64,000 nt of DNA from contig NW_019217790.1 of the NCBI RefSeq assembly GCF_002571385.2, forward strand, positions 1,399,996 through 1,463,995, in the 5' to 3' direction. Below the pieces are notes generated by a model. That model saw nothing but the letters and a program-made list of their open reading frames with translations, was not told the origin of the DNA and searched no databases. Source of the stretch: Stylophora pistillata. Taxonomy: Eukaryota. Each line of letters opens with the position of its first letter. The first letter of the stretch is position 1. The translations under genes and the position numbers were made by a program. Of this stretch, positions 1 through 64,000 are shown in pieces.

Positions 1-2383
1 TTCCTATTTGGATCTGGAGCCTCATCCTCCGGCGGGAGCTTTACGTATGGCTTCGGTGTATCAAGTCAAGAGGGTGATACGAAACCAGTTTTCACTTTTG
101 GTAGTTCGAACCAAACATCGAGTCCAAGCTCGGGATTTTCAGTCACCTTTGGTTCCTCAAAGCAAGGAGAGCCTGGGAGTGAGCAGCATACAGAGGACTC
201 CAATAACAGTCTCTCCTTATCAAATGAACAAAGGCCTGATGAAGAAGCTGATGACTCCAAAGATGACCACAAACACCAAGAAATTTCGAAAAACCAAACA
301 TCAGCCAACCTGACCAAAGAAGAGGGAAAAAATGAAGATGCCGGGAAAGACATCATGACGAAGTTTAAACCTGCCGAAGGATCCTGGGAGTGTGAGATCT
401 GTATGGTGAACAACAACAGTGATAAGGTCGAATGTGCAGCTTGTGGAAGTGTAAAGCCAGGAGCAGAAGTCATTAAAGAACAAAGGCAATATTCAAAATC
501 ACTTTTTCCATTTGGGTTTGGCGCCTCGTCATCTGGGGGAGTCTTCTCATTCGGCTCTAGTGGAAGCGCTCAAGGCGATCCAAAACCAGTTTTCACTTTT
601 GGCAGCCAGAACCAGACTTCCATTCCAAGCTCTGAAGTTCCATTTAGGTTTGGCGCCTTAGGTCAAGGAGGAAAGTTGGGTGAACTGCAAACCAACAAAG
701 ATCCTAAAGCTAGTTCCTTGATTGACTCAGCAAGCAATAAAGGAACTGATGAGAACAAAGATGATCTAAAGCAGATTATTAAAGAAGGGGTAGATGTCAA
801 AGAAGAAGCTCGAGTGGATAAAAGCAGCACAGAAGAGAATACATCGAGCCTAGAAAGGTCAGTTGTGCGAGTTGTGTTTGACATCATGTTGAGATCGTAT
901 TCTAGTAACTGAAGCATTTCCGAAATAAATGGACTGGGTAACTGAGGGATATTTCAAATGCAGTGTTCGAAGTGAATTGTCTGTTTTTTACAAGGTTTTT
1001 TTTCCCATCTATGATCTTGCTCCACCTTTGGGACACGCATGAGGATAAAGGCTGATACATGGGACGCAGGAACGGGAATCTAGGTCCGATTCTTAAGAGA
1101 TTATAATAGTTTTTTGTTTTTGTTTTTGTTTTTTAAGCACAAAATAGCCTAAATAGAACATATAGGACACGTTTACCCGTTATACTTCCAAAATCGAAGG
1201 TACATGTATTCATAACTGATTCAAGTGTAATTATTATCGAAAGTTTCGATCCAAAAATCCACCAGACATTTTCTTCTTTTTCTGCTACAGTGACAAGGAC
1301 TCTGCCCTTGCCCTGCAAGACACAAAAGAAACTTTGCCAAACGAGGAGCTAAAGTTTCTGTTTGGTTCTCCCAACGTATCCTCATTGTCATTCCAGTCAA
1401 TAGCCAATTCGTCTCTGACTAACAGTCCGTTTGGGCAGAAACCAAAATCCGGTAATTCTGCTTCTGGGTTTTCGGGATCAGGCACCAAACTATTCACATC
1501 CCCATCTTCGGCAGACCGTTATGAGTCGACAACGGAAGAGGACCACGAGGGTCCACACTTTGAGCCGATAATCCCTCTACCTGAAAAGATCGATGTTAAG
1601 ACAGGGGAAGAGGATGAAGAAGTGATGTTCTCACACAGGGCAAAGCTATATCGTTTTGTGGCAGAGGACAAACAGTGGAAAGAGCGAGGAGTTGGGGATA
1701 TAAAACTTTTGAAAAATAGGCAGAGTGGAAAGCTAAGAGTTCTGATGCGGCGGGATAAAGTGCTGAAAGTTTGCGCCAATCATCAGATAACCACCGAAAT
1801 GAAACTACAGCCTAATGCAGGTTCAAATAGATCGTGGGTGTGGAGCACAATGGCAGACTTTTCAGAGGGGGAATGTAGAGCTGAGCAACTTGCCGTGAGA
1901 TTTAAATCAGAAGAGACAGCCAAGCAGTTCAAGGAGAAGTTTGAGGAATGTCAGAAAATGCTCAAGAACCCAACAGCAGTGAAACTACAAGTAAAACCTA
2001 AAAGCATAGATTGGAAGGAAGATCCTATGTCCAAGTTTAAACCTGCTGAAGGATCGTGGGAATGTACTGTCTGTATGGTGATCAACGACAGTGATAAAGT
2101 AGAGTGTATTGCTTGTGGAAGTATTAAACCAGGAGCAGAACCAAGTCAAGGCCAAAAGAAGGAGGTCAAACCGTCGTTTTTATTTGGATCTGGAGCCTCA
2201 TCCTCCGGCGAGGACTTAACGTCTGGCTTCGGTGTATCAGTTCAAGAGGGCGATAATAAACCAGTATACACTTTTGGTAGTTCGAATCAAACACCGAGTC
2301 CAAGCACAGGATTTTCATTCACCTTTTGTTCCTCTAATCAAAGGCGAAATTTGAGCGAATATCACACCAACAAAAACTCTTAA
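1..2383 (+). CDS. RANBP2: RanBP2/Nup358-like protein, 3' part (5' end outside window); exons <1-857 and 1291-2383
   Basis: Frame 1 is open from 1 to 857; AG|gtcagt donor and ctacag acceptor join in frame. Two RanBP2-type zinc fingers (WECEICMVNN...CAAC; WECTVCMVIN...CIAC), a Ran-binding domain (EEDEEVMFSHRAKLYRF...WKERGVGDIKLL...RVLMRRDKVLKVCANH) and FG-rich spacers. May be a paralogue rather than the orthologue. Confidence 0.85.
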
Positions 2384-2671
2384 GCTGATTCGTTACTTGA
2401 GTCGGCACGTGATGGAAGGAGCTGATGATACCAGAGATGATCAGACCCAGACTGTCGGTTCCAATAGGCAAACTCCCGATCCAAGCCAGAAGTCAAAAGG
2501 ATACTTAAATTCAGATCTGGAGCTACTGGAGGCTCTTGTGGAACAAGTGTAGGTGACAAAGAAGTTTCCACTTTTTGCAACTCTAAGTAGTACTTTCCAA
2601 AAGGTCTGGAAAGGAGCAGACTGACAGCAATTTTTATAAAAATAACGACACATTTGAAACTAAATTTATAA

Positions 2672-2704
2672 GACATGTTTCGGTCGTTCAACGACCATCT
2701 TCAG
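2672..2704 (-). ncRNA. Minimal hammerhead ribozyme motif in the Penelope terminal repeat; second copy at 3951-3983 (+) has GAAA changed to GAAG
   Basis: Minus strand reads CTGAAGA-T-GGTCG-TTGAA-CGACC-GAAA-CATG-TC: catalytic core boxes, 5-bp stem II and palindromic ACATGT stem III. Stem I is weak. Confidence 0.6.
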
Positions 2705-2749
2705 TTGAGAGTAGAACTGATTTGAAGTTACATTTGAGTTTATAATGTA

Positions 2750-3167
2750 CAGTAAAAACCCGGAAGTCAGAACCTAAAAATTAAGAACCTGTTGGCCTAA
2801 AATTTGCCATTTACACCCCCTATAAACAAGAACCTATTTAGCCTAAGAAAATTAAAATAGGTTCTTATTTTCTAAAATCATATAGTACATTACAGGTACA
2901 CTGAAATTATTTACTGTAATCATAATCGAAGAAAAACCAGATTGCCATTGCTGTAAAACATGACTTTCTTAAAAAAAATTTGTGCAAAATATGTAGTTAC
3001 TAAATATAGGACAATTACCAACTTGTTATGCAGGTGTGTTTTTCTCCAAGAATAAGAACCTGTTTTAAAAACCTAAATAGCCTAAAATTTTGTTAAGTAC
3101 CATTTATATAAGAACCTGTTTAGGCTAACTCCTAAAAATGTAGGTTCTTACTTGCGGGTTTTTACTG
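2750..3167. mobile_element. Tc1/mariner-type MITE nested in the Penelope inverted arm
   Basis: TIRs CAGTAAAAACCCGGAAGTCAGAACCTA / TAGGTTCTTACTTGCGGGTTTTTACTG, flanked by TA and TG. Removing it restores the Penelope arm. Confidence 0.8.
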
Positions 3168-4800
3168 TGGTACCAAACAAAAGCTATTGAAAGAATACCC
3201 AAAGGTAACAAAAGAGTGTAAAAAATGACGGGTTAATTAGAACGAAAGAGTTAAATTAACGTGATATAATTGCTTGTATTGTTTAAAGAAGGTTGGTCCC
3301 AGGAAATATGTAGCGCTTCTTTTATCTTGACCAAAACTCAGATCTCTTCGAATATACCTGCTAGTCTTTTTTCAAATTACCCTATGTCGGCCCCTTCTCT
3401 GTTATAGCACAAAACAGATTACGTAAATTACTTAAACGTTATTGTAACAATCTCGATGTTAAGCTAGCCTTTTCCTCCTTCAAGATCCGCGACATGTTTG
3501 GTGTGAAAGACCCTGTGCCTGTCGAACCTCGTTCGAATGTTGTTTACAAGTTTACCCGTGCAAGCTGTAATTCTTGCTATGTCGGCGAAACTAGCCGACA
3601 CCTTTCGACACGCATTCGCGAACACTTAGACAGGGACACGACCTCCCATATCTTTCAACATCTTCAACAATCCCAAACATGCCGCAATTCCTGCTCTGCT
3701 GAGTGTTTTAAAGTTACAGATCGTGCGACCACAAGATTCCAGGTCAAGATAAAAGAAGCCCTACATATTTCTTTGGACCAACCTTCTTTAAACAAGCAAT
3801 TATATCACGTTTGTTTAACTCTTTCGTTCTAATTAACACGTCATACCATACACTCTTTTGTTACCTTTGGGTATTCTGTCAGTTTCAATAGCTTTTGTTT
3901 AGTACTACAATATAAATTCAAATGTAATTTCAAATCAGTTCTACTCTCAACTGAAGATGGTCGTTCAACGACCGAAGCATGTCTTATAAATTTAGTTTCA
4001 AATGTGTCGTTCTTTTTATAAAAATAGTAGTTTCCTGGTGAATTTGAATTTTCATTATCAGGGGGAAGGTTTCAGGTTTGACTCCACAGGAATAACCTCA
4101 GCCGAAGAAACAAAATTATACTCCTTGTAACTCCAATCGAACAAAATAGCACCGTTGTTTTAGTGTGGGCCTGGAACATCATTCTGGTTTCAAAAGGTCT
4201 TAAAATAGTCTAGCTTGGTTCAATTCCATTCATAAATTTTTGTACCTCGGAGGAAAACTTAAGGGAACTCACCCGGGAACCTAGGTTTTGATCTAAATCT
4301 GCTGCATTACTGAGTAGGAGAAACGGAAATATAGGGTTGATTTAAAATTTGAAACTCGAGAGAGTGGAGTTGAAGACATGCAATAGCTGTCAAATTAACA
4401 TTATCACTGACATAGAAAAAGGAAACACAAGACTTTTAAATACTTACGGCTACATTCAAACGTTTATTTTGACTTGAGGAAATAAACAAACAAAAGTCTT
4501 TCTTGCCAAGTTTATGAAAAATTAGCGTATTGGACATGTACAAATGCAAAAAAATTTTAAAGAATATTTACAAGAGACAAAAAATGATTCCTTGTATCTA
4601 AAAATAAAGCAAAAGAGCTCAAAACTGCGAGATACATTGAAAATAGCAATGAGTACAACGGTAAAGGCACACTTTACAACAGCTTCCTCTCCTATACAAA
4701 CTGTATCTAATCTCTCAGGTCAACGGAGAAAATATATCAAATACAAGAACAGTACTCTCCTCATATTGACTCCAACTCTCTCTGGACTCTTTAACCTCTC

Positions 4801-12925
<8,125 letters not shown>

Positions 12926-13028
12926 ATTCGAAGCGGATTTTAAATTATGAGGCAAAAAACGTGCTTTACTATGAGCCTAAACCGAACACTTCATCTGCTC
13001 GAAAGAGCGTCTTGTAACATGTGACGAA

Positions 13029-13041
13029 TTTGGCGCGAAAA
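13029..13041. promoter_or_regulatory. E2F binding site in the bidirectional MCM7/GNAT promoter
   Basis: TTTGGCGCGAAAA matches TTTSSCGC on both strands, ~105 bp upstream of the MCM7 ATG. MCM genes are established E2F targets. Confidence 0.75.
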
Positions 13042-13134
13042 GCTCAGGACCTTGCTGTATTGTGGGTAGAATGTTCACTGAATGGGTTACTTTGTTATGT
13101 AAGCTCACATATAATGTCTTATAAATCGTATGCT

Positions 13135-16100
13135 ATGGAGCTGAGACGAGACCAGTGTCAGTTGAATTTCTATGATCTTCAAAAAAAAATTATTCCTGAG
13201 ATCAAGTTAAGCAGTGATTTCCCGATTTGCACCTGGAAGGTAAGAGGCACATTTGTTTTGATTTGATCGAACTCAAATAATGAACGGAAAATGAAAAAGA
13301 TCTGAAAAGATGCAAGATTCCGTACAGGTTAGGTTCTGGTTGTGTCTAAATACAACAAGTTATGTTTATTTTATACAGTAAAATGTACAAAAGAACTCCT
13401 TTATACGAAAAACTGAAATCCTTCTTTCTCATCCACTTAAAAAATTTCTGCTCTCCAGTCTCCGCACCATGGCCCCCCTTCATGAATTGCACTCTTGATT
13501 TTTAAAAAATTCCTGCAGTGTATTTTCTTTATCAAAGAACCAAGGTTTTTCGGAAAAAATCCATTTTTCAGCATTAAACAATCAAATAGGTCTATTTAAT
13601 GTAAAATCAGGTGAAAAAGTTAGGGTTAGNNNNNNNNNNNNNNNNNNATAGACCACTTTCATAAATGGCTGCCAGATTAATATTCTTTTGTTTAAATTTA
13701 AATTAGCCTTTCTGGCCTTGTTCTCCAGTACAAAATTCAAAAGAATACATTATCTCAAGCGAGGCCAGAAAGGCTAATTTAAATTTAAACAAAAGAATAT
13801 TAATCTGGCAGCCATTTATGAAAGTGGTCAATGAGATGCTGAGGGCTTGTCTTCAGATTGGGCAATAGTCAACCATGTATGCTAGATTCTAACTTCTGGT
13901 TCCTCCAGGCCAAGCAGACATTTCCAATTTTTTTTAAATTAAATTGGTTCATTGCAGGGAGTATCATTTTGCAAATGCAACAACTTGATCAGTAAACTTT
14001 TCCACCAATAAAGGTCAAAGCCTGTAAGCTTTGGAAATAGTGAATTTTTATTGACCGTCTTGTTTTATGTAAATAGAACAAGCTTTTTTATATCTTGTTA
14101 GCTCATTCATTTTATTTCTTTAAATGTTTGTTTGTCCATTTGACATTTTATTTTGGTATTATCAAAAAGAACTCTTTGAGTTTTTCTTTTTGAATGAATA
14201 ATTCCAAAAGAAAATGAGTCCAATGTATAATTTCTGCATTTCAATACAGGTTATTTCAAGAAAAGAAGTCTGTAACTGTAAAACTAAGTATATTTTACTT
14301 TCAAAGGTACCTTAAAGGGTTTTATATGTAGAATAAGGTAAGAAAATTACACCTTGAGATTAAAATACACAATATTTATACGACTATCAAGGCTCAACAC
14401 TGACGGTAGCCAACTAGCCACAGACCAGTTTAAATTCACTTTTGGCTGGTGGTTTTCAATTTCTATTGGCCAGTTTGGCTGGTAGACAAACTGAAATTGT
14501 CGTAACATCTAAGATGTCACTAGCCTCCGCACCATGGCCCCCCTTCATGAATTGCACTCTGGATTTTTAAAAAATTCCTGCAGTGTATTTTCTTTATCAA
14601 AGAACCAAGGTTTTTCGGAAAAAATCCATTTTTCAGCATTAAACAATCAAATAGGTCTATTTAATGTAAAATCAGGTGAAAAAGTTAGGGTTAGGGTTAA
14701 CACTCCCGTTTCCTTACCTTCAAACCCTCTCGCCTAATTTGCCACTTTTAGACCCACAGTTCAACCAGCTTAACCCCTTTTCTGCCCAAAACCAGTGTGC
14801 ATTTTCTCCATACTGTTCTCTACACATTCCCTATGGATGTAACAAGGAGAATTTATTTAACAATCAAGAGCCTCTTTAGTTGGTGGTCATTTTCTGCGTT
14901 CTCATGAACTTGATATGTAATTTAAGTATGAAGTATAGAAAGGAGAAATTAAATGCTAGTCTTGTGGTGGCCAAACAGTTAGAGATAATGGACCAACAAA
15001 TATTTGAGACCTTAAAAAAGTATATCAAGGCCTTTCAAACTTCAGAAGAAAAGAGGAATCATTTTGATGTGATGTCTTCACTTAATATATGTGAGAAAAT
15101 ATATTTTGTAAATATTTGATGAAATGCATATAGATGAGAAAGTTGAAGTTGACTTTTGAAATATCTGAGAATGTTCATATTTTGTGCAGAATGGGGATGA
15201 ACACAGATGGATTGAAATAGGTATGTGATGATGGTTGTCCTTTAATTTGACCAGCTAACAAGTCGCTTGTTACTGTAACAGTTATATATTGAATGAAGGA
15301 AACATCTTACAACTGAAGTAGTTTACACCATCAAAACTCAATGCTCATTATTTAAAGTGCACCTAAACCCAAAATTTTTTTTGCTTAACGAAATAAGCGT
15401 ATTTTTTGGAGTATTTCTGTGCAAAAATTTTTTCTATTTGCTCAAATCTTCAATTTTCTGTGCCCAATCAAAATACGGAAAATCGGCCGCCATCTTGCCC
15501 CGCGACCGAGTTTAAAGAGGAATGGCTCTAGCAGGTAATGTGACGTCAAATTGAGAACACGAAAGTCTGCATTTCACACATTTTCACTTGTTTGGGAAGG
15601 TTGAGCAAGAGGGTATCGCGCTTCATACATTCTTCATACAACACACCTAGTCGGCATATTTCAGACAATATCGACAACAACCTTCCCAAACAAGTGAAAA
15701 TGTGTGAAGTGCAGACTTTCGTGTTCTCAATTTGACGTCACATTACCCTCTAGAGCCATCCCTCTTTAAACTCGGTCGTGGGGCAAGATGGCAGCCGATT
15801 TCCCGTATTTTGACTGGGCACAGAAAATTAAAGATTTGAGCAAATTAAAAAATTTTTACACAGAAATACTCCAAAAAATTAGCTAATTTCGTTGAGCGAA
15901 AAAAAAAATTGGGGGTTTAGGTGCGCTTTAAATTCATCAGCACCCCAGATAGAGAAAGTTACAGCGAGTAAAGGATCTATCTAAAGAATGCAACATAATA
16001 ATCTGACTCTGGGTCTCAGACTTAGACCTTTTAAACTGTCTTGGCATGCACTAGCCAATGGTTTCCAAAGTTTTCAGCTCTTATGATGTCTTCATTTTCA

Positions 16101-16835
16101 GTTAAAGAAGCATTTGGTGACTATATGTCTGATTGGAGTGCTGAGAAATTTGTTGAGAGGTGTGTAATTAATCATTTCTGGTTATGTGCCTGCTTGAATA
16201 ACTCATTTTTAGTAATAAGGATGTGTTAATATTGTATAGAATCCTCTTGGGAAGTTCTGTCCTAAAATATTAAGAGCTATTATCAACATTTTCCTCAACA
16301 AAAATTTGCTTAGTTAGTACACAATTATTTGCAACAGAAATCAAGCCACTTAATAGCACCACAAAGACATTCACTTAAGAAACTATTTCAAGTAATTGTC
16401 TAATTTATGTTTTGTTTCTTTATTTTTATTTTATTTTTATATTTAAATATGAACCATTAATTAAAATTCTACTTATATACCAGTGATTAAAAGTTCCACT
16501 TTTTTTAACCAGTGTATTTTATTTTTTACAGGTATGCATCAAGTCCCCTGTTTAAGGAAGATGGCTTTTTCTTCATCAGACATAAAGAGAGATATGTAGC
16601 CACAGCATTTGCCTGGCAAGAAAAAACAAACTCATCCGAAGGACGTCTTCATTGGTTAGCAGTGTTGCCTGAGTATCACAGGCGTGGCTTGGGGAGAACT
16701 CTTGCATTGCATGTTCTTTATTATCATAAGGATCATGGGAAGCAATCAGTGTGTCTTAAAACTGAGATTTACAGACATTCTGCAATTAAACTTTACAAAG
16801 ACATTGGATTTGTTTGTGTTGCTAAAGGGACCTGA
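13135..16835 (+). CDS. GNAT-family N-acetyltransferase; exons 13135-13239, 15190-15220, 16102-16159, 16532-16835 (alternative in-frame ATG at 13114)
   Basis: Exon phases join in frame: MELRRDQCQL...ICTWK|NGDEHRWIEI|VKEAFGDY...FVE|RYASSP... Motif A is LHWLAVLPEYHRRGLGRTL and motif B is AIKLYKDIGF. Confidence 0.85.
13648..13832. mobile_element. Palindromic MITE (TAGACCACTTTCATAAATGGC termini); copies at 16916-17100 and 33350-33524
   Basis: Near-perfect inverted arms of ~70 bp; three copies in the window, two of them part of the local duplication. Confidence 0.8.
15352..15931. mobile_element. Fold-back MITE with TTAA target-site duplication (Kolobok/piggyBac-type) in GNAT intron 2
   Basis: TTAA-AGTGCACCTAAACCC...GGGTTTAGGTGCGCT-TTAA, with ~250-bp inverted arms. 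Confidence 0.8.
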
Positions 16836-17954
16836 CAGAGCCACCAAAACAAATTATCACTCTATTTGCAATGTAGGTGTCATCCTTTGCAACTTGCATA
16901 TACAAGGGAAGGGACATAGACCACTTTCATAAATGGCTGCTGGACTAATATTCTTTTGTTTAAATTTAAATTAGCCTTTCTGGCCTTGTTCTCCAGTACA
17001 AAATTCAAAAGAATACATTATCTCAAGCGAGGCCAGAAAGGCTAATTTAAATTTAAACAAAAGAATATTAATCTGGCAGCCATTTATGAAAGTGGTCAAT
17101 GAGATGCTGAGGGCTTGTCTTCAGATTGGGCAATAGTCAACCATGTAGGCTAGATTCTGACTTCTGGTTCCTCCAGGCCAAGCAGACATTTCCAATTTTT
17201 TTAAATTAAATTGGTTCATTGCAGGGAGTATCATTTTGCAAATGCAACAACTTGATCAGTAAACTTTTCCACCAATAAAGGTCAAAGCCTGTAAGCTTTG
17301 GAAATAGTGAATTTTTATTGACCGTCTTGTTTTATGTAAATAGAACAAGCTTTTTTATATCTTGTTAGCTCATTCATTTTATTTCTTTAAATGTTTGTTT
17401 GTCCATTTGACATTTTATTTTGGTATTATCAAAAAGAACTCTTTGAGTTTTTCTTTTTGAATGAATAATTCCAAAGGAAAATGAGTTCAATGTATAATTT
17501 TTGCATTTCAATACAGGTCATTTCAAGAAAAGAAGTCTGTAACTGTAAAACTAAGTATATTTTACTTTCAAAGGTACCGTAAAGGGTTTTATATGTAGAA
17601 TAAGGTAAGAAAATTACACCTTGAGATTAAAATATACAATATTTATACTACTATCTAGGCTCAACACTAACGGTAGCCAACTAGCCACAAACCAGTTTAA
17701 ATTCACTTTTGGCTGGTGGTTTTCAATTTCTATTGGCCAGTTTGGCTGGTAGACAAACTGAAATTGTCGTAACATCTAAGATGTCACTAGCCACTTGGCT
17801 AGTAAGTTGAGAATTTAGAGTGGAGTCCAGACTTTAAATCTATGAAGTTCTATATTGAGATTAAAGTATCCAAAATTTATACCAATATAAATCTTTGAAG
17901 TTCTGTAATCCATAATATTTGTTACCAACAAGCTGTAGGTACATATTTGTGCAG

Positions 17955-18158
17955 GATCCTCGCAGTAAAGAGCACTATTTAAGCAATAGTGAAGGTCAGA
18001 CCTGAAAAAAATTCAGGCTTGTACGGGATTCAAACCACTGACCTCTGCAATTCTAGTGCAGTGCTCTACCAATTGAGCTAACTGGCCAACTGGGAGCCAA
18101 TTTGTTTCAGGTCTGATCTTCACTATTGCTTAAATCGTGCTCTTTACTGCGACGATCA
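17955..18158 (-). mobile_element. tRNA-like core enclosed by ~50-bp inverted repeats; related copy at 54422-54620 (+)
   Basis: Core TAGCTCAATTGGTAGAGC...GGTT(T/C)GAATCCC between gatcctcgcagta.agagc.cta and its reverse complement. Confidence 0.75.
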
Positions 18159-18767
18159 TGCACAAATACCTTTCTATAACCGCAGTTCAGATATATGAAT
18201 TTCATATATTCGTTGTGTCTAAGCTGTAGGTATTTGTAAATAAATTTTGAATTTTCAGTTGACGATATAGGCCACTAAATTACTAACTCTGAACATAGTT
18301 TTCCCACTTTTAAACCATACGCATGGCAGAAAAGATATAACCGCTATCTGTTTTTTTTCCGATGCTGCTCAGCATAAAGTCCTGCATATGTCGAGTTTGA
18401 CGCATTTGCATTAGAATATCAAGCAGACTCGAGTTATATCTGAAGGGTTAAAATCATCCACTTGAATTTAACTTTAATGAGTATTAATTCAAATATTCTC
18501 CGACTCTTTAAATGGAGCTGGTCTCACACTCATTTTAATGTACATGTAGACCGCCTGAAGCGCGGCTAACGCTAGTGACCGAGTGGCAATTGATTGTAAC
18601 GTTGCATCTGATTGGTTGAGAGGTCAGCCCGAATTTTCTTGACTAATGATGTGGCATCGCGAAGAATTAACGCGAACGTATCTTGGTTTTCATTGGGTTC
18701 TCTGTTGGAAATTGCCTTCACTCCGGCTTAACTCATGAAACGGCCATCACCTGATGAGTTATAACTG

Positions 18768-21700
18768 TTAGTAAAGAGCAGTCCCAGTTTTTTGTATTTC
18801 CTCTTCAAATCCCGCATTCTTTTCCTCGCCCACTGTAACTGCTTTTCCATTAGATGAAATGTTCGCATCTTTGACATACTTTCCACTCCCTCTCCTTCTT
18901 GCCCTGGCATTTTTCCTGAGCCTTTTCACTAACAGATGTAACATAAATGTCACAAACGAAACCACCATTAAAAAGCCCACAACGGCAACTGCAAGAACTA
19001 AACTCGATATTGGCTTCTTTTTATATTCTTTGTCGCTGTCAGGCTTGGATTGCGCTAAAACAAAACGAAACAAATATTTTCGATCAGTTATGTGGATGCT
19101 AAAGACGATTGTTTTCGTGAGTGTTCTCTCAAGTTGAATGGTTCTGGATCTTTCATCACTCGGTGTACACTGTGATGTTGTAATATATTCCTTTGTTGTT
19201 CATTCAAGATGAAAAATGTTCAGACTCATTCGCGGCGGCACCGATTTACCTTTTCAGCTTGCCCCCATTAATATGATCTTTACTGAGACCTATTTAATTG
19301 TTAGAAAATGAAATAGGAGATATGTAATTCTGTCTATCCTGGAAGATATGTAATTCTGTCTATTCTAGAACTAAACTAATATTATTTATTATCCAGCTAT
19401 GCTTCGTAAAGTACAAATAACGCCCAAAGCGAGTACAAATATCTCGCAGTATTTGTACTACAGAGAACAGGTTAGACAAGTTTTCTCGCATTGCGCAAAC
19501 GACGAATTAATTGAAGCTAGGAAAAAAAATGGCGGACGTACTCCCTGTAGATAATCTCTTATTAGACATTTTGTTGTGTTGTATCTCTGAGTACTTTTAC
19601 TCGTTGTTTGTATTTTGACGAGCCCGCAAGGCGAGTCAAAATACGGCACAACTCGCAAAATATTCAGCGATACTATAAAACAAAACGTCTAATAAGATAT
19701 ATGTATTATTTAATATTTATTTAGTATAAATCGGGTAACATTCTATCACAAATACCGCAATCTGATTGGCTCTGCAACTCGTTCTATATTCCGTGATAAA
19801 TAGCTAGTATAAAGAGACGCCTAACAGTGTCCAGTTGTCAACAAAATAGAAAGAAAACACGAACCTATCCTCAGTTTTGAACGACTAGTAGACTTAAAAT
19901 AAAACGGTTTCTATCTATGATAGTATATTCGTGCGTCCCCCTCCATCAGCTATCAAGCGATAGAAATCTTGCGCTGCTCATAGTCCAATTGTTAAATACA
20001 GTGTATTGATTTTTGATATTACCTGTTGTCCCTATCTTGCTCTCTTTGTTTGGATCACTGTTAAATCCTCCGTTAACTTTGGAAATAACTACAGGGTTTG
20101 TTCTAAGAATTCTGGGAGTTGTCTCTGAAGAGAAAATGAACAGCGTGAACAGTGAGAAAATAACAAAACCTTTTTTTTACCTCCAACATCTAAATACCAG
20201 TCATCTTGTAGATCGAAATTCAATTTCTTGACGAGTCGTTAGTGTTTAGAATTAAGCGCTTTATCGAATAATCTTTTCGCCATTCTGCTAAAGATATATA
20301 TTTTTTTTGTTCTCATGATCCATATCAATGGCTGTTAGTTATTTCCGGAATACAATTGACAGTAGGATTTAAATTTAACCTTGGCCCGTTATCCCAAATT
20401 TATCTCAAACCACAATATCGTTTTATACGCCCGCGTACGTGTGTTAGCCTTCAATCTTGATTTCCTCGATCGTGGTTTCAAGCCGCAGACTGCTTGCGGG
20501 CGCCAAAAGATCGTAATCGATACCGCAACAAACAGATTGCGATTGTCCGGCGGTATCCAATCACTTCGAGTCCTAATGGTACTGTATTGGAGGAGTGCGG
20601 TCTGTTGGCTCATCAGGAGCACGAAACGTTTTAAAGTTGTTTGTGGAGGGCGGGAATGATTTGCGGTTCGAGGATTTTGAGAGGAGTTCACCGAAAACTG
20701 TGTGAAATTTTATCAAAACGTGCGCAAAATTTATATTTTAAAGGTGCGCAAGTTCATTATTACGTACCACCAGAATTTATCCGCGGATAGAAATCTAAGA
20801 GAGCATATTATTAATGATATATCAGAGATTGATTATCGTCACTACGGGGCTGAAAGGTAAAATCAAACCAGTTTCACTGAAATTTGCCTCCGGTCTTTTC
20901 GTCCAAGGGTCTTTTCGTCCAAGGGTCTTTTCGTCCAAGGGTCTTTTCGTCCGAAAGTCTTTTCGTCCAAGTCTTTTCGTCCAAAAGTATATTCATCTTA
21001 AGTCTGTACGTCTAATTGTTAAGTCTTTCCGCGAAGCAAATAAATAACTATTATATTATATTACAGATAAGGCTATATAAAGAACTTACGTATACCAGTG
21101 CGAGCCGTTGCCCTTTTGGTTCACCAATCTTCGTTTACGTCATGAATTTAACGATAAATACACAGAGAATGAATGAAGTTGTAACGCAATATATTTTATT
21201 AAATAGTGGCAAAAATAAAGAATTGCTTGCCGCTTAATTATTTCACGCGAAAGAAATGGGAATATTAGACTTGTTGTTAAGTGTCTATTGAGCGTAAAAG
21301 GCAACGAAATGTAACATCACTACGTGTCCGACATACCCAACAACATAGTAAACCTTCGTTAGAGCGAATGAGGAAGGATTGGTGACTAAAGCTATCGGAA
21401 CTAAAATGGCGGCGGCTCGCAACAAGTTCTTTATATAGCCTTATCTAGCCTTCTAAAAGTTATTTATTTGCTTCGAGAAAAGACTTAACAAGTAAACGAA
21501 CAGACTTAGGTGAAAATACTTTTGGACGAAAAGATTTCAAAACAGGTCGTGCTAATAACATAGGCAAATTGGCTCATATGTATTTACATCAGTTATATGA
21601 ATTCATTGCCTTGTGTGAAGTGTTACGGATGATCGACCAAAGGAGTAACATTTTCACCGAAACTACTTTCAGTACGAAGTATATTTTCAGTGCAGTTGGG

Positions 21701-24700
21701 TTTCTATGATTGCGCAGAAGTGCCTAGACACCGTATTCGATGCTTCAACGTGTAATAGGACGTGTATTTTCTGATTTGCGTAACAATTTTTAAGACGAGT
21801 TGCCCGTCGGGGCGAAGAAAAGTACGGCTAATGAGGTGAGATATCAAACCATCCAATAAGGAATTTGTTAATCCACCATGATTTCAAAATCTAGTATTTT
21901 GGCTTCCAGTTTTCGAAATTCGTATCAGAGCCTCGTCTGTGCATCGTATCGATCGCTGAAGGTGAGCGCAAAAGAGAAAAACAAAACAGACGAAACCATC
22001 AAAGTATTATCATGGCCAACAAAAACATTTATAGCACTGTTGCCCAGCTGTTCTGCAATGTGATAACGTAGCTGATTTTTCGCGTCCCAGTGCCCTAATA
22101 TGGTAAAATGGCGTAATTGTGGAACGGCGTATTTTTTGGAATAATAATTAAAAAGATAATGCGGCGGGATAAAGTTTAATTGATCTGGTACCAACCTAAA
22201 ACTTGGGTTTCAGTTGTATTCGGCCATGGTAGAGGCCAGTGAGAAAGCTTGCACAAACCATCTCCGGCATGAATTTCAGGGTAGTAAGGTATACATTGTG
22301 GAAAGTCGATGTTGTGCCTTTTAAATTCCTCGTCACAATCACGTCTCACCTCCTGGCACATTGATGGACAGGCATGAAGGGTGGAGCCATCATTACTTAC
22401 ACAAGGTGCAGTCTCAATGAAGCAGGCAAACCGTCTTAACTTGACAGAGCAACTTGAGTTTAGGACAGGGCTGAGATCGCTGAGAAAAGACCGGAGTCGA
22501 TTTCTCGTATTATTTCCTAGGCCACTGAAATTGTCTTTCAAACAGGCAGGCCGACTTGCCGTTTCACAACTTGGTAATAATGGCTCTACGAAACAATAGA
22601 AAAAAAAGACACTTTTCCTTTAGTATTCTAGTTTAATGTGTTTATTTAGTCCTTTTAGTTCCCACAGTTCGTCCAAAGATCTAACGTAAAGGAGGTTAAT
22701 GAACCACTGGTAAAACTTGACAAGTTTCTACATGAAAAGTTCTTCAGTGGCAATGTTTAAGAATATGTCAATGTTACTCGAAACGTCGCCTTGACACGTT
22801 CCCTTATCCAAAATCTTAACATGCCTTTTTTTTTGGACTTAGAGATTTGTCAAGGGAAAAGTTAATTGATCTAGTAACTTGCTACAGGAAACTGGCAGAA
22901 TACCGTTATAATGGGCTCCTGTTTAAAGAGAATTTCTATTCTTTGCCAGCAAGTTGCCATTGTCAAGTACCTTTAAATCTTATTTTTTGTCACTAATGGC
23001 TTAATTCTCTCGCGGTAGCGAACAATTCATGCCAAGTACTCATCACGTGTTATCTTTCCCGGCCATGTGAATGTAGGTAGTTTCAATATCTTGTTAGTAA
23101 GAAGTGGTGTAACCCAAAAACCTTACACCTATCTTGAGTAAAAGGCTAGCTCTCGAAACTTCAGCCTTTCAAAATTAATTGCAGAAATGACCGAGCCCTT
23201 CTCGACTTCAAGTTGTTGATGACTTAAGTATTGCGGAAATTCCGCTCGCCCGCCAACGCTCCAAACAGATTTTCAAGAAAAAAAATTTACTCTGATTTTT
23301 TACGACTTTTGTTTTCTTGATTTTTTAAAATCTCTTGAACTCACAATTTCAAAGCAACGAATAGGAAATGGTACAACTCAAAAACAAAACAGCAACTCTG
23401 CGGGCAGAACCATTTATAAAAATTCAACAGATTTCAATGCAACTCACTGCTATTTTTGGCCAAACATCGTTCAATACGCATGGAACTTGTTCGATATCGG
23501 ACCCCAAATAGGATACTTGATTTCACTCTTTCTTAAAATATTTACACTATAACTTCATGAAGCGAAAATTTGAATTTGAAAGACAGCAGTGGCTAAGAGT
23601 GAAACAAACAAAAAATCATAAACGATGTCAAAAGTCAAACATCTGCGAGACTAAGAGCAACCCAGCAAAGTTTGTCGCAAAAATTAAAACAAATTAATAA
23701 ATAAGATTAAATATGTTTGAGTCAAGCGATCTAAGTACGATGAACAGTTAAATTCTGCGCGTGCGCGCCTTGTTACCTGTCGCGTGAATTTTGCCGACGT
23801 TTTTATACCGCCACGAACGGAACTGTGAATGGGGAACTTCTTTCATTCTATAAGTCTACGAGAGAAAGTTTTGAATCGTTTATACCTGATCACTCTCTTA
23901 TTTTCGACGCAGTTTCGTGTGCTGAGTTGTTTTGTTCTACAAAAAACAAATATTTAACACTTGACATGAAAGTCTGTATAACGTTTTATATTTTCACAGT
24001 TCGTTTTTTGTTTGCACGGTCTGTTTAAAGAGGTTGCTATCACTACACATAAACAGCGAAAATATTTTTTTCATCGTCACGACATTCCGGACTAATTTGC
24101 CAAGTGTTTAAAATTCTTTGATCTAGAGATGCCATCAGTCTTCAATTCGATCAATAGGTGCCTTTATGAATTTTCTTCCCTGTTATAAAATGCATGCATT
24201 TTAATTTTTCTAAGTTGTTAGGACATTTGTTGAATAGTTGAAGTACTTGTAATTAGAAATATTAAGCTGGCGGGGTAAGTTCTTTTATCATTAGTGTCAC
24301 CAGAGGATTTATTGCATAGGTTTCAACCTTTGAACCAGTGTTCGATGTTAACGGCCCACGTGAAATTGTAAGAAGCCGATCAGTGGCATGAAAATAATTT
24401 CAAGAGTGATTTTTTCATTAAACGAAACCCGAGGGTAGCTTTGTGTGTCCTCCGAACTAAATTTTGCTCAGCTGAGGCAAACTCAAATTGAATTACACTA
24501 GGTACTTTTCAGTAAATCAAACTACGGCTGAATTGTTTAGAAAAACGTATGAGTGAAAAAGATGCACCTTTTTTCGTTTTAAGAACCTTTTCATGATAGG
24601 AATATCTGGGTTGAATTGGCGAAAATCAATGAAGATGTTAAAAAATAGTGCCAAAGCTGAGATTTAATTGAGAAAACATTTTGGCGTTTTGATGGAAAAT

Positions 24701-25568
24701 GATTTAAAAATACTATGAAATCACTTTTCTCATATTAACTTTCCCTCATCTTTGAAGTTTTAATAATAATAATAATATATTTATATAGCGCGTACATCAA
24801 ACACTTCTCGTGGCGCTTTACAATACTATGAAATAATAAAATAACCTAATAACCTAAGTTTTGCAGTCAGTGAGTTGATGTGATGTTCTTTTTTTGCTAA
24901 CAAAACGGCTTGACTTATAATTCATTGCACAAATACCACATGAATTGTAAACAATATTTAACCAACGGTCGTCTATAAATTTCAAAGAATATATTTAGCT
25001 TACGCATCAGAAACATACATTGTAATAAAGTGTGTGCAGCTAGAAAACTTCCTAAAAGATTGCAAAAAAAATTCAAGAATATTATTCAATTTTTCAGTAT
25101 ATGCTCACCTTTTTTATTTGGTCGAGGAACAAATCCAGCTGGTTTTAAACATTGCATAGATGCTTCTCTCTTAGAAGAAAGAAGTCTACAGTAGGCAACG
25201 TAACGTCTATACAGTCCACTGTCTTTTAATTCTTTATGACAATCGTCCACAAATTGATCACACACTTCTCTACAGGGTAGAATGGGGCCTTCGACGTCCT
25301 TGGAACATTTCGGAAGGTAACAAGAGCACACGAACATCCTAGAATAAGGAGAACAACTGTTGAAACGATCAGAAAAGTGGGTGACTTCTGATGAAACATG
25401 CTCTTGATAGCTCCGTCCTCCAATTTGTGAAAAATTCGCTGTAGATTTGTAGCCAACGTTGGCGCAAGCTGGAAGCTGAGTAACGTCAATTTGTTGGCAT
25501 TTGCCAGCGTATGTCGAATCAAGAGTAAGAAAAAACGCGCAGTATAAAATCAAGAGTATGAGAAACAT
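18768..25568 (-). CDS. Double Frizzled-CRD single-pass membrane protein, gene A; exons 25109-25568, 22196-22585, 20023-20124, 18768-19054
   Basis: Signal peptide MFLILLILYCAFFLTLDSTYA; CRD1 (..CSPYSRMFVCSCYLPKC..PILPCREVCDQFVDDC); CRD2 ending GLCKLSHWP; TM LVLAVAVVGFLMVVSFVTFMLHLLV then KRLRK. All introns phase 1, GT-AG. Confidence 0.8.
19550..19702. repeat. Short fold-back (hairpin) repeat; similar hairpin elements at 29823-29942, 39869-40046 and 31020-31210 (related copy ~45060-45382)
   Basis: Self-complementary arms visible in sequence, e.g. tcttattagac...gtctaataaga and tatcttattaaccaagc...gcttggttaataagata. Confidence 0.7.
20890..21545. mobile_element. Probable non-autonomous DNA transposon with subterminal tandem repeats
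   Basis: About six copies of a 14-16-bp unit gtcttttcgtccaagg at 20893-20985, and inverted degenerate units (ttttggacgaaaagat) near 21470-21540. Confidence 0.55.
24762..24826 (-). mobile_element. 3' tail of an L2/CR1-type LINE or partner SINE
   Basis: Minus strand reads ttgtaaagcgcc...gcgctatataaat followed by an (att)n tail. Confidence 0.55.
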
Positions 25569-28500
25569 GGTTGATAGGTTTCAACTTGATAAGAACGAAA
25601 AGTGATATAATCATTTTTGAGTCAGGCTGTCATTATACAACGAAGGAAATTTGATATTGAACACCGAAACCAATACTTAAATATATCTCTGCTTCTTCTC
25701 GTAAAAAGGATCGTGACATTGGTCATGGGACGATGAAATTCTATGGGAAACGTATTGATGTGATCATAATGATCAGATTTTCAGCTGAAAAGGAATTATA
25801 ATATGAAAAGAAGGATGTTGAGTGGGATCGCTGGCAACAGCACTTCTGCGGCAAAACTGCTCGTGTGACTAAAACGCGATTGGATAAAATTCACTTCACT
25901 TTCTTAAAAGAGGAAATTTTATGATAAGTTTTCAAAGTACTGCTCGACGTTAAAAAAAAGGTATTTGACCGATGGTCTAGTATAAGGATGTCATCGCTCA
26001 CATCTAAAAATAAATCCTCGAACAGACAAAATCATAAATCTCGAGGTGTTTTGAAGACTGCGGGTAGCCGTCAAGTGTTCTACAAAACCCTGTGAACGAG
26101 AACTCAAGGAAACATTTTATTTTCAAAAACTCGACACCTCATAACCTCACACAAAAGACCTCTCGCACCTTGAGTAACTCGTGTTCAAATTAGCTAGTGC
26201 TAAATGACCAATCTTCCGGGCGAGGCTTCCGGAAGCTTCTTGGCATATTGTAACTGTGGGCCGGAAAATGATTCTCACGATACGAATCGTTACCAGCCTC
26301 GCGACTATCAGGTCTAAGGAAAGTTTCAAATAGACTTTACTGATTTCAAGTGAAGCAAATCTGCTCGAAGGATCCAGTTGTAACCATTACGATCACAATG
26401 GTAAAATGGAGAGGTAAAATGTGGTTGTTGAATTTTTCCGGCATGTCTTTCTCTCTCTGGAGTGACCAATTTTTTAATTTCTCCTCGCAGTATCAACATA
26501 TCATACCGTGTAGGAAGGTGACGAGAGGAAAGAAAATTATTAAATAGGGAATGTTGATTGATGTTACATCAAATTCTCAGAACTGAGATTATACAAGAAG
26601 TATGGAAGAGAGTTATAAGAAATTGATGTTACGATCTTGGAGGGGAAATAATTTGAGTCAATTTTAACGTCATTGAGAACTACCTTAAATATAACTAGGA
26701 TTTAACCTCGAAACGATATTTTGCTTAGGTACATAAATAATAATCTTTGCATGGGTACATGAATGATAATTGTTTGCTTGGATACATAAACATCCAAGAT
26801 AAAAATAAATCGAAAAGGAATGAGGTTGGTAACATGTGACGAAAACTGACACAGATTGCGAAAGACATGAGAACCGGCAAAGTGACGAAATTTGGGCTAA
26901 ATCTGAGAAACCGCGATATGTTAGCATCTCGTCGAAAAACTTCTCCAAACCAATGGGATGGCGTTATTTTCGTCGCACGAACGTTGACTGTATTTACATC
27001 GATTAAGGTCTGCGCAAAGTGTTGCAGACGTAATTCCCATCCGGCCTCTCTCCCGAATGGACGGTGCGAGGAATGATTCGGAAATTAGACATTTCCCAGT
27101 CTCTTTTGCCGAGATCAGGTTTCTGGGATTTTCTAAAACACATCCCGTTTCGCGTTGAAAAACAAAATATAAATATATTTAATTTTTAAATATATATTTC
27201 TATATACGTATAATTATAGGCGAGGAATAATTCTTGCACTGTCTGATCCGGCGATTTACTGGGAGATCAGACTAGTAGACCAGAATAACTCTGAATCATT
27301 TCAGCTCTTTTTCTCTCAGTTTTAACACCAGTACGGCCTGCTTTATTCGCTCTTTAAAAAACAAAAAAAAGTAAGAATGTTTCATTAGCAAAAACAGGTT
27401 TATTAAGAAGCAATATACAAGAAAAAAAAAAAACACGAGGTGACATGTAAATCTTGAGACGCTTCAGAAAACTCTCAAGTGAGTAAGGACTTGACTTGAC
27501 TCTGCGAAGGACCAAGTAAGTGAGCCATATTTTTATAATGCATGTTTATAACACAAAGCCAGCCCACGTAATCTCTCAAGTCAGAAGCTCATGCCAAAAG
27601 TACTCAACAATACTTGAGATTCTTGAGCTCAGAATATTGAAAAATCGTTAGTAGATTGCATAATACATAAAAACATAATTTACAATGATTCAACCAATAA
27701 GCCCAGTAGACATGTGAAACTCTTGATTCTCATTTAATTTTTCTACGGAATGGGCTGTGCAAACCGAGCTGTTGTCTCTGAAGAAAACCATGTAAGCTTC
27801 ATACGATGGCCGCAAGATCGAGGTAAAGACAGCCGTGCACAACGCATAACGATCCAATTATTCTAGAGATAGGCTTGCCACAATCGATTTAAATTTTGCT
27901 CACAGCACTCGTCGTTAAATTTTACAGTTTCGTTCCGCCTAGCTGCTAAGGAATCGTTTTCGGTGATTGCAGCAGTCTTTTCTCGTTGTTTTACCCGAGC
28001 TAGTCATCATAAAGCTACTGTTAAAAATCTCCCAATCATTAAAATTGTAATAAACAGTGCCTCGCATATTTGTTTGTTAAACTTCTCGATCTTTGATAAG
28101 GATTTGTCTCATTTTAAGTGGCGGGAAAAATATTCAGCAAAGAAGGACTTCAGATTAAAAGTTCGGTAAGATAGTAATAAAAAGAAAAAACCACAGAGAT
28201 AACGACAAATTAAAAAGGAAGAGAACTAGAAATAATATGGCTAAGAATGGACGAGATCAAGTTGATGCAGATTTGAAATGATTTTAAAAAGTATTAGCAA
28301 TTTTTCTGGGGCAATATAGAAAAACACAAAAGCCTGAGGTACTAATAAACCAAAAAGATGAAAACGTTAACTAAGGAGGGAGGAGATTGAAACGGATTGT
28401 AAATGACGAACTTGGCTTAAATCTTACACAGGCCAAATTTTCTGACAATATACAAACTTTTCGTGAAGGGGTAAGAAGTACAGAAGAGCTGCACCATTAC

Positions 28501-28572
28501 TACAAGACTTTTGATGGAAGAAGAGCAATGACTTCTCTTAAAGAAACAATGAGGAAGAGTCTTGATTTCGCG

Positions 28573-31500
28573 TTATGCAGTCGGGTCATCAGGTTCGGTG
28601 TAAGTCGATCGCTGCTGTGTATAACCGCTTGTCCTCTGGTTGTAGCGCCTGCGCACAGTTATGGCAAGGTAGATGAAGATGATCGCAAAAAGTGGCACCA
28701 AAACGAGGGCAGCAATGAGACCCGGTGGAAAGGACTGGGGCGATATTATATTAGTCCGTGGACCTAAAAGGGAAAGAACAAAGCTGGTCATAAGATGAGC
28801 TTCAAAAAAACTCTGACAGCAAGGACTGGCCCGTTAGATAACGAAGGCGCATTTATGGAAAAAGGGTATTTTCCATTTTAAATTTTTACGTCAGATTTTA
28901 GCCGGTTAAAAGCCTTCTCTGTCGTCGGAATTCTTTTTTTGACTAAAAACGAAAAGGCTTCAAAACATTTCCGCCGGCGCCCCAGCAGACGTCAACACTT
29001 ATGATTCACGCGACAAAAAAATTGTTTTGCAGAGTATGAGGAACAAAAAATGTACTTTATTGTCTTCCTGAATATCACCCGGTCCGTCTTGATGTTGAAC
29101 AACGTATTTTATACAAGGACAATTACTCAATCGTTATTGATGATATTTTGAAGTCTATATTTGTTGATAAAAGAGGGGAAAAAACGGCAGAATCACGTAG
29201 GAAGTTCTTGAATATTGCCAGATCGCTTAAATTTACGAAAGACATGACCCAACGTCCTCTACGCAAGTGGCTATATTTGGCATAAATTGCAAATAACAAT
29301 TCCGTGTTATCAAGTGTATAGAGGCGTTAAGATTGAATTAGGGAATATGAAGAAAAGTTTATTCTGGGAAAATATAAATATTGACCAAGGACGTGAGATA
29401 GTACACTAATAAAGTGATGTAAAAAAAAGAGAAGCTAACAAAACCGCCGATACCACTGACAATGCTGATACATTCCAAAGTTGTTTCATGGAGGTGATCA
29501 AACTCATTGTCGTTAACTGCATAGAAGGAAGCTTTCGCTTTTACCGTGATAGGGGAGGAAGTGAAGTCAAAGAGAATAAATATATTTTGAGTTGGAGAAG
29601 TTTTAGTACACAACAGATTGCATGGTTTGTGTAGCTAAGGTAATGTTCCACTCACAAATGACCAGTTTATGCACGCATCCAAAATTGAATCAGTACCAAA
29701 GAAGCTCTTACCTGAATACAGACATTTGGTGTTAAAGTTAGCTTTTAGAAAATCTCAAAAACTAGCTCATGATGCAGAAAAATATGTTAATTCTGTCTTA
29801 CGTAGATAGCTTAGATTAGAAATATATCTTATTAACCAAGCGCGAGGGCCGTACTGGGAGAATATCGCTCGGTCCGTACAAAAAAGACTGAGGGCCGATA
29901 TTCTTCCAGTACGGTTCCGAGCAAGCTTGGTTAATAAGATATATTTAATTTGTGAAACCGGCTGAAACCAATATTAGAAATGCATGTGTGAGACCTTCTA
30001 TTGATTCACTGGTTTGGAATTTCACGCGTTGTCGGCATTATACTGACCCCCCAAAAAAGAGTTTTGCGGTGAAACGCGATTTGACGCGACTGGAAAATTG
30101 AAAAAGTTTTCGAAATTGTTCATATATTGCTGAAAATTTAAACAGGCATCACTGAAGTAAAACTAAGGTTCTCACCGAAAGCAGAGGAATTATTATGTGA
30201 GGATTTTCAATTGCACTGATTTGTTCTCTCTCCGTCTCTCCCCTGCAAAAGCATGTACAGCAACCTAGCGTTTGTCAGAGGACGATTTTTTAAGTCTGTT
30301 CTCTGAAATTTCCAAAAGTTTCCTTTGTTTAGTTCATCGACACAAGCGAGCCTCTTTCCAACCTTAAATGTGTCCAGTGTGTGAGTAATCGTTTTGGGAC
30401 AAAGCATAATTGGCCAGGCTTTTCTTCAAAAATTACCGACAACAACTTCGCAAGGCGTGCTCATGTTGAAAGGATTTGTCAAATCATAACGAGACAGAAT
30501 ATCTTGCTGAGCAAACTAATGCTGGACAAATTTTATGCCTCCCAAAATTTTAGGATTCTGACGACACCCAGACGAGATATTCAATGTAAAGAGCTTATTC
30601 AGAATGATACAGCCAGTCTTGTAGTATAAGCATCCTATTAGAAATGGTCAAACCCAAGACTGACGCTTAAATAATCCGAAACCACCATGATGACCCATGA
30701 TGCCACACGAACTCTTCAACGTGCCATCAGAATAATTATTTCTGACTAATTCGTTCCCATATCACTCAAACGTCAGAAATAACATTTTACTGTGGGAAGA
30801 GGTGGAAGAAAGGGAATGGGGTTGGGCGAGAGCTTCCAAGCCTTCCCACTCCTCCTCCGCTACCTTTGATGGTAGCTGGACGAACAGTTTGCGATCAAAC
30901 TATGAAGTCAAATTCTCTCACAGCAGTCACATTATCTCTTAATGTCAATCTACAATGCATTTGTTATCTAAATGGTTAAGATAATAACCAACATGATGAT
31001 TTGGCTGCTATTTTTAATTAACAAATGGTAAACACCACAGCGTACACTATTGAGTTATGGATGCACGCGGGAGGTTGCTAAGCACGAAAGAAGCGTAAGA
31101 GTCGCTCGAGGCGATAGCCGAGAGCGACTCTAGCTTCCTGAGTGCTTAGCAAACCTGCCAAGTGCATCCATAACTCAATAGTGTACGCTGTGGTGTTTAC
31201 CATTTGTTTTATAACATAACATTGATATATTGTAGCTAAAGAGTTCCTTTTATTTAACAAATCTTACGCGACCAGAAAAAACAAACGCGCGCGGAAAAAT
31301 AGTCTTTGCATTTGCTCACGTCAGCAGCGTACACCCATGGGCAAATGGGGGACGCTAAATTGACCAATCAGAGCGCGCGCTTTACTTTGGTTATGTTATA
31401 AAGAGGTATATTCGGTGAGAAAGCCTTCTTATATTCTCACCTGATTCCCAATGTCTCGCACTTGGCCACCTGTTTAGCTCACAAAAACCGCTTTTCGAAT

Positions 31501-34074
31501 ATCCCTCAGCCGGCTCAGCGCAGTAGGCTATCACTTCCGCAATATTAGCTGCTTCTGGACAATCGTCAAACAGGTCAACACACTCTGACCTGCATAGTGT
31601 CTCCATCTTGTTTCCTTTACATGGGGGTGTGTACGATGCACAAGCCAGCTTCGCGAGAATATTCTTACACTTCTCACTTTTGACGTTTTTCATCCACTGT
31701 CTCATAGTCTTGCTTTCCTTTTCTTGGAAGGTTTTGTTCTGTGTTTTTCCTGGTACAAAAGTATTCCGCCCGCCACTGAACAGTTCACTGCAGTTTTCAT
31801 ATTTAACCTTTTCTTTACAAGACAAACCTGTGTGTGTTACAGAAGAAGAAGGAAAACGATCACTATTTACTTTGAAAAGTGAACATACGGGAAGTGGAGT
31901 GGTAATGAACGGAGGGGAAGGGTGTCATCTTATTTTAAAATGTGTGTGGTGATCATGATCTATTCACTTGTTAAATTGGTAGTGAAACCGTTTCCTTTCA
32001 GCAATTTCAAACAAAAAGTTCTCGATTGAAAATGGAGAATGGGCATTTCTTTGTTTTGTTTTTTTTTTTTACTCGAGCTTCCTGTGGAATGCCCGAGTTA
32101 TAAATTGGGCTTCGTTATTTTCCGTCTTGAGACGTAAAACGCAGTCTAGCAAGCAAAGCGCATGCGCTCAGTATGCTTTATCAGTTGCGAAGTAAGCAAG
32201 CAACTATACGGCATTCAATCGGGAAGTGTATACCCAGGTAAGCTTCAAAGCATATGGTTATCATGACGACCAGAAACATGCCCCGTGATTCAAGGGTAAA
32301 TATGTCTTATCATACACTCAAACTAAATACAAAAGCACACACTTCGTAGTAGACCTACACTACAAGTTGTCGAGCGTTTTCGGATAACAAGCAGAAATTA
32401 AATGAAACAACACTCTTCGTCAGTTTACATGCCTTTGTATACATTCCTAAGCAAAGAAGCCCGAGTTCACGCAGTTAGGTGTCTAGCTTTTCATTAACTT
32501 AGGCTTCATTGTGAAAACAACAGTATTTTTTTTTTTTTAGCGGGCACAAATGTTTTGGGCCCAACTCAGAGTCATTTAAGACTGAGCCGCTTGGCAAGGG
32601 CTAGGATGACTCTAAGAAGGGCCCAAAATATATTCATGCCCAAGGATATAAGGACTGTAAAGAAGGGACTGAGCCGGGAGCTCCATTACAGCTGGAGCAG
32701 CATTGAAAAACTGGTTAAAGATAAGCAGGGTTGGAAGGATCTCGTTGCTGCCCTCATGTGCTCCACAGGCATGATGGGCAGTAAGTAAGTAGTAAGTAAG
32801 GATATAAACTGTTTTACTACTGTCATCATTTTGAAGGGTATTGGGAAAAAAAAAACTATAACTGCAGAGTCTGAACAATCACGCGAGGGTACGAGCGGGC
32901 TAGAATGTTCTAAAATTCATTTTGCTCGAAAAAATGCGCCACAATGCCCGAAAAGTGATGATGATTTTCAGTTTATTCCCGTTTTGTCATTTTGTTTTAC
33001 TTTTTGATGAATAAAGAACAGAGCTTTTCCGGTTTTGTCTTACGACTTTTCGGAGCAAAGTCTTAACAATTTACCTCAATATGGATCATTTTTCTTGCCG
33101 CCTTTTTGTTCACAGCTTATTTTCATACCGGGTTTTAGCTTTTAGACGCGTTGATGGTTGTTTTTGTCAGTTTCCGGTTTCCGATAAACACCAATGCCCC
33201 CCTTTAATGTCAAAATTAACACCCCGAATTTATCGGTATTTGCTCGCTAAGAATGTTAGCCAAAGATGTTACCCATTGTAAACGTTACTGAAATTACTTT
33301 CTCGTTGCTCGTCGATGCTGAGGAAAGAAGTAACTTTTCACAAAGGGCAATAGACCACTTTCATAAATGGCTGCCGGATTATTTAAATTTAAATTAGTCC
33401 CTACTGGCCTCGTTCTCCAGTACAAAATTCAAAAGAATACATTATCTCAAGCGAGGCCAGTAGGGCTAATTTAAATTTAAACAAAAGAATATTTATACGG
33501 CAGCCATTTATTAAAGTGGTCTATTTATGAACTACAGAACAACAATCACTAGATTTAATTAGGTTTCGTTCAACATCGACATGTTCATATGCTTACCTCG
33601 AGTAAAGCTTGCTTTTGAATGCATGAAATTCTCGGGTTTAATACATCTAGGGTTTTCGGTCTTATTTTGTAGAACACTGCATAGCGACTTTAACCAGTTC
33701 AATCCAGTGAAATCCATTTGCGTGCCACAGTCGTTGACAAATTCCCAACAAACTTCTTGGCAAGGTAGTAGCGGTCCCTTCTCGTGGCATCTCGGTACGT
33801 ACAGCGAACAGAGCATAAAGGATGTGTACTTTGAGCAATCATCGAGTTTTACCGTAATGTAGTTGATTATATCCGCATAGCTTCTGGCGTAATACTTATT
33901 CGCAAGACTTACAACCGTGACATTGAAGCCTTCTTTGACACAATCTGGGAATTTTGTCGCATCTACTTTGCCACAATTTGATAGCGCCGAGATCGGGTCG
34001 CTCTGATCCGTCTTTCGAGGTAGATTTGTCACGGACACAATGAACGCTATGTTTAAAACGACTTTTGCATTCAT
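28573..34074 (-). CDS. Double Frizzled-CRD single-pass membrane protein, gene B; exons 33597-34074, 31441-31827, 28573-28763
   Basis: Hydrophobic N-terminus; CRD1 with GFNVT and CSLYVPRC..PLLPCQEVCWEFVNDC; CRD2 ending GFCELNRWPSARHW; TM LIAALVLVPLFAIIFIYLAITV then RRR; tail SGYTQQ. Phase-1 introns. Confidence 0.85.
32649..32799 (+). mobile_element. 3' end of an RTE-like LINE
   Basis: RTVKK..ELHYSWSSIEKLVKDKQGWKDLVAALMCSTG..* immediately followed by a (GTAA)n tail. Confidence 0.65.
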
Positions 34075-35045
34075 CCTTGTTGAAAAGCGTTGAAAAACTG
34101 CCTTAATTTACCGTTGGATTTTCATCAAAACCCCGAACTTCGCATCATGTCGGACAGCAATTATCATTACGCTCGAGGAATTTACTAGCTTAGCGTGACG
34201 CATTCCACTAACTTGTTATTGACCTCTTGAATGGATGAAAAGTAATTAAGATCGATAACAAAGAAATAATTATTCATTTGTCTTGTTCTTCTTGTTCAAT
34301 GAAGTGACAATGAGTTTTAGAATAAAGCGCCCGCACATAAATTAGAAAACCGCAGTGACGAAGGACTAACGCTCGAAGCGTCAGCTTTTTTATTCGTTAC
34401 GGTGGCCAATTTACAATTTCAACTTAGTTTATATGACCAAATTACGCAGTTTTTCAATACTTCTCAACCATATTGATGGACTTAGAGTCAGTTAAGCGTA
34501 GGGTCTTTGTGTATACACCCGATTGTACAACACCTGAAAACCATCAACCATGAACGATGCAGCCTCAAGGGTACACATCATGTGCCTTTACATGACCCAT
34601 GACAACCACAATAAAATGCTTGCGTTTTCTTAAATGAAAAGGATCGCCTTTAGATCAAAAAGAAAAATGTTTATCATACATTACGACAGAAGTGAATCAC
34701 TACTGGTCACTGATTAGGTTACTCCAATCGAGAGTAAAACCTCAAAACGAGCAGTCTTTCTTTAACGTTTAGCACAGCCAATAGATGTGCAAGGAAAGGA
34801 TGGGTGGATGTATGTAGCTCTCCCCCCCCCCCAATAAAAAAGCTAACAACGGAAATTCACAATAGCTCTAATTCCCATGTTAGCTAGAGATTGTAATCTC
34901 TTGTTGCTTATCATTTTCACCGAGAGTTCGGTGGAAAATATTCGATAGATTTTTAAGCGGGGGAAAATCGGTGACCCATACGTCTAAAAACCCTTCTTAC
35001 TCTCCTTTTAGCCCACAGGTGGCCCAAGCGTACTGTGTGTGATTT

Positions 35046-35322
35046 TTAACAACAGGTGGCCCAAGCGTACTTTGTGTGATTTTGGGGTCTAAAGGTCATT
35101 AACGGGAATACCTAACATATTGGGATCGAATTTTAAGTGTAGGCGCGGGCTGTCAAAGAAAGGGAAAATTATTATTTCATTTTTTCTCAATTTTTTTTCA
35201 AATTTTCTCTTTTTTAACGGCCCACACTTACGCTTAAAATTCGATCTTAATATGTTAGGTATTCCCGTTAATGACCTTAAGACCCCAAAACCACACAGTA
35301 CGCTTAGGCCGCCTGTGTTTAA
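35046..35322. mobile_element. Fold-back MITE flanked by TTAA, with a duplicated left end at ~35015-35047
   Basis: Inverted arms of ~95 bp (aggtggcccaagcgtac...gtacgcttaggccgcct). Confidence 0.7.
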
Positions 35323-36032
35323 CTGAGTCTTCTTTGCATCCTCTTTTTGTCTGTCATGCATTAAGATCTGGTTAAGGCGCATTTGTGTTCCGTAACGAGA
35401 CACAAACTACTAAGAAGTTGGCCATAGACATACTAACAGACAATAGGAAGGCAAAAATAACAGTCGTTGGGTACTGGGTAGACGTACAAGTTGAAACAGA
35501 TATGAATCATTTTTCAATTTATTTCACTCCCTCCTTCTTACCACCGAAAGAACAAAAAAAAAAAATAACCTCTTGAAAAATATAGTGTAAAAAAAAACTC
35601 ATAAGTAAATTTTCGAGGCCAGCTCATTTTATAGCACATCAAAAATTCCAATTATTTGTCCGTATTTAGAAAATATTTTACCTTTTTTTTCAATCACAAA
35701 CCTTCTGTTTGATTAAATCTTTATCATAATAACATTTAGTTCAGGAAAAATAAAATCTTTGTTTATGATTGTTATCCCTTGATGGCTACTGAAGTACTCA
35801 ATTATCCTCCTGAACGGGTTGTCTTTTAACCCGCTCGTCTTGTTCTGGTTTTTCACTTTTTCAATTTTTCCAAAAGCGCAATCCTGACCTAAAAATAACC
35901 TTTTGCCTCAGTGCTTCCCTTGTGGTTGCGTTATTGATTCGCACGGTGCAACTGAGCATGTGCGGCTTGTGGGTTGAAGGTGACTTGAAAACCATCAAGC
36001 TTTACGCGCAAACACGAAAAATTGGCGCATGC

Positions 36033-39000
36033 TCATGTTTTCAGTGCCACAGTTGTTTCCCACTCATTCGAGGGATGACGTTTGTATCCCAATACCCACC
36101 AATCCTGAGGATATCGACCTCGTTTAAGTAGCAAGAGGAAAGCGGTAACAACGATGATTGAAAGCACTACTACGACAGTTGAAACTATGATGGCTACAAC
36201 TGGTAGGGAGTACCTGGTGCGCACGTGCAGTGGAACAGACTTTACAACCGCTGAACCGAGAGTAGTTAGGGTACTTGAGGGCCTGGGTATCGTTGAACTG
36301 TGACGACGCGGCAACACTGAAATAGACGTAGATTGACAGTTTTTAGTTGAGTGGCTAACAGTGTAGTAGAATGGACATGAAAAGAATGTTGCGGAGAAGG
36401 GGGAGGGGAAAATCAAGAACTGTCGGAAAATTTACTGACACTGCACTGGGCTCCAAGTCGATAGGTCCTAGCTACTTTCTTCACCTGTCTGATTCGTTAT
36501 ACATAATGTCTTCTTGTGCAAAGCACTTCACTCCACAGCGCTTCTCTCGATCCAGGTGTAGAACTTCATAAAAGTCAACCACAAGGAAAATGTGACGAAT
36601 AATCAGAGGGGTTGGAGCAACCGCCATGGATTAGCGTCCCAGGGAGAGATGGAAGGGCTGGCAATAATGCTACTCGTGTTCAACGAAACAGAAAGTAGCT
36701 CTAAAAGGAGGGCATTGGGATCTTCGGTTTTGCGGTCTTGGCTATTAGACCGGTTTTTCGGTTTCTCTGCCAAAATACATTGTTTATTTGGTTTTGGTGT
36801 TCATTGCGGTTTGCGAATTTTCCGTTTTTTAACATTCAGTTTTCGATTTTCCTATAACATACTTATGGTTTTCGGATTTGGTATCCGATGTGGTTTTCTG
36901 TTTTTTCCCATTTGGGTACCGATTTCTCTTAGATCTAAGACTGAGCGGCAATTATGCGCCTCCACTAATGTCGAATCACCGCGAAGCCTCTGTAGGCTCC
37001 ACTTGTCACCACTGTGTCGGATCCATCGGGGTTTTGATATGTCCTGTTATAGCGTACTAGCGTGTGGACCTATCCATGATACTTTTGTACCAAAAGATTG
37101 GTTTATAAGGAACGGTTTTAATGATTACTCGTTGTAGAAAAAGCTGTGATCTTCAGGGGTGTATTTTCTACAACTTACTTGTAGTATTTGGTTCCAATGG
37201 CCACCGCCCCGCCGTCGGCCATTTGGTCAGCGTACAAAATCCCTCTAAGTCACTGCTTTCAGTCGCCATTTGCTCACAGTAACTGTATTCCCCAAAGTGT
37301 TCTCTGTACAGTGCTGGACATTTCTGTCGCATGCTTTCACAATCAGACTTGCAAACTGTTCGAAGAATAATTTCGGTCTCATCCCCCTGAAAACATGGCG
37401 GAGCAAACTCTGCGCAGAAAATCTTTTGAAGTAGTGGAGAACAGAAAGAATGATTTCCAAAGTTGCTCAGCCTTTTCTTGAGAACGATGTCGAGAATCCG
37501 CTGTGATGTCAAAGATTGGGTTGTACGAGTGTAACCAAGATGAGAACAGGAAGACATCGTTAAGTTGGAGCAGCTCTGTGTTAGAGGCGCTGTTCCACAA
37601 AGAAGGAATGTTCAGGAAAATTTGAGAGGAAATTAGGCATAAAACTTTTCATACCCTGGTGTGGCAGAATGGGAGTAACAAGGGGGCAAGAGTATCATAT
37701 AACCCCATACATTAATTATACATTCAGATTAGTAGACTTTGTTTTTAAAGTTTTGTCGTGAAAGACAAAGAAGGGGAATGCATAATCAATATATGGGGTT
37801 ATATGGTACTCTTTCCGTACAAGGGCTGTTATGTGAACCCTTTTTGTTATAAAAAAGATTTGCAATAAAATTAAATAATAAAAAAACTTGCCGTCACAAA
37901 AGCCAACAGGACGATCGTATAAGACGCTAGTCGTAAAACAGATGGCTTACGGAAAAACATTGTCAACATAGTTTCGATCGATGAGAATATAGCCACCCGC
38001 TTAAAATCTTTTTTTTTTTTTCATACCAACCGGAAGCGAATCAAAAGCCATCCTTAAGAAAATATAAGCTCACGAACTACGATAGCGGCGAAATTTCCGA
38101 AGTTTATGTGCATCAACTCAACCCTACAGACTGAGCGTCTTCAAATCTACCACTCTTTACGGACAAGAAAACGAAGATAGATTCACACATGATTTGAAGG
38201 GAAAAATCCAATGAAATCATTATCCTTGACAAATTTGGTGGTAGTGCTTGACCAAAAACTGGTTTGCTCCCTACATGTCACTGAAGAAGATACGTTCTTC
38301 AAAGCCTCCCGACAGAGGTAAATGAAGTGGCCGGGTATTCTGCAATTGCTCCAACTTGTTAAATAACAGATGGGGCTGGCACATGACTTCCTCGTTTTTT
38401 TGTCGCGGATTATGTTCGCTTCGTATCTCAAAGTAAAGCTTTCTTAAGTCTGTTATATTTGGAGGAAACAATATTTGCATTTCATCAGTTATCGCAATGG
38501 TAAAAATATTCGTAGTGACGAGCAATTTAGCTGTTTATAAAGCTGTAACGTAATTTATCAACAAATTAAACGTTTTGGATACTGGAACAAAGCAACTCAA
38601 ATAGAAGCCACTCCCTGGTGAAAGTTTATTTTGGATAGAATGTACACAGCATTTTCGTTGAAGAAAAAAGATCCGTTGTTCAATTAATTACTCGATCTGA
38701 ATTTCAAATTTCTACTTTTAAACGAAGTAACCTCAATTGTTTCACAAGTGGGTGAGACTACGCGAACAAATTGAATAAATTTATTGACGGAAAAGAAATT
38801 TACTCGTCCGCCTCGAGACTTTTGGTTCATGTTTAAAACAAATGACAAAACATTTTTCAGCCGAAATAAATCTACACGTGTTCTTCATATTTAATTTCTT
38901 AAACGGAGCATTTTAAAAACAAATACTTTTCTCTGAAAGGTAACCGGCAAACGCAAATCCCTGATTAGGAATAATTCGAGCAAACGAACAGTGAATTTTA

Positions 39001-39513
39001 AGATGAATGTTTAAAAGGGCGTAGCATTAATATAAATTTTTACTTACTTGTGTTGTCAAGTCGCGGCCTATAATTTCCCGGCAGATAACATTCTTTTCCT
39101 TTGCTGTTATTCTCCGATGACGGCAGCAGATGACAAAGTCCTTTAATCCATTCCAGTTTTTCGTATTCCACTTTCGTCTCACAGTCTCTGACAAAATATT
39201 CGCAGACTCTTCTACATGGCAAAACAGGGCTATAGTTTTCTTCCACGCATTTGGGAACATTAATAGCGCACATAATGGTATCTAAATATTGCGAGCAATG
39301 CCCAAACTGTTGTACTTCCCGTTTCAGATTATGCGCGATGATGCTTTCGCGTAGCGTAGAATTACCGGGAAATTTAGCCGTAAAATTATACCCGGCTACT
39401 TGAATACATCTTTGAAATAAATTCGTATTTAGTCGTTGGCAGATTTGACCGAAAACGGCGGTTAAATACACCAAAAAGAGAGAAATTATCACTGGTGTCA
39501 GCGCAATATTCAT
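36033..39513 (-). CDS. Double Frizzled-CRD single-pass membrane protein, gene C; exons 39048-39513, 37179-37589, 36033-36316
   Basis: Signal MNIALTPVIISLFLVYLTAVFG; CRD1 with GYNFT and CAINVPKC..PVLPCRRVCEYFVRDC; CRD2 ending GFCTLTKWPTAGRW; S/T stalk; TM LPVVAIIVSTVVVVLSIIVVTAFLLLL; tail LGYKRH. Confidence 0.85.
36710..37035. repeat. Dispersed repeat rich in ttttcggttt; inverted related copy at ~50860-51257
   Basis: gggcattgggatcttcggttttgcgg at ~36710 versus aaaaccgaaaatcccaatgccc at ~51235-51257; shared gcggcaattatgc core. Confidence 0.65.
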
Positions 39514-39890
39514 CGCAGACTGCGGATAACGACGAAATATCAACACGTGTAAAATCAAAAGCCCTTTAAATGTGCTATTTTAGATTTCACCTGACTGAGT
39601 CACGTTGACCGCGCGAGTTACCATGGGGAGATTATATTGGGCAAATCAACGTGGAGCACGTTGTGGCCACAAAGCATCTTTCTGAGCAGCCTGGCCAAGT
39701 TTTTAAGGCTTGGTTACATGCAGAGAAGTGTTTATTCTTGTTGTCAATTTTTTTTTGTCATTCTGTCTGTTTCAGCGCAGTGTGAATACCAGAGTTTTCA
39801 ACTGGTGATTTGCATGTGACGAAAAGATCTGGCACCTTTGAGCGGAAGCTGCTTAAAATTGAATTCGTATAGGTAATCACATGATTTCGA

Positions 39891-39926
<36 letters not shown>

Positions 39927-41638
39927 TCAAAGACTAACATGACTAGCATGAGCCCAAAGGGCTAGTGCAATTTGTGGTCTTGGAAAAAAATTTACAAGTG
40001 CTTATTTATTCCAAATTACACGAGAAAAATCATGTGATTACGTATTTATATTATACATAAAAAAATACGAGGTAGCTTATCATAATTATGCAGAAGAAAA
40101 GCGAGCGAATCACTTGCAAAAGTAATTTATTCAAAACCTGCAAGTGACATTGTACGTTCGGTCAAAACAACTGCGTACGATCAAAACAATAAGATAAAAT
40201 GAAATTTCACATCTTTAAGACGCAAAAAAGTTCAAAGTCCGGCCAAACAGTTCAAGGAATTGTTCAGTGAGTTTGGTAATTCAGTGAGTTTCTTTGATTA
40301 TTGACCAATCAGAATATCTGGTTTGTTACTTTCTTTGTACTGAATTAACCCTCTTCTGCACTGAATTACCTGAAAACTGCATTTATCTTAACCAATCAGA
40401 ACTGAGTAATTTTTTCATGTATATTATTAGCCACGTTATTAATGTTAAAGATTTAAAAATGGCTGACAAAAGGTCTGGGCAGTAATGGTAACAAATCGGG
40501 CAAGAATGACAAGATTACGACGAACAATTCATTTACGAACCCTGTTTTTACTTGAAAACCTGGTTTCTATAAATTTATCAGACAGGAGCTACATGAAATT
40601 TGCTGAAGGCTTTGATGAAAAGCCGGCGCGAAATAAAATAAATGAACAATACGACGGGATCCCCAAAAATCACGTTTGATTTTGGACACCAACAAGAATC
40701 ACTATCAAGCTTTATCACACCTCTGTGTGTTTAATGTCAACTTTCTAGAAAGTCTGAGACTACGGTGCAACCTCTTCTGTGGTCTGAATGGAAGTAGCCA
40801 TGCTATTCTGTTTTTTTTATAAATAATTTATCTGAAAGATATCAATTTGTAAAATATGGTGGAAAGCATCATTGAATAAATAGAAGAATATATGAAAATT
40901 TCCGGCTAGCAATATAAAATAAAAAGGAAAAAAGAAAAGGAAACACTCAGTTATCACATGTAATAGGTTAACTAATTGTAAACCTCATGACATGGACTAC
41001 GCTCGTTGCGTGACCAATTCCAATACTATAGTTTTACTTGCTTTTGGTGTGGACTTGGGTACTTGTAACTTGGACCTCTTTTCTTTATTGTTATTCTTTT
41101 GATCGACAACCTTGAGCTTATTATTGACAAAAGAAAAAGAAAAACAATCTACAGTATTATTACTTTATTGGTTGTTATTTAAATTTTGCTGAGTCTAATA
41201 AGTTTGATACCTTAATCTTTATATTCTAGTCATCGTCATGGTTTGCACAATTATTTAAGTCCAAAAAACTTAACTTTTCCTATTGATATTCAGTTGAGTT
41301 GATCATCGGCAAAAGATATCAAAACAAGAAAGTCATTCGATCAATTATGGACAAAGTCGGTGAAAAGGGAAGGAGGGGCTATGCCAACTGCGAACATCTT
41401 CGAAAGCTAAACCGTCTGCTAGTTATAATCATAATGACCCCGGCCAAGGGAAATTACGTTCATAATCATGCTAATTCAATCTGTTTACAAGCGGAATTCG
41501 ACTGAAAATAAACACTGATATCATGTTTTATGCAAAGATTTCCATCAGTAGACCACGGCGTTGCTTTTAGTCTGACGTTACGTAATAAAGTTGGACCTTC
41601 GAGAGTAACAGGACAGACAAACCAAGCCGGTAGCTAAA

Positions 41639-44600
41639 ATGTCATTCCTTGCTTTGTGTGTGATGCTCCTTTGCAGTTTTGACGCTGCTTTGAGTTCTCC
41701 GGATGAGTGGCTCGCGCAACTGAGGTATTTGCGATCAACAAGTGATTCCAAGTGTCACAGTTTTGCTGATGGCCCATTCAGTTTCTGCTCGAAAAGTGGT
41801 TACAATACTACGTTCAAATATCCAGAACATTTGACGGACTCAAAGCTAAATAGGACTGCCATTTCTATTCAACGTGTGCTGTCAACAGTCGATAGTTGTT
41901 CCTTAGATGCCAATGTGGGAGAGTCCTTAATGTGCTCCTTCTTTATCCCACACTGTTCGGGTGGAAAACGAATTTATCTTTGCAGGCGGGTCTGTGGAGA
42001 GTTTTTGAAGAAATGCATGCATAAAGTTCCACCAAATATTGCAGATTACGCCGTCGCTATTTGCCATACGCTCCCAGAGAAAAACAGTGACAAGGAATGT
42101 TTTGAGCCGCCCAACTTCATCACGAACGATAGCGTCAAAGGTCAGAGCTATTCAAGAAGTTAATCTTAATACTACTAGCGTCTTAATTGAGTTCGCTTAA
42201 AGTTAGTATTGACTACCTTACTTGTGCTAATTAACTGCTTGGATTTTCTCTGTGCGTTTCAACAAGTTGCGTATTTTCTTCAAGTCAGGATAAACAAATC
42301 AACCTTCTACATGCATATTCAAAAATTTTGCTTTTTCTTATTTAATAAGTAAACGAAAATTTTAAAAGATGGAAAATTTAGAACAATGCAAGCGGAAATT
42401 TCACACAAACATTTGCCTCAAAATGCTAACATAGTGGAGCAAAACAGCCGATTAATTGTTAGAAAAACATATAATCCCATGGGACATTTCAAGCTTGATT
42501 GCACAAACTGAATGCCCCCTTCTGTGAAGTGTTTAGCGACCCTGACTCTTAGGCAGATAATTGTCTTTGAGAGATAAGTTTTTATACGATCTGATTGGAC
42601 TATTTGTACGTATAATTCAATAGTAGGTCCAAATTCCAGTTCCTCTTTATGCAGATAGATGCTCACTACGCATTTTGATCTCCACTAATTTATAAGAAAA
42701 TAAGTCGAAACGGACTTATCAACGGATCTTTGCTCAAGCAAGACACGACACTAATCTGATTTCTTCCGTTGTGTTATAGAAGTAGATATGTAGACACATG
42801 CACAGTGATCGTTCCAATTCACAGGGTGAACTGAAACATTTTTATGACCGATATCCTCCATGGTTACTGATGGCAACCACTCCAGCCTTATGCGTCGATC
42901 AATATCTACTGGTTAAATTTCCCACCCTACCTAGGCAGGTTCAAATCCCACACCCTGCACCCCCGGTGCAAGGGCGACAGTGAAATGTCCATGGATTGCC
43001 CGTGGAAGCTTTGATGTATCACTATGTATACCGTAGAAGGCTTATTGCGAGTAAGGTATTCTATCTCGCAGTTGTTTCCCTACATGGCTATAGTTAATAA
43101 ATTTGGACAAAATGAGCGGAAGGGGGAGTGGAAACAGATCCCCCTTCCCCCTAAATCTCCACATTTCTCCGTCCCCTTCTGAGCCTCTTGGTAATCTTCT
43201 TGTTAGAGACTACTTCACCTTCCAGGAAAATCCAAAAGGGGTCAATTATTTGCAAAGAAACACTACTACTTTGGTCTTTTTACAGGACCCCTGGACCGAG
43301 GCTGTCAAGAACTGATTCTTCCGGCATGTAAGAATCTGGGCGTGTCCAACCACACTCTCATATCAGTGGAACAACAGAAAATGATTTACACGATGTTCTA
43401 CTACAAAGACTATCAAAACCATAACGTGGAACAAGACTTCCCGCCACAATTGCAAGAAATGTTTAAAAAGTATCCTAAGTGTCAGGAAAATATCAAAAAG
43501 CTCTTTTGTGGAGAGTATTTCTCGCCATGTTTCCCAGAGGAAGGGAAAGGATTTTACTCTATTTGTAAATCGGTGTGCAGCCAAATTCTCAGAGACTGTC
43601 CCAACTTTTTCAGGTATTCATTTCTTCTTTTCTTTTTGATTACAGTTCGCGATCTATGAATAAAATTACCAGCTATAGGTTGAGCTATTGGCGAGGCCAT
43701 TTAAGGTCTCTTAGGAGCAGCGATTGAACGCACTTGCGCGGGGAGTGTCGTGTACATGTACGTCTTGTCATCAGGAATTTATCTTCTCTTGCGGGGCTTA
43801 CATCAATGAGACTGGTCATAATTTATTGCCTAGAGGGGGCTAGAGGAATTGTATTGTATGAAGATAAGTTTATCTGATCCCCAAAAAGTCTCTGTAATTC
43901 TTATGACCCACCCCCTTCCAGTAAATCATCGATAGTCCACCCCCGCACCCCCCCCCCACCTCATTGATAGATAATGACTGGAGCTTAAAAACATGAATAC
44001 AAAGTGATCAGAGCTTTGTTTTTTGGCTATTCATAAGGTAAACCCAATATTAAATTTGACTTTGAAAATTGTTTAGAATTATACATCATCAAGTCATTTT
44101 TTAGTTTAGTCCATTTGATTTGTTTCGTTATTCTTTGGTAGAAATGATTCGCGGGACGCCGAGTTTTGTGCCATATTGGGAACAGAAAATACAACTCATG
44201 GATATTGCAAGCGTACGGAGTGGCCGACGCCATTTAGCTGGGCACGTTATGTTCCAGGTCAGTTAGAAAAATTTTAGGGCTCTAAAGGCAGTAACTAAAT
44301 AACGATCTTTCACTCGATCATTTGGTTGGTCAGCAGTTCTTTTGAAGATCCAACTGTCATTCACCAGTCAGTTTTTTTTTTTTCAATGGTTTGTTTTTGA
44401 GTCGAGATCAGTCTGTTAAAAGAATGTTTTTTTTTGGAAGGTTATTTGGTCTGCTTGAAAAGTCAGAAATAAGTTGGTGACAATTCCATCGTTCTTTCCT
44501 GAAGGATGATAGCAAATGATCACTCTCCTGATCCTGCGTCTTTCTTTGATCAGTCAATGGGGACCTTAAGCAGTCAGGACGGCGGCACTAAGGAAGACGT

Positions 44601-45648
44601 CGATTAAAAAATGAATTTCTACTTTTAATTAGCATTTCGAAAATTGCCGCAGGTGTTTACTATCTCTTACGGCGCCACACCTCAACCTCAGCGTAACGTA
44701 TGGTAGCAGCGCTGTGTTCCAAATGGAAATTACAATAATTTGCCGTCGCAGTTTCCGTTCGCAGACGACGCAAATTTTGGTGATTTCTCGTTGTTGTTTT
44801 GCAAAGGACGGCTAAGAAATGTACAAAGTTTTAAAACGCACGTGCTGAGCTATTGTTCTGCCCACTAGATCTTTTGTTTTGCCATGTCCTCGTTGCCGTC
44901 GCCGTCGGGGTTTGCTTAAGGTCCTTATTCACAAATAGTAAACATATCACAGCCAGCAGAATACGGGGGGACAATGGGGAGAGCGAATTAGGTTACATGC
45001 TTTTATACTACGTGGTACGGCGAGACAGCCCATAGCTCCCTCGTATACTTCTGCGGCCCACTTTAGCAAAGTGAAGCGCGCTCTCTGTTGGTCGATTCAG
45101 TGTCCACCATTTACTCATGGGTGTACGCTGCTGACGTGAGAAAATGCATAGACTAGTTTTCGCGCGCTTGTTTTTTCTTGGTCACGTATGATTTGTTACA
45201 TAAAAGGGAACTCGATGTCATGAAACAAATTGTAAACACCACGGCGCTCACTATTGAGTCACAGATTCACTCAAGAAGCTAGAATCGCTCTCGGCTATCG
45301 CCTCGGGCGACTCTTACGCTTCTTTCGTGCTTAGCAACCTCCCACGTGCATCGATAGTGCACGCTGTTGTGTTCACCATTTGTGAGTGAGACTCTAACAG
45401 GACTTCTCCTTTCTAACAATTTTTCAGATGAGGAAGGACAGTCCACGAAAGAAGCTCCAACCGAAAGCGCCAAGTCTAAAGGTCTCCAAACATGGGTGAT
45501 CGTGGTGTGTGCGCTGGTGGCATTTATCGTTATAGGAATTATTATACTTGTAGCCTTATGCATAAAATGGCGTCGTGCTCCCCTGACCTCAGGGTATAAG
45601 AAACAAGAAAACGATTTAACCACTCTGGAGAATTCAGTTGACCTCTGA
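41639..45648 (+). CDS. Double Frizzled-CRD single-pass membrane protein, gene D; exons 41639-42140, 43286-43613, 44142-44257, 45428-45648
   Basis: Signal MSFLALCVMLLCSFDAALS; CRD1 GYNTT..CSFFIPHC..CRRVCGEFLKKC..CFEPPNF; CRD2 PLDRGCQELILPAC...GYCKRTEWP; TM WVIVVCALVAFIVIGIIILVALCI; tail SGYKKQ...SVDL*. Intron phases 1, 2, 1. Confidence 0.88.
44559..44926. mobile_element. MITE, possibly Harbinger-like, in gene D intron 3
   Basis: TIRs GGACCTTAAGCA / TGCTTAAGGTCC. Confidence 0.65.
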
Positions 45649-46974
45649 ATGCTGGCATCACTTCATGCAATGCTGAGAGAACTCAGGAATTATTAGAACA
45701 ATTCTCACAAATCTTACCAAGCACCTGTGTGTCCAAACATGGAAAACCCTAATTAAGGAGAAATAAACACATTTTAATGATTTTCAAACCTCGTTTAGCC
45801 AGCTGATGTTTTAGCAGTGAAATTGTATTAATCCGTCAAATTAAAACAATTTCCAGTTTTAAAAAGTAATGAAAGTTTTGTAAAACTAAACGTAATAAAA
45901 TTTAGCTGTTGTAAATCGAAGTACTACGCTGTTAAAAGTGGCCTTCAACGAAATCTTGTTCTTAGATTCTACAGTGAAGCTGAAATGTCCACTTAGCCGT
46001 GAAGGACTGGGTACGAGACTAGTTTCAACGTTGAAAAAGCCTCGTTAAAAAGCGAACGTCGCTCACACCCTCTGATGGTACTTGGCTGGTTCATGTATTG
46101 TTAACTTTTGGTAGGAACTCTTCTGGAAAGCGAAACAGGGATGACGAGATATTTGTAGCCTGCTAGCAGACCCAGGCCCTCGCCATCAGCGCTGCAGGAC
46201 GCGTTTTTCGCCGCTCGCGGGAAGATTTTGAGATGATTCGAGGAAAGTTTTTTCCGGGGGTCTGGCACTAATGTTGAGTGCTAGATTTCTTTAGTCTTGT
46301 GCCCAGACCTTCCACGACCAAGCACGGTAGGATCGGAGTACGAGAATAAGACCCCTTTCAGACCACTCGCTCTCGCCGGCTTGCATTGCTCAAGACCCAG
46401 TACCTTCTTGCGGGCGAAAAATCCCCGCGCCGAAGCGCTAGTAAGTGGGGCCTACGAGCATGCTAAATATTCAATAAAACAGTTATCCAGTAGAGAGGTT
46501 TACATAAGAACTCCTTGGAAGCAGACGAATAAACACGGCAAAACAGTATTTTAGTGATATCTTCACTTCCAACTTCTTCATTGAAAAATCATTGTCTATC
46601 CCGCACACTTGTCCGGTGAAGACCAATCTTAAGTTATATTTGCATTGGTGTGGTCGATTGTGACGATGAAGGCAAACACTCGGCTAAACAACATAATTAA
46701 GGTGACTTTTATCAAAAAATATGTAATGGACCGCCTTCTTTTGATAAGAAATTGTATTGTTTATAATTTTAGATATGAAGGATCTACCGATTCAGCCAAC
46801 TTGGTAAAACAAATGAAAAATCAATCAGAATTATAGGCATGCGCTAATACGAGAAACCAATCATGGCGTTATAACTACTCTAAAATATTAGCTCTTCATC
46901 CGTGAAATATTATCAGGAGCTGCTAAAATGAGAGCCGAACCCTCACTGTGCTCATGTTTTGAAATATTCTAAGA

Positions 46975-49900
46975 ATGAGATTTTTGTTTAAAACGCTTTG
47001 GGTTATGTTTCGTTGTACCACAGTTTTTGCTTTGCTATGTGCAAAAGTTACCGGGTCTTCTGCCCAACCAATGGGAAATCATTGTGTCAGCCTTAAGGAG
47101 ACCCCTTTTGAAATGTGTATGAACGCCGGCTATGACAAAACTGTACCATTCCAAGACGATTTAACGGGGGCAGAGCAACAAGAGGTGGCAAGGGAATTTA
47201 CAGAAATACTTCAGTCAACGAAGAACTGTTCGTCCAACGGTGTCGCAGAACTCATCGAGTGTTCTTTAGTCGTTCCTAAGTGCAACGACTTTGGTGAGCC
47301 TGTGTACCCATGTAGACAGGTTTGCGCTGAATATCTGAGGCGATGTGAGCATCAATTATCCAAACACGCATTGGATTATCTAATCCCTTTGTGCCTCCTC
47401 CTTTCAAAGGGCTGTGATGGTTGTGAGCCGTGTTTTCGACCTTCCAACTTCACTGCGAACGAAACTGCGTCGGGTAAGTGACCTACCTTTCGCTCTGACG
47501 AAGGGCTAACGCTCGAAATGTCAGCTTTTTTATTCGTTACAGTGGCCAATTTACAATTTCAACCTAGTTGATATAACCAACTGAATTATCTCGTTACCCC
47601 CACCGACGTAGCACCACAGTTTCTTTAGAAACTTTCAGTCTTTATTAAGTGGCCCACCGTTTTGTTTCTGTTTGGTCTTGAGTTTTTTTGCATGAAATTG
47701 TTGGATTTTTTGCGAAACACGAAGCTAGGCATAAAAAATTCTCTGGCCAGTTTATAAGCACTGGCTTTTAACAAAATGAAACACGGGAGAAAATATTATT
47801 AACAATATTAAATCGCGACAATTGAACTCCTATTTATAAGGTCTGATATACTGACAACATCACTGCAAGAACTCGGATAGCTCTGCTGTGTACGAACCCA
47901 AAAGCAAAATGTCAAAATAATGATGTTAAAATGTAAAATTGTTTTTTTTTAGGCGGCCGACAAATAGTGCAACGGGTCATTCGTGGGGAGTTTATCAACA
48001 TGCGTGCAAAACACGGGTTAAGATGAAATATCATGTCTTTTGTTGATTCCAGCCAGACCGTTTAATATATGAAGTCAAGTATTCACCTGGCCGTGAGTCA
48101 ATTGCGCATGAACATAAGAACTGTACTTACACTGAGCACTGTTGATATAGCACCTCCATTCGATCCTTGAACGTTTTTGCAGGATAAAAATCGGTGATCC
48201 TGTATGACTCCATCTGCTCTACGTGGTCTACAATGGAGTTCACTAAGGGCTGATAGTTTCTCAAGAAACTGTTTGGGGCTGCGTCAGTGGGGGTAACGAA
48301 ATAATTTGAATATATCAACAAAGTTGAAATGGTAAATTGGCCACCGTTACGATTATAAAGTTCACTAAGCATATCCGTTTAGCAGGCACAAGTCTTTGCA
48401 AGAGAAAGTAATGACCCGTTATTTTCTTTAGGCCTTTAGCGTTGCCTGCAGCGTCCTATGGCTGAACTTGTTCCCACGCCTCATTAGTTTACCCGATAGT
48501 TACAAGTGAATTCCCGTACATGCGCAGTTTTTGAATGAGGTGTCATTTCCCTTTGAGAAGAAGTGGTAACCGATTCATCCCTTCTGCCTCAATCATTTTT
48601 TGTCAGTTGGATGTTAAGGTTCGTTTTTCTGCAAAACTTAACCAAACACGAGTTAGGAAGTAGATCTGCCTTTAATTTCCACCTTCAATATTTTTTTTAA
48701 CAGGCCCGCTGGATCGAGGTTGCCAAGAGCTCATCTTCCCCGCATGTAAAAGTTTGGGCGCATACGATAACACTTTGATCTCAATCTCTATGCAGAAGGA
48801 GTTATACTCGTGGTTTTTTAACAAAGAATATAACATAAACAACACTGAAACAAAATTTCCTGCGGCTGTTCAAAAATTATTGGACCAATACCCCAAATGC
48901 CAGGAAAACATCAAGAAGTTGTTCTGTGGCGAACATTTTCCGCCTTGTTTCCCAGATGAAAGTCCACGGGTGTATAGTCTGTGTCAACCTCTCTGTGATC
49001 AAATTGCTACAGACTGCCCAGGGTTCTTCAGGCAAGTCTGTAGAGTTATTAATTTTTTTTTTCAAGATTAACAAGCAGGAGAGGGCAAAGATGAGGGGGA
49101 AAGAGTTCCTTATTTTAGTGGACCAGAGATGGCGCTGCGGTGAAACTCAGCGGTGTCNNNNNNNNNNNNNNNNNNNNNNNNNNNNNNNNNNNNNNNNNNN
49201 NNNNNNNNNNNNNNNNNNNNNNNNNNNNNNNNNNNNNNNNNNNNNNNNNNNNNNNNNNNNNNNNNNNNNNNNNNNNNNNNNNNNNNNNNNNNNNNNNNNN
49301 NNNNNNNNNNNNNNNNNNNNNNNNNNNNNNNNNNNNNNNNNNNCACCACCACCACCACTACCACTACGGTGGTGACTAAGATTCGATTCTTGAATCGGTT
49401 ATAATCATGTTTGAGCAAAGAGCAACACGAACTGTAAAAAGAGAATGAGAAGAGCCAGTTCCTTAATATCACATGATAACTCTAATTCGATTAACTATGA
49501 TTTGCTTGATGAGTGCGTTAGCTCAATATCAACTCACTCTGTCTATTTTGTCCCACACATCATTTCGCAGGCACGAGATTAACAGTCTTTACAATTAATT
49601 ACCTCACAAGAGAAAGTAAGGAGTCAGAAATGATCAAATTTGGGTCGGTACAATTGAGTATCTGTTGTTTTATTTGTTGTCGCAGCCAGGATTTGATAGC
49701 CTCAGAGTACTGCAGCTCAAAGGCAAGAGCACATTCTAAACATGGATACTGTCAAAGCACAAAATGGCCAACTTCATTCGAATGGTTCCATCGTAAAGGT
49801 AAGGTTATTGAACCCAACAAATAACCCACTGACTGACCCTCCGACCAAGAGACTGAAAAGAACAACGAAGTGACTGATTACAGTCAACAACAGTCACTCC

Positions 49901-50537
49901 GTCTGTCTCTCTCTTACCCATACAGTCTGTCAGTCAGTTCATCAGTCAGTCCATTTCCAAGTCTGTCAGCTAGCCAGCCAGTCAGTTCATTAGCTAGTCC
50001 ATTTCCAAGTCTGTCAGTCTGTTTGTCAGCTAGCCAGCCAGTCATTTCGAAATTCATCAACCAGTCCATTTCCAAGTCTGTCTTTCTGTCAGCTAGCCAG
50101 CTAGTCAGTTCATCAGTCAGTCCGTTTACAGATCTTTTAATCAGATCTTTTAATCAGTCAGTCTGTCAGCTGGACAGCCACTCAGTACACCATCATTCTG
50201 TCAGCTAACCAGCCAGTCACTCAGTGCGTCAATCAGTCTGTCCATGTGTCTCTACATTTGTGGGTGTGTCCCTCTTCCTTTCCTCTAAACTGATCTTAAT
50301 TTTCCCGATCAATTATTTCTAGCTGCAACAAAATCTCCGAGTCTGATCCTCGAGAGCCATATGCATCATGGTATCAAAGTGTGGCAGATTTTCATAGCCG
50401 TTTTTATTCCTACACTAGCTGTTGGGCTTGCTGTAGCAGTGGCGATATGGATGAAGAAGAGAAGTTCTCGACATTTAGCAGCTTACATCAAACATTATGA
50501 AAGAGACGCTGATGATACCTTTCCCTTGGACACGTGA
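46975..50537 (+). CDS. Double Frizzled-CRD single-pass membrane protein, gene E; exons 46975-47473, 48704-49031, 49686-49798, 50323-50537
   Basis: Signal peptide; CRD1 ..CSLVVPKC..PVYPCRQVCAEYLRRC; CRD2 PLDRGCQELIFPAC...GYCQSTKWP. The last exon (absent from the ORF track) reads ATKSPSLILESHMHHGIKVWQIFIAVFIPTLAVGLAVAVAIWMKKRSSRHLAAYIKHYERDADDTFPLDT*. Intron 2 has a GC donor and contains an N-gap. Confidence 0.85.
47490..47633 (+). mobile_element. Short dispersed repeat carrying a minimal hammerhead-like motif; copies at ~34351-34445 (+), ~48254-48360 (-, partial) and ~53459-53605 (-)
   Basis: gct-CTGACGA-a-GGGC-taac-GCTC-GAAA-tg-TC-agc followed by a shared body ttattcgttac.gtggccaatttac..tttcaac. 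Confidence 0.65.
49885..50245. repeat. Degenerate (CAGT/CAGC)n simple repeat in gene E intron 3
   Basis: Recurring cagtc, ctgtcag and agccagcc units; explains the spurious Ser-rich ORF 49870-50208. Confidence 0.75.
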
Positions 50538-51715
50538 CTGTTAGAACATTTGGTTGAACGAGAGGGAGGGGGGAGTGGGGAGGTGAACTGGAAATTATAC
50601 ACACTTAACGACGTTATCTTTATTTTATGGTGCAAAAGTACATGTAATTAATCATTCTGTACATCAGGCGACCGATGTTTATCTGAGTGTAACGAGACGT
50701 TATCAAAGTTGCAAAAATTAAAAGTGGACTCCCTCTGTGGTCGTGCTTTGAAATTTTCGGCTAAAACTGAGATATTTGCATGAAACAGTTCAACTCTCTC
50801 AGAAAGGAGGGGGGCAGTGCGTTCTATTAGAAACGGCAAAATTGTAGATAGAATCATCTAAAACCACAAAACCGCAAAAAAATGCCATCAAAACCGAAAA
50901 CCGCACGCAAAACTGATAAATTTTCACATCTAAGTTATCAAAACTCTAATCGATCCGATACAGTGGAGATGAGCCAGCATACAGAGGTTTCGCGGCTATC
51001 CGAGATCAGGGGAGCTGCATAATTGCCGCTCAGATCGAAGAGAGACGAGAAAAATTGGGACCCAAATAGGAAAAACCGAAAACCATATCTCATACCAGAT
51101 CCGAAAACCCGTTAGTATCTTTGATGAAAACCGAAAACCAAATGGAAAATCTGAAAACAGTAATGAACACCAAAACTGAAGATTTTTGGCGCAATAACCG
51201 CCGAAAATTGATCTTAAAAAATTGCCAAAACCGTAAAACCGAAAATCCCAATGCCCGAATCCGTGCTCCTCCCGTTAACCAGTCCTAGTGACCCAGATCT
51301 CGTTTACCCTTAGAAGAGACATCCTCTTTCCCTTTCCACCGCTTAGACCCCTATTTCCGATTTTTAGAAAAATACCAAGTGTCATAATAATTATTGTGTT
51401 TAATTAAAGTGCCCACTTTTGAACCCTTTTGATACGATTGAGATTCGCATGTTTTAGTCTACAAAGCATTGGCTTAGGCTCTGGGAAAAACCGAAAAACC
51501 GATTCGTTAAAATCAAAACTTGAACTTACACCTCATCCTCGCCTAAACCAGGATGTCCTAAACAAGAATGATCCTACTTGCCAAGCAAGGTTTCAAAAAT
51601 GTCGCGCGATGACTTCCGAGCGAAAATTGTTACAAAACAAAATCCTCAAACATGACGCTTTCGACATTGCCGATCCTGATAGTATACAGGACGCGGGTCA
51701 TATATGAACCGTCTT

Positions 51716-51886
51716 CCGGTTAGCTCAATGGATAGAGCGCTGGACTGTTGTGCGGGAGGTCGAGGGTTCGAGCCCCGGCCGGACCAACACTCAAGGTCTT
51801 AAAATAATTGAGAAGAATATGCTACCTTTCTATAACATCAAGAAATGGTTAGATATTCTAGTCTTCTCGGATAGGGACGAATAAAT
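51716..51886 (+). mobile_element. tRNA-derived SINE
   Basis: A box TAGCTCAATGG and B box GGTTCGAGCCC, then a non-tRNA body ggaccaacactcaaggtcttaaaataattgagaag; ends at an N-gap. Confidence 0.75.
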
Positions 51887-52790
51887 GGAGNNNNNNNNNN
51901 NNNNNNNNNNNNAAAGTAAATTAATAAATAAATAAGAATATTGATGATTAAAAATCAATGGCAAGTTCACAACTTAAATAATTTAATACGAATTTTTTCT
52001 CTGAGGGTCCCAAAAAAAAAACCCTTACCGGCACTGTTCATGGAGATGCACGTATTAGAATTTAAAAAAGGTCTGCATCAGGCCAGTAGCCCATACAGCC
52101 TAAGCGACGAAATATTTCTACTCTGACCCTTCCCCCTGGATGGGATGCTAGTCCATCACATGGTTACTCCCCGTTTTAAATTCGCCTCCACCCATTTCAA
52201 TACACACCTGTAGGATGTCTAGGGCACCATGACCATTAGGCCGCCGCTCTTTTCCAGCCGGAATCATTGCAGAAGATTAAACAAATGCAACATTTCCAAT
52301 CAGTTTAATAGTTCAATTGTAAAAAGCTCCAAACTATTACAAATTAATATTCTACCTTAAATAATTATCAACCACACATTGGGAGCTATCAAAGCAGCTA
52401 CCATTAAGACCAACCGTCTACAGTTAAAATTGAGAGATCATCAGTTACTCAACACCTTTTCGTGTTTATCATATATACCTTGAATATATACCTTTGATTA
52501 TAAACCTTGTACTGATGGATTCTTCTAAACGTTTTAATGAAATCAGACAGATATATATTGCTACTAATTAAATACTCAAGCCATAGGAAAAGAGAAAATA
52601 GTTTGATGGCTCAATGGAAATATTGGACAGAGCAGGACCATGACTTCTCTTAGCATACCCATCCCATCCACTTGCTGGCATTTCATACACACTTTTATAG
52701 TTAATTTTCCTTTTCAAAAACTTCAGACCGGAAATCAAGTAAGTTGGTAATATTTTTCTAATCAATTAGCTATTATCATAACTGTCTCAG

Positions 52791-53155
52791 GAGAATGTTC
52801 CTGATCATAGCCACCACCACATCAAGTGCTGGTTATAGTCCAAGACACCAAAAAATGTGACTGCCCTGCAAAGTTTCAGGTGAGAAAGATAATAAAATAT
52901 CCACATAACAAGGTCAGTACATCTAGATGGATACCTTTCTCAGTCAATATAATTTTTTTTTAGATAAATTCTACCAAGAAACTAATTCACAAAATTTTCC
53001 AGATTTCAGATAACACTAAAAGTAACAAGGAAAGCATGTCAAAAGTAATTAGGAAATCACTTTCTGAAGAGAGCCAAGCACCAGTTAAATTGGAACCCTG
53101 TGTGTATATTTCTCTTCCTAAACCTGAGGATCACTCTTTTCACCTTATGGGAAAG
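52791..53155 (+). pseudogene. Two orphan exons (52791-52912, 53003-53155) resembling the CARF/ALS2CR8-like domain; frameshifted
   Basis: ag/gt-bounded exons encode ..IVQDTKKCDCPAKFQVRKIIKYPHNK|ISDNTK...VYISLPKPEDHSFH, recalling CARF CPA..IKKV.KFP.Y...YVQLP...AH..H (from memory). The first exon is 122 nt, one short of frame. Confidence 0.5.
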
Positions 53156-55340
53156 GTGAATATTTTCAGCTTCCATTTGTCTCTTAGTACAGCGGTACAT
53201 ATGAATTTGGATAGTGCACAGTAGTAGATGTTTTGTGAAGCTTGAGGAACTTTTATTTTGTCAAAGGCATCTATAGGAAGGTTGGATTGAGGAGAAGCTT
53301 AATAAAAAGGGGACTTATTGAAAGGTGAAACAGAGTTCAGAACTTGAATTAAAAAGTATCTTAAAGCTAACCCTTCTCATCAAAATTGTTCCCAAAATTG
53401 CATGCTAGCCTAAGGTTAATGCTCTCTTGAAACTGAAATCTTATCTGTAAAGGCTGATAGTTTCGAAAGAAACTGTTTGGGGCTGTGTCGGTGGGGGTAA
53501 CGAAATAATTTGGATATATCAACAAAGTTGAAATGGTAAATTGGCCACTGTAACGATTACAAAAGCTGATGTTTCGAGTGTTCGCCCTTCATCGCAGCGA
53601 ATAGAGGAATTGTGGGTTGTGTGTGCTTTTAAAGGCAGAAAATGGAGCTATGTTNNNNNNNNNNNNNNNNNNNNNNNNNNNNNNNNNNNNNNNNNNNNNN
53701 NNNNNNNNNNNNNNNNNNNNNNNNNNNNNNNNNNNNNNNNNNNNNNNNNNNNNNNNNNNNNNNNNNNNNNNNNNNNNNNNNNNNNNNNNNNNNNNNNNNN
53801 NNNNNNNNNNNNNNNNNNNNNNNNNNNNNNNNNNNNNNNNNNNNNNNNNNNNNNNNNNNNNNNNNNNNNNNNNNNNNNNNNNNNNNNNNNNNNNNNNNNN
53901 NNNNNNNNNNNNNNNNNNNNNNNNNNNNNNNNNNNNNNNNNNNNNNNNNNNNNNNNNNNNNNNNNNNNNNNNNNNNNNNNNNNNNNNNNNNNNNNNNNNN
54001 NNNNNNNNNNNNNNNNNNNNNNNNNNNNNNNNNNNNNNNNNNNNNNNNNNNNNNNNNNNNNNNNNNNNNNNNNNNNNNNNNNNNNNNNNNNNNNNNNNNN
54101 NNNNNNNNNNNNNNNNNNNNNNNNNNNNNNNNNNNNNNNNNNNNNNNNNNNNNNNNNNNNNNNNNNNNNNNNNNNNNNNNNNNNNNNNNNNNNNNNNNNN
54201 NNNNNNNNNNNNNNNNNNNNNNNNNNNNNNNNNNNNNNNNNNNNNNNNNNNNNNNNNNNNNNNNNNNNNNNNNNNNNNNNNNNNNNNNNNNNNNNNNNNN
54301 NNNNNNNNNNNNNNNNNNNNNNNNNNNNNNNNNNNNNNAGTGTTCTCCATGCCTTACAAATTCAATGTCAGACAACATTAAATTGAGTCTCCTAATAATA
54401 ATAATAAAACGTATGATACACGATCCTCGCAGTAGAGAGCGCTATTTATGCAATTGCGAAAATTAACTTTACGGCCTGCTCCCAGTTGGCTTGTTAGCTC
54501 AATTGGTAGAGCGCTGCACTAGAATCGCAGAGGTCAGTGGTTCGAATCCCGTACAGGGCTGATTTTTTTTCAGGTCTGATTTTCGCTATTGCATAAATAG
54601 CGCTCTCTACTGCAAGGATCTTGCATCATACGTATTATTATTATTATTATGGAAAAGGAAAACATAGAAATTGATGTAATCCAAATTTAGGAAAATGATC
54701 AAAAAATAGTCTTCTCCTTGTCCACCAGACAAAGTGGCAGAGTGACCTCCTTGGCAAATACGGAGGAGGAATTTGATCGCTCGATGCTACCTACAAGACA
54801 TCCCGCTACGCCCTTCCTCTATTCTTCCGTTATTTTTACCTTTAAACAAGATAACTTGTCATTAAAGTACATACTTATCAGCAAAATGTTGTCTTCTCCT
54901 CTTACCTTCCATCACTGAAACCTGGTTTTGGTCGATGTTAGATAGTATTTAGTGGCGTGTCGACACTAAATATCATCGACCGAAACGAGCCTCAGCTAAG
55001 TTCCTCGGAACGACCATAAGCCACGTAATTCGGCGCAATACTGCTGAATCTATTGTATATTTAACAGTTTTTAGCAATATAAACTGTTAATGTCAAAAAT
55101 TTACCCTTTTAATTTTAAACTCAAATCAACATTCTCGCTGCGATCAATCAAATGAGCGGAAGTCGAGGTTTCATTTTGTAAGACGCCGCTGACATATCGA
55201 TGACTCATCTGGTTTAGGTCGATGTTGTGAATATCAGCCTGCGTTGTCATCTGGTGTCAACAAGCAGCAGGAATGCGGTATTAAATTACGACCAAGCAAA
55301 ACAATTTTGACGTGAAGAAAGAACTCTAGCATCACATATT

Positions 55341-58300
55341 ATGCCTGTTTATTCAACAGAATTACCAAGCTGCTTTTTTATCAAGATCAGAGCGCTGTTA
55401 ATATGCAGCTTGGGTGTTCTAACCGTTGTTCACGGTGAATCGATAGAAGGCAAATGCGTTAGCCTTTCGAATGGACATTTCGATTTCTGCACAAAAGGTG
55501 GATACAACAGCACGCTATCATTTCCCAAGGAATTCACAGCGGAGCGTCAGGCCCAAATGGCCGAATTTTTAATGTTCATCATAGAGCAATGGAGAAATTG
55601 CACAACTACTAGTCTGGCAACAGCTATGGAATGTTCGTTTTTCCTGCCCAAGTGCAGTTCGGAGGGAACACGCGTCTATCCGTGCAGGCGAGTCTGTGGA
55701 GAGCTGTTGAAGCAGTGTCAGAAAGACACAGGCGAATTCCGGGAGCTCTACATGGACTTGTTTCTAGCCTCGTGTTTAATTCTGCCAAATGAAACAGCGA
55801 GCAGTGAGAAATGCTTCGAGCCACCTGGCTTCAGTCCAAATAACAACGTATCGAGTAAGTTTGTGGAGTCTATTAATTGTTTTTTTAGTCACCAAAACAA
55901 ACCCTGTTCCAGACATTGAAAGCAACAACGCAATCGTACTGGCGAGATACGATAGAATGGGAAAACAGTTTTCCTTCTTTTTCCTAACTTTTCTGCGCGT
56001 TTTCATGTGTCATTTGATCACCGGGACCAAGCTGCTTTTTTTTTGTTACTACCTCTCAGAGGTAGAATATGGGGGAGTGGGACCGGTTCTGCTAATACCT
56101 GACTGAGGAAGGGAGGGAGGGAAGGATATTGTCACGCAAATCGCGTTGTGAGTATTATCAAGTTCAAGGCGGTGAGTCTTTACTCATTAGTGCAATCCTT
56201 ATAGGCATGAGGAAAACTTGTTGAAGACCGCCTTGATGAAGACTGCCTTGATGAAGACTGCCTTGATGAAGACGGCGTTTCACAAGCATTTGCATTTATC
56301 CTAGGCTTTTTCTTATCGGTTCCTTGTTATGTTTCCTTTATTTTGATTGGTTGCTGATCGCTCATGATCATTGTTATGTTTCTCAGTCGAAATGTGATTT
56401 GAAAGTCTTTTGTTTTATTTTTTCGTTTTTCTTTCCTTTAACTGTAGGCCCTCTTGATCGCGGCTGTCAAAACTTGATCTTTCCCGCCTGTAAAAACCTG
56501 GGTTTATACAATCACACCATCTTTACAGAGTCAGTCCAGAAGAAGCTTTACTATCTTTTTTACAACAAGACATACGGCGACGGGCAACTGTTAGATCAAG
56601 GTTTTCCCATGGTCCTTGAAATGCAGGTGGCAAAGTATCCGAAATGCGCGACAAACATAAAAAAATTATATTGTGGAGACCTGTTCCCTCCATGTTTTCC
56701 AGAGGAAGGGAGTCCCACATTTAAAACCTTGTGCAGATCGGTTTGTAATGATATTCAAAGGGAATGTCCAGATTATTTCGGGTAAGAGTATATCTTAGAA
56801 GTATTCAGATTGTGTCTTGCTCGTTGGCAATTAGCGATCGGTACTACTAGTATGTGTAAAGGCGAAGCGTTATCCAAAAGGTTGGAGCGCTGAATTCTGT
56901 ATCGAGAGATCCGAGATGAAACGACGGTAAGTTCAAAGTGTTATGTCTTGGATGACATTGCCTCTAACCACCCAAGACCATAATGGTTACCAGCGAACTG
57001 TTTTAAAGGTCCCNNNNNNNNNNNTCCTCCTCCTCCTCCTCCCTCTCCCCCCCTCGTTGACAATTAATTTTCTATAGCCTCCCTTTTATACTTTGTTGGC
57101 GATGACTGATGCCCCGTCCGTTCCCCCCTGCAAAACAGTGTGATCTTTAAAAAAAAAAAAATCCTTCCCTACCCTCCCCTCCCCTAGATAGAGACTGATC
57201 TCTTCTCTTTTTTTTTGTATGTGTTTTTTTGTATTTGTTTTATTTATCAAAGTAAAGCTTAATCGCAATTGCGTCTGCGCTTTCCTTTTAGAGAAAATTA
57301 CTTGAGTGCGGAAATGTGTGCTCTCTTTGCACCGGGGAACACGAGTCATGGCTTTTGTGATCGCACAGAATGGCCTGAACCGTTTTTCTGGCTGACATAT
57401 TTGGGGGAAGGTGAGCCCTTACTAAACCTTTACGTCCTAACATCAGTATTCATATTCTCCATACTGTTCTCTTTACATTAATTGCCTAAGATGCGGACAA
57501 GGAAAATTTGTGTAACAATCAAGAACTACTTAAGTTTGTGATCTTTTCCTTTGTGTAATTTTCGGATGATAAGAGATGCTAGCGACTCTTAGTGGTAAAA
57601 GGGTTTTCCTGTGTCTTGCTTTTTTGGCCTATGAAACATTGCGCTAATCAAATTGAAGCAATTTAGTAAGGATTATCTCAATAGAAACCTGGATATAGGT
57701 TATATTACAGAATAAACGAGACTTACTTTGTTGAAGAACATTCCCACGGTTTCAGGCTTGCGCAGTAAGTGGTGAAGCGAGAAGAGGTTTCACTCAAAGT
57801 TCTGCCTTGATTTTTGTCGAGCGCTCAAAAGACTACCTGTTACCGTGACGATGGCTAGCTCAGTAAAGAACTGGAACAAAAAGTCAATGCTTCGTATGCA
57901 TAAGATTCTCAGACATATAAGACATATAATCATCATTGGACAGTTCATATAACGGAGTCAAAGATCATTCGATTTGTCGTGACTTCAATACCATACCCTG
58001 AACAAAGAAGTAGTCCTCAAAATTGCCACGATTTCTCTGAAAGTTAATGTTGCATAGCATAAAAAAAAGAAATCAAGTCGGGTAACAAAAACGTCTCTGG
58101 TCATCATGTCTATCATCGAAACTGGCAATTATCTAAACTCTCAGGAGTGACAAAGAAGTTATATCTCCTTTGAATATGAAACGTGGGCGCGTAGCCAGCT
58201 TTTCGACTTGTTCCAGGCATTTTAAGAGATCTGTAAGCGTGCTAACCCAGCGCTTTAACATTACGAGATTTATTCTTGCTGCTTCTTTGTCGTTTTTGAA

Positions 58301-58719
58301 CTCGAAAATATATATGTCTTGATAAATATATCATGAAAGTCACGCAACGGCAAAAAAATTGTCAGCCTACGGGGCTACAGGCTGATCACGCCCCTATGAA
58401 ATTTGATTCAACATCAAACTCTCAGATCCAATATAATAAGAAATTTGTAGCAGACAGTAAAGGGAACTACTATTGACATATTGGGAGTGAAGGGGCTAAT
58501 CAACGGATGAATCGTTTCACAGATTTCAACACGGAACCACCATCAGTGGAACCAACCGATGAAGGACCTAAAGGGTGGGTCATTGCCGTGGCGGTCTTGA
58601 CATCCCTCATTATTGTTGCACTCGGACTGGCTGGGCTCATCTGGTGGAAGTGGCGTGGAATCGCTCCTGCTAGCTGGCTAGGTTACAAGAAACAACAAGA
58701 TTTTACAAACGAAGAGTAG
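55341..58719 (+). CDS. Double Frizzled-CRD single-pass membrane protein, gene F; exons 55341-55854, 56448-56781, 57292-57410, 58523-58719
   Basis: Signal ..RALLICSLGVLTVVHG; CRD1 GYNST..CSFFLPKC..RVYPCRRVCGELLKQC..CFEPPGF; CRD2 PLDRGCQNLIFPAC...GFCDRTEWP; TM WVIAVAVLTSLIIVALGLAGLIWW; tail LGYKKQ. Intron phases 1, 2, 1. Confidence 0.88.
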
Positions 58720-60309
58720 GAAAAAATTTTTCAAACACTTGATAGATTTTTGCCACATCAAAGTCCATAAAAGTTACTTTCTGGACGCCTGAAAGAATCT
58801 GTTATGTTACTTTCCCAGACGCCCGGAGGAATTTGGTGTGTCAAAGGGCGGATTCAGAGAGTTGCCCCGGTCTTTTTTTTTTTTAGACTTGTTTTGTAAT
58901 TACAGTTCTTTTGATTTATGCTCTTTTTCTAGACTTGTTTTTTAATTACAGTTCTTTTGATTTATGCTCTTTTTCTGTAATAGGTTTTTTTTTTATGAGG
59001 TTTGAGTTTCTTTGCTTTTATCAAAATATCCCAAGTTATTCCTTCTAGAACGCCCGCGATCTTATCGAGCCCCTTAATATAGTGTTGGTGCCTTGTAAAG
59101 GATAAGAAATGGTCGCGGTTATGTGTTTATCGCACCGTATGACTGCAATGAAATATTTCTCAAAGTACTCTCGGTTTTGTGGAGTAGATAGAACACCATC
59201 CATGACAGGATCGTGTAACAGAAAACTTAAAGACCACTAAATCAGGCTCGCATGTATTTCTCATGCCATTAAAATCCTCTGTTAAGGTAAAAATATTGGA
59301 GGGGGACGAGTCGCAGTAGCCAAGTTAAGTGTCCCAAAGCTTGCGACGCTCATATCTGGTTCCTGTTACATGACGCAACAAAGATTTTGAATACCCCATG
59401 AAGGTGAAATACTGGTCCATCGCTGGTTAACTTAGCCACGCATGTATAATGTTGTACGTGGGGAGGCACGGTGAGAATCGAGTTTCTTCCTCAAGAACAC
59501 AGCCCTGATGGTAATTCAGTCACAGCACGAACTTGGTCCTTTCGATACAGACTGCTTATCACTGTGTCCATAGAATACATGAAAGGGCCTGTGCTTTATA
59601 CTCCACATCCTAGAATCGTGAAACGTATACGTAGATATCTTTGCTTTGCAAAGGCTACACATTCTAGTCAGTTCTCAAAGTTGGTCCAATCTGAGGTTGG
59701 AACATGATCCCTCGTCTTAGAGTGTACCGCCGCTCTATCAATATGCTGAACCGAACGATCAAGCTGCGACTTTCTATTTCCATTATGACTTCGTTTGAAT
59801 TTTATGAAGTAGGACATCACCAAAAACATCTTTCACAACAAGTGTTGTATTTGAGAAATGACTACGTTTGAAATTTAATTTAGACGACGTAGACTTTACT
59901 TCATAATTTCTGCCTGAAGTACAAAACTTTCTGGACTTACGAATAAAATAAACCGCAACACGTACAGCAATATCAACAAATGTTAAAGACAAAATTACTT
60001 TCACGACAACCAACATAACTAACAACGCAACAGAGTAGAAAAAAATGTCCTTTCTGAGAGTGACCTTCGAAGAACTTATCAATTAATACTTCTTCGTTCC
60101 CTTTTTACGAAAACTAAATCTTGCTTTACCTAGTCAAACTTACGAAAAGCTTGGGAATTTATTTCCTTCTTTGTCAAGCTGTCACGAAGACCACTACTAA
60201 CTTGCGTTGGTTTTCATGAAATACCATGTTATTTTGGTGGAGTCACCAATACAGAAAAACGCATCGGCTGCAAGTTAAAAAAGACTCGTATCTCAGTTGT
60301 TCTGCTCCT

Positions 60310-63259
60310 TTACAACTCGTCCATATCCACCATAAGACTATGTCTATATTGGCTTTTGATTCGATGGAATCTTCTGAAGCAAACAACACCAGCTGCAATG
60401 GCGATTATAAGGACGATTACACCAACCACAATGCCTGCAATAGTTCCTCCTGACATTTTAGCAGCCTTGGTCGCGCTCACTTTCGGGGTCAGACCTGCAA
60501 AATACAAGAAATATTATCAAATATCAGGTTTGTTTAGAAAAAACTCATTCCTTTTTGCCAGGGTGGTTGGAGGATTTTGGACGTGTCACAATAAGATTTT
60601 CAATTTGCAGTTGTGATTTTAAAGCCCCACCCTCCCCCCTCACCATAGTGGTTATGTGTAATAGAGTTCCCCTTTGTACTCTGTTAGTGACCTTTAATCC
60701 CTCCCCATTAGCGGTTCCTTTAGAACTCTAGAATTCTCCGACCTTCCCCCTCCCCTCCCCCACCAAGAAAGAGAAATAACGACTGGTCCTTTATGAGGTA
60801 GGCCTCGGGAGGGAAAATTTATGCCGCAAGCTACAACTCAATCATTTCAAAGCAAATGCACATACTTCTCCCTGGCAGTAAACTGTGATTCCAAAAACTC
60901 AATGGGTGACATGACGAAATGTTCTCCTCAATTGGGCTCTTACCTTTTTTGGTTCCTTTGGTTATTGATGTAGGCGTAGCACTAGGCGAAGGCGTGGGTA
61001 CCTTGGTCGCCGGAGCCGACGTCTTTTCCTTGGTTGATGGCGGAGGTGTGGTTCCCGCAGTGCTAGATACATGTGAGCTGGGTTTATTAGAAGGAGATGC
61101 AGGCGTGGTTACCTTGCTCGCCGGAGCCGACGTCTTTTCTTGGGTTGATGACGGAGGTGTGGTTCCCGCATGGCTAGATACATGTGAGCTAGGTTTATTA
61201 GAAGGAGATCCGGGCGTGGTTTCCTTGGTCGCTGGAGCCGATGTCTTTTCCTTGGTTGGTGGCGCAGGTGTGATTCCCCCAGTGCTAGATACATGTGGGC
61301 TGGGTTTATTGGAAGGAGATACAGTCGTGGTTACCTTGGTTGATGATGAAGGCGCGGGCGGTGTAATTTTATTCGTGGAAGTTGAAGGTGCGATTACCAT
61401 GGTCGATGGTGAAGGTTTGGCAGCCTTTGTACTAGCTGAGGTCGAACTGGTGTTATTTATGGTCGTTGTAGGCGTGGTGGCCTCACTCGATAGTGAAGGT
61501 TTGGGTGTCTCAGTGGTGGGTGCAGACGGCATGCTTTTGTAGTTCGACGTTCCAGGCGTGGTTACCTCGATCGTCGAAGTTGGCTTGGTTACCGTAACCG
61601 ATGGTGAAGAGGTTGAGTTGGGTGTGGTTGTGTCAGTGATTGGTGAGGACGTTGGGGGATAAGTTGACGGTTTAATTGGGTTTAACATTCGTGTTGTTTG
61701 ATGCGTGGTTACGTTGGTTGTTTCAGTTTTTGGTTCAGTTGTACTAATACTGGATGGTACTGTTGACTCCGTTACGGAATTCTTCTTCTGTTGCGCTGAA
61801 AGATACAGACACAAACAAAGATGTAAAAACCACAAATCACTTGCTTTTGGAAAAAAAAAGTCATTGGAACTTAAACAATCCGTAAAATACCTGTCATTTC
61901 CAAAGACATCCACAAACCGCTGGGCCAGTAAACATGGTCCGGCCACTTTTGGAGTTGACAGAGCTCTTGTCCACGTTTTGTTCCGTTTGGGAAAGCTAAG
62001 CAGTATTCTTGGTCTTTGAACACTTTGTTAAACTCTGAACGTGACTCTTTAAATGCATCATCGCACAAAGACTTGCAGGGAACTTGTAACTGCGTAGAGG
62101 TTTTGTTATCGCATGGCGGCGCTATCTCCATACAGATAACCTTACGAAGCTTGGTTGAGTTACCATCGACTCGTTGAAAGATTGTACTTGAATTCACCAG
62201 CTTCTGATAGTCACTCGTAACAGAAGTATAATTATAGCCAAACTTCTGACATTGTTTCAAAACAAGCATGTGACATGTGACATCTGAAAAATGAATACAT
62301 AAAGAACACAAAAAAGTTCAAATGACTTGATATTTTGAGGTCTGTTTTCAGTGACGTTTACGTGTATACTTTTGAGCAAAGAGAGATGGTTTGCGATCAA
62401 ACTTCAAATAATATTTTAGAAGAAAATTATTGCAATTTCAGTTCGGTTCGAAAGCAAATAACAAAAGTAAAAAAAAATTTTGTCATAATTGTTTGCATAC
62501 CAGAAACGGTGAGTCACCTGCTAAACTCAAAACACCTTCTAAAAGGCTTTTAATTTTGAAGCTGCGCCAAATGTTGAATGTAAAACCACCGATGCATGAC
62601 AATTGCGTGTTTCTAGCGTGATCCTCTTGAACTTACACAATTATTGATATTGCAAACTAGTTAGTTTTGCATAACGTTCAGCGGTTACAAATAGCACGGC
62701 TCGAAGAAAATTGTTTAAATATTCAAATCTCCTGGTGACTCGCAAGGCATAATTATATTGCAAATCGAATGTTAGCTCGCGTACTCTACCGAAAAATTGT
62801 CGTGTACTTACTAGAATTATCTGTGCCATTGTCGTTAGAATGGTTTGACTTTGATATACAATTGGTCATCGGAAGAACCTCGCAAAGGCCGCGGAATAAA
62901 GATTTTAATCCATCGCGTTCGCTTGAAGTGTTCCCACAATCAGTTAGAAACTTCTTGCACGTGTCTTTGCAAGGTAGCTTCGGCGAAGAGCATTTCGGAA
63001 TATGAAGCGAGCAAGTCATGAGATCAGACAACGAGGAGCAGTTAAACTTTCCCTGCATGTGGGAAATTAGACTTGACATCTCTTGTATGCTCGAATTCGA
63101 TGCGGAAGAATTGTGAAAGCCCTCCTGTACGCAGTTTTTGAACAAAGTCGTGTTAAGCGGCTGACATTTTGAACCTGAAGCGAAGTCGAGGAGTAAAGCG
63201 TCCAAAGAAACGAAAAAGAAACCAGTGAGAATCCTCATTGTCAATTTTTTTGGCGACAC
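60310..63259 (-). CDS. Double Frizzled-CRD, mucin-stalk, single-pass membrane protein, gene G; exons 62812-63259 (alternative ATG 63238), 61891-62283, 60944-61795, 60310-60494
   Basis: Signal MRILTGFFFVSLDALLLDFASG; CRD1 CSLHIPKC..LPCKDTCKKFLTDC; 8-Cys CRD2 ending LCQLQKWP; 284-codon Thr/Ser/Pro exon; TM IAGIVVGVIVLIIAIAAGVVCF; tail SQYRHSLMVDMDEL*. All introns phase 1. Confidence 0.85.
60985..61320 (-). repeat. Coding tandem repeat, 3 x 111 bp (37 aa), in the gene G mucin stalk
   Basis: gctagatac recurs at 61062, 61173 and 61284; unit PSNKPSSHVSSTAGTTPPPSTKEKTSAPATKVTTPAS. Confidence 0.9.
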
Positions 63260-64000
63260 ATCGACGAGTTCGCACTTCCGTCGACAATAAGGTTATGTGG
63301 TAAGTCGTTATGAGGTAAGTGTGCGTGAGCAAGAATCCGCTGACTCATGGATTTGCTTGACAGACACGCATAAATGTCAAAAGAAGTTGTAAGACTCACT
63401 AATCTTGTTTTATAAACAGGAAATTCATGCAAAAGCTGAACTTCGCTCGGCATCATTTGAGGTTAATAGAGCGATTGATCATTGCAACAACTTGGTAACA
63501 TGTCTTCTGCTGAATCCTTTTTTAATGATGAAAAATTATATATTGGCCTTATTGACCCTTTTTAGAGCAATATATCGCAGGTGAAAGAAAAAACAGAAGT
63601 TTCTAGACTTGTGTCGTAATTTGGACGAGGCGCACTCTCACAACTCATTATCATACTTCTACTAACTATGATATCAAGTAAATAGTCGAGACACAAGAAT
63701 ATGGAGAAAACAATAGATACACAATTGAATGAAATAAGTTATATTTCGACCGGCGCTTGTGATATACAAGGAAAGAAATGATCTCCTGATGGACATGGTT
63801 TTTAATTCCGCCGAAACCTGAATTTTTTCAGGCTTCTTGGAAGATTTCCGTATAACCCCTTACCAATCAAAAACAAAGCCCAAGTCCCATAGGTAATCTG
63901 TTGTTTTGCCTCTGTTTTCTTTTATCCAGCGCACAACAGATGTCGGTATTGAACATAGCCTTTGTACATTTGATTATGAAAATTGCATATCATTAAAACA

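What the first reader, a model, noticed from the sequence alone, without database searches (positions are those of the whole stretch)
18768..60494. Conserved juxtamembrane tyrosine motif in all seven cytoplasmic tails
Seen: otherwise unalignable tails share a Tyr about 9-17 residues after the TM: A GKYVKD, B SGYTQQ, C LGYKRH, D SGYKKQ, E AAYIKH, F LGYKKQ, G SQYRHS, usually followed by acidic residues. None shows the Frizzled KTxxxW motif. Established: pYxxQ is the STAT3 SH2 docking motif, and GYxx-hydrophobic is an AP-adaptor sorting signal. Inference: the proteins signal or traffic through this Tyr rather than through Dishevelled, so they may be more than passive decoys.
Basis: partly seen in the sequence, partly recalled or inferred. 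Interest (0 to 1): 0.7.

Follow-up and report, generated by a model that had tools for sequence, protein, structure and literature searches.

The report
Coral Frizzled-domain receptors with STAT-type tyrosine
Seven neighbouring coral genes encode single-pass membrane proteins with two Frizzled-type domains, and five of their short inner tails carry a Tyr-x-x-Gln/His motif also found in sea anemone relatives, likely a phosphorylated docking site for a signalling protein such as STAT rather than a classic sorting signal.

Summary
All seven motifs are at the stated places, in the last exon of seven tandem genes (signal peptide, two Frizzled CRDs, one TM helix, 21-52 aa tail). Six models are identical to RefSeq Stylophora pistillata proteins, and RNA-run contigs cover or splice the TM exons. 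The Tyr alone is unremarkable: 5 of 9 unrelated tails have one. The real signal is Y-x-(K/R)-(Q/H). Yxx[QH] occurs in 5 of 7 window tails (0.83 expected) and 31 of 47 family tails (4.8 expected). It is kept in corals of several families and in two Nematostella clades. A and G keep a Tyr in another context; paralogue I has none. The AP-adaptor reading fails its own definition: YxxΦ 0 of 7 and 2 of 47, below chance. KTxxxW is absent (0 of 47). The genome has a STAT5/6-like STAT with an intact SH2 pocket; no JAK was found (weak negative). Best reading (0.42): kinase-less receptors whose tail Tyr is phosphorylated in trans and docks an SH2 protein, most likely STAT. A phosphorylation-independent trafficking signal is a close rival (0.33). 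Ligand, kinase and partner are untested. I found no description of this family in the searches run.

The parts
18768..25568 (-). Gene A: 412 aa, signal peptide, 2 Fz CRDs, short stalk, TM, 52-aa tail; exons 25568-25109, 22585-22196, 20124-20023, 19054-18768
   Evidence: model; Pfam Fz; contig of run X5 holds three exons with a 102-base gap that fits the small exon; P0235 differs at 2 residues
18867..18884 (-). A tail motif G-K-Y-V-K-D; Tyr kept in 7 of 7 clade members, +3 is D/K not Q; C-terminal Tyr also kept
28573..34074 (-). Gene B: 351 aa, 2 CRDs, TM, 26-aa tail; exons 34074-33597, 31827-31441, 28763-28573
   Evidence: both joints in 4 of 4 runs; identical to P0228
28612..28629 (-). B motif S-G-Y-T-Q-Q (YxxQ, 3 of 3 clade members), followed by a second conserved Tyr (YxxP, 3 of 3)
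36033..39513 (-). Gene C: 386 aa (RefSeq name 'frizzled-4-like'), 2 CRDs, TM, 30-aa tail; exons 39513-39048, 37589-37179, 36316-36033
   Evidence: joint 36316/37179 in 3 of 4 runs; identical to P0020
36075..36092 (-). C motif L-G-Y-K-R-H (YxxH, 6 of 6 clade members)
41639..45648 (+). Gene D: 388 aa, 2 CRDs, TM, 27-aa tail; exons 41639-42140, 43286-43613, 44142-44257, 45428-45648
   Evidence: last two joints in 4 of 4 runs; identical to P0215; AlphaFold2 model of near-identical P0012, pLDDT 84, pTM 0.72
45589..45606 (+). D motif S-G-Y-K-K-Q (YxxQ, 8 of 8 clade members), followed by [DEN]-D-x-x-x-L
46975..50537 (+). Gene E: 384 aa, 2 CRDs, TM, 27-aa tail; exons 46975-47473, 48704-49031, 49686-49798, 50323-50537
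   Evidence: model; identical to RefSeq P0238; RNA-contig cover of exons, joint not listed
50478..50507 (+). E tandem motif Y-I-K-H then Y-E-R-D; two clade members read Y-x-K-Q twice in tandem
55341..58719 (+). Gene F: 387 aa, 2 CRDs, TM, 23-aa tail; exons 55341-55854, 56448-56781, 57292-57410, 58523-58719
   Evidence: joints; identical to P0209
58678..58695 (+). F motif L-G-Y-K-K-Q (YxxQ, 7 of 7 clade members)
60310..63238 (-). Gene G: 618 aa, 2 CRDs, about 290-aa Ser/Thr/Pro stalk, TM with Gly repeats, 21-aa tail; exons 63238-62812, 62283-61891, 61795-60944, 60494-60310
   Evidence: joint 60492/60942 in 3 of 4 runs; identical to P0237
60337..60354 (-). G motif S-Q-Y-R-H-S; Tyr kept in the one orthologue found (Pocillopora), +3 is Ser

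Best explanation
These are kinase-less, single-pass receptors with two Frizzled-type domains, and the conserved tail motif Y-x-(K/R)-(Q/H) of paralogues B-F is likely a membrane-proximal phosphotyrosine docking site, most likely for the SH2 domain of the coral's STAT. Shown: architecture, spliced transcripts, motif conservation from corals to Nematostella, no YxxΦ or KTxxxW in the window tails, a STAT with an intact pTyr pocket. Inferred: a ligand (Wnt, another lipidated protein or a lipid; unknown) clusters the receptors; a kinase acting in trans (Src-family or a partner receptor kinase, as the tails have no kinase and no evident Box1) phosphorylates the Tyr; STAT docks, is phosphorylated and leaves. 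A separate acidic-leucine element after the motif (D/E clades; a full dileucine in anemones) would handle internalisation. A and G would use the Tyr differently.
For: Q or H at +3 in 31 of 47 tails vs 4.8 expected; hydrophobic +3 depleted, 2 vs 9.8. Within-clade identity over 99 pairs is 0.79 at -1, 0.68 at +2 and 0.83 at +3, against 0.28-0.37 at -6 to -2. One tail drawn per clade: mean 5.9 of 10 clades carry Yxx[QH] vs 1.2 shuffled. YxxQ is in Nematostella members of two well-supported ectodomain clades (P0047, P0067). The E clade repeats the tetrapeptide in tandem, and 18 of 47 tails have two or more Tyr beyond residue 6, some in SH2-type contexts (YxxP 3 of 3 in B, YxN 4 of 7 in A). STAT gene with FLLRFS SH2. 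Precedent: a CD8-TM fusion of the kinase-less FLT3 juxtamembrane piece with the same YKKQ was Tyr-phosphorylated and raised a STAT3 reporter only when membrane-anchored (PMC7242328, section read). Fly Domeless has a YxxQ proposed as the site for its STAT (PMC4751595, passages). A basic residue at pY+1 is normal in gp130's site (PMC12014907, passages).
Against: No binding or phosphorylation data. YxxQ is the STAT3 rule, and the coral STAT is closest to STAT5/6; STAT5 is reported to bind YxxL. Gln exchanges with His three times (clade C, part of E, a Nematostella H copy), which the STAT3 rule does not foresee. No JAK found with three Pfam families, a weak negative because STAT_bind also missed the STAT that is there; the one paper on it says both detected and not detected in cnidarians (PMC13203501). 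Gly at -1, K/R at +2 and a following acidic patch are also typical of sorting signals (recalled). Basic neighbours make a poor Src substrate (recalled). The motif is absent in A, G, I, in the Montipora H member and in 4 of 5 anemone D/E/F-like proteins, three of which keep an acidic dileucine.
Confidence: 0.42

Rival explanations
1. The motif is a phosphorylation-independent trafficking signal: a non-canonical relative of YxxΦ with polar Q/H at +3, working with the acidic patch and the Leu at +10. The proteins would be cycling scavenger or cargo receptors that clear or move a lipidated ligand, not signal.
For: Position 10-17 residues from the membrane; Gly at -1 (weighted 0.47) and K/R at +2 (0.66) resemble lysosomal and TGN Tyr signals (recalled). 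[DEN][DE]xxxL in 14 of 47 tails and a full [DE]xxxL[LIVM] in 4 anemone tails. A few relatives have an aromatic or hydrophobic +3 (P0105 YFGL, P0062 YKKY), and paralogue I has F at the matching place if read without a Tyr. Q/H interchange fits a tolerant pocket.
Against: The defining bulky hydrophobic residue at Y+3 (definition in the abstract of PMC2121048, search listing) is absent in 7 of 7 window tails and depleted family-wide. A search for YXXQ with sorting terms gave 3 papers, none showing such a signal in its listing (full texts not read). Tandem and extra Tyr motifs suit phospho-docking.
Confidence: 0.33
2. The motif binds a non-SH2, non-coat adaptor, such as a FERM protein (GxY-type juxtamembrane motif) or a TRAF (x-Q-E type), anchoring the proteins to the cortex or to NF-kB signalling.
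For: Basic juxtamembrane stretch plus Tyr; Q followed by acidic residues; D-type C-termini look like class II PDZ ligands (motif definitions recalled; sequences).
Against: GxY in only 3 of 47 tails and [PSAT]x[QE]E in 5 of 47; TRAF consensus does not need the invariant Tyr (recalled).
Confidence: 0.13
3. The shared Tyr is inherited or coincidental with no common function, and the proteins are passive membrane-tethered ligand traps.
For: The genes are paralogues; a Tyr at 8-20 occurs in 5 of 9 unrelated tails; several members lost it.
Against: Y, +2 and +3 are kept while flanks diverge, across paralogues only about 24-40% identical and between corals and Nematostella.
Confidence: 0.07

Closest known systems
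Frizzled receptors (CRD fold)
   Same: Both ectodomain repeats hit Pfam Fz (13 of 14 CRD exons at or within 0.5 bit of the cut-off); CRD1 profile hits Frizzled-8 CRD at E 4.6e-14; model aligns to Fz2 CRD at Z 9.2, rmsd 3.0, 112 residues.
   Different: One TM helix instead of seven, two CRDs, no KTxxxW (0 of 47), no FxPL[VI] or GFxWP stretch (0 of 37).
Class I cytokine receptors with YxxQ (gp130, fly Domeless) and the short receptor Et/Latran
   Same: Single-pass, no kinase domain, YxxQ in the tail (passages).
   Different: Fz CRDs instead of FNIII/cytokine-binding modules; 21-52 aa tails; a PxP/Box1-like pattern in only 3 of 47 tails and none of the window's; JAK not found.
Membrane-proximal YxxQ sites of type I membrane proteins (FLT3 566-YKKQ)
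   Same: Same tetrapeptide as D and F; active without the receptor's own kinase when membrane-anchored (PMC7242328).
   Different: Shown in mammalian cells with STAT3; there it lies about 3 residues from the membrane (FLT3 segment starts at 564) and the full protein is a kinase.
ROR/MuSK, MFRP, corin (membrane proteins with Fz CRDs)
   Same: Fz CRD on a single-pass protein; MuSK and ROR2 CRDs match at Z 7.2-7.5.
   Different: No kinase domain seen, tails end within 52 residues; no kringle, CUB, LDLa or protease domain reported by Pfam on the exons scanned; type I topology (MFRP and corin are type II, recalled).
LAMP/TGN38/mannose-6-phosphate-receptor type tyrosine sorting tails
   Same: Short tail, Tyr near the membrane, often Gly before and acidic residues after (recalled).
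   Different: Y+3 is Q/H, not bulky hydrophobic.

Membership tests
Frizzled receptor | Fz cysteine-rich domain | tested here: met
   Pfam PF01392 on all 14 CRD exons; fold matches
Frizzled receptor | seven-pass TM domain | tested here: not met
   one TM helix then a stop within 21-52 residues
Frizzled receptor | KTxxxW Dishevelled motif | tested here: not met
   0 of 47 tails; 4 of 4 true Frizzleds of the genome have it
Wnt-binding CRD (Frizzled/sFRP type) | binds Wnt through the lipid groove | tested here: inconclusive
   FxPL[VI] and GFxWP absent in 37 of 37 family proteins, present in 4 and 3 of 4 coral Frizzleds; their role in the groove is recalled; binding itself not tested
STAT3-type docking site | YxxQ in a cytoplasmic, membrane-proximal position | tested here: met
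   B, D, F (3 of 7); 23 of 47 family tails; C and E have His instead; A and G do not meet it
STAT3-type docking site | a STAT with an intact SH2 pTyr pocket in the organism | tested here: met
   G000:C116 about 133-139 kb, FLLRFS motif, best matches STAT5A/B then STAT6
STAT3-type docking site | Tyr is phosphorylated and binds the STAT SH2 | not testable with these tools
   needs biochemistry
Class I cytokine receptor | cytokine-binding/FNIII ectodomain | tested here: not met
   ectodomain is two Fz CRDs
Class I cytokine receptor | Box1 JAK-binding motif and a JAK partner | tested here: inconclusive
   no PxP pattern in the 7 window tails; JAK families gave no real hit but exon-wise search is insensitive
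AP-adaptor tyrosine signal (YxxΦ / GYxxΦ) | bulky hydrophobic residue at Y+3 | tested here: not met
   0 of 7 window tails; 2 of 47 family tails vs 9.8 by shuffling
Acidic dileucine signal [DE]xxxL[LI] | acidic residue at -4 and a hydrophobic pair | tested here: not met
   0 of 7 window tails; met ([DE]xxxLV) only in 4 anemone relatives; D and E keep only the first Leu
ROR/MuSK receptor kinases | cytoplasmic tyrosine kinase domain | tested here: not met
   stop codon 21-52 residues after the TM in all seven

The most novel reading that the evidence does not exclude
An anthozoan family of kinase-less receptors, built from tandem Frizzled CRDs, is a missing upstream input of the cnidarian STAT. 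It is a cytokine-receptor analogue that couples Wnt-like or lipid ligands to STAT through a YxxQ/H site, possibly without JAK, and has been kept as a gene cluster since corals and sea anemones split.
Probability: 0.22. Interest if true: 0.82.

Novelty: new variant of a known kind. Interest (0 to 1): 0.47.

Why it matters
Nematostella has a single STAT whose knockdown did not affect the cGAMP response (PMC8713801, passages), IL6R-type receptors were traced only to molluscs, and JAK in cnidarians is reported inconsistently (PMC13203501). I found no receptor for cnidarian STAT in the searches run. This family gives named, testable candidates with Nematostella orthologues (LOC116611633, LOC5500375). 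If the sorting rival is right instead, it is a non-canonical Tyr-x-x-Gln/His trafficking motif conserved across hexacorals. Either way the annotation 'frizzled-4-like' or 'uncharacterized' hides a conserved cluster of at least nine paralogues.

Tried and rejected
ESM Atlas: no usable hit by features for P0008 and no model; no information. Genome-wide DNA pattern for G-Y-x-K/R-Q-x-D/N-D/E: 3 hits vs 1 in the reversed control, only D lies after a TM, so the strict motif is not common in other single exons. JAK searches with PF17887, PF18377, PF21990: one E 0.75 hit with a stop and no sign of a gene, otherwise nothing; weak, since PF02864 missed the real STAT. Foldseek gave no match at E<=0.001 for the whole model, best rows Fz8 and MuSK CRDs; CRD2 was barely tested structurally, and its weak sequence match to Smoothened (E 1e-5) spans TM columns, so I do not build on it. 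No complex was predicted: Wnt and the STAT SH2 are split over exons here and phosphotyrosine cannot be modelled. TRAF and FERM motifs were counted and found sparse. P0089 was first grouped with G and moved to H after the tree. The careful tree did not finish; the quick tree was used. Fz loci on C106, C227, C226, C54 gave long ROR-like or no tails, and C229, C1, C26 no clear TM exon. Earlier scan findings: none. Literature searches listed no paper on this family; passages of PMC13581030, PMC8662651, PMC3296744 and PMC6723221 added nothing usable.


Full report
Observation. All seven hexapeptides are in the window once each, in frame behind a hydrophobic helix and 21-52 residues before a stop. 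Fourteen upstream exons hit Pfam Fz, two per gene. I built spliced models from GT-AG boundaries and contigs of four runs, three on record as RNA and one guessed. Joints into the TM exon are listed for B and D (4 of 4 runs), F (4 of 4), C and G (3 of 4). One contig carries three exons of A. For E the tables list exon cover only. Contigs cannot show level or strand. The models are identical to RefSeq Stylophora pistillata proteins for B-G, and A differs by 2 residues from a transcript-derived protein. RefSeq calls them uncharacterized, 'frizzled-4-like' or 'POM 121-like'.

What the proteins are. Each has a signal peptide, two CRDs of about ten Cys, a stalk (about 290 Ser/Thr/Pro-rich residues in G), one TM helix and a short tail. 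Paralogues are about 24-40% identical. An AlphaFold2 model of a D allele on a 90-row alignment has mean pLDDT 84 and pTM 0.72, with the tail disordered. CRD1 aligns to Frizzled, sFRP, MuSK and ROR2 CRDs at Z 7-9; CRD2 was barely tested. The cluster goes on beyond the window with at least two more genes: H, whose tail has YxxQ, and the multi-CRD gene I, whose tail has no Tyr. Relatives come from Pocillopora, Orbicella, Oculina, Acropora, Montipora, Actinostola and Nematostella; the named Nematostella records share one longest-contig length. Only the best 150 of 1,810 profile hits were seen, so the range outside Hexacorallia is open. A quick ML tree of the first 330 residues (this includes the tail in four short rows, and the careful search did not finish) gives supported clades A, B, C, G, H and D/E/F, with Nematostella members beside D/E/F, in H and beside I.

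Is the Tyr more than chance? By itself, barely: 5 of 9 unrelated tails in hand (3 of 7 counting orthologue pairs once) have a Tyr at 8-20, a small control. The context is the signal. I examined 47 family tails, taking every hit with a TM and a short tail that I could assign to the family, the seven window genes included; fragments without a TM and long-tailed proteins were dropped. Of these, 42 have a Tyr at 5-20, 23 YxxQ, 8 YxxH, 27 Yx[KR][QH], 2 YxxΦ and 0 KTxxxW. Within-tail shuffles expect 4.8 Yxx[QH] (max 13 of 5,000) and 9.8 YxxΦ. For the window alone, Yxx[QH] is 5 of 7 against 0.83. These rows are related; drawing one tail per clade gives a mean of 5.9 of 10 against 1.2, and 0.2% of shuffles reach 5. 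In a full-length alignment of 24 sequences the Tyr is the only invariant column after the ectodomain. Anchored on the Tyr (circular for position 0 only), within-clade identity is 0.79 at -1, 0.68 at +2 and 0.83 at +3, against 0.28-0.37 upstream. By clade: B 3 of 3 YxxQ, D 8 of 8, F 7 of 7, C 6 of 6 YxxH, E 2 YxxQ and 2 YxxH of 4, H 2 of 3, A 0 of 7 (Tyr in 7 of 7), G 0 of 2, I 0 of 2, anemone D/E/F-like 1 of 5. So there is one shared motif in B-F and H, not in all seven.

The AP-adaptor signal needs a bulky hydrophobic residue at Y+3 (abstract of PMC2121048 in the search listing); this was tested and not met. The STAT reading fares better. The genome has a STAT with the SH2 FLLRFS motif, closest to STAT5 and STAT6 among solved structures, and a candidate activation-Tyr exon right after the SH2 (inferred from position and phase). 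PMC4751595 (passages) gives YxxQ for STAT3/gp130, YxxL for STAT5, and a YxxQ in fly Domeless that may be the STAT92E site. PMC7242328 (section 7 read) shows that a kinase-less, membrane-anchored FLT3 piece with YKKQ and YESQ is Tyr-phosphorylated and raises a STAT3 reporter in mammalian cells; the tyrosines were not mutated singly in the text I read. PMC12014907 (passages) shows Arg or Lys at pY+1 in gp130. Against it: His replaces Gln three times independently, the STAT is not STAT3-like, no Box1 is evident, and no JAK was found in three weak searches (one search shows the method can miss a present gene). PMC13203501 (passages) contradicts itself on cnidarian JAK. Supplements of these papers were not read.

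The trafficking rival stays close. Gly at -1, Lys/Arg at +2 and an acidic patch are what sorting tails look like (recalled). D and E carry [DEN]-D-x-x-x-L in register with a full acidic dileucine in four anemone relatives, two of which have lost the Tyr. I read this as a second module that could do the trafficking and leave the YxxQ/H for signalling, but a single composite sorting signal fits as well.

The ectodomain. The 'decoy' idea presumes Wnt binding. The FxPL[VI] and GFxWP stretches seen in Frizzled-8 and in 4 and 3 of 4 coral Frizzleds are absent from 37 of 37 family proteins. Wnt binding is therefore open; another lipidated protein or a lipid is as likely (inference).

Verdict. The feature is real and conserved from reef corals to Nematostella. 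It is best explained as a phosphotyrosine docking site on kinase-less receptors, with STAT the likeliest reader (0.42 for SH2 docking, about 0.28 for STAT itself); a non-canonical sorting signal is next (0.33). The proteins are not Frizzleds, not cytokine receptors and not ROR/MuSK kinases by the features tested; they may work like cytokine receptors. Two literature searches for the family and two look-ups in earlier scan notes showed no description, within the limits of that library. Novelty: new variant of a known kind. Interest 0.47.

Noticed in passing
L001:5539-5805(-), L001:9100-9612(-), L002:3661-4218(-) (G000:C7, right of the window): Eighth paralogue H; its tail has YxxQ followed by a second Tyr and acidic residues, and this stretch is nearly unchanged in Nematostella LOC5500375.
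   Followed up: partly
L003:2480-8913(-): Ninth paralogue I with about six CRD exons; its tail has no Tyr but an F-x-x-Q-x-F-x-N pattern kept in Oculina and Nematostella.
   Followed up: partly
P0031, P0033 (orthologues of window gene A): These two proteins carry an extra Cys-rich insert between CRD2 and the TM; in P0031 (Acropora muricata) it is annotated Activin_recp (PF01064), giving a kinase-less Fz-Fz-activin-receptor-domain protein.
   Followed up: no
window 18768-18930 (-): A's 52-aa tail is the most conserved over its length, ends in a Tyr in 7 of 7 members, and reads YxN (Grb2-type, label recalled) in 4 of 7.
   Followed up: partly
window 60834-61795 and 60380-60460 (-): G has a mucin-like stalk with internal repeats and a TM helix with two GxxxG in series, a possible dimerisation face (motif recalled).
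   Followed up: no
G000:C116:133.8-139.6 kb and C122:29.7-30.9 kb: The STAT locus scores identically on two contigs, and one SH2 exon appears twice across an N gap on C116; probably an assembly artefact.
   Followed up: no
window 1220-2383(+), about 4800-11700(-), 16509-16835(+): Neighbours: a RanBP1/zinc-finger nucleoporin-like exon and a GNAT acetyltransferase exon (Pfam), and exons that read like an MCM helicase subunit (by eye).
   Followed up: no
G000:C227 416-483 kb, C226, C106 575-704 kb: Further tandem arrays of divergent Fz-domain genes; those on C227 and C226 have a TM followed by what reads like the start of a tyrosine kinase domain (ROR/MuSK-like).
   Followed up: partly
window 42112-43313 and 56205-56780: RNA-run contigs cover D's first intron and show an alternative acceptor at 56205 for F exon 2; retained introns, isoforms or DNA in the libraries were not told apart.
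   Followed up: no

What the first reader, a model, noticed from the sequence alone, without database searches (positions are those of the whole stretch)
18768..63259. Cluster of seven genes for a single-pass receptor family with two tandem Frizzled-type CRDs
Seen: seven spliceable genes (A, B, C minus; D, E, F plus; G minus), each encoding signal peptide + CRD + CRD + S/T/P stalk + one TM helix + a ~25-55 aa tail. They have Frizzled 10-Cys spacing (C-x8-C-x6-C, PC-x3-C-x6-C) and GYNxT-like motifs, with intact frames despite strong divergence. Established: Frizzled and Smoothened are 7TM, sFRPs are secreted, ROR and MuSK have kinases, Corin is a type II protease and MFRP carries CUB/LDLa domains; none has this layout. 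CRDs bind lipid moieties (Wnt palmitoleate, sterol in Smoothened). Inference: a lineage-specific receptor array acting as Wnt decoys/co-receptors, or as diversified lipid/ligand sensors in immunity, allorecognition or symbiosis. It may extend past the window edge.
Basis: partly seen in the sequence, partly recalled or inferred. Interest (0 to 1): 0.92.

Follow-up and report, generated by a model that had tools for sequence, protein, structure and literature searches.

The report
Coral double Frizzled-domain membrane protein cluster
This stony coral carries a tight cluster of at least nine genes for cell-surface proteins made of two Frizzled-type ligand-binding domains, one membrane anchor and a short conserved tail; corals and sea anemones share the family, I found no paper describing it, and it gives new candidate regulators of Wnt-type signalling to test.

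Summary
The window is Stylophora pistillata (G000:C7:1399996-1463995). All 14 predicted CRD exons hit Pfam Fz. They assemble into seven intact genes, A-G: signal peptide, CRD1, CRD2, stalk, one TM helix and a tail of about 21-58 aa. Gene D equals RefSeq XP_022790618.1 exactly. Spliced transcript contigs cover D and F from start to stop, so no 7TM or kinase is attached. Every N gap lies in an intron or between genes.

Both CRDs are Frizzled-type by profile and by fold. The cluster continues past the window with gene H and a six-CRD gene I. All 11 strong CRD1-type matches in the 398-Mb assembly lie here.

The family is not species-specific. Orthologues occur in the same order in Pocillopora, and in Orbicella, Oculina, Montipora and Nematostella, all labelled 'uncharacterized'. 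Two or more paralogue lineages predate the coral/anemone split. dN/dS is 0.24-0.40, which argues against a fast-diversifying immune array.

The tail carries a conserved Y-x-K/R-Q motif. The FZD lipid groove is only partly conserved.

Wnt binding is untested. I found no paper on the family, and the scan had not reported it on other DNA. Verdict: a real, undescribed architecture built from a known domain.

The parts
18768..25568 (-). Gene A, 412 aa. CDS exons 25568-25109 (signal peptide + CRD1), 22585-22196 (CRD2), 20124-20023 (stalk), 19054-18768 (TM + 58-aa tail + stop).
   Evidence: Pfam Fz on both CRD exons. The C-terminal 334 aa equal database protein P0114. GT-AG, phase-1 introns.
28573..34074 (-). 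Gene B, 351 aa. CDS exons 34074-33597 (CRD1), 31827-31441 (CRD2), 28763-28573 (TM + tail GYTQQ...).
   Evidence: Pfam Fz. Colinear with the three exons of Montipora XP_068732213.1/P0060 at 45-65% identity, and with the Pocillopora neighbour at 66-74%.
36033..39513 (-). Gene C, 386 aa. CDS exons 39513-39048 (CRD1), 37589-37179 (CRD2), 36316-36033 (stalk + TM + tail).
   Evidence: Pfam Fz. The Pocillopora meandrina orthologue at L007:5454-8314 has three colinear exons at 73-85% identity. The CRD2 AF2 model matches only Fz-type CRDs. The third junction has no transcript support in this species.
41597..45915 (+). Gene D, 388 aa (LOC111330084). CDS exons 41639-42140 (CRD1), 43286-43613 (CRD2 first part), 44142-44257 (CRD2 end), 45428-45648 (stalk + TM + tail GYKKQ...). 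The span given is that of the transcript contig.
   Evidence: The model equals XP_022790618.1 exactly. Spliced transcript contig L002 aligns at 41597-42141 / 43284-43613 / 44140-44268 / 45419-45915. AF2 model and fold matches.
46975..50537 (+). Gene E, 384 aa, or 374 aa from the second ATG (LOC111331942). CDS exons 46975-47473, 48704-49031 (GC donor), 49686-49798, 50323-50537. Gap 49158-49343 lies inside intron 2.
   Evidence: The C-terminal part equals RefSeq isoform X2, P0169, across the gap. The Pocillopora orthologue P0297/P0164 is colinear with no residues missing.
55259..58719 (+). Gene F, 387 aa. CDS exons 55341-55854, 56448-56781, 57292-57410, 58523-58719. Gap 57014-57024 lies inside intron 2. 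The transcript contig continues to 60444 as 3' UTR.
   Evidence: Spliced transcript contig L001 (99-100% identity in the coding exons) and its product P0160.
60310..63238 (-). Gene G, 618 aa. CDS exons 63238-62812 (CRD1), 62283-61891 (CRD2 with 8 Cys), 61795-60944 (mucin-like S/T/P stalk with 111-bp repeats at 60990-61340), 60494-60310 (TM + tail).
   Evidence: Pfam Fz just under the cut-off per exon. Colinear with the four exons of Pocillopora meandrina CAH3149631.1/P0070 at 45-80% identity. Tandem repeat.
39514..41596 (.). Divergent intergenic region between the C and D start sites (about 2.1 kb), the point where the array changes orientation.
   Evidence: Positions of the C start codon and of the 5' end of transcript contig L002. 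The same C-/D+ arrangement is found in Pocillopora.

Best explanation
The cluster encodes an anthozoan family of type I cell-surface glycoproteins. The ectodomain is a pair of Frizzled-type cysteine-rich domains (a CRD1-type followed by a CRD2-type), held on a short or mucin-like stalk. One TM helix follows, then a 20-60 aa cytoplasmic tail.

Shown: the genes are intact. D and F are transcribed and spliced as modelled, and A and E match database proteins. The proteins contain no 7TM, kinase or other catalytic domain. Both domains have the Fz fold. The family and its tandem arrangement are conserved across stony corals and sea anemones under purifying selection.

Inferred: the CRD pair binds an extracellular ligand at the cell surface. 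The most likely ligand is a Wnt or another lipid-modified or cystine-knot ligand of the kind FZD, sFRP, ROR and MuSK CRDs bind. The proteins would then tune signalling as tethered co-receptors or sinks. The tail motif Y-x-K/R-Q followed by acidic residues is shared by both ancient clades. It suggests the proteins are not passive decoys but are coupled to tyrosine-based signalling or regulated trafficking.
For: - Domains: Pfam Fz on all 14 exons. Only Fz or Fz-like families are found on full-length members.
- Profile matches: the CRD1 profile hits FZD10/8/4 CRDs at 2e-13 to 5e-12. The CRD2 profile hits FZD8 at 8e-11. CRD1 and CRD2 profiles match each other at 96% hhalign probability.
- Fold, CRD1: gene D CRD1 aligns to the FZD4 CRD with Z 9.8, rmsd 2.9 A over 112 residues.
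- Fold, CRD2: for the gene C CRD2 model, the top 12 of 48,161 PDB chains are all Fz-type CRDs (Z 9.3 to 5.4), and the next chain scores Z 4.0.
- Gene models: D equals XP_022790618.1, and transcripts L001 and L002 span start to stop.
- Topology: one TM helix and short tails.
- Conservation: the same gene order occurs in Pocillopora and adjacent genes in Nematostella. The tree shows Nematostella members in both major clades. dN/dS is 0.24-0.40.
- Tail motif: YxxQ in 27 of 39 tails against 3.4 expected from shuffles.
- Lipid groove: the positions equivalent to FZD4 F82, L132 and F137 are mostly hydrophobic (residue list from PMC5458758).
Against: - No binding or expression data for any ligand exist.
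- The positions equivalent to FZD4 L85 and F135, both needed for the WNT5A response (PMC5458758), are polar in most members. Canonical palmitoleate binding is therefore doubtful for several paralogues.
- The complex prediction of the D ectodomain with a coral Wnt gave no answer, which counts neither for nor against.
- The tail motif is missing in A, C, E and G of this window. The count of 27 of 39 is inflated by relatedness among the sequences.
- Fz-type CRDs also bind non-Wnt partners (Norrin, sterols, toxins).
Confidence: 0.45

Rival explanations
1. Diversified sensors. The paralogous CRD pairs recognise varied non-Wnt ligands (sterols, fatty acids, microbial or symbiont molecules, or allogeneic cues) and act in immunity, symbiosis or allorecognition.
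For: The genes form a tandem array of at least nine strongly diverged paralogues (20-35% identity between most). Stylophora and Pocillopora orthologues share only 77-82% amino-acid identity although both are pocilloporids. G has a mucin-like stalk. The canonical FZD lipid-groove positions are not strictly kept. Smoothened-type CRDs bind sterols (PDB titles).
Against: Pocillopora has one-to-one orthologues in identical order. The paralogue lineages predate the coral/anemone split and show no recent burst. Gene-wide and per-exon dN/dS are 0.13-0.52. All strong family matches sit in one locus with no dispersed expansion.
Confidence: 0.2
2. Passive membrane-tethered antagonists. The proteins are natural equivalents of sFRPs or of engineered CRD-TM constructs. 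They simply sequester Wnts at the surface, and the tail serves only as an anchor.
For: The layout is that of a CRD on a stalk with no catalytic or scaffold domain. Secreted CRD-only Fz-related genes proposed as Wnt modulators exist in annelids (PMC4669655).
Against: The tail is not free to vary. Y-x-K/R-Q plus an acidic run is conserved between anemone and coral members of both clades, and the H-type tail is nearly invariant. Last-exon dN/dS is 0.26-0.52, not neutral.
Confidence: 0.2
3. Surface or matrix glycoproteins whose CRDs mediate protein-protein adhesion or protease/ligand docking unrelated to Wnt or lipid signalling, in the way Fz domains are used in corin, carboxypeptidase Z or collagen XVIII.
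For: Fz domains occur in many non-Wnt contexts (ESM Atlas neighbours: corin, MFRP, CPZ). Poly-Fz giants without a TM helix exist in many animals. There are 4-17 N-glycan sequons per ectodomain.
Against: At profile level the best matches are true FZD receptors, ahead of sFRP3, Sizzled, Smoothened, ROR2 and MuSK.
Confidence: 0.12
4. Annotation artefact. The exons are pieces of larger Frizzled/ROR-type genes, or are decaying pseudogenes.
For: B, C and G have no transcript support from this species. Gene I, outside the window, carries one in-frame TGA.
Against: Full-length spliced transcripts for D and F have 5' and 3' UTRs and stop right after the tail. All seven frames are open and dN/dS is below 0.5. 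Pfam finds no other domain. Orthologous 1.2-2.9 kb transcript contigs exist in several corals.
Confidence: 0.03

Closest known systems
Frizzled receptors (FZD1-10), extracellular CRD
   Same: FZD CRDs are the best sequence-profile and fold matches for both domains (FZD10/8/4 at E 1e-11 to 1e-13; Z 8.8-9.8). The family shares the ten-Cys pattern, the GYN-x-T sequon and partial hydrophobic groove positions.
   Different: There is no 7TM domain (no PF01534 hit) and no KTxxxW Dishevelled motif. There are two CRDs instead of one, a single TM helix and a 20-60 aa tail.
Secreted Frizzled-related proteins, Sizzled, and the CRD-only FzCRD1-3 of Platynereis (PMC4669655)
   Same: These are stand-alone Fz CRDs without a receptor core and are proposed Wnt modulators. 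sFRP3 and Sizzled are significant profile and fold matches.
   Different: They are secreted, have one CRD, and (for sFRPs) carry an NTR domain. The coral family is membrane-anchored, has a CRD pair, no NTR, and a conserved cytoplasmic motif.
ROR1/2 (Nrk) and MuSK receptor tyrosine kinases
   Same: They are type I single-pass proteins with an extracellular Fz-type CRD. ROR2 (Z 9.3) and MuSK (Z 8.8) are the top structural matches for CRD2.
   Different: They carry Ig and Kringle domains and a cytoplasmic kinase. None of these is present here.
Corin (two Fz domains) and MFRP
   Same: Both are membrane proteins that contain Fz domains. Corin has two (ESM Atlas neighbours).
   Different: Both are type II proteins with LDLa, SRCR and protease domains, or CUB and LDLa domains. 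In corin the two Fz domains are separated by LDLa repeats rather than placed in tandem.
APCDD1 and RECK (functional analogies only)
   Same: APCDD1 is a single-span protein with a lipid-binding ectodomain that inhibits WNT signalling (PMC10193966, abstract). The Pfam family FZ_RECK gives secondary hits on most CRD exons.
   Different: APCDD1 is named in that abstract as having an unusual ectodomain architecture, and I did not compare it here. RECK hits are weaker than Fz hits, and from my own knowledge RECK is GPI-anchored and multidomain.
Uncharacterised poly-Fz proteins of bilaterians, octocorals and Montipora
   Same: They are repeats of the same domain type and the best-scoring database hits to the CRD1 profile. 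Examples are Penaeus (13 domains), Branchiostoma (15), Asterias, Ptychodera, Oryzias and Xenia.
   Different: They have 5-15 CRD1-like repeats, mostly no TM helix, and no alternating CRD1/CRD2 unit.

Membership tests
Fz domain superfamily (Pfam PF01392) | Match to the Fz HMM above the curated cut-off | tested here: met
   Twelve of 14 exons score above 32.1 bits when scored alone. G's exons score 28.4 and 31.6 bits, but its orthologue scores 51 bits with two stretches. Full-length D, F, A, B-type and H-type members score 60-75 bits with two stretches each.
Fz domain superfamily (Pfam PF01392) | Ten conserved cysteines in the canonical spacing | tested here: met
   CRD1 has ten invariant Cys in all seven genes. 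CRD2 has ten in six genes, and G lacks the third and eighth.
Fz domain superfamily (Pfam PF01392) | Fz CRD three-dimensional fold | tested here: met
   CRD1 of D aligns to the FZD4 CRD with Z 9.8 and rmsd 2.9 A over 112 residues. For CRD2 of C in an unbiased search, the 12 best of 48,161 chains are all Fz-type CRDs (Z 9.3-5.4) and the next chain scores Z 4.0. Both are predicted models (pLDDT 76 and 78).
Wnt-binding FZD-type CRD (functional class) | Hydrophobic palmitoleate groove (FZD4 T81, F82, L85, L132, F135, F137; PMC5458758) | tested here: inconclusive
   The residues were mapped through a HMMER profile alignment. The F82, L132 and F137 equivalents are hydrophobic in most members. The L85 and F135 equivalents are polar in most, and the H-type keeps the most. 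The alignment is at about 20% identity, and CRD2 was not mapped.
Wnt-binding FZD-type CRD (functional class) | Physical binding of a Wnt | not testable with these tools
   The one complex prediction (D residues 37-315 with coral Wnt P0322 residues 1-310) returned 'no answer', which is evidence neither for nor against.
Frizzled/Smoothened class F receptors | Seven-transmembrane Frizzled domain (PF01534) | tested here: not met
   There is no PF01534 hit on any full-length member. A hydropathy scan finds a single TM segment. Transcripts end after the short tail.
Secreted Frizzled-related proteins | Secreted protein with a C-terminal NTR domain | tested here: not met
   There is no NTR hit, and a TM helix is present in all seven genes.
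ROR/MuSK receptor tyrosine kinases | Cytoplasmic protein kinase domain, plus Ig or Kringle domains | tested here: not met
   Tails are 21-58 aa, and there are no kinase, Ig or Kringle hits.
Corin / MFRP | Type II orientation with LDLa, SRCR and trypsin domains, or CUB domains | tested here: not met
   The proteins have an N-terminal signal-like leader and a C-terminal TM helix, which is type I topology. None of those domains is found.

The most novel reading that the evidence does not exclude
These are a cnidarian class of kinase-less, single-pass Frizzled-CRD receptors that actively signal. Binding of a Wnt or other lipid-modified ligand to the CRD pair would lead to phosphorylation of the conserved tail tyrosine (Y-x-K/R-Q, the consensus known from gp130-type STAT3 docking sites). 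An SH2 effector would then be recruited. This would be a Wnt/lipid-ligand receptor route distinct from FZD, ROR, RYK and MuSK.
Probability: 0.1. Interest if true: 0.85.

Novelty: new variant of a known kind. Interest (0 to 1): 0.55.

Why it matters
Wnt signalling patterns the cnidarian body axis and is heavily studied in Nematostella and Hydra. In the papers I could search, the catalogued Fz-CRD proteins are Frizzleds, sFRPs and CRD-only relatives. This report identifies a conserved family of membrane-tethered double-CRD proteins, with at least nine clustered genes in Stylophora and several in Nematostella. Databases call them only 'uncharacterized' or 'FZ domain-containing'. If they bind Wnts, they add a layer of cell-surface Wnt control in corals and anemones. 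That hypothesis can be tested in Nematostella, which has orthologues of both clades. If they bind other lipids or ligands, they show a new use of the Fz fold. The conserved tyrosine motif gives a concrete handle for mutagenesis.

Tried and rejected
Transcript evidence comes instead from Logan contigs L001 and L002.
- Complex prediction: D ectodomain (residues 37-315) with a coral Wnt (P0322 residues 1-310, obtained) gave 'no answer', ipSAE 0.00, and the controls were not run. This counts neither for nor against binding.
- A single-sequence phmmer search of D against PDB gave nothing at E<=0.01. Profiles were needed.
- The ESM Atlas search by features gave no usable hit. By structure it returned only generic Fz-containing clusters with TM-score <=0.37.
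- Foldseek on the two-domain model gave only weak E-values (2e-3), although all top hits were FZD CRDs. VIA-align and a single-domain model settled the fold.
- Literature searches by topic, by architecture phrases and by accession or locus names found no paper on the family.
- The held supplements of the Stylophora cell atlas do not list these genes.
- Yan et al. 2014 (Gene 533:229), on domain fusions of Frizzled-like CRDs, is not held. It might mention related architectures.
- I considered and rejected the idea that the exons belong to 7TM or kinase genes, and the idea that assembly gaps hide coding sequence.
- Joined spliced models of A, B, C, E and G were built only inside scripts, for hydropathy, tree and dN/dS work. 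They were not sent to any search or fold tool. Those tools received single exons by reference or database protein ids.

Full report
IDENTITY OF THE WINDOW

The window has 39% G+C and five N runs. It is G000:C7:1399996-1463995 of a 398-Mb assembly. My spliced model of gene D is identical to Stylophora pistillata XP_022790618.1, 'uncharacterized protein LOC111330084'. The organism is therefore this stony coral, as an earlier scan note had said. The first 17 kb hold a RanBP2-like gene, exons of an MCM helicase and a GNAT acetyltransferase exon. They are not part of the finding.

THE OBSERVATION

Six-frame ORF listing shows seven pairs of cysteine-rich exons between 18.7 and 63.3 kb. All 14 hit Pfam Fz (PF01392), with E-values from 5e-15 to 2.6e-6. 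Many also give a weaker hit to the RECK Fz-like family. In CRD1 the ten cysteines and the GYN-x-T-like sequon are invariant or nearly so across the seven genes. CRD2 has ten cysteines in six genes. Gene G lacks the third and eighth, which agrees with the separate note s1-791869.

GENE MODELS

- The intron between CRD1 and CRD2, and the one after CRD2, are phase 1 in all seven genes.
- D, E and F share an extra phase-2 intron inside CRD2.
- All splice sites are GT-AG except intron 2 of E, which is GC-AG.
- Product lengths are A 412, B 351, C 386, D 388, E 384 (374 from the second ATG), F 387 and G 618 aa.
- Each has a hydrophobic N-terminal leader (weak in B and E), one strongly hydrophobic C-terminal segment and a tail of 21-58 aa. 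The ectodomains carry 4-17 N-glycan sequons.
- The 'S/T/P stalk' is pronounced only in G: 327 aa, 56% S/T/P, built from 111-bp repeats.

Support for each model:
- D equals the RefSeq protein.
- Logan contig L002 (1,483 nt) aligns as four exons of D, and L001 (2,926 nt) as four exons of F. Each has UTRs and a stop right after the tail.
- The C-terminal 334 aa of A equal database protein P0114.
- The C-terminal part of E equals RefSeq isoform P0169.
- B, C and G are supported by colinear orthologues from Montipora and Pocillopora, not by transcripts of this species.

Joined models other than D, which exists as a database protein, were used only inside scripts and were not sent to search tools.

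ASSEMBLY GAPS

- 49158-49343 lies in intron 2 of E. P0169 and the Pocillopora orthologue run through both flanking exons with no residue missing.
- 57014-57024 lies in intron 2 of F, and transcript L001 bridges it.
- 51891-51912 and 53655-54338 lie between E and F.
- Nothing was filled in.

WHAT THE DOMAINS ARE

- A profile of the seven CRD1 exons finds FZD10, FZD8 and FZD4 CRDs in the PDB at 2e-13 to 5e-12. sFRP3 and Sizzled follow at about 1e-6.
- A profile of CRD2 exons finds FZD8 at 8e-11.
- The full-length family profile ranks FZD first, then sFRP3, then Sizzled, then Smoothened, ROR2 and MuSK.
- CRD1 and CRD2 profiles match each other at 96% hhalign probability.
- An AlphaFold2 model of D (pLDDT 76, pTM 0.64) aligns its CRD1 to the FZD4 CRD with Z 9.8, rmsd 2.9 A over 112 residues.
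- A CRD2-only model of gene C (pLDDT 78) was compared with 48,161 representative PDB chains. Twelve Fz-type CRDs came first: ROR2 9.3, MuSK 8.8, FZD4 8.8, FZD2 8.3, Nrk 8.2, Smoothened 7.7, Sizzled 7.2, sFRP3 7.0 and others. The first unrelated chain scored Z 4.0.
- Pfam finds nothing else on full-length members: no 7TM Frizzled domain, kinase, NTR, LDLa, CUB or protease.

EXTENT OF THE CLUSTER

A six-frame search of the whole assembly with the CRD1 profile gives 11 matches at E <= 7e-24. All lie at C7:1.425-1.492 Mb. The next match, elsewhere in the genome, is at 1e-12.

Beyond the window lie two more genes:
- Gene H (window-equivalent about 68.5-77.2 kb, minus strand) is 83-91% identical to the Pocillopora LOC113676195-type protein.
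- Gene I has six CRDs in the order 1-2-1-2-1-2 plus a TM helix. It is colinear with the 866-aa Oculina protein XP_078378798.1. It carries one in-frame TGA where a conserved Cys is expected.

The array therefore has at least nine genes in about 73 kb.

DISTRIBUTION AND EVOLUTION

The profile search of 1.8 billion representative proteins found 1,602 proteins at E <= 1e-3 and 71 at <= 1e-30.

- Proteins with the CRD1-CRD2-TM-short-tail layout come from Pocillopora, Stylophora, Orbicella, Oculina, Montipora, Nematostella and Actinostola. They also come from many 1.2-2.9 kb Logan contigs encoding full-length proteins, which are most simply read as mRNAs.
- Every name given is 'uncharacterized', 'hypothetical' or 'FZ domain-containing protein'.
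- Pocillopora meandrina has B-, C-, D+, E+, F+ in the same order and orientation. Nematostella has adjacent D-like genes.
- A maximum-likelihood tree of 34 members gives two well-supported clades. One holds G, H-type and Nematostella LOC5500375/LOC116617516. The other holds A, B, C and D/E/F, with three Nematostella proteins sister to the scleractinian D/E/F group. At least two lineages therefore predate the anemone/coral split, and D/E/F arose within stony corals. Long branches (A, C, Montipora G) make some placements unsure.
- Stylophora versus Pocillopora dN/dS (Nei-Gojobori) is 0.40 for C, 0.25 for D, 0.24 for E and 0.31 for F. Amino-acid identity is 77-82%. This is purifying selection on fairly fast-evolving proteins.
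- I did not find the same layout outside Hexacorallia among named proteins, but the searches cannot exclude it.
- Other layouts built from similar CRDs exist: a secreted 2xCRD protein in the sponge Sycon, a multi-CRD + LDLa + TM protein in Branchiostoma, a two-FZD-like-CRD + TM protein on metagenome contigs of unknown origin, and poly-Fz giants in many bilaterians.

CLUES TO MECHANISM

1. Lipid groove. DeBruine et al. (PMC5458758) list FZD4 T81, F82, L85, L132, F135 and F137 as the palmitoleate-contacting residues, and report that F82A, L85A, L132A and F135A each abolish the WNT5A response. I mapped these through the HMMER profile alignment to FZD4. In CRD1 the F82, L132 and F137 equivalents are hydrophobic in most members. 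The L85 and F135 equivalents are polar in most. The slowly evolving H-type keeps the most. The groove is thus only partly conserved. At about 20% identity the mapping is approximate, and CRD2 was not mapped.

2. Tail. 27 of 39 non-redundant tails contain YxxQ, and 25 contain Y-x-K/R-Q. Shuffled tails give 3.4 and 0.7, but relatedness inflates this contrast. The motif, followed by acidic residues, occurs in both ancient clades. Examples are GYKKQEND in D, GYKKQQD in F, GYTQQ in B, FDYQKQILYSED in H-type and PYDKQILYSDD in Nematostella. From general knowledge, YxxQ is the consensus of gp130-type STAT3 docking sites. Whether that has any bearing here is speculation. The conservation does argue that the tail does something.

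3. Complex prediction. The D ectodomain with a coral Wnt gave no verdict and is not used as evidence.

INTERPRETATION

The structural statement is secure: this is a conserved anthozoan family of type I membrane proteins with a tandem pair of Frizzled-type CRDs. The functional statement is inference from what Fz-type CRDs do in FZD, sFRP, ROR and MuSK. I favour cell-surface binding of Wnt-type ligands, with modulation of signalling and a tail that signals or directs trafficking (about 0.45). A role as diversified sensors in immunity, symbiosis or allorecognition is less likely, given stable orthology and purifying selection (about 0.2). A purely passive decoy role is disfavoured by the conserved tail (about 0.2). 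An adhesion or other non-Wnt use remains possible (about 0.12). An annotation artefact is essentially excluded.

NOVELTY

The domain is well known. The proteins are present in databases under automatic names. I found no paper that describes the family or its layout. One possibly relevant paper (Yan et al. 2014, Gene 533:229) could not be read. I class the finding as a new variant of a known kind, of moderate to good interest, because it can be tested directly in Nematostella.

Noticed in passing
window 58521-60444 (+) versus 60310-60494 (-): Transcript contig L001 of gene F continues about 1.7 kb past its stop codon. It overlaps, in antisense, the last coding exon of gene G. This is either a true convergent 3' overlap or a merge made by unstranded assembly. 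Identity in this stretch is 96.6%, against 99-100% in the coding exons.
   Followed up: partly
L005 (G000:C7:1483996-1493995), about 1484-7917, minus strand: Gene I is a six-CRD (1-2-1-2-1-2) + TM member, colinear with Oculina XP_078378798.1 (866 aa). It has one in-frame TGA where a conserved Cys of the last CRD2 is expected. That CRD2 is also split by an extra intron or insertion. It may be a pseudogene, a polymorphism or a sequencing error.
   Followed up: partly
L003-L004 (G000:C7:1468538-1477148), minus strand: Gene H is the most conserved member, 83-91% identical to Pocillopora. Its tail, ...QFDYQKQILYSE.KA.EFEIFT, is almost invariant from corals to Nematostella.
   Followed up: partly
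window 49032 (E intron 2 donor): Intron 2 of gene E uses a GC-AG splice (donor GCAAGT). The RefSeq isoform and the Pocillopora orthologue both read Ser-Gln across this junction.
   Followed up: yes
proteins P0137 and P0129 (ENA metagenome contigs, organism unknown): These proteins have two canonical FZD-like CRDs, one TM helix and a 33-aa tail. The same layout has apparently been built independently from different CRDs.
   Followed up: no
proteins P0001-P0017 and others: Giant uncharacterised proteins with 5-15 tandem Fz domains, mostly without a TM helix, occur in shrimp, starfish, acorn worm, amphioxus, medaka, the octocoral Xenia and Montipora. They are the top scorers for the CRD1 profile.
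   Followed up: partly
   Followed up: partly
G000:C5:1153477-1176048 and C162, C37: Wnt genes in this genome also sit in tandem clusters. One of them (locus L011) ends in a long basic C-terminal extension after the Wnt domain.
   Followed up: no
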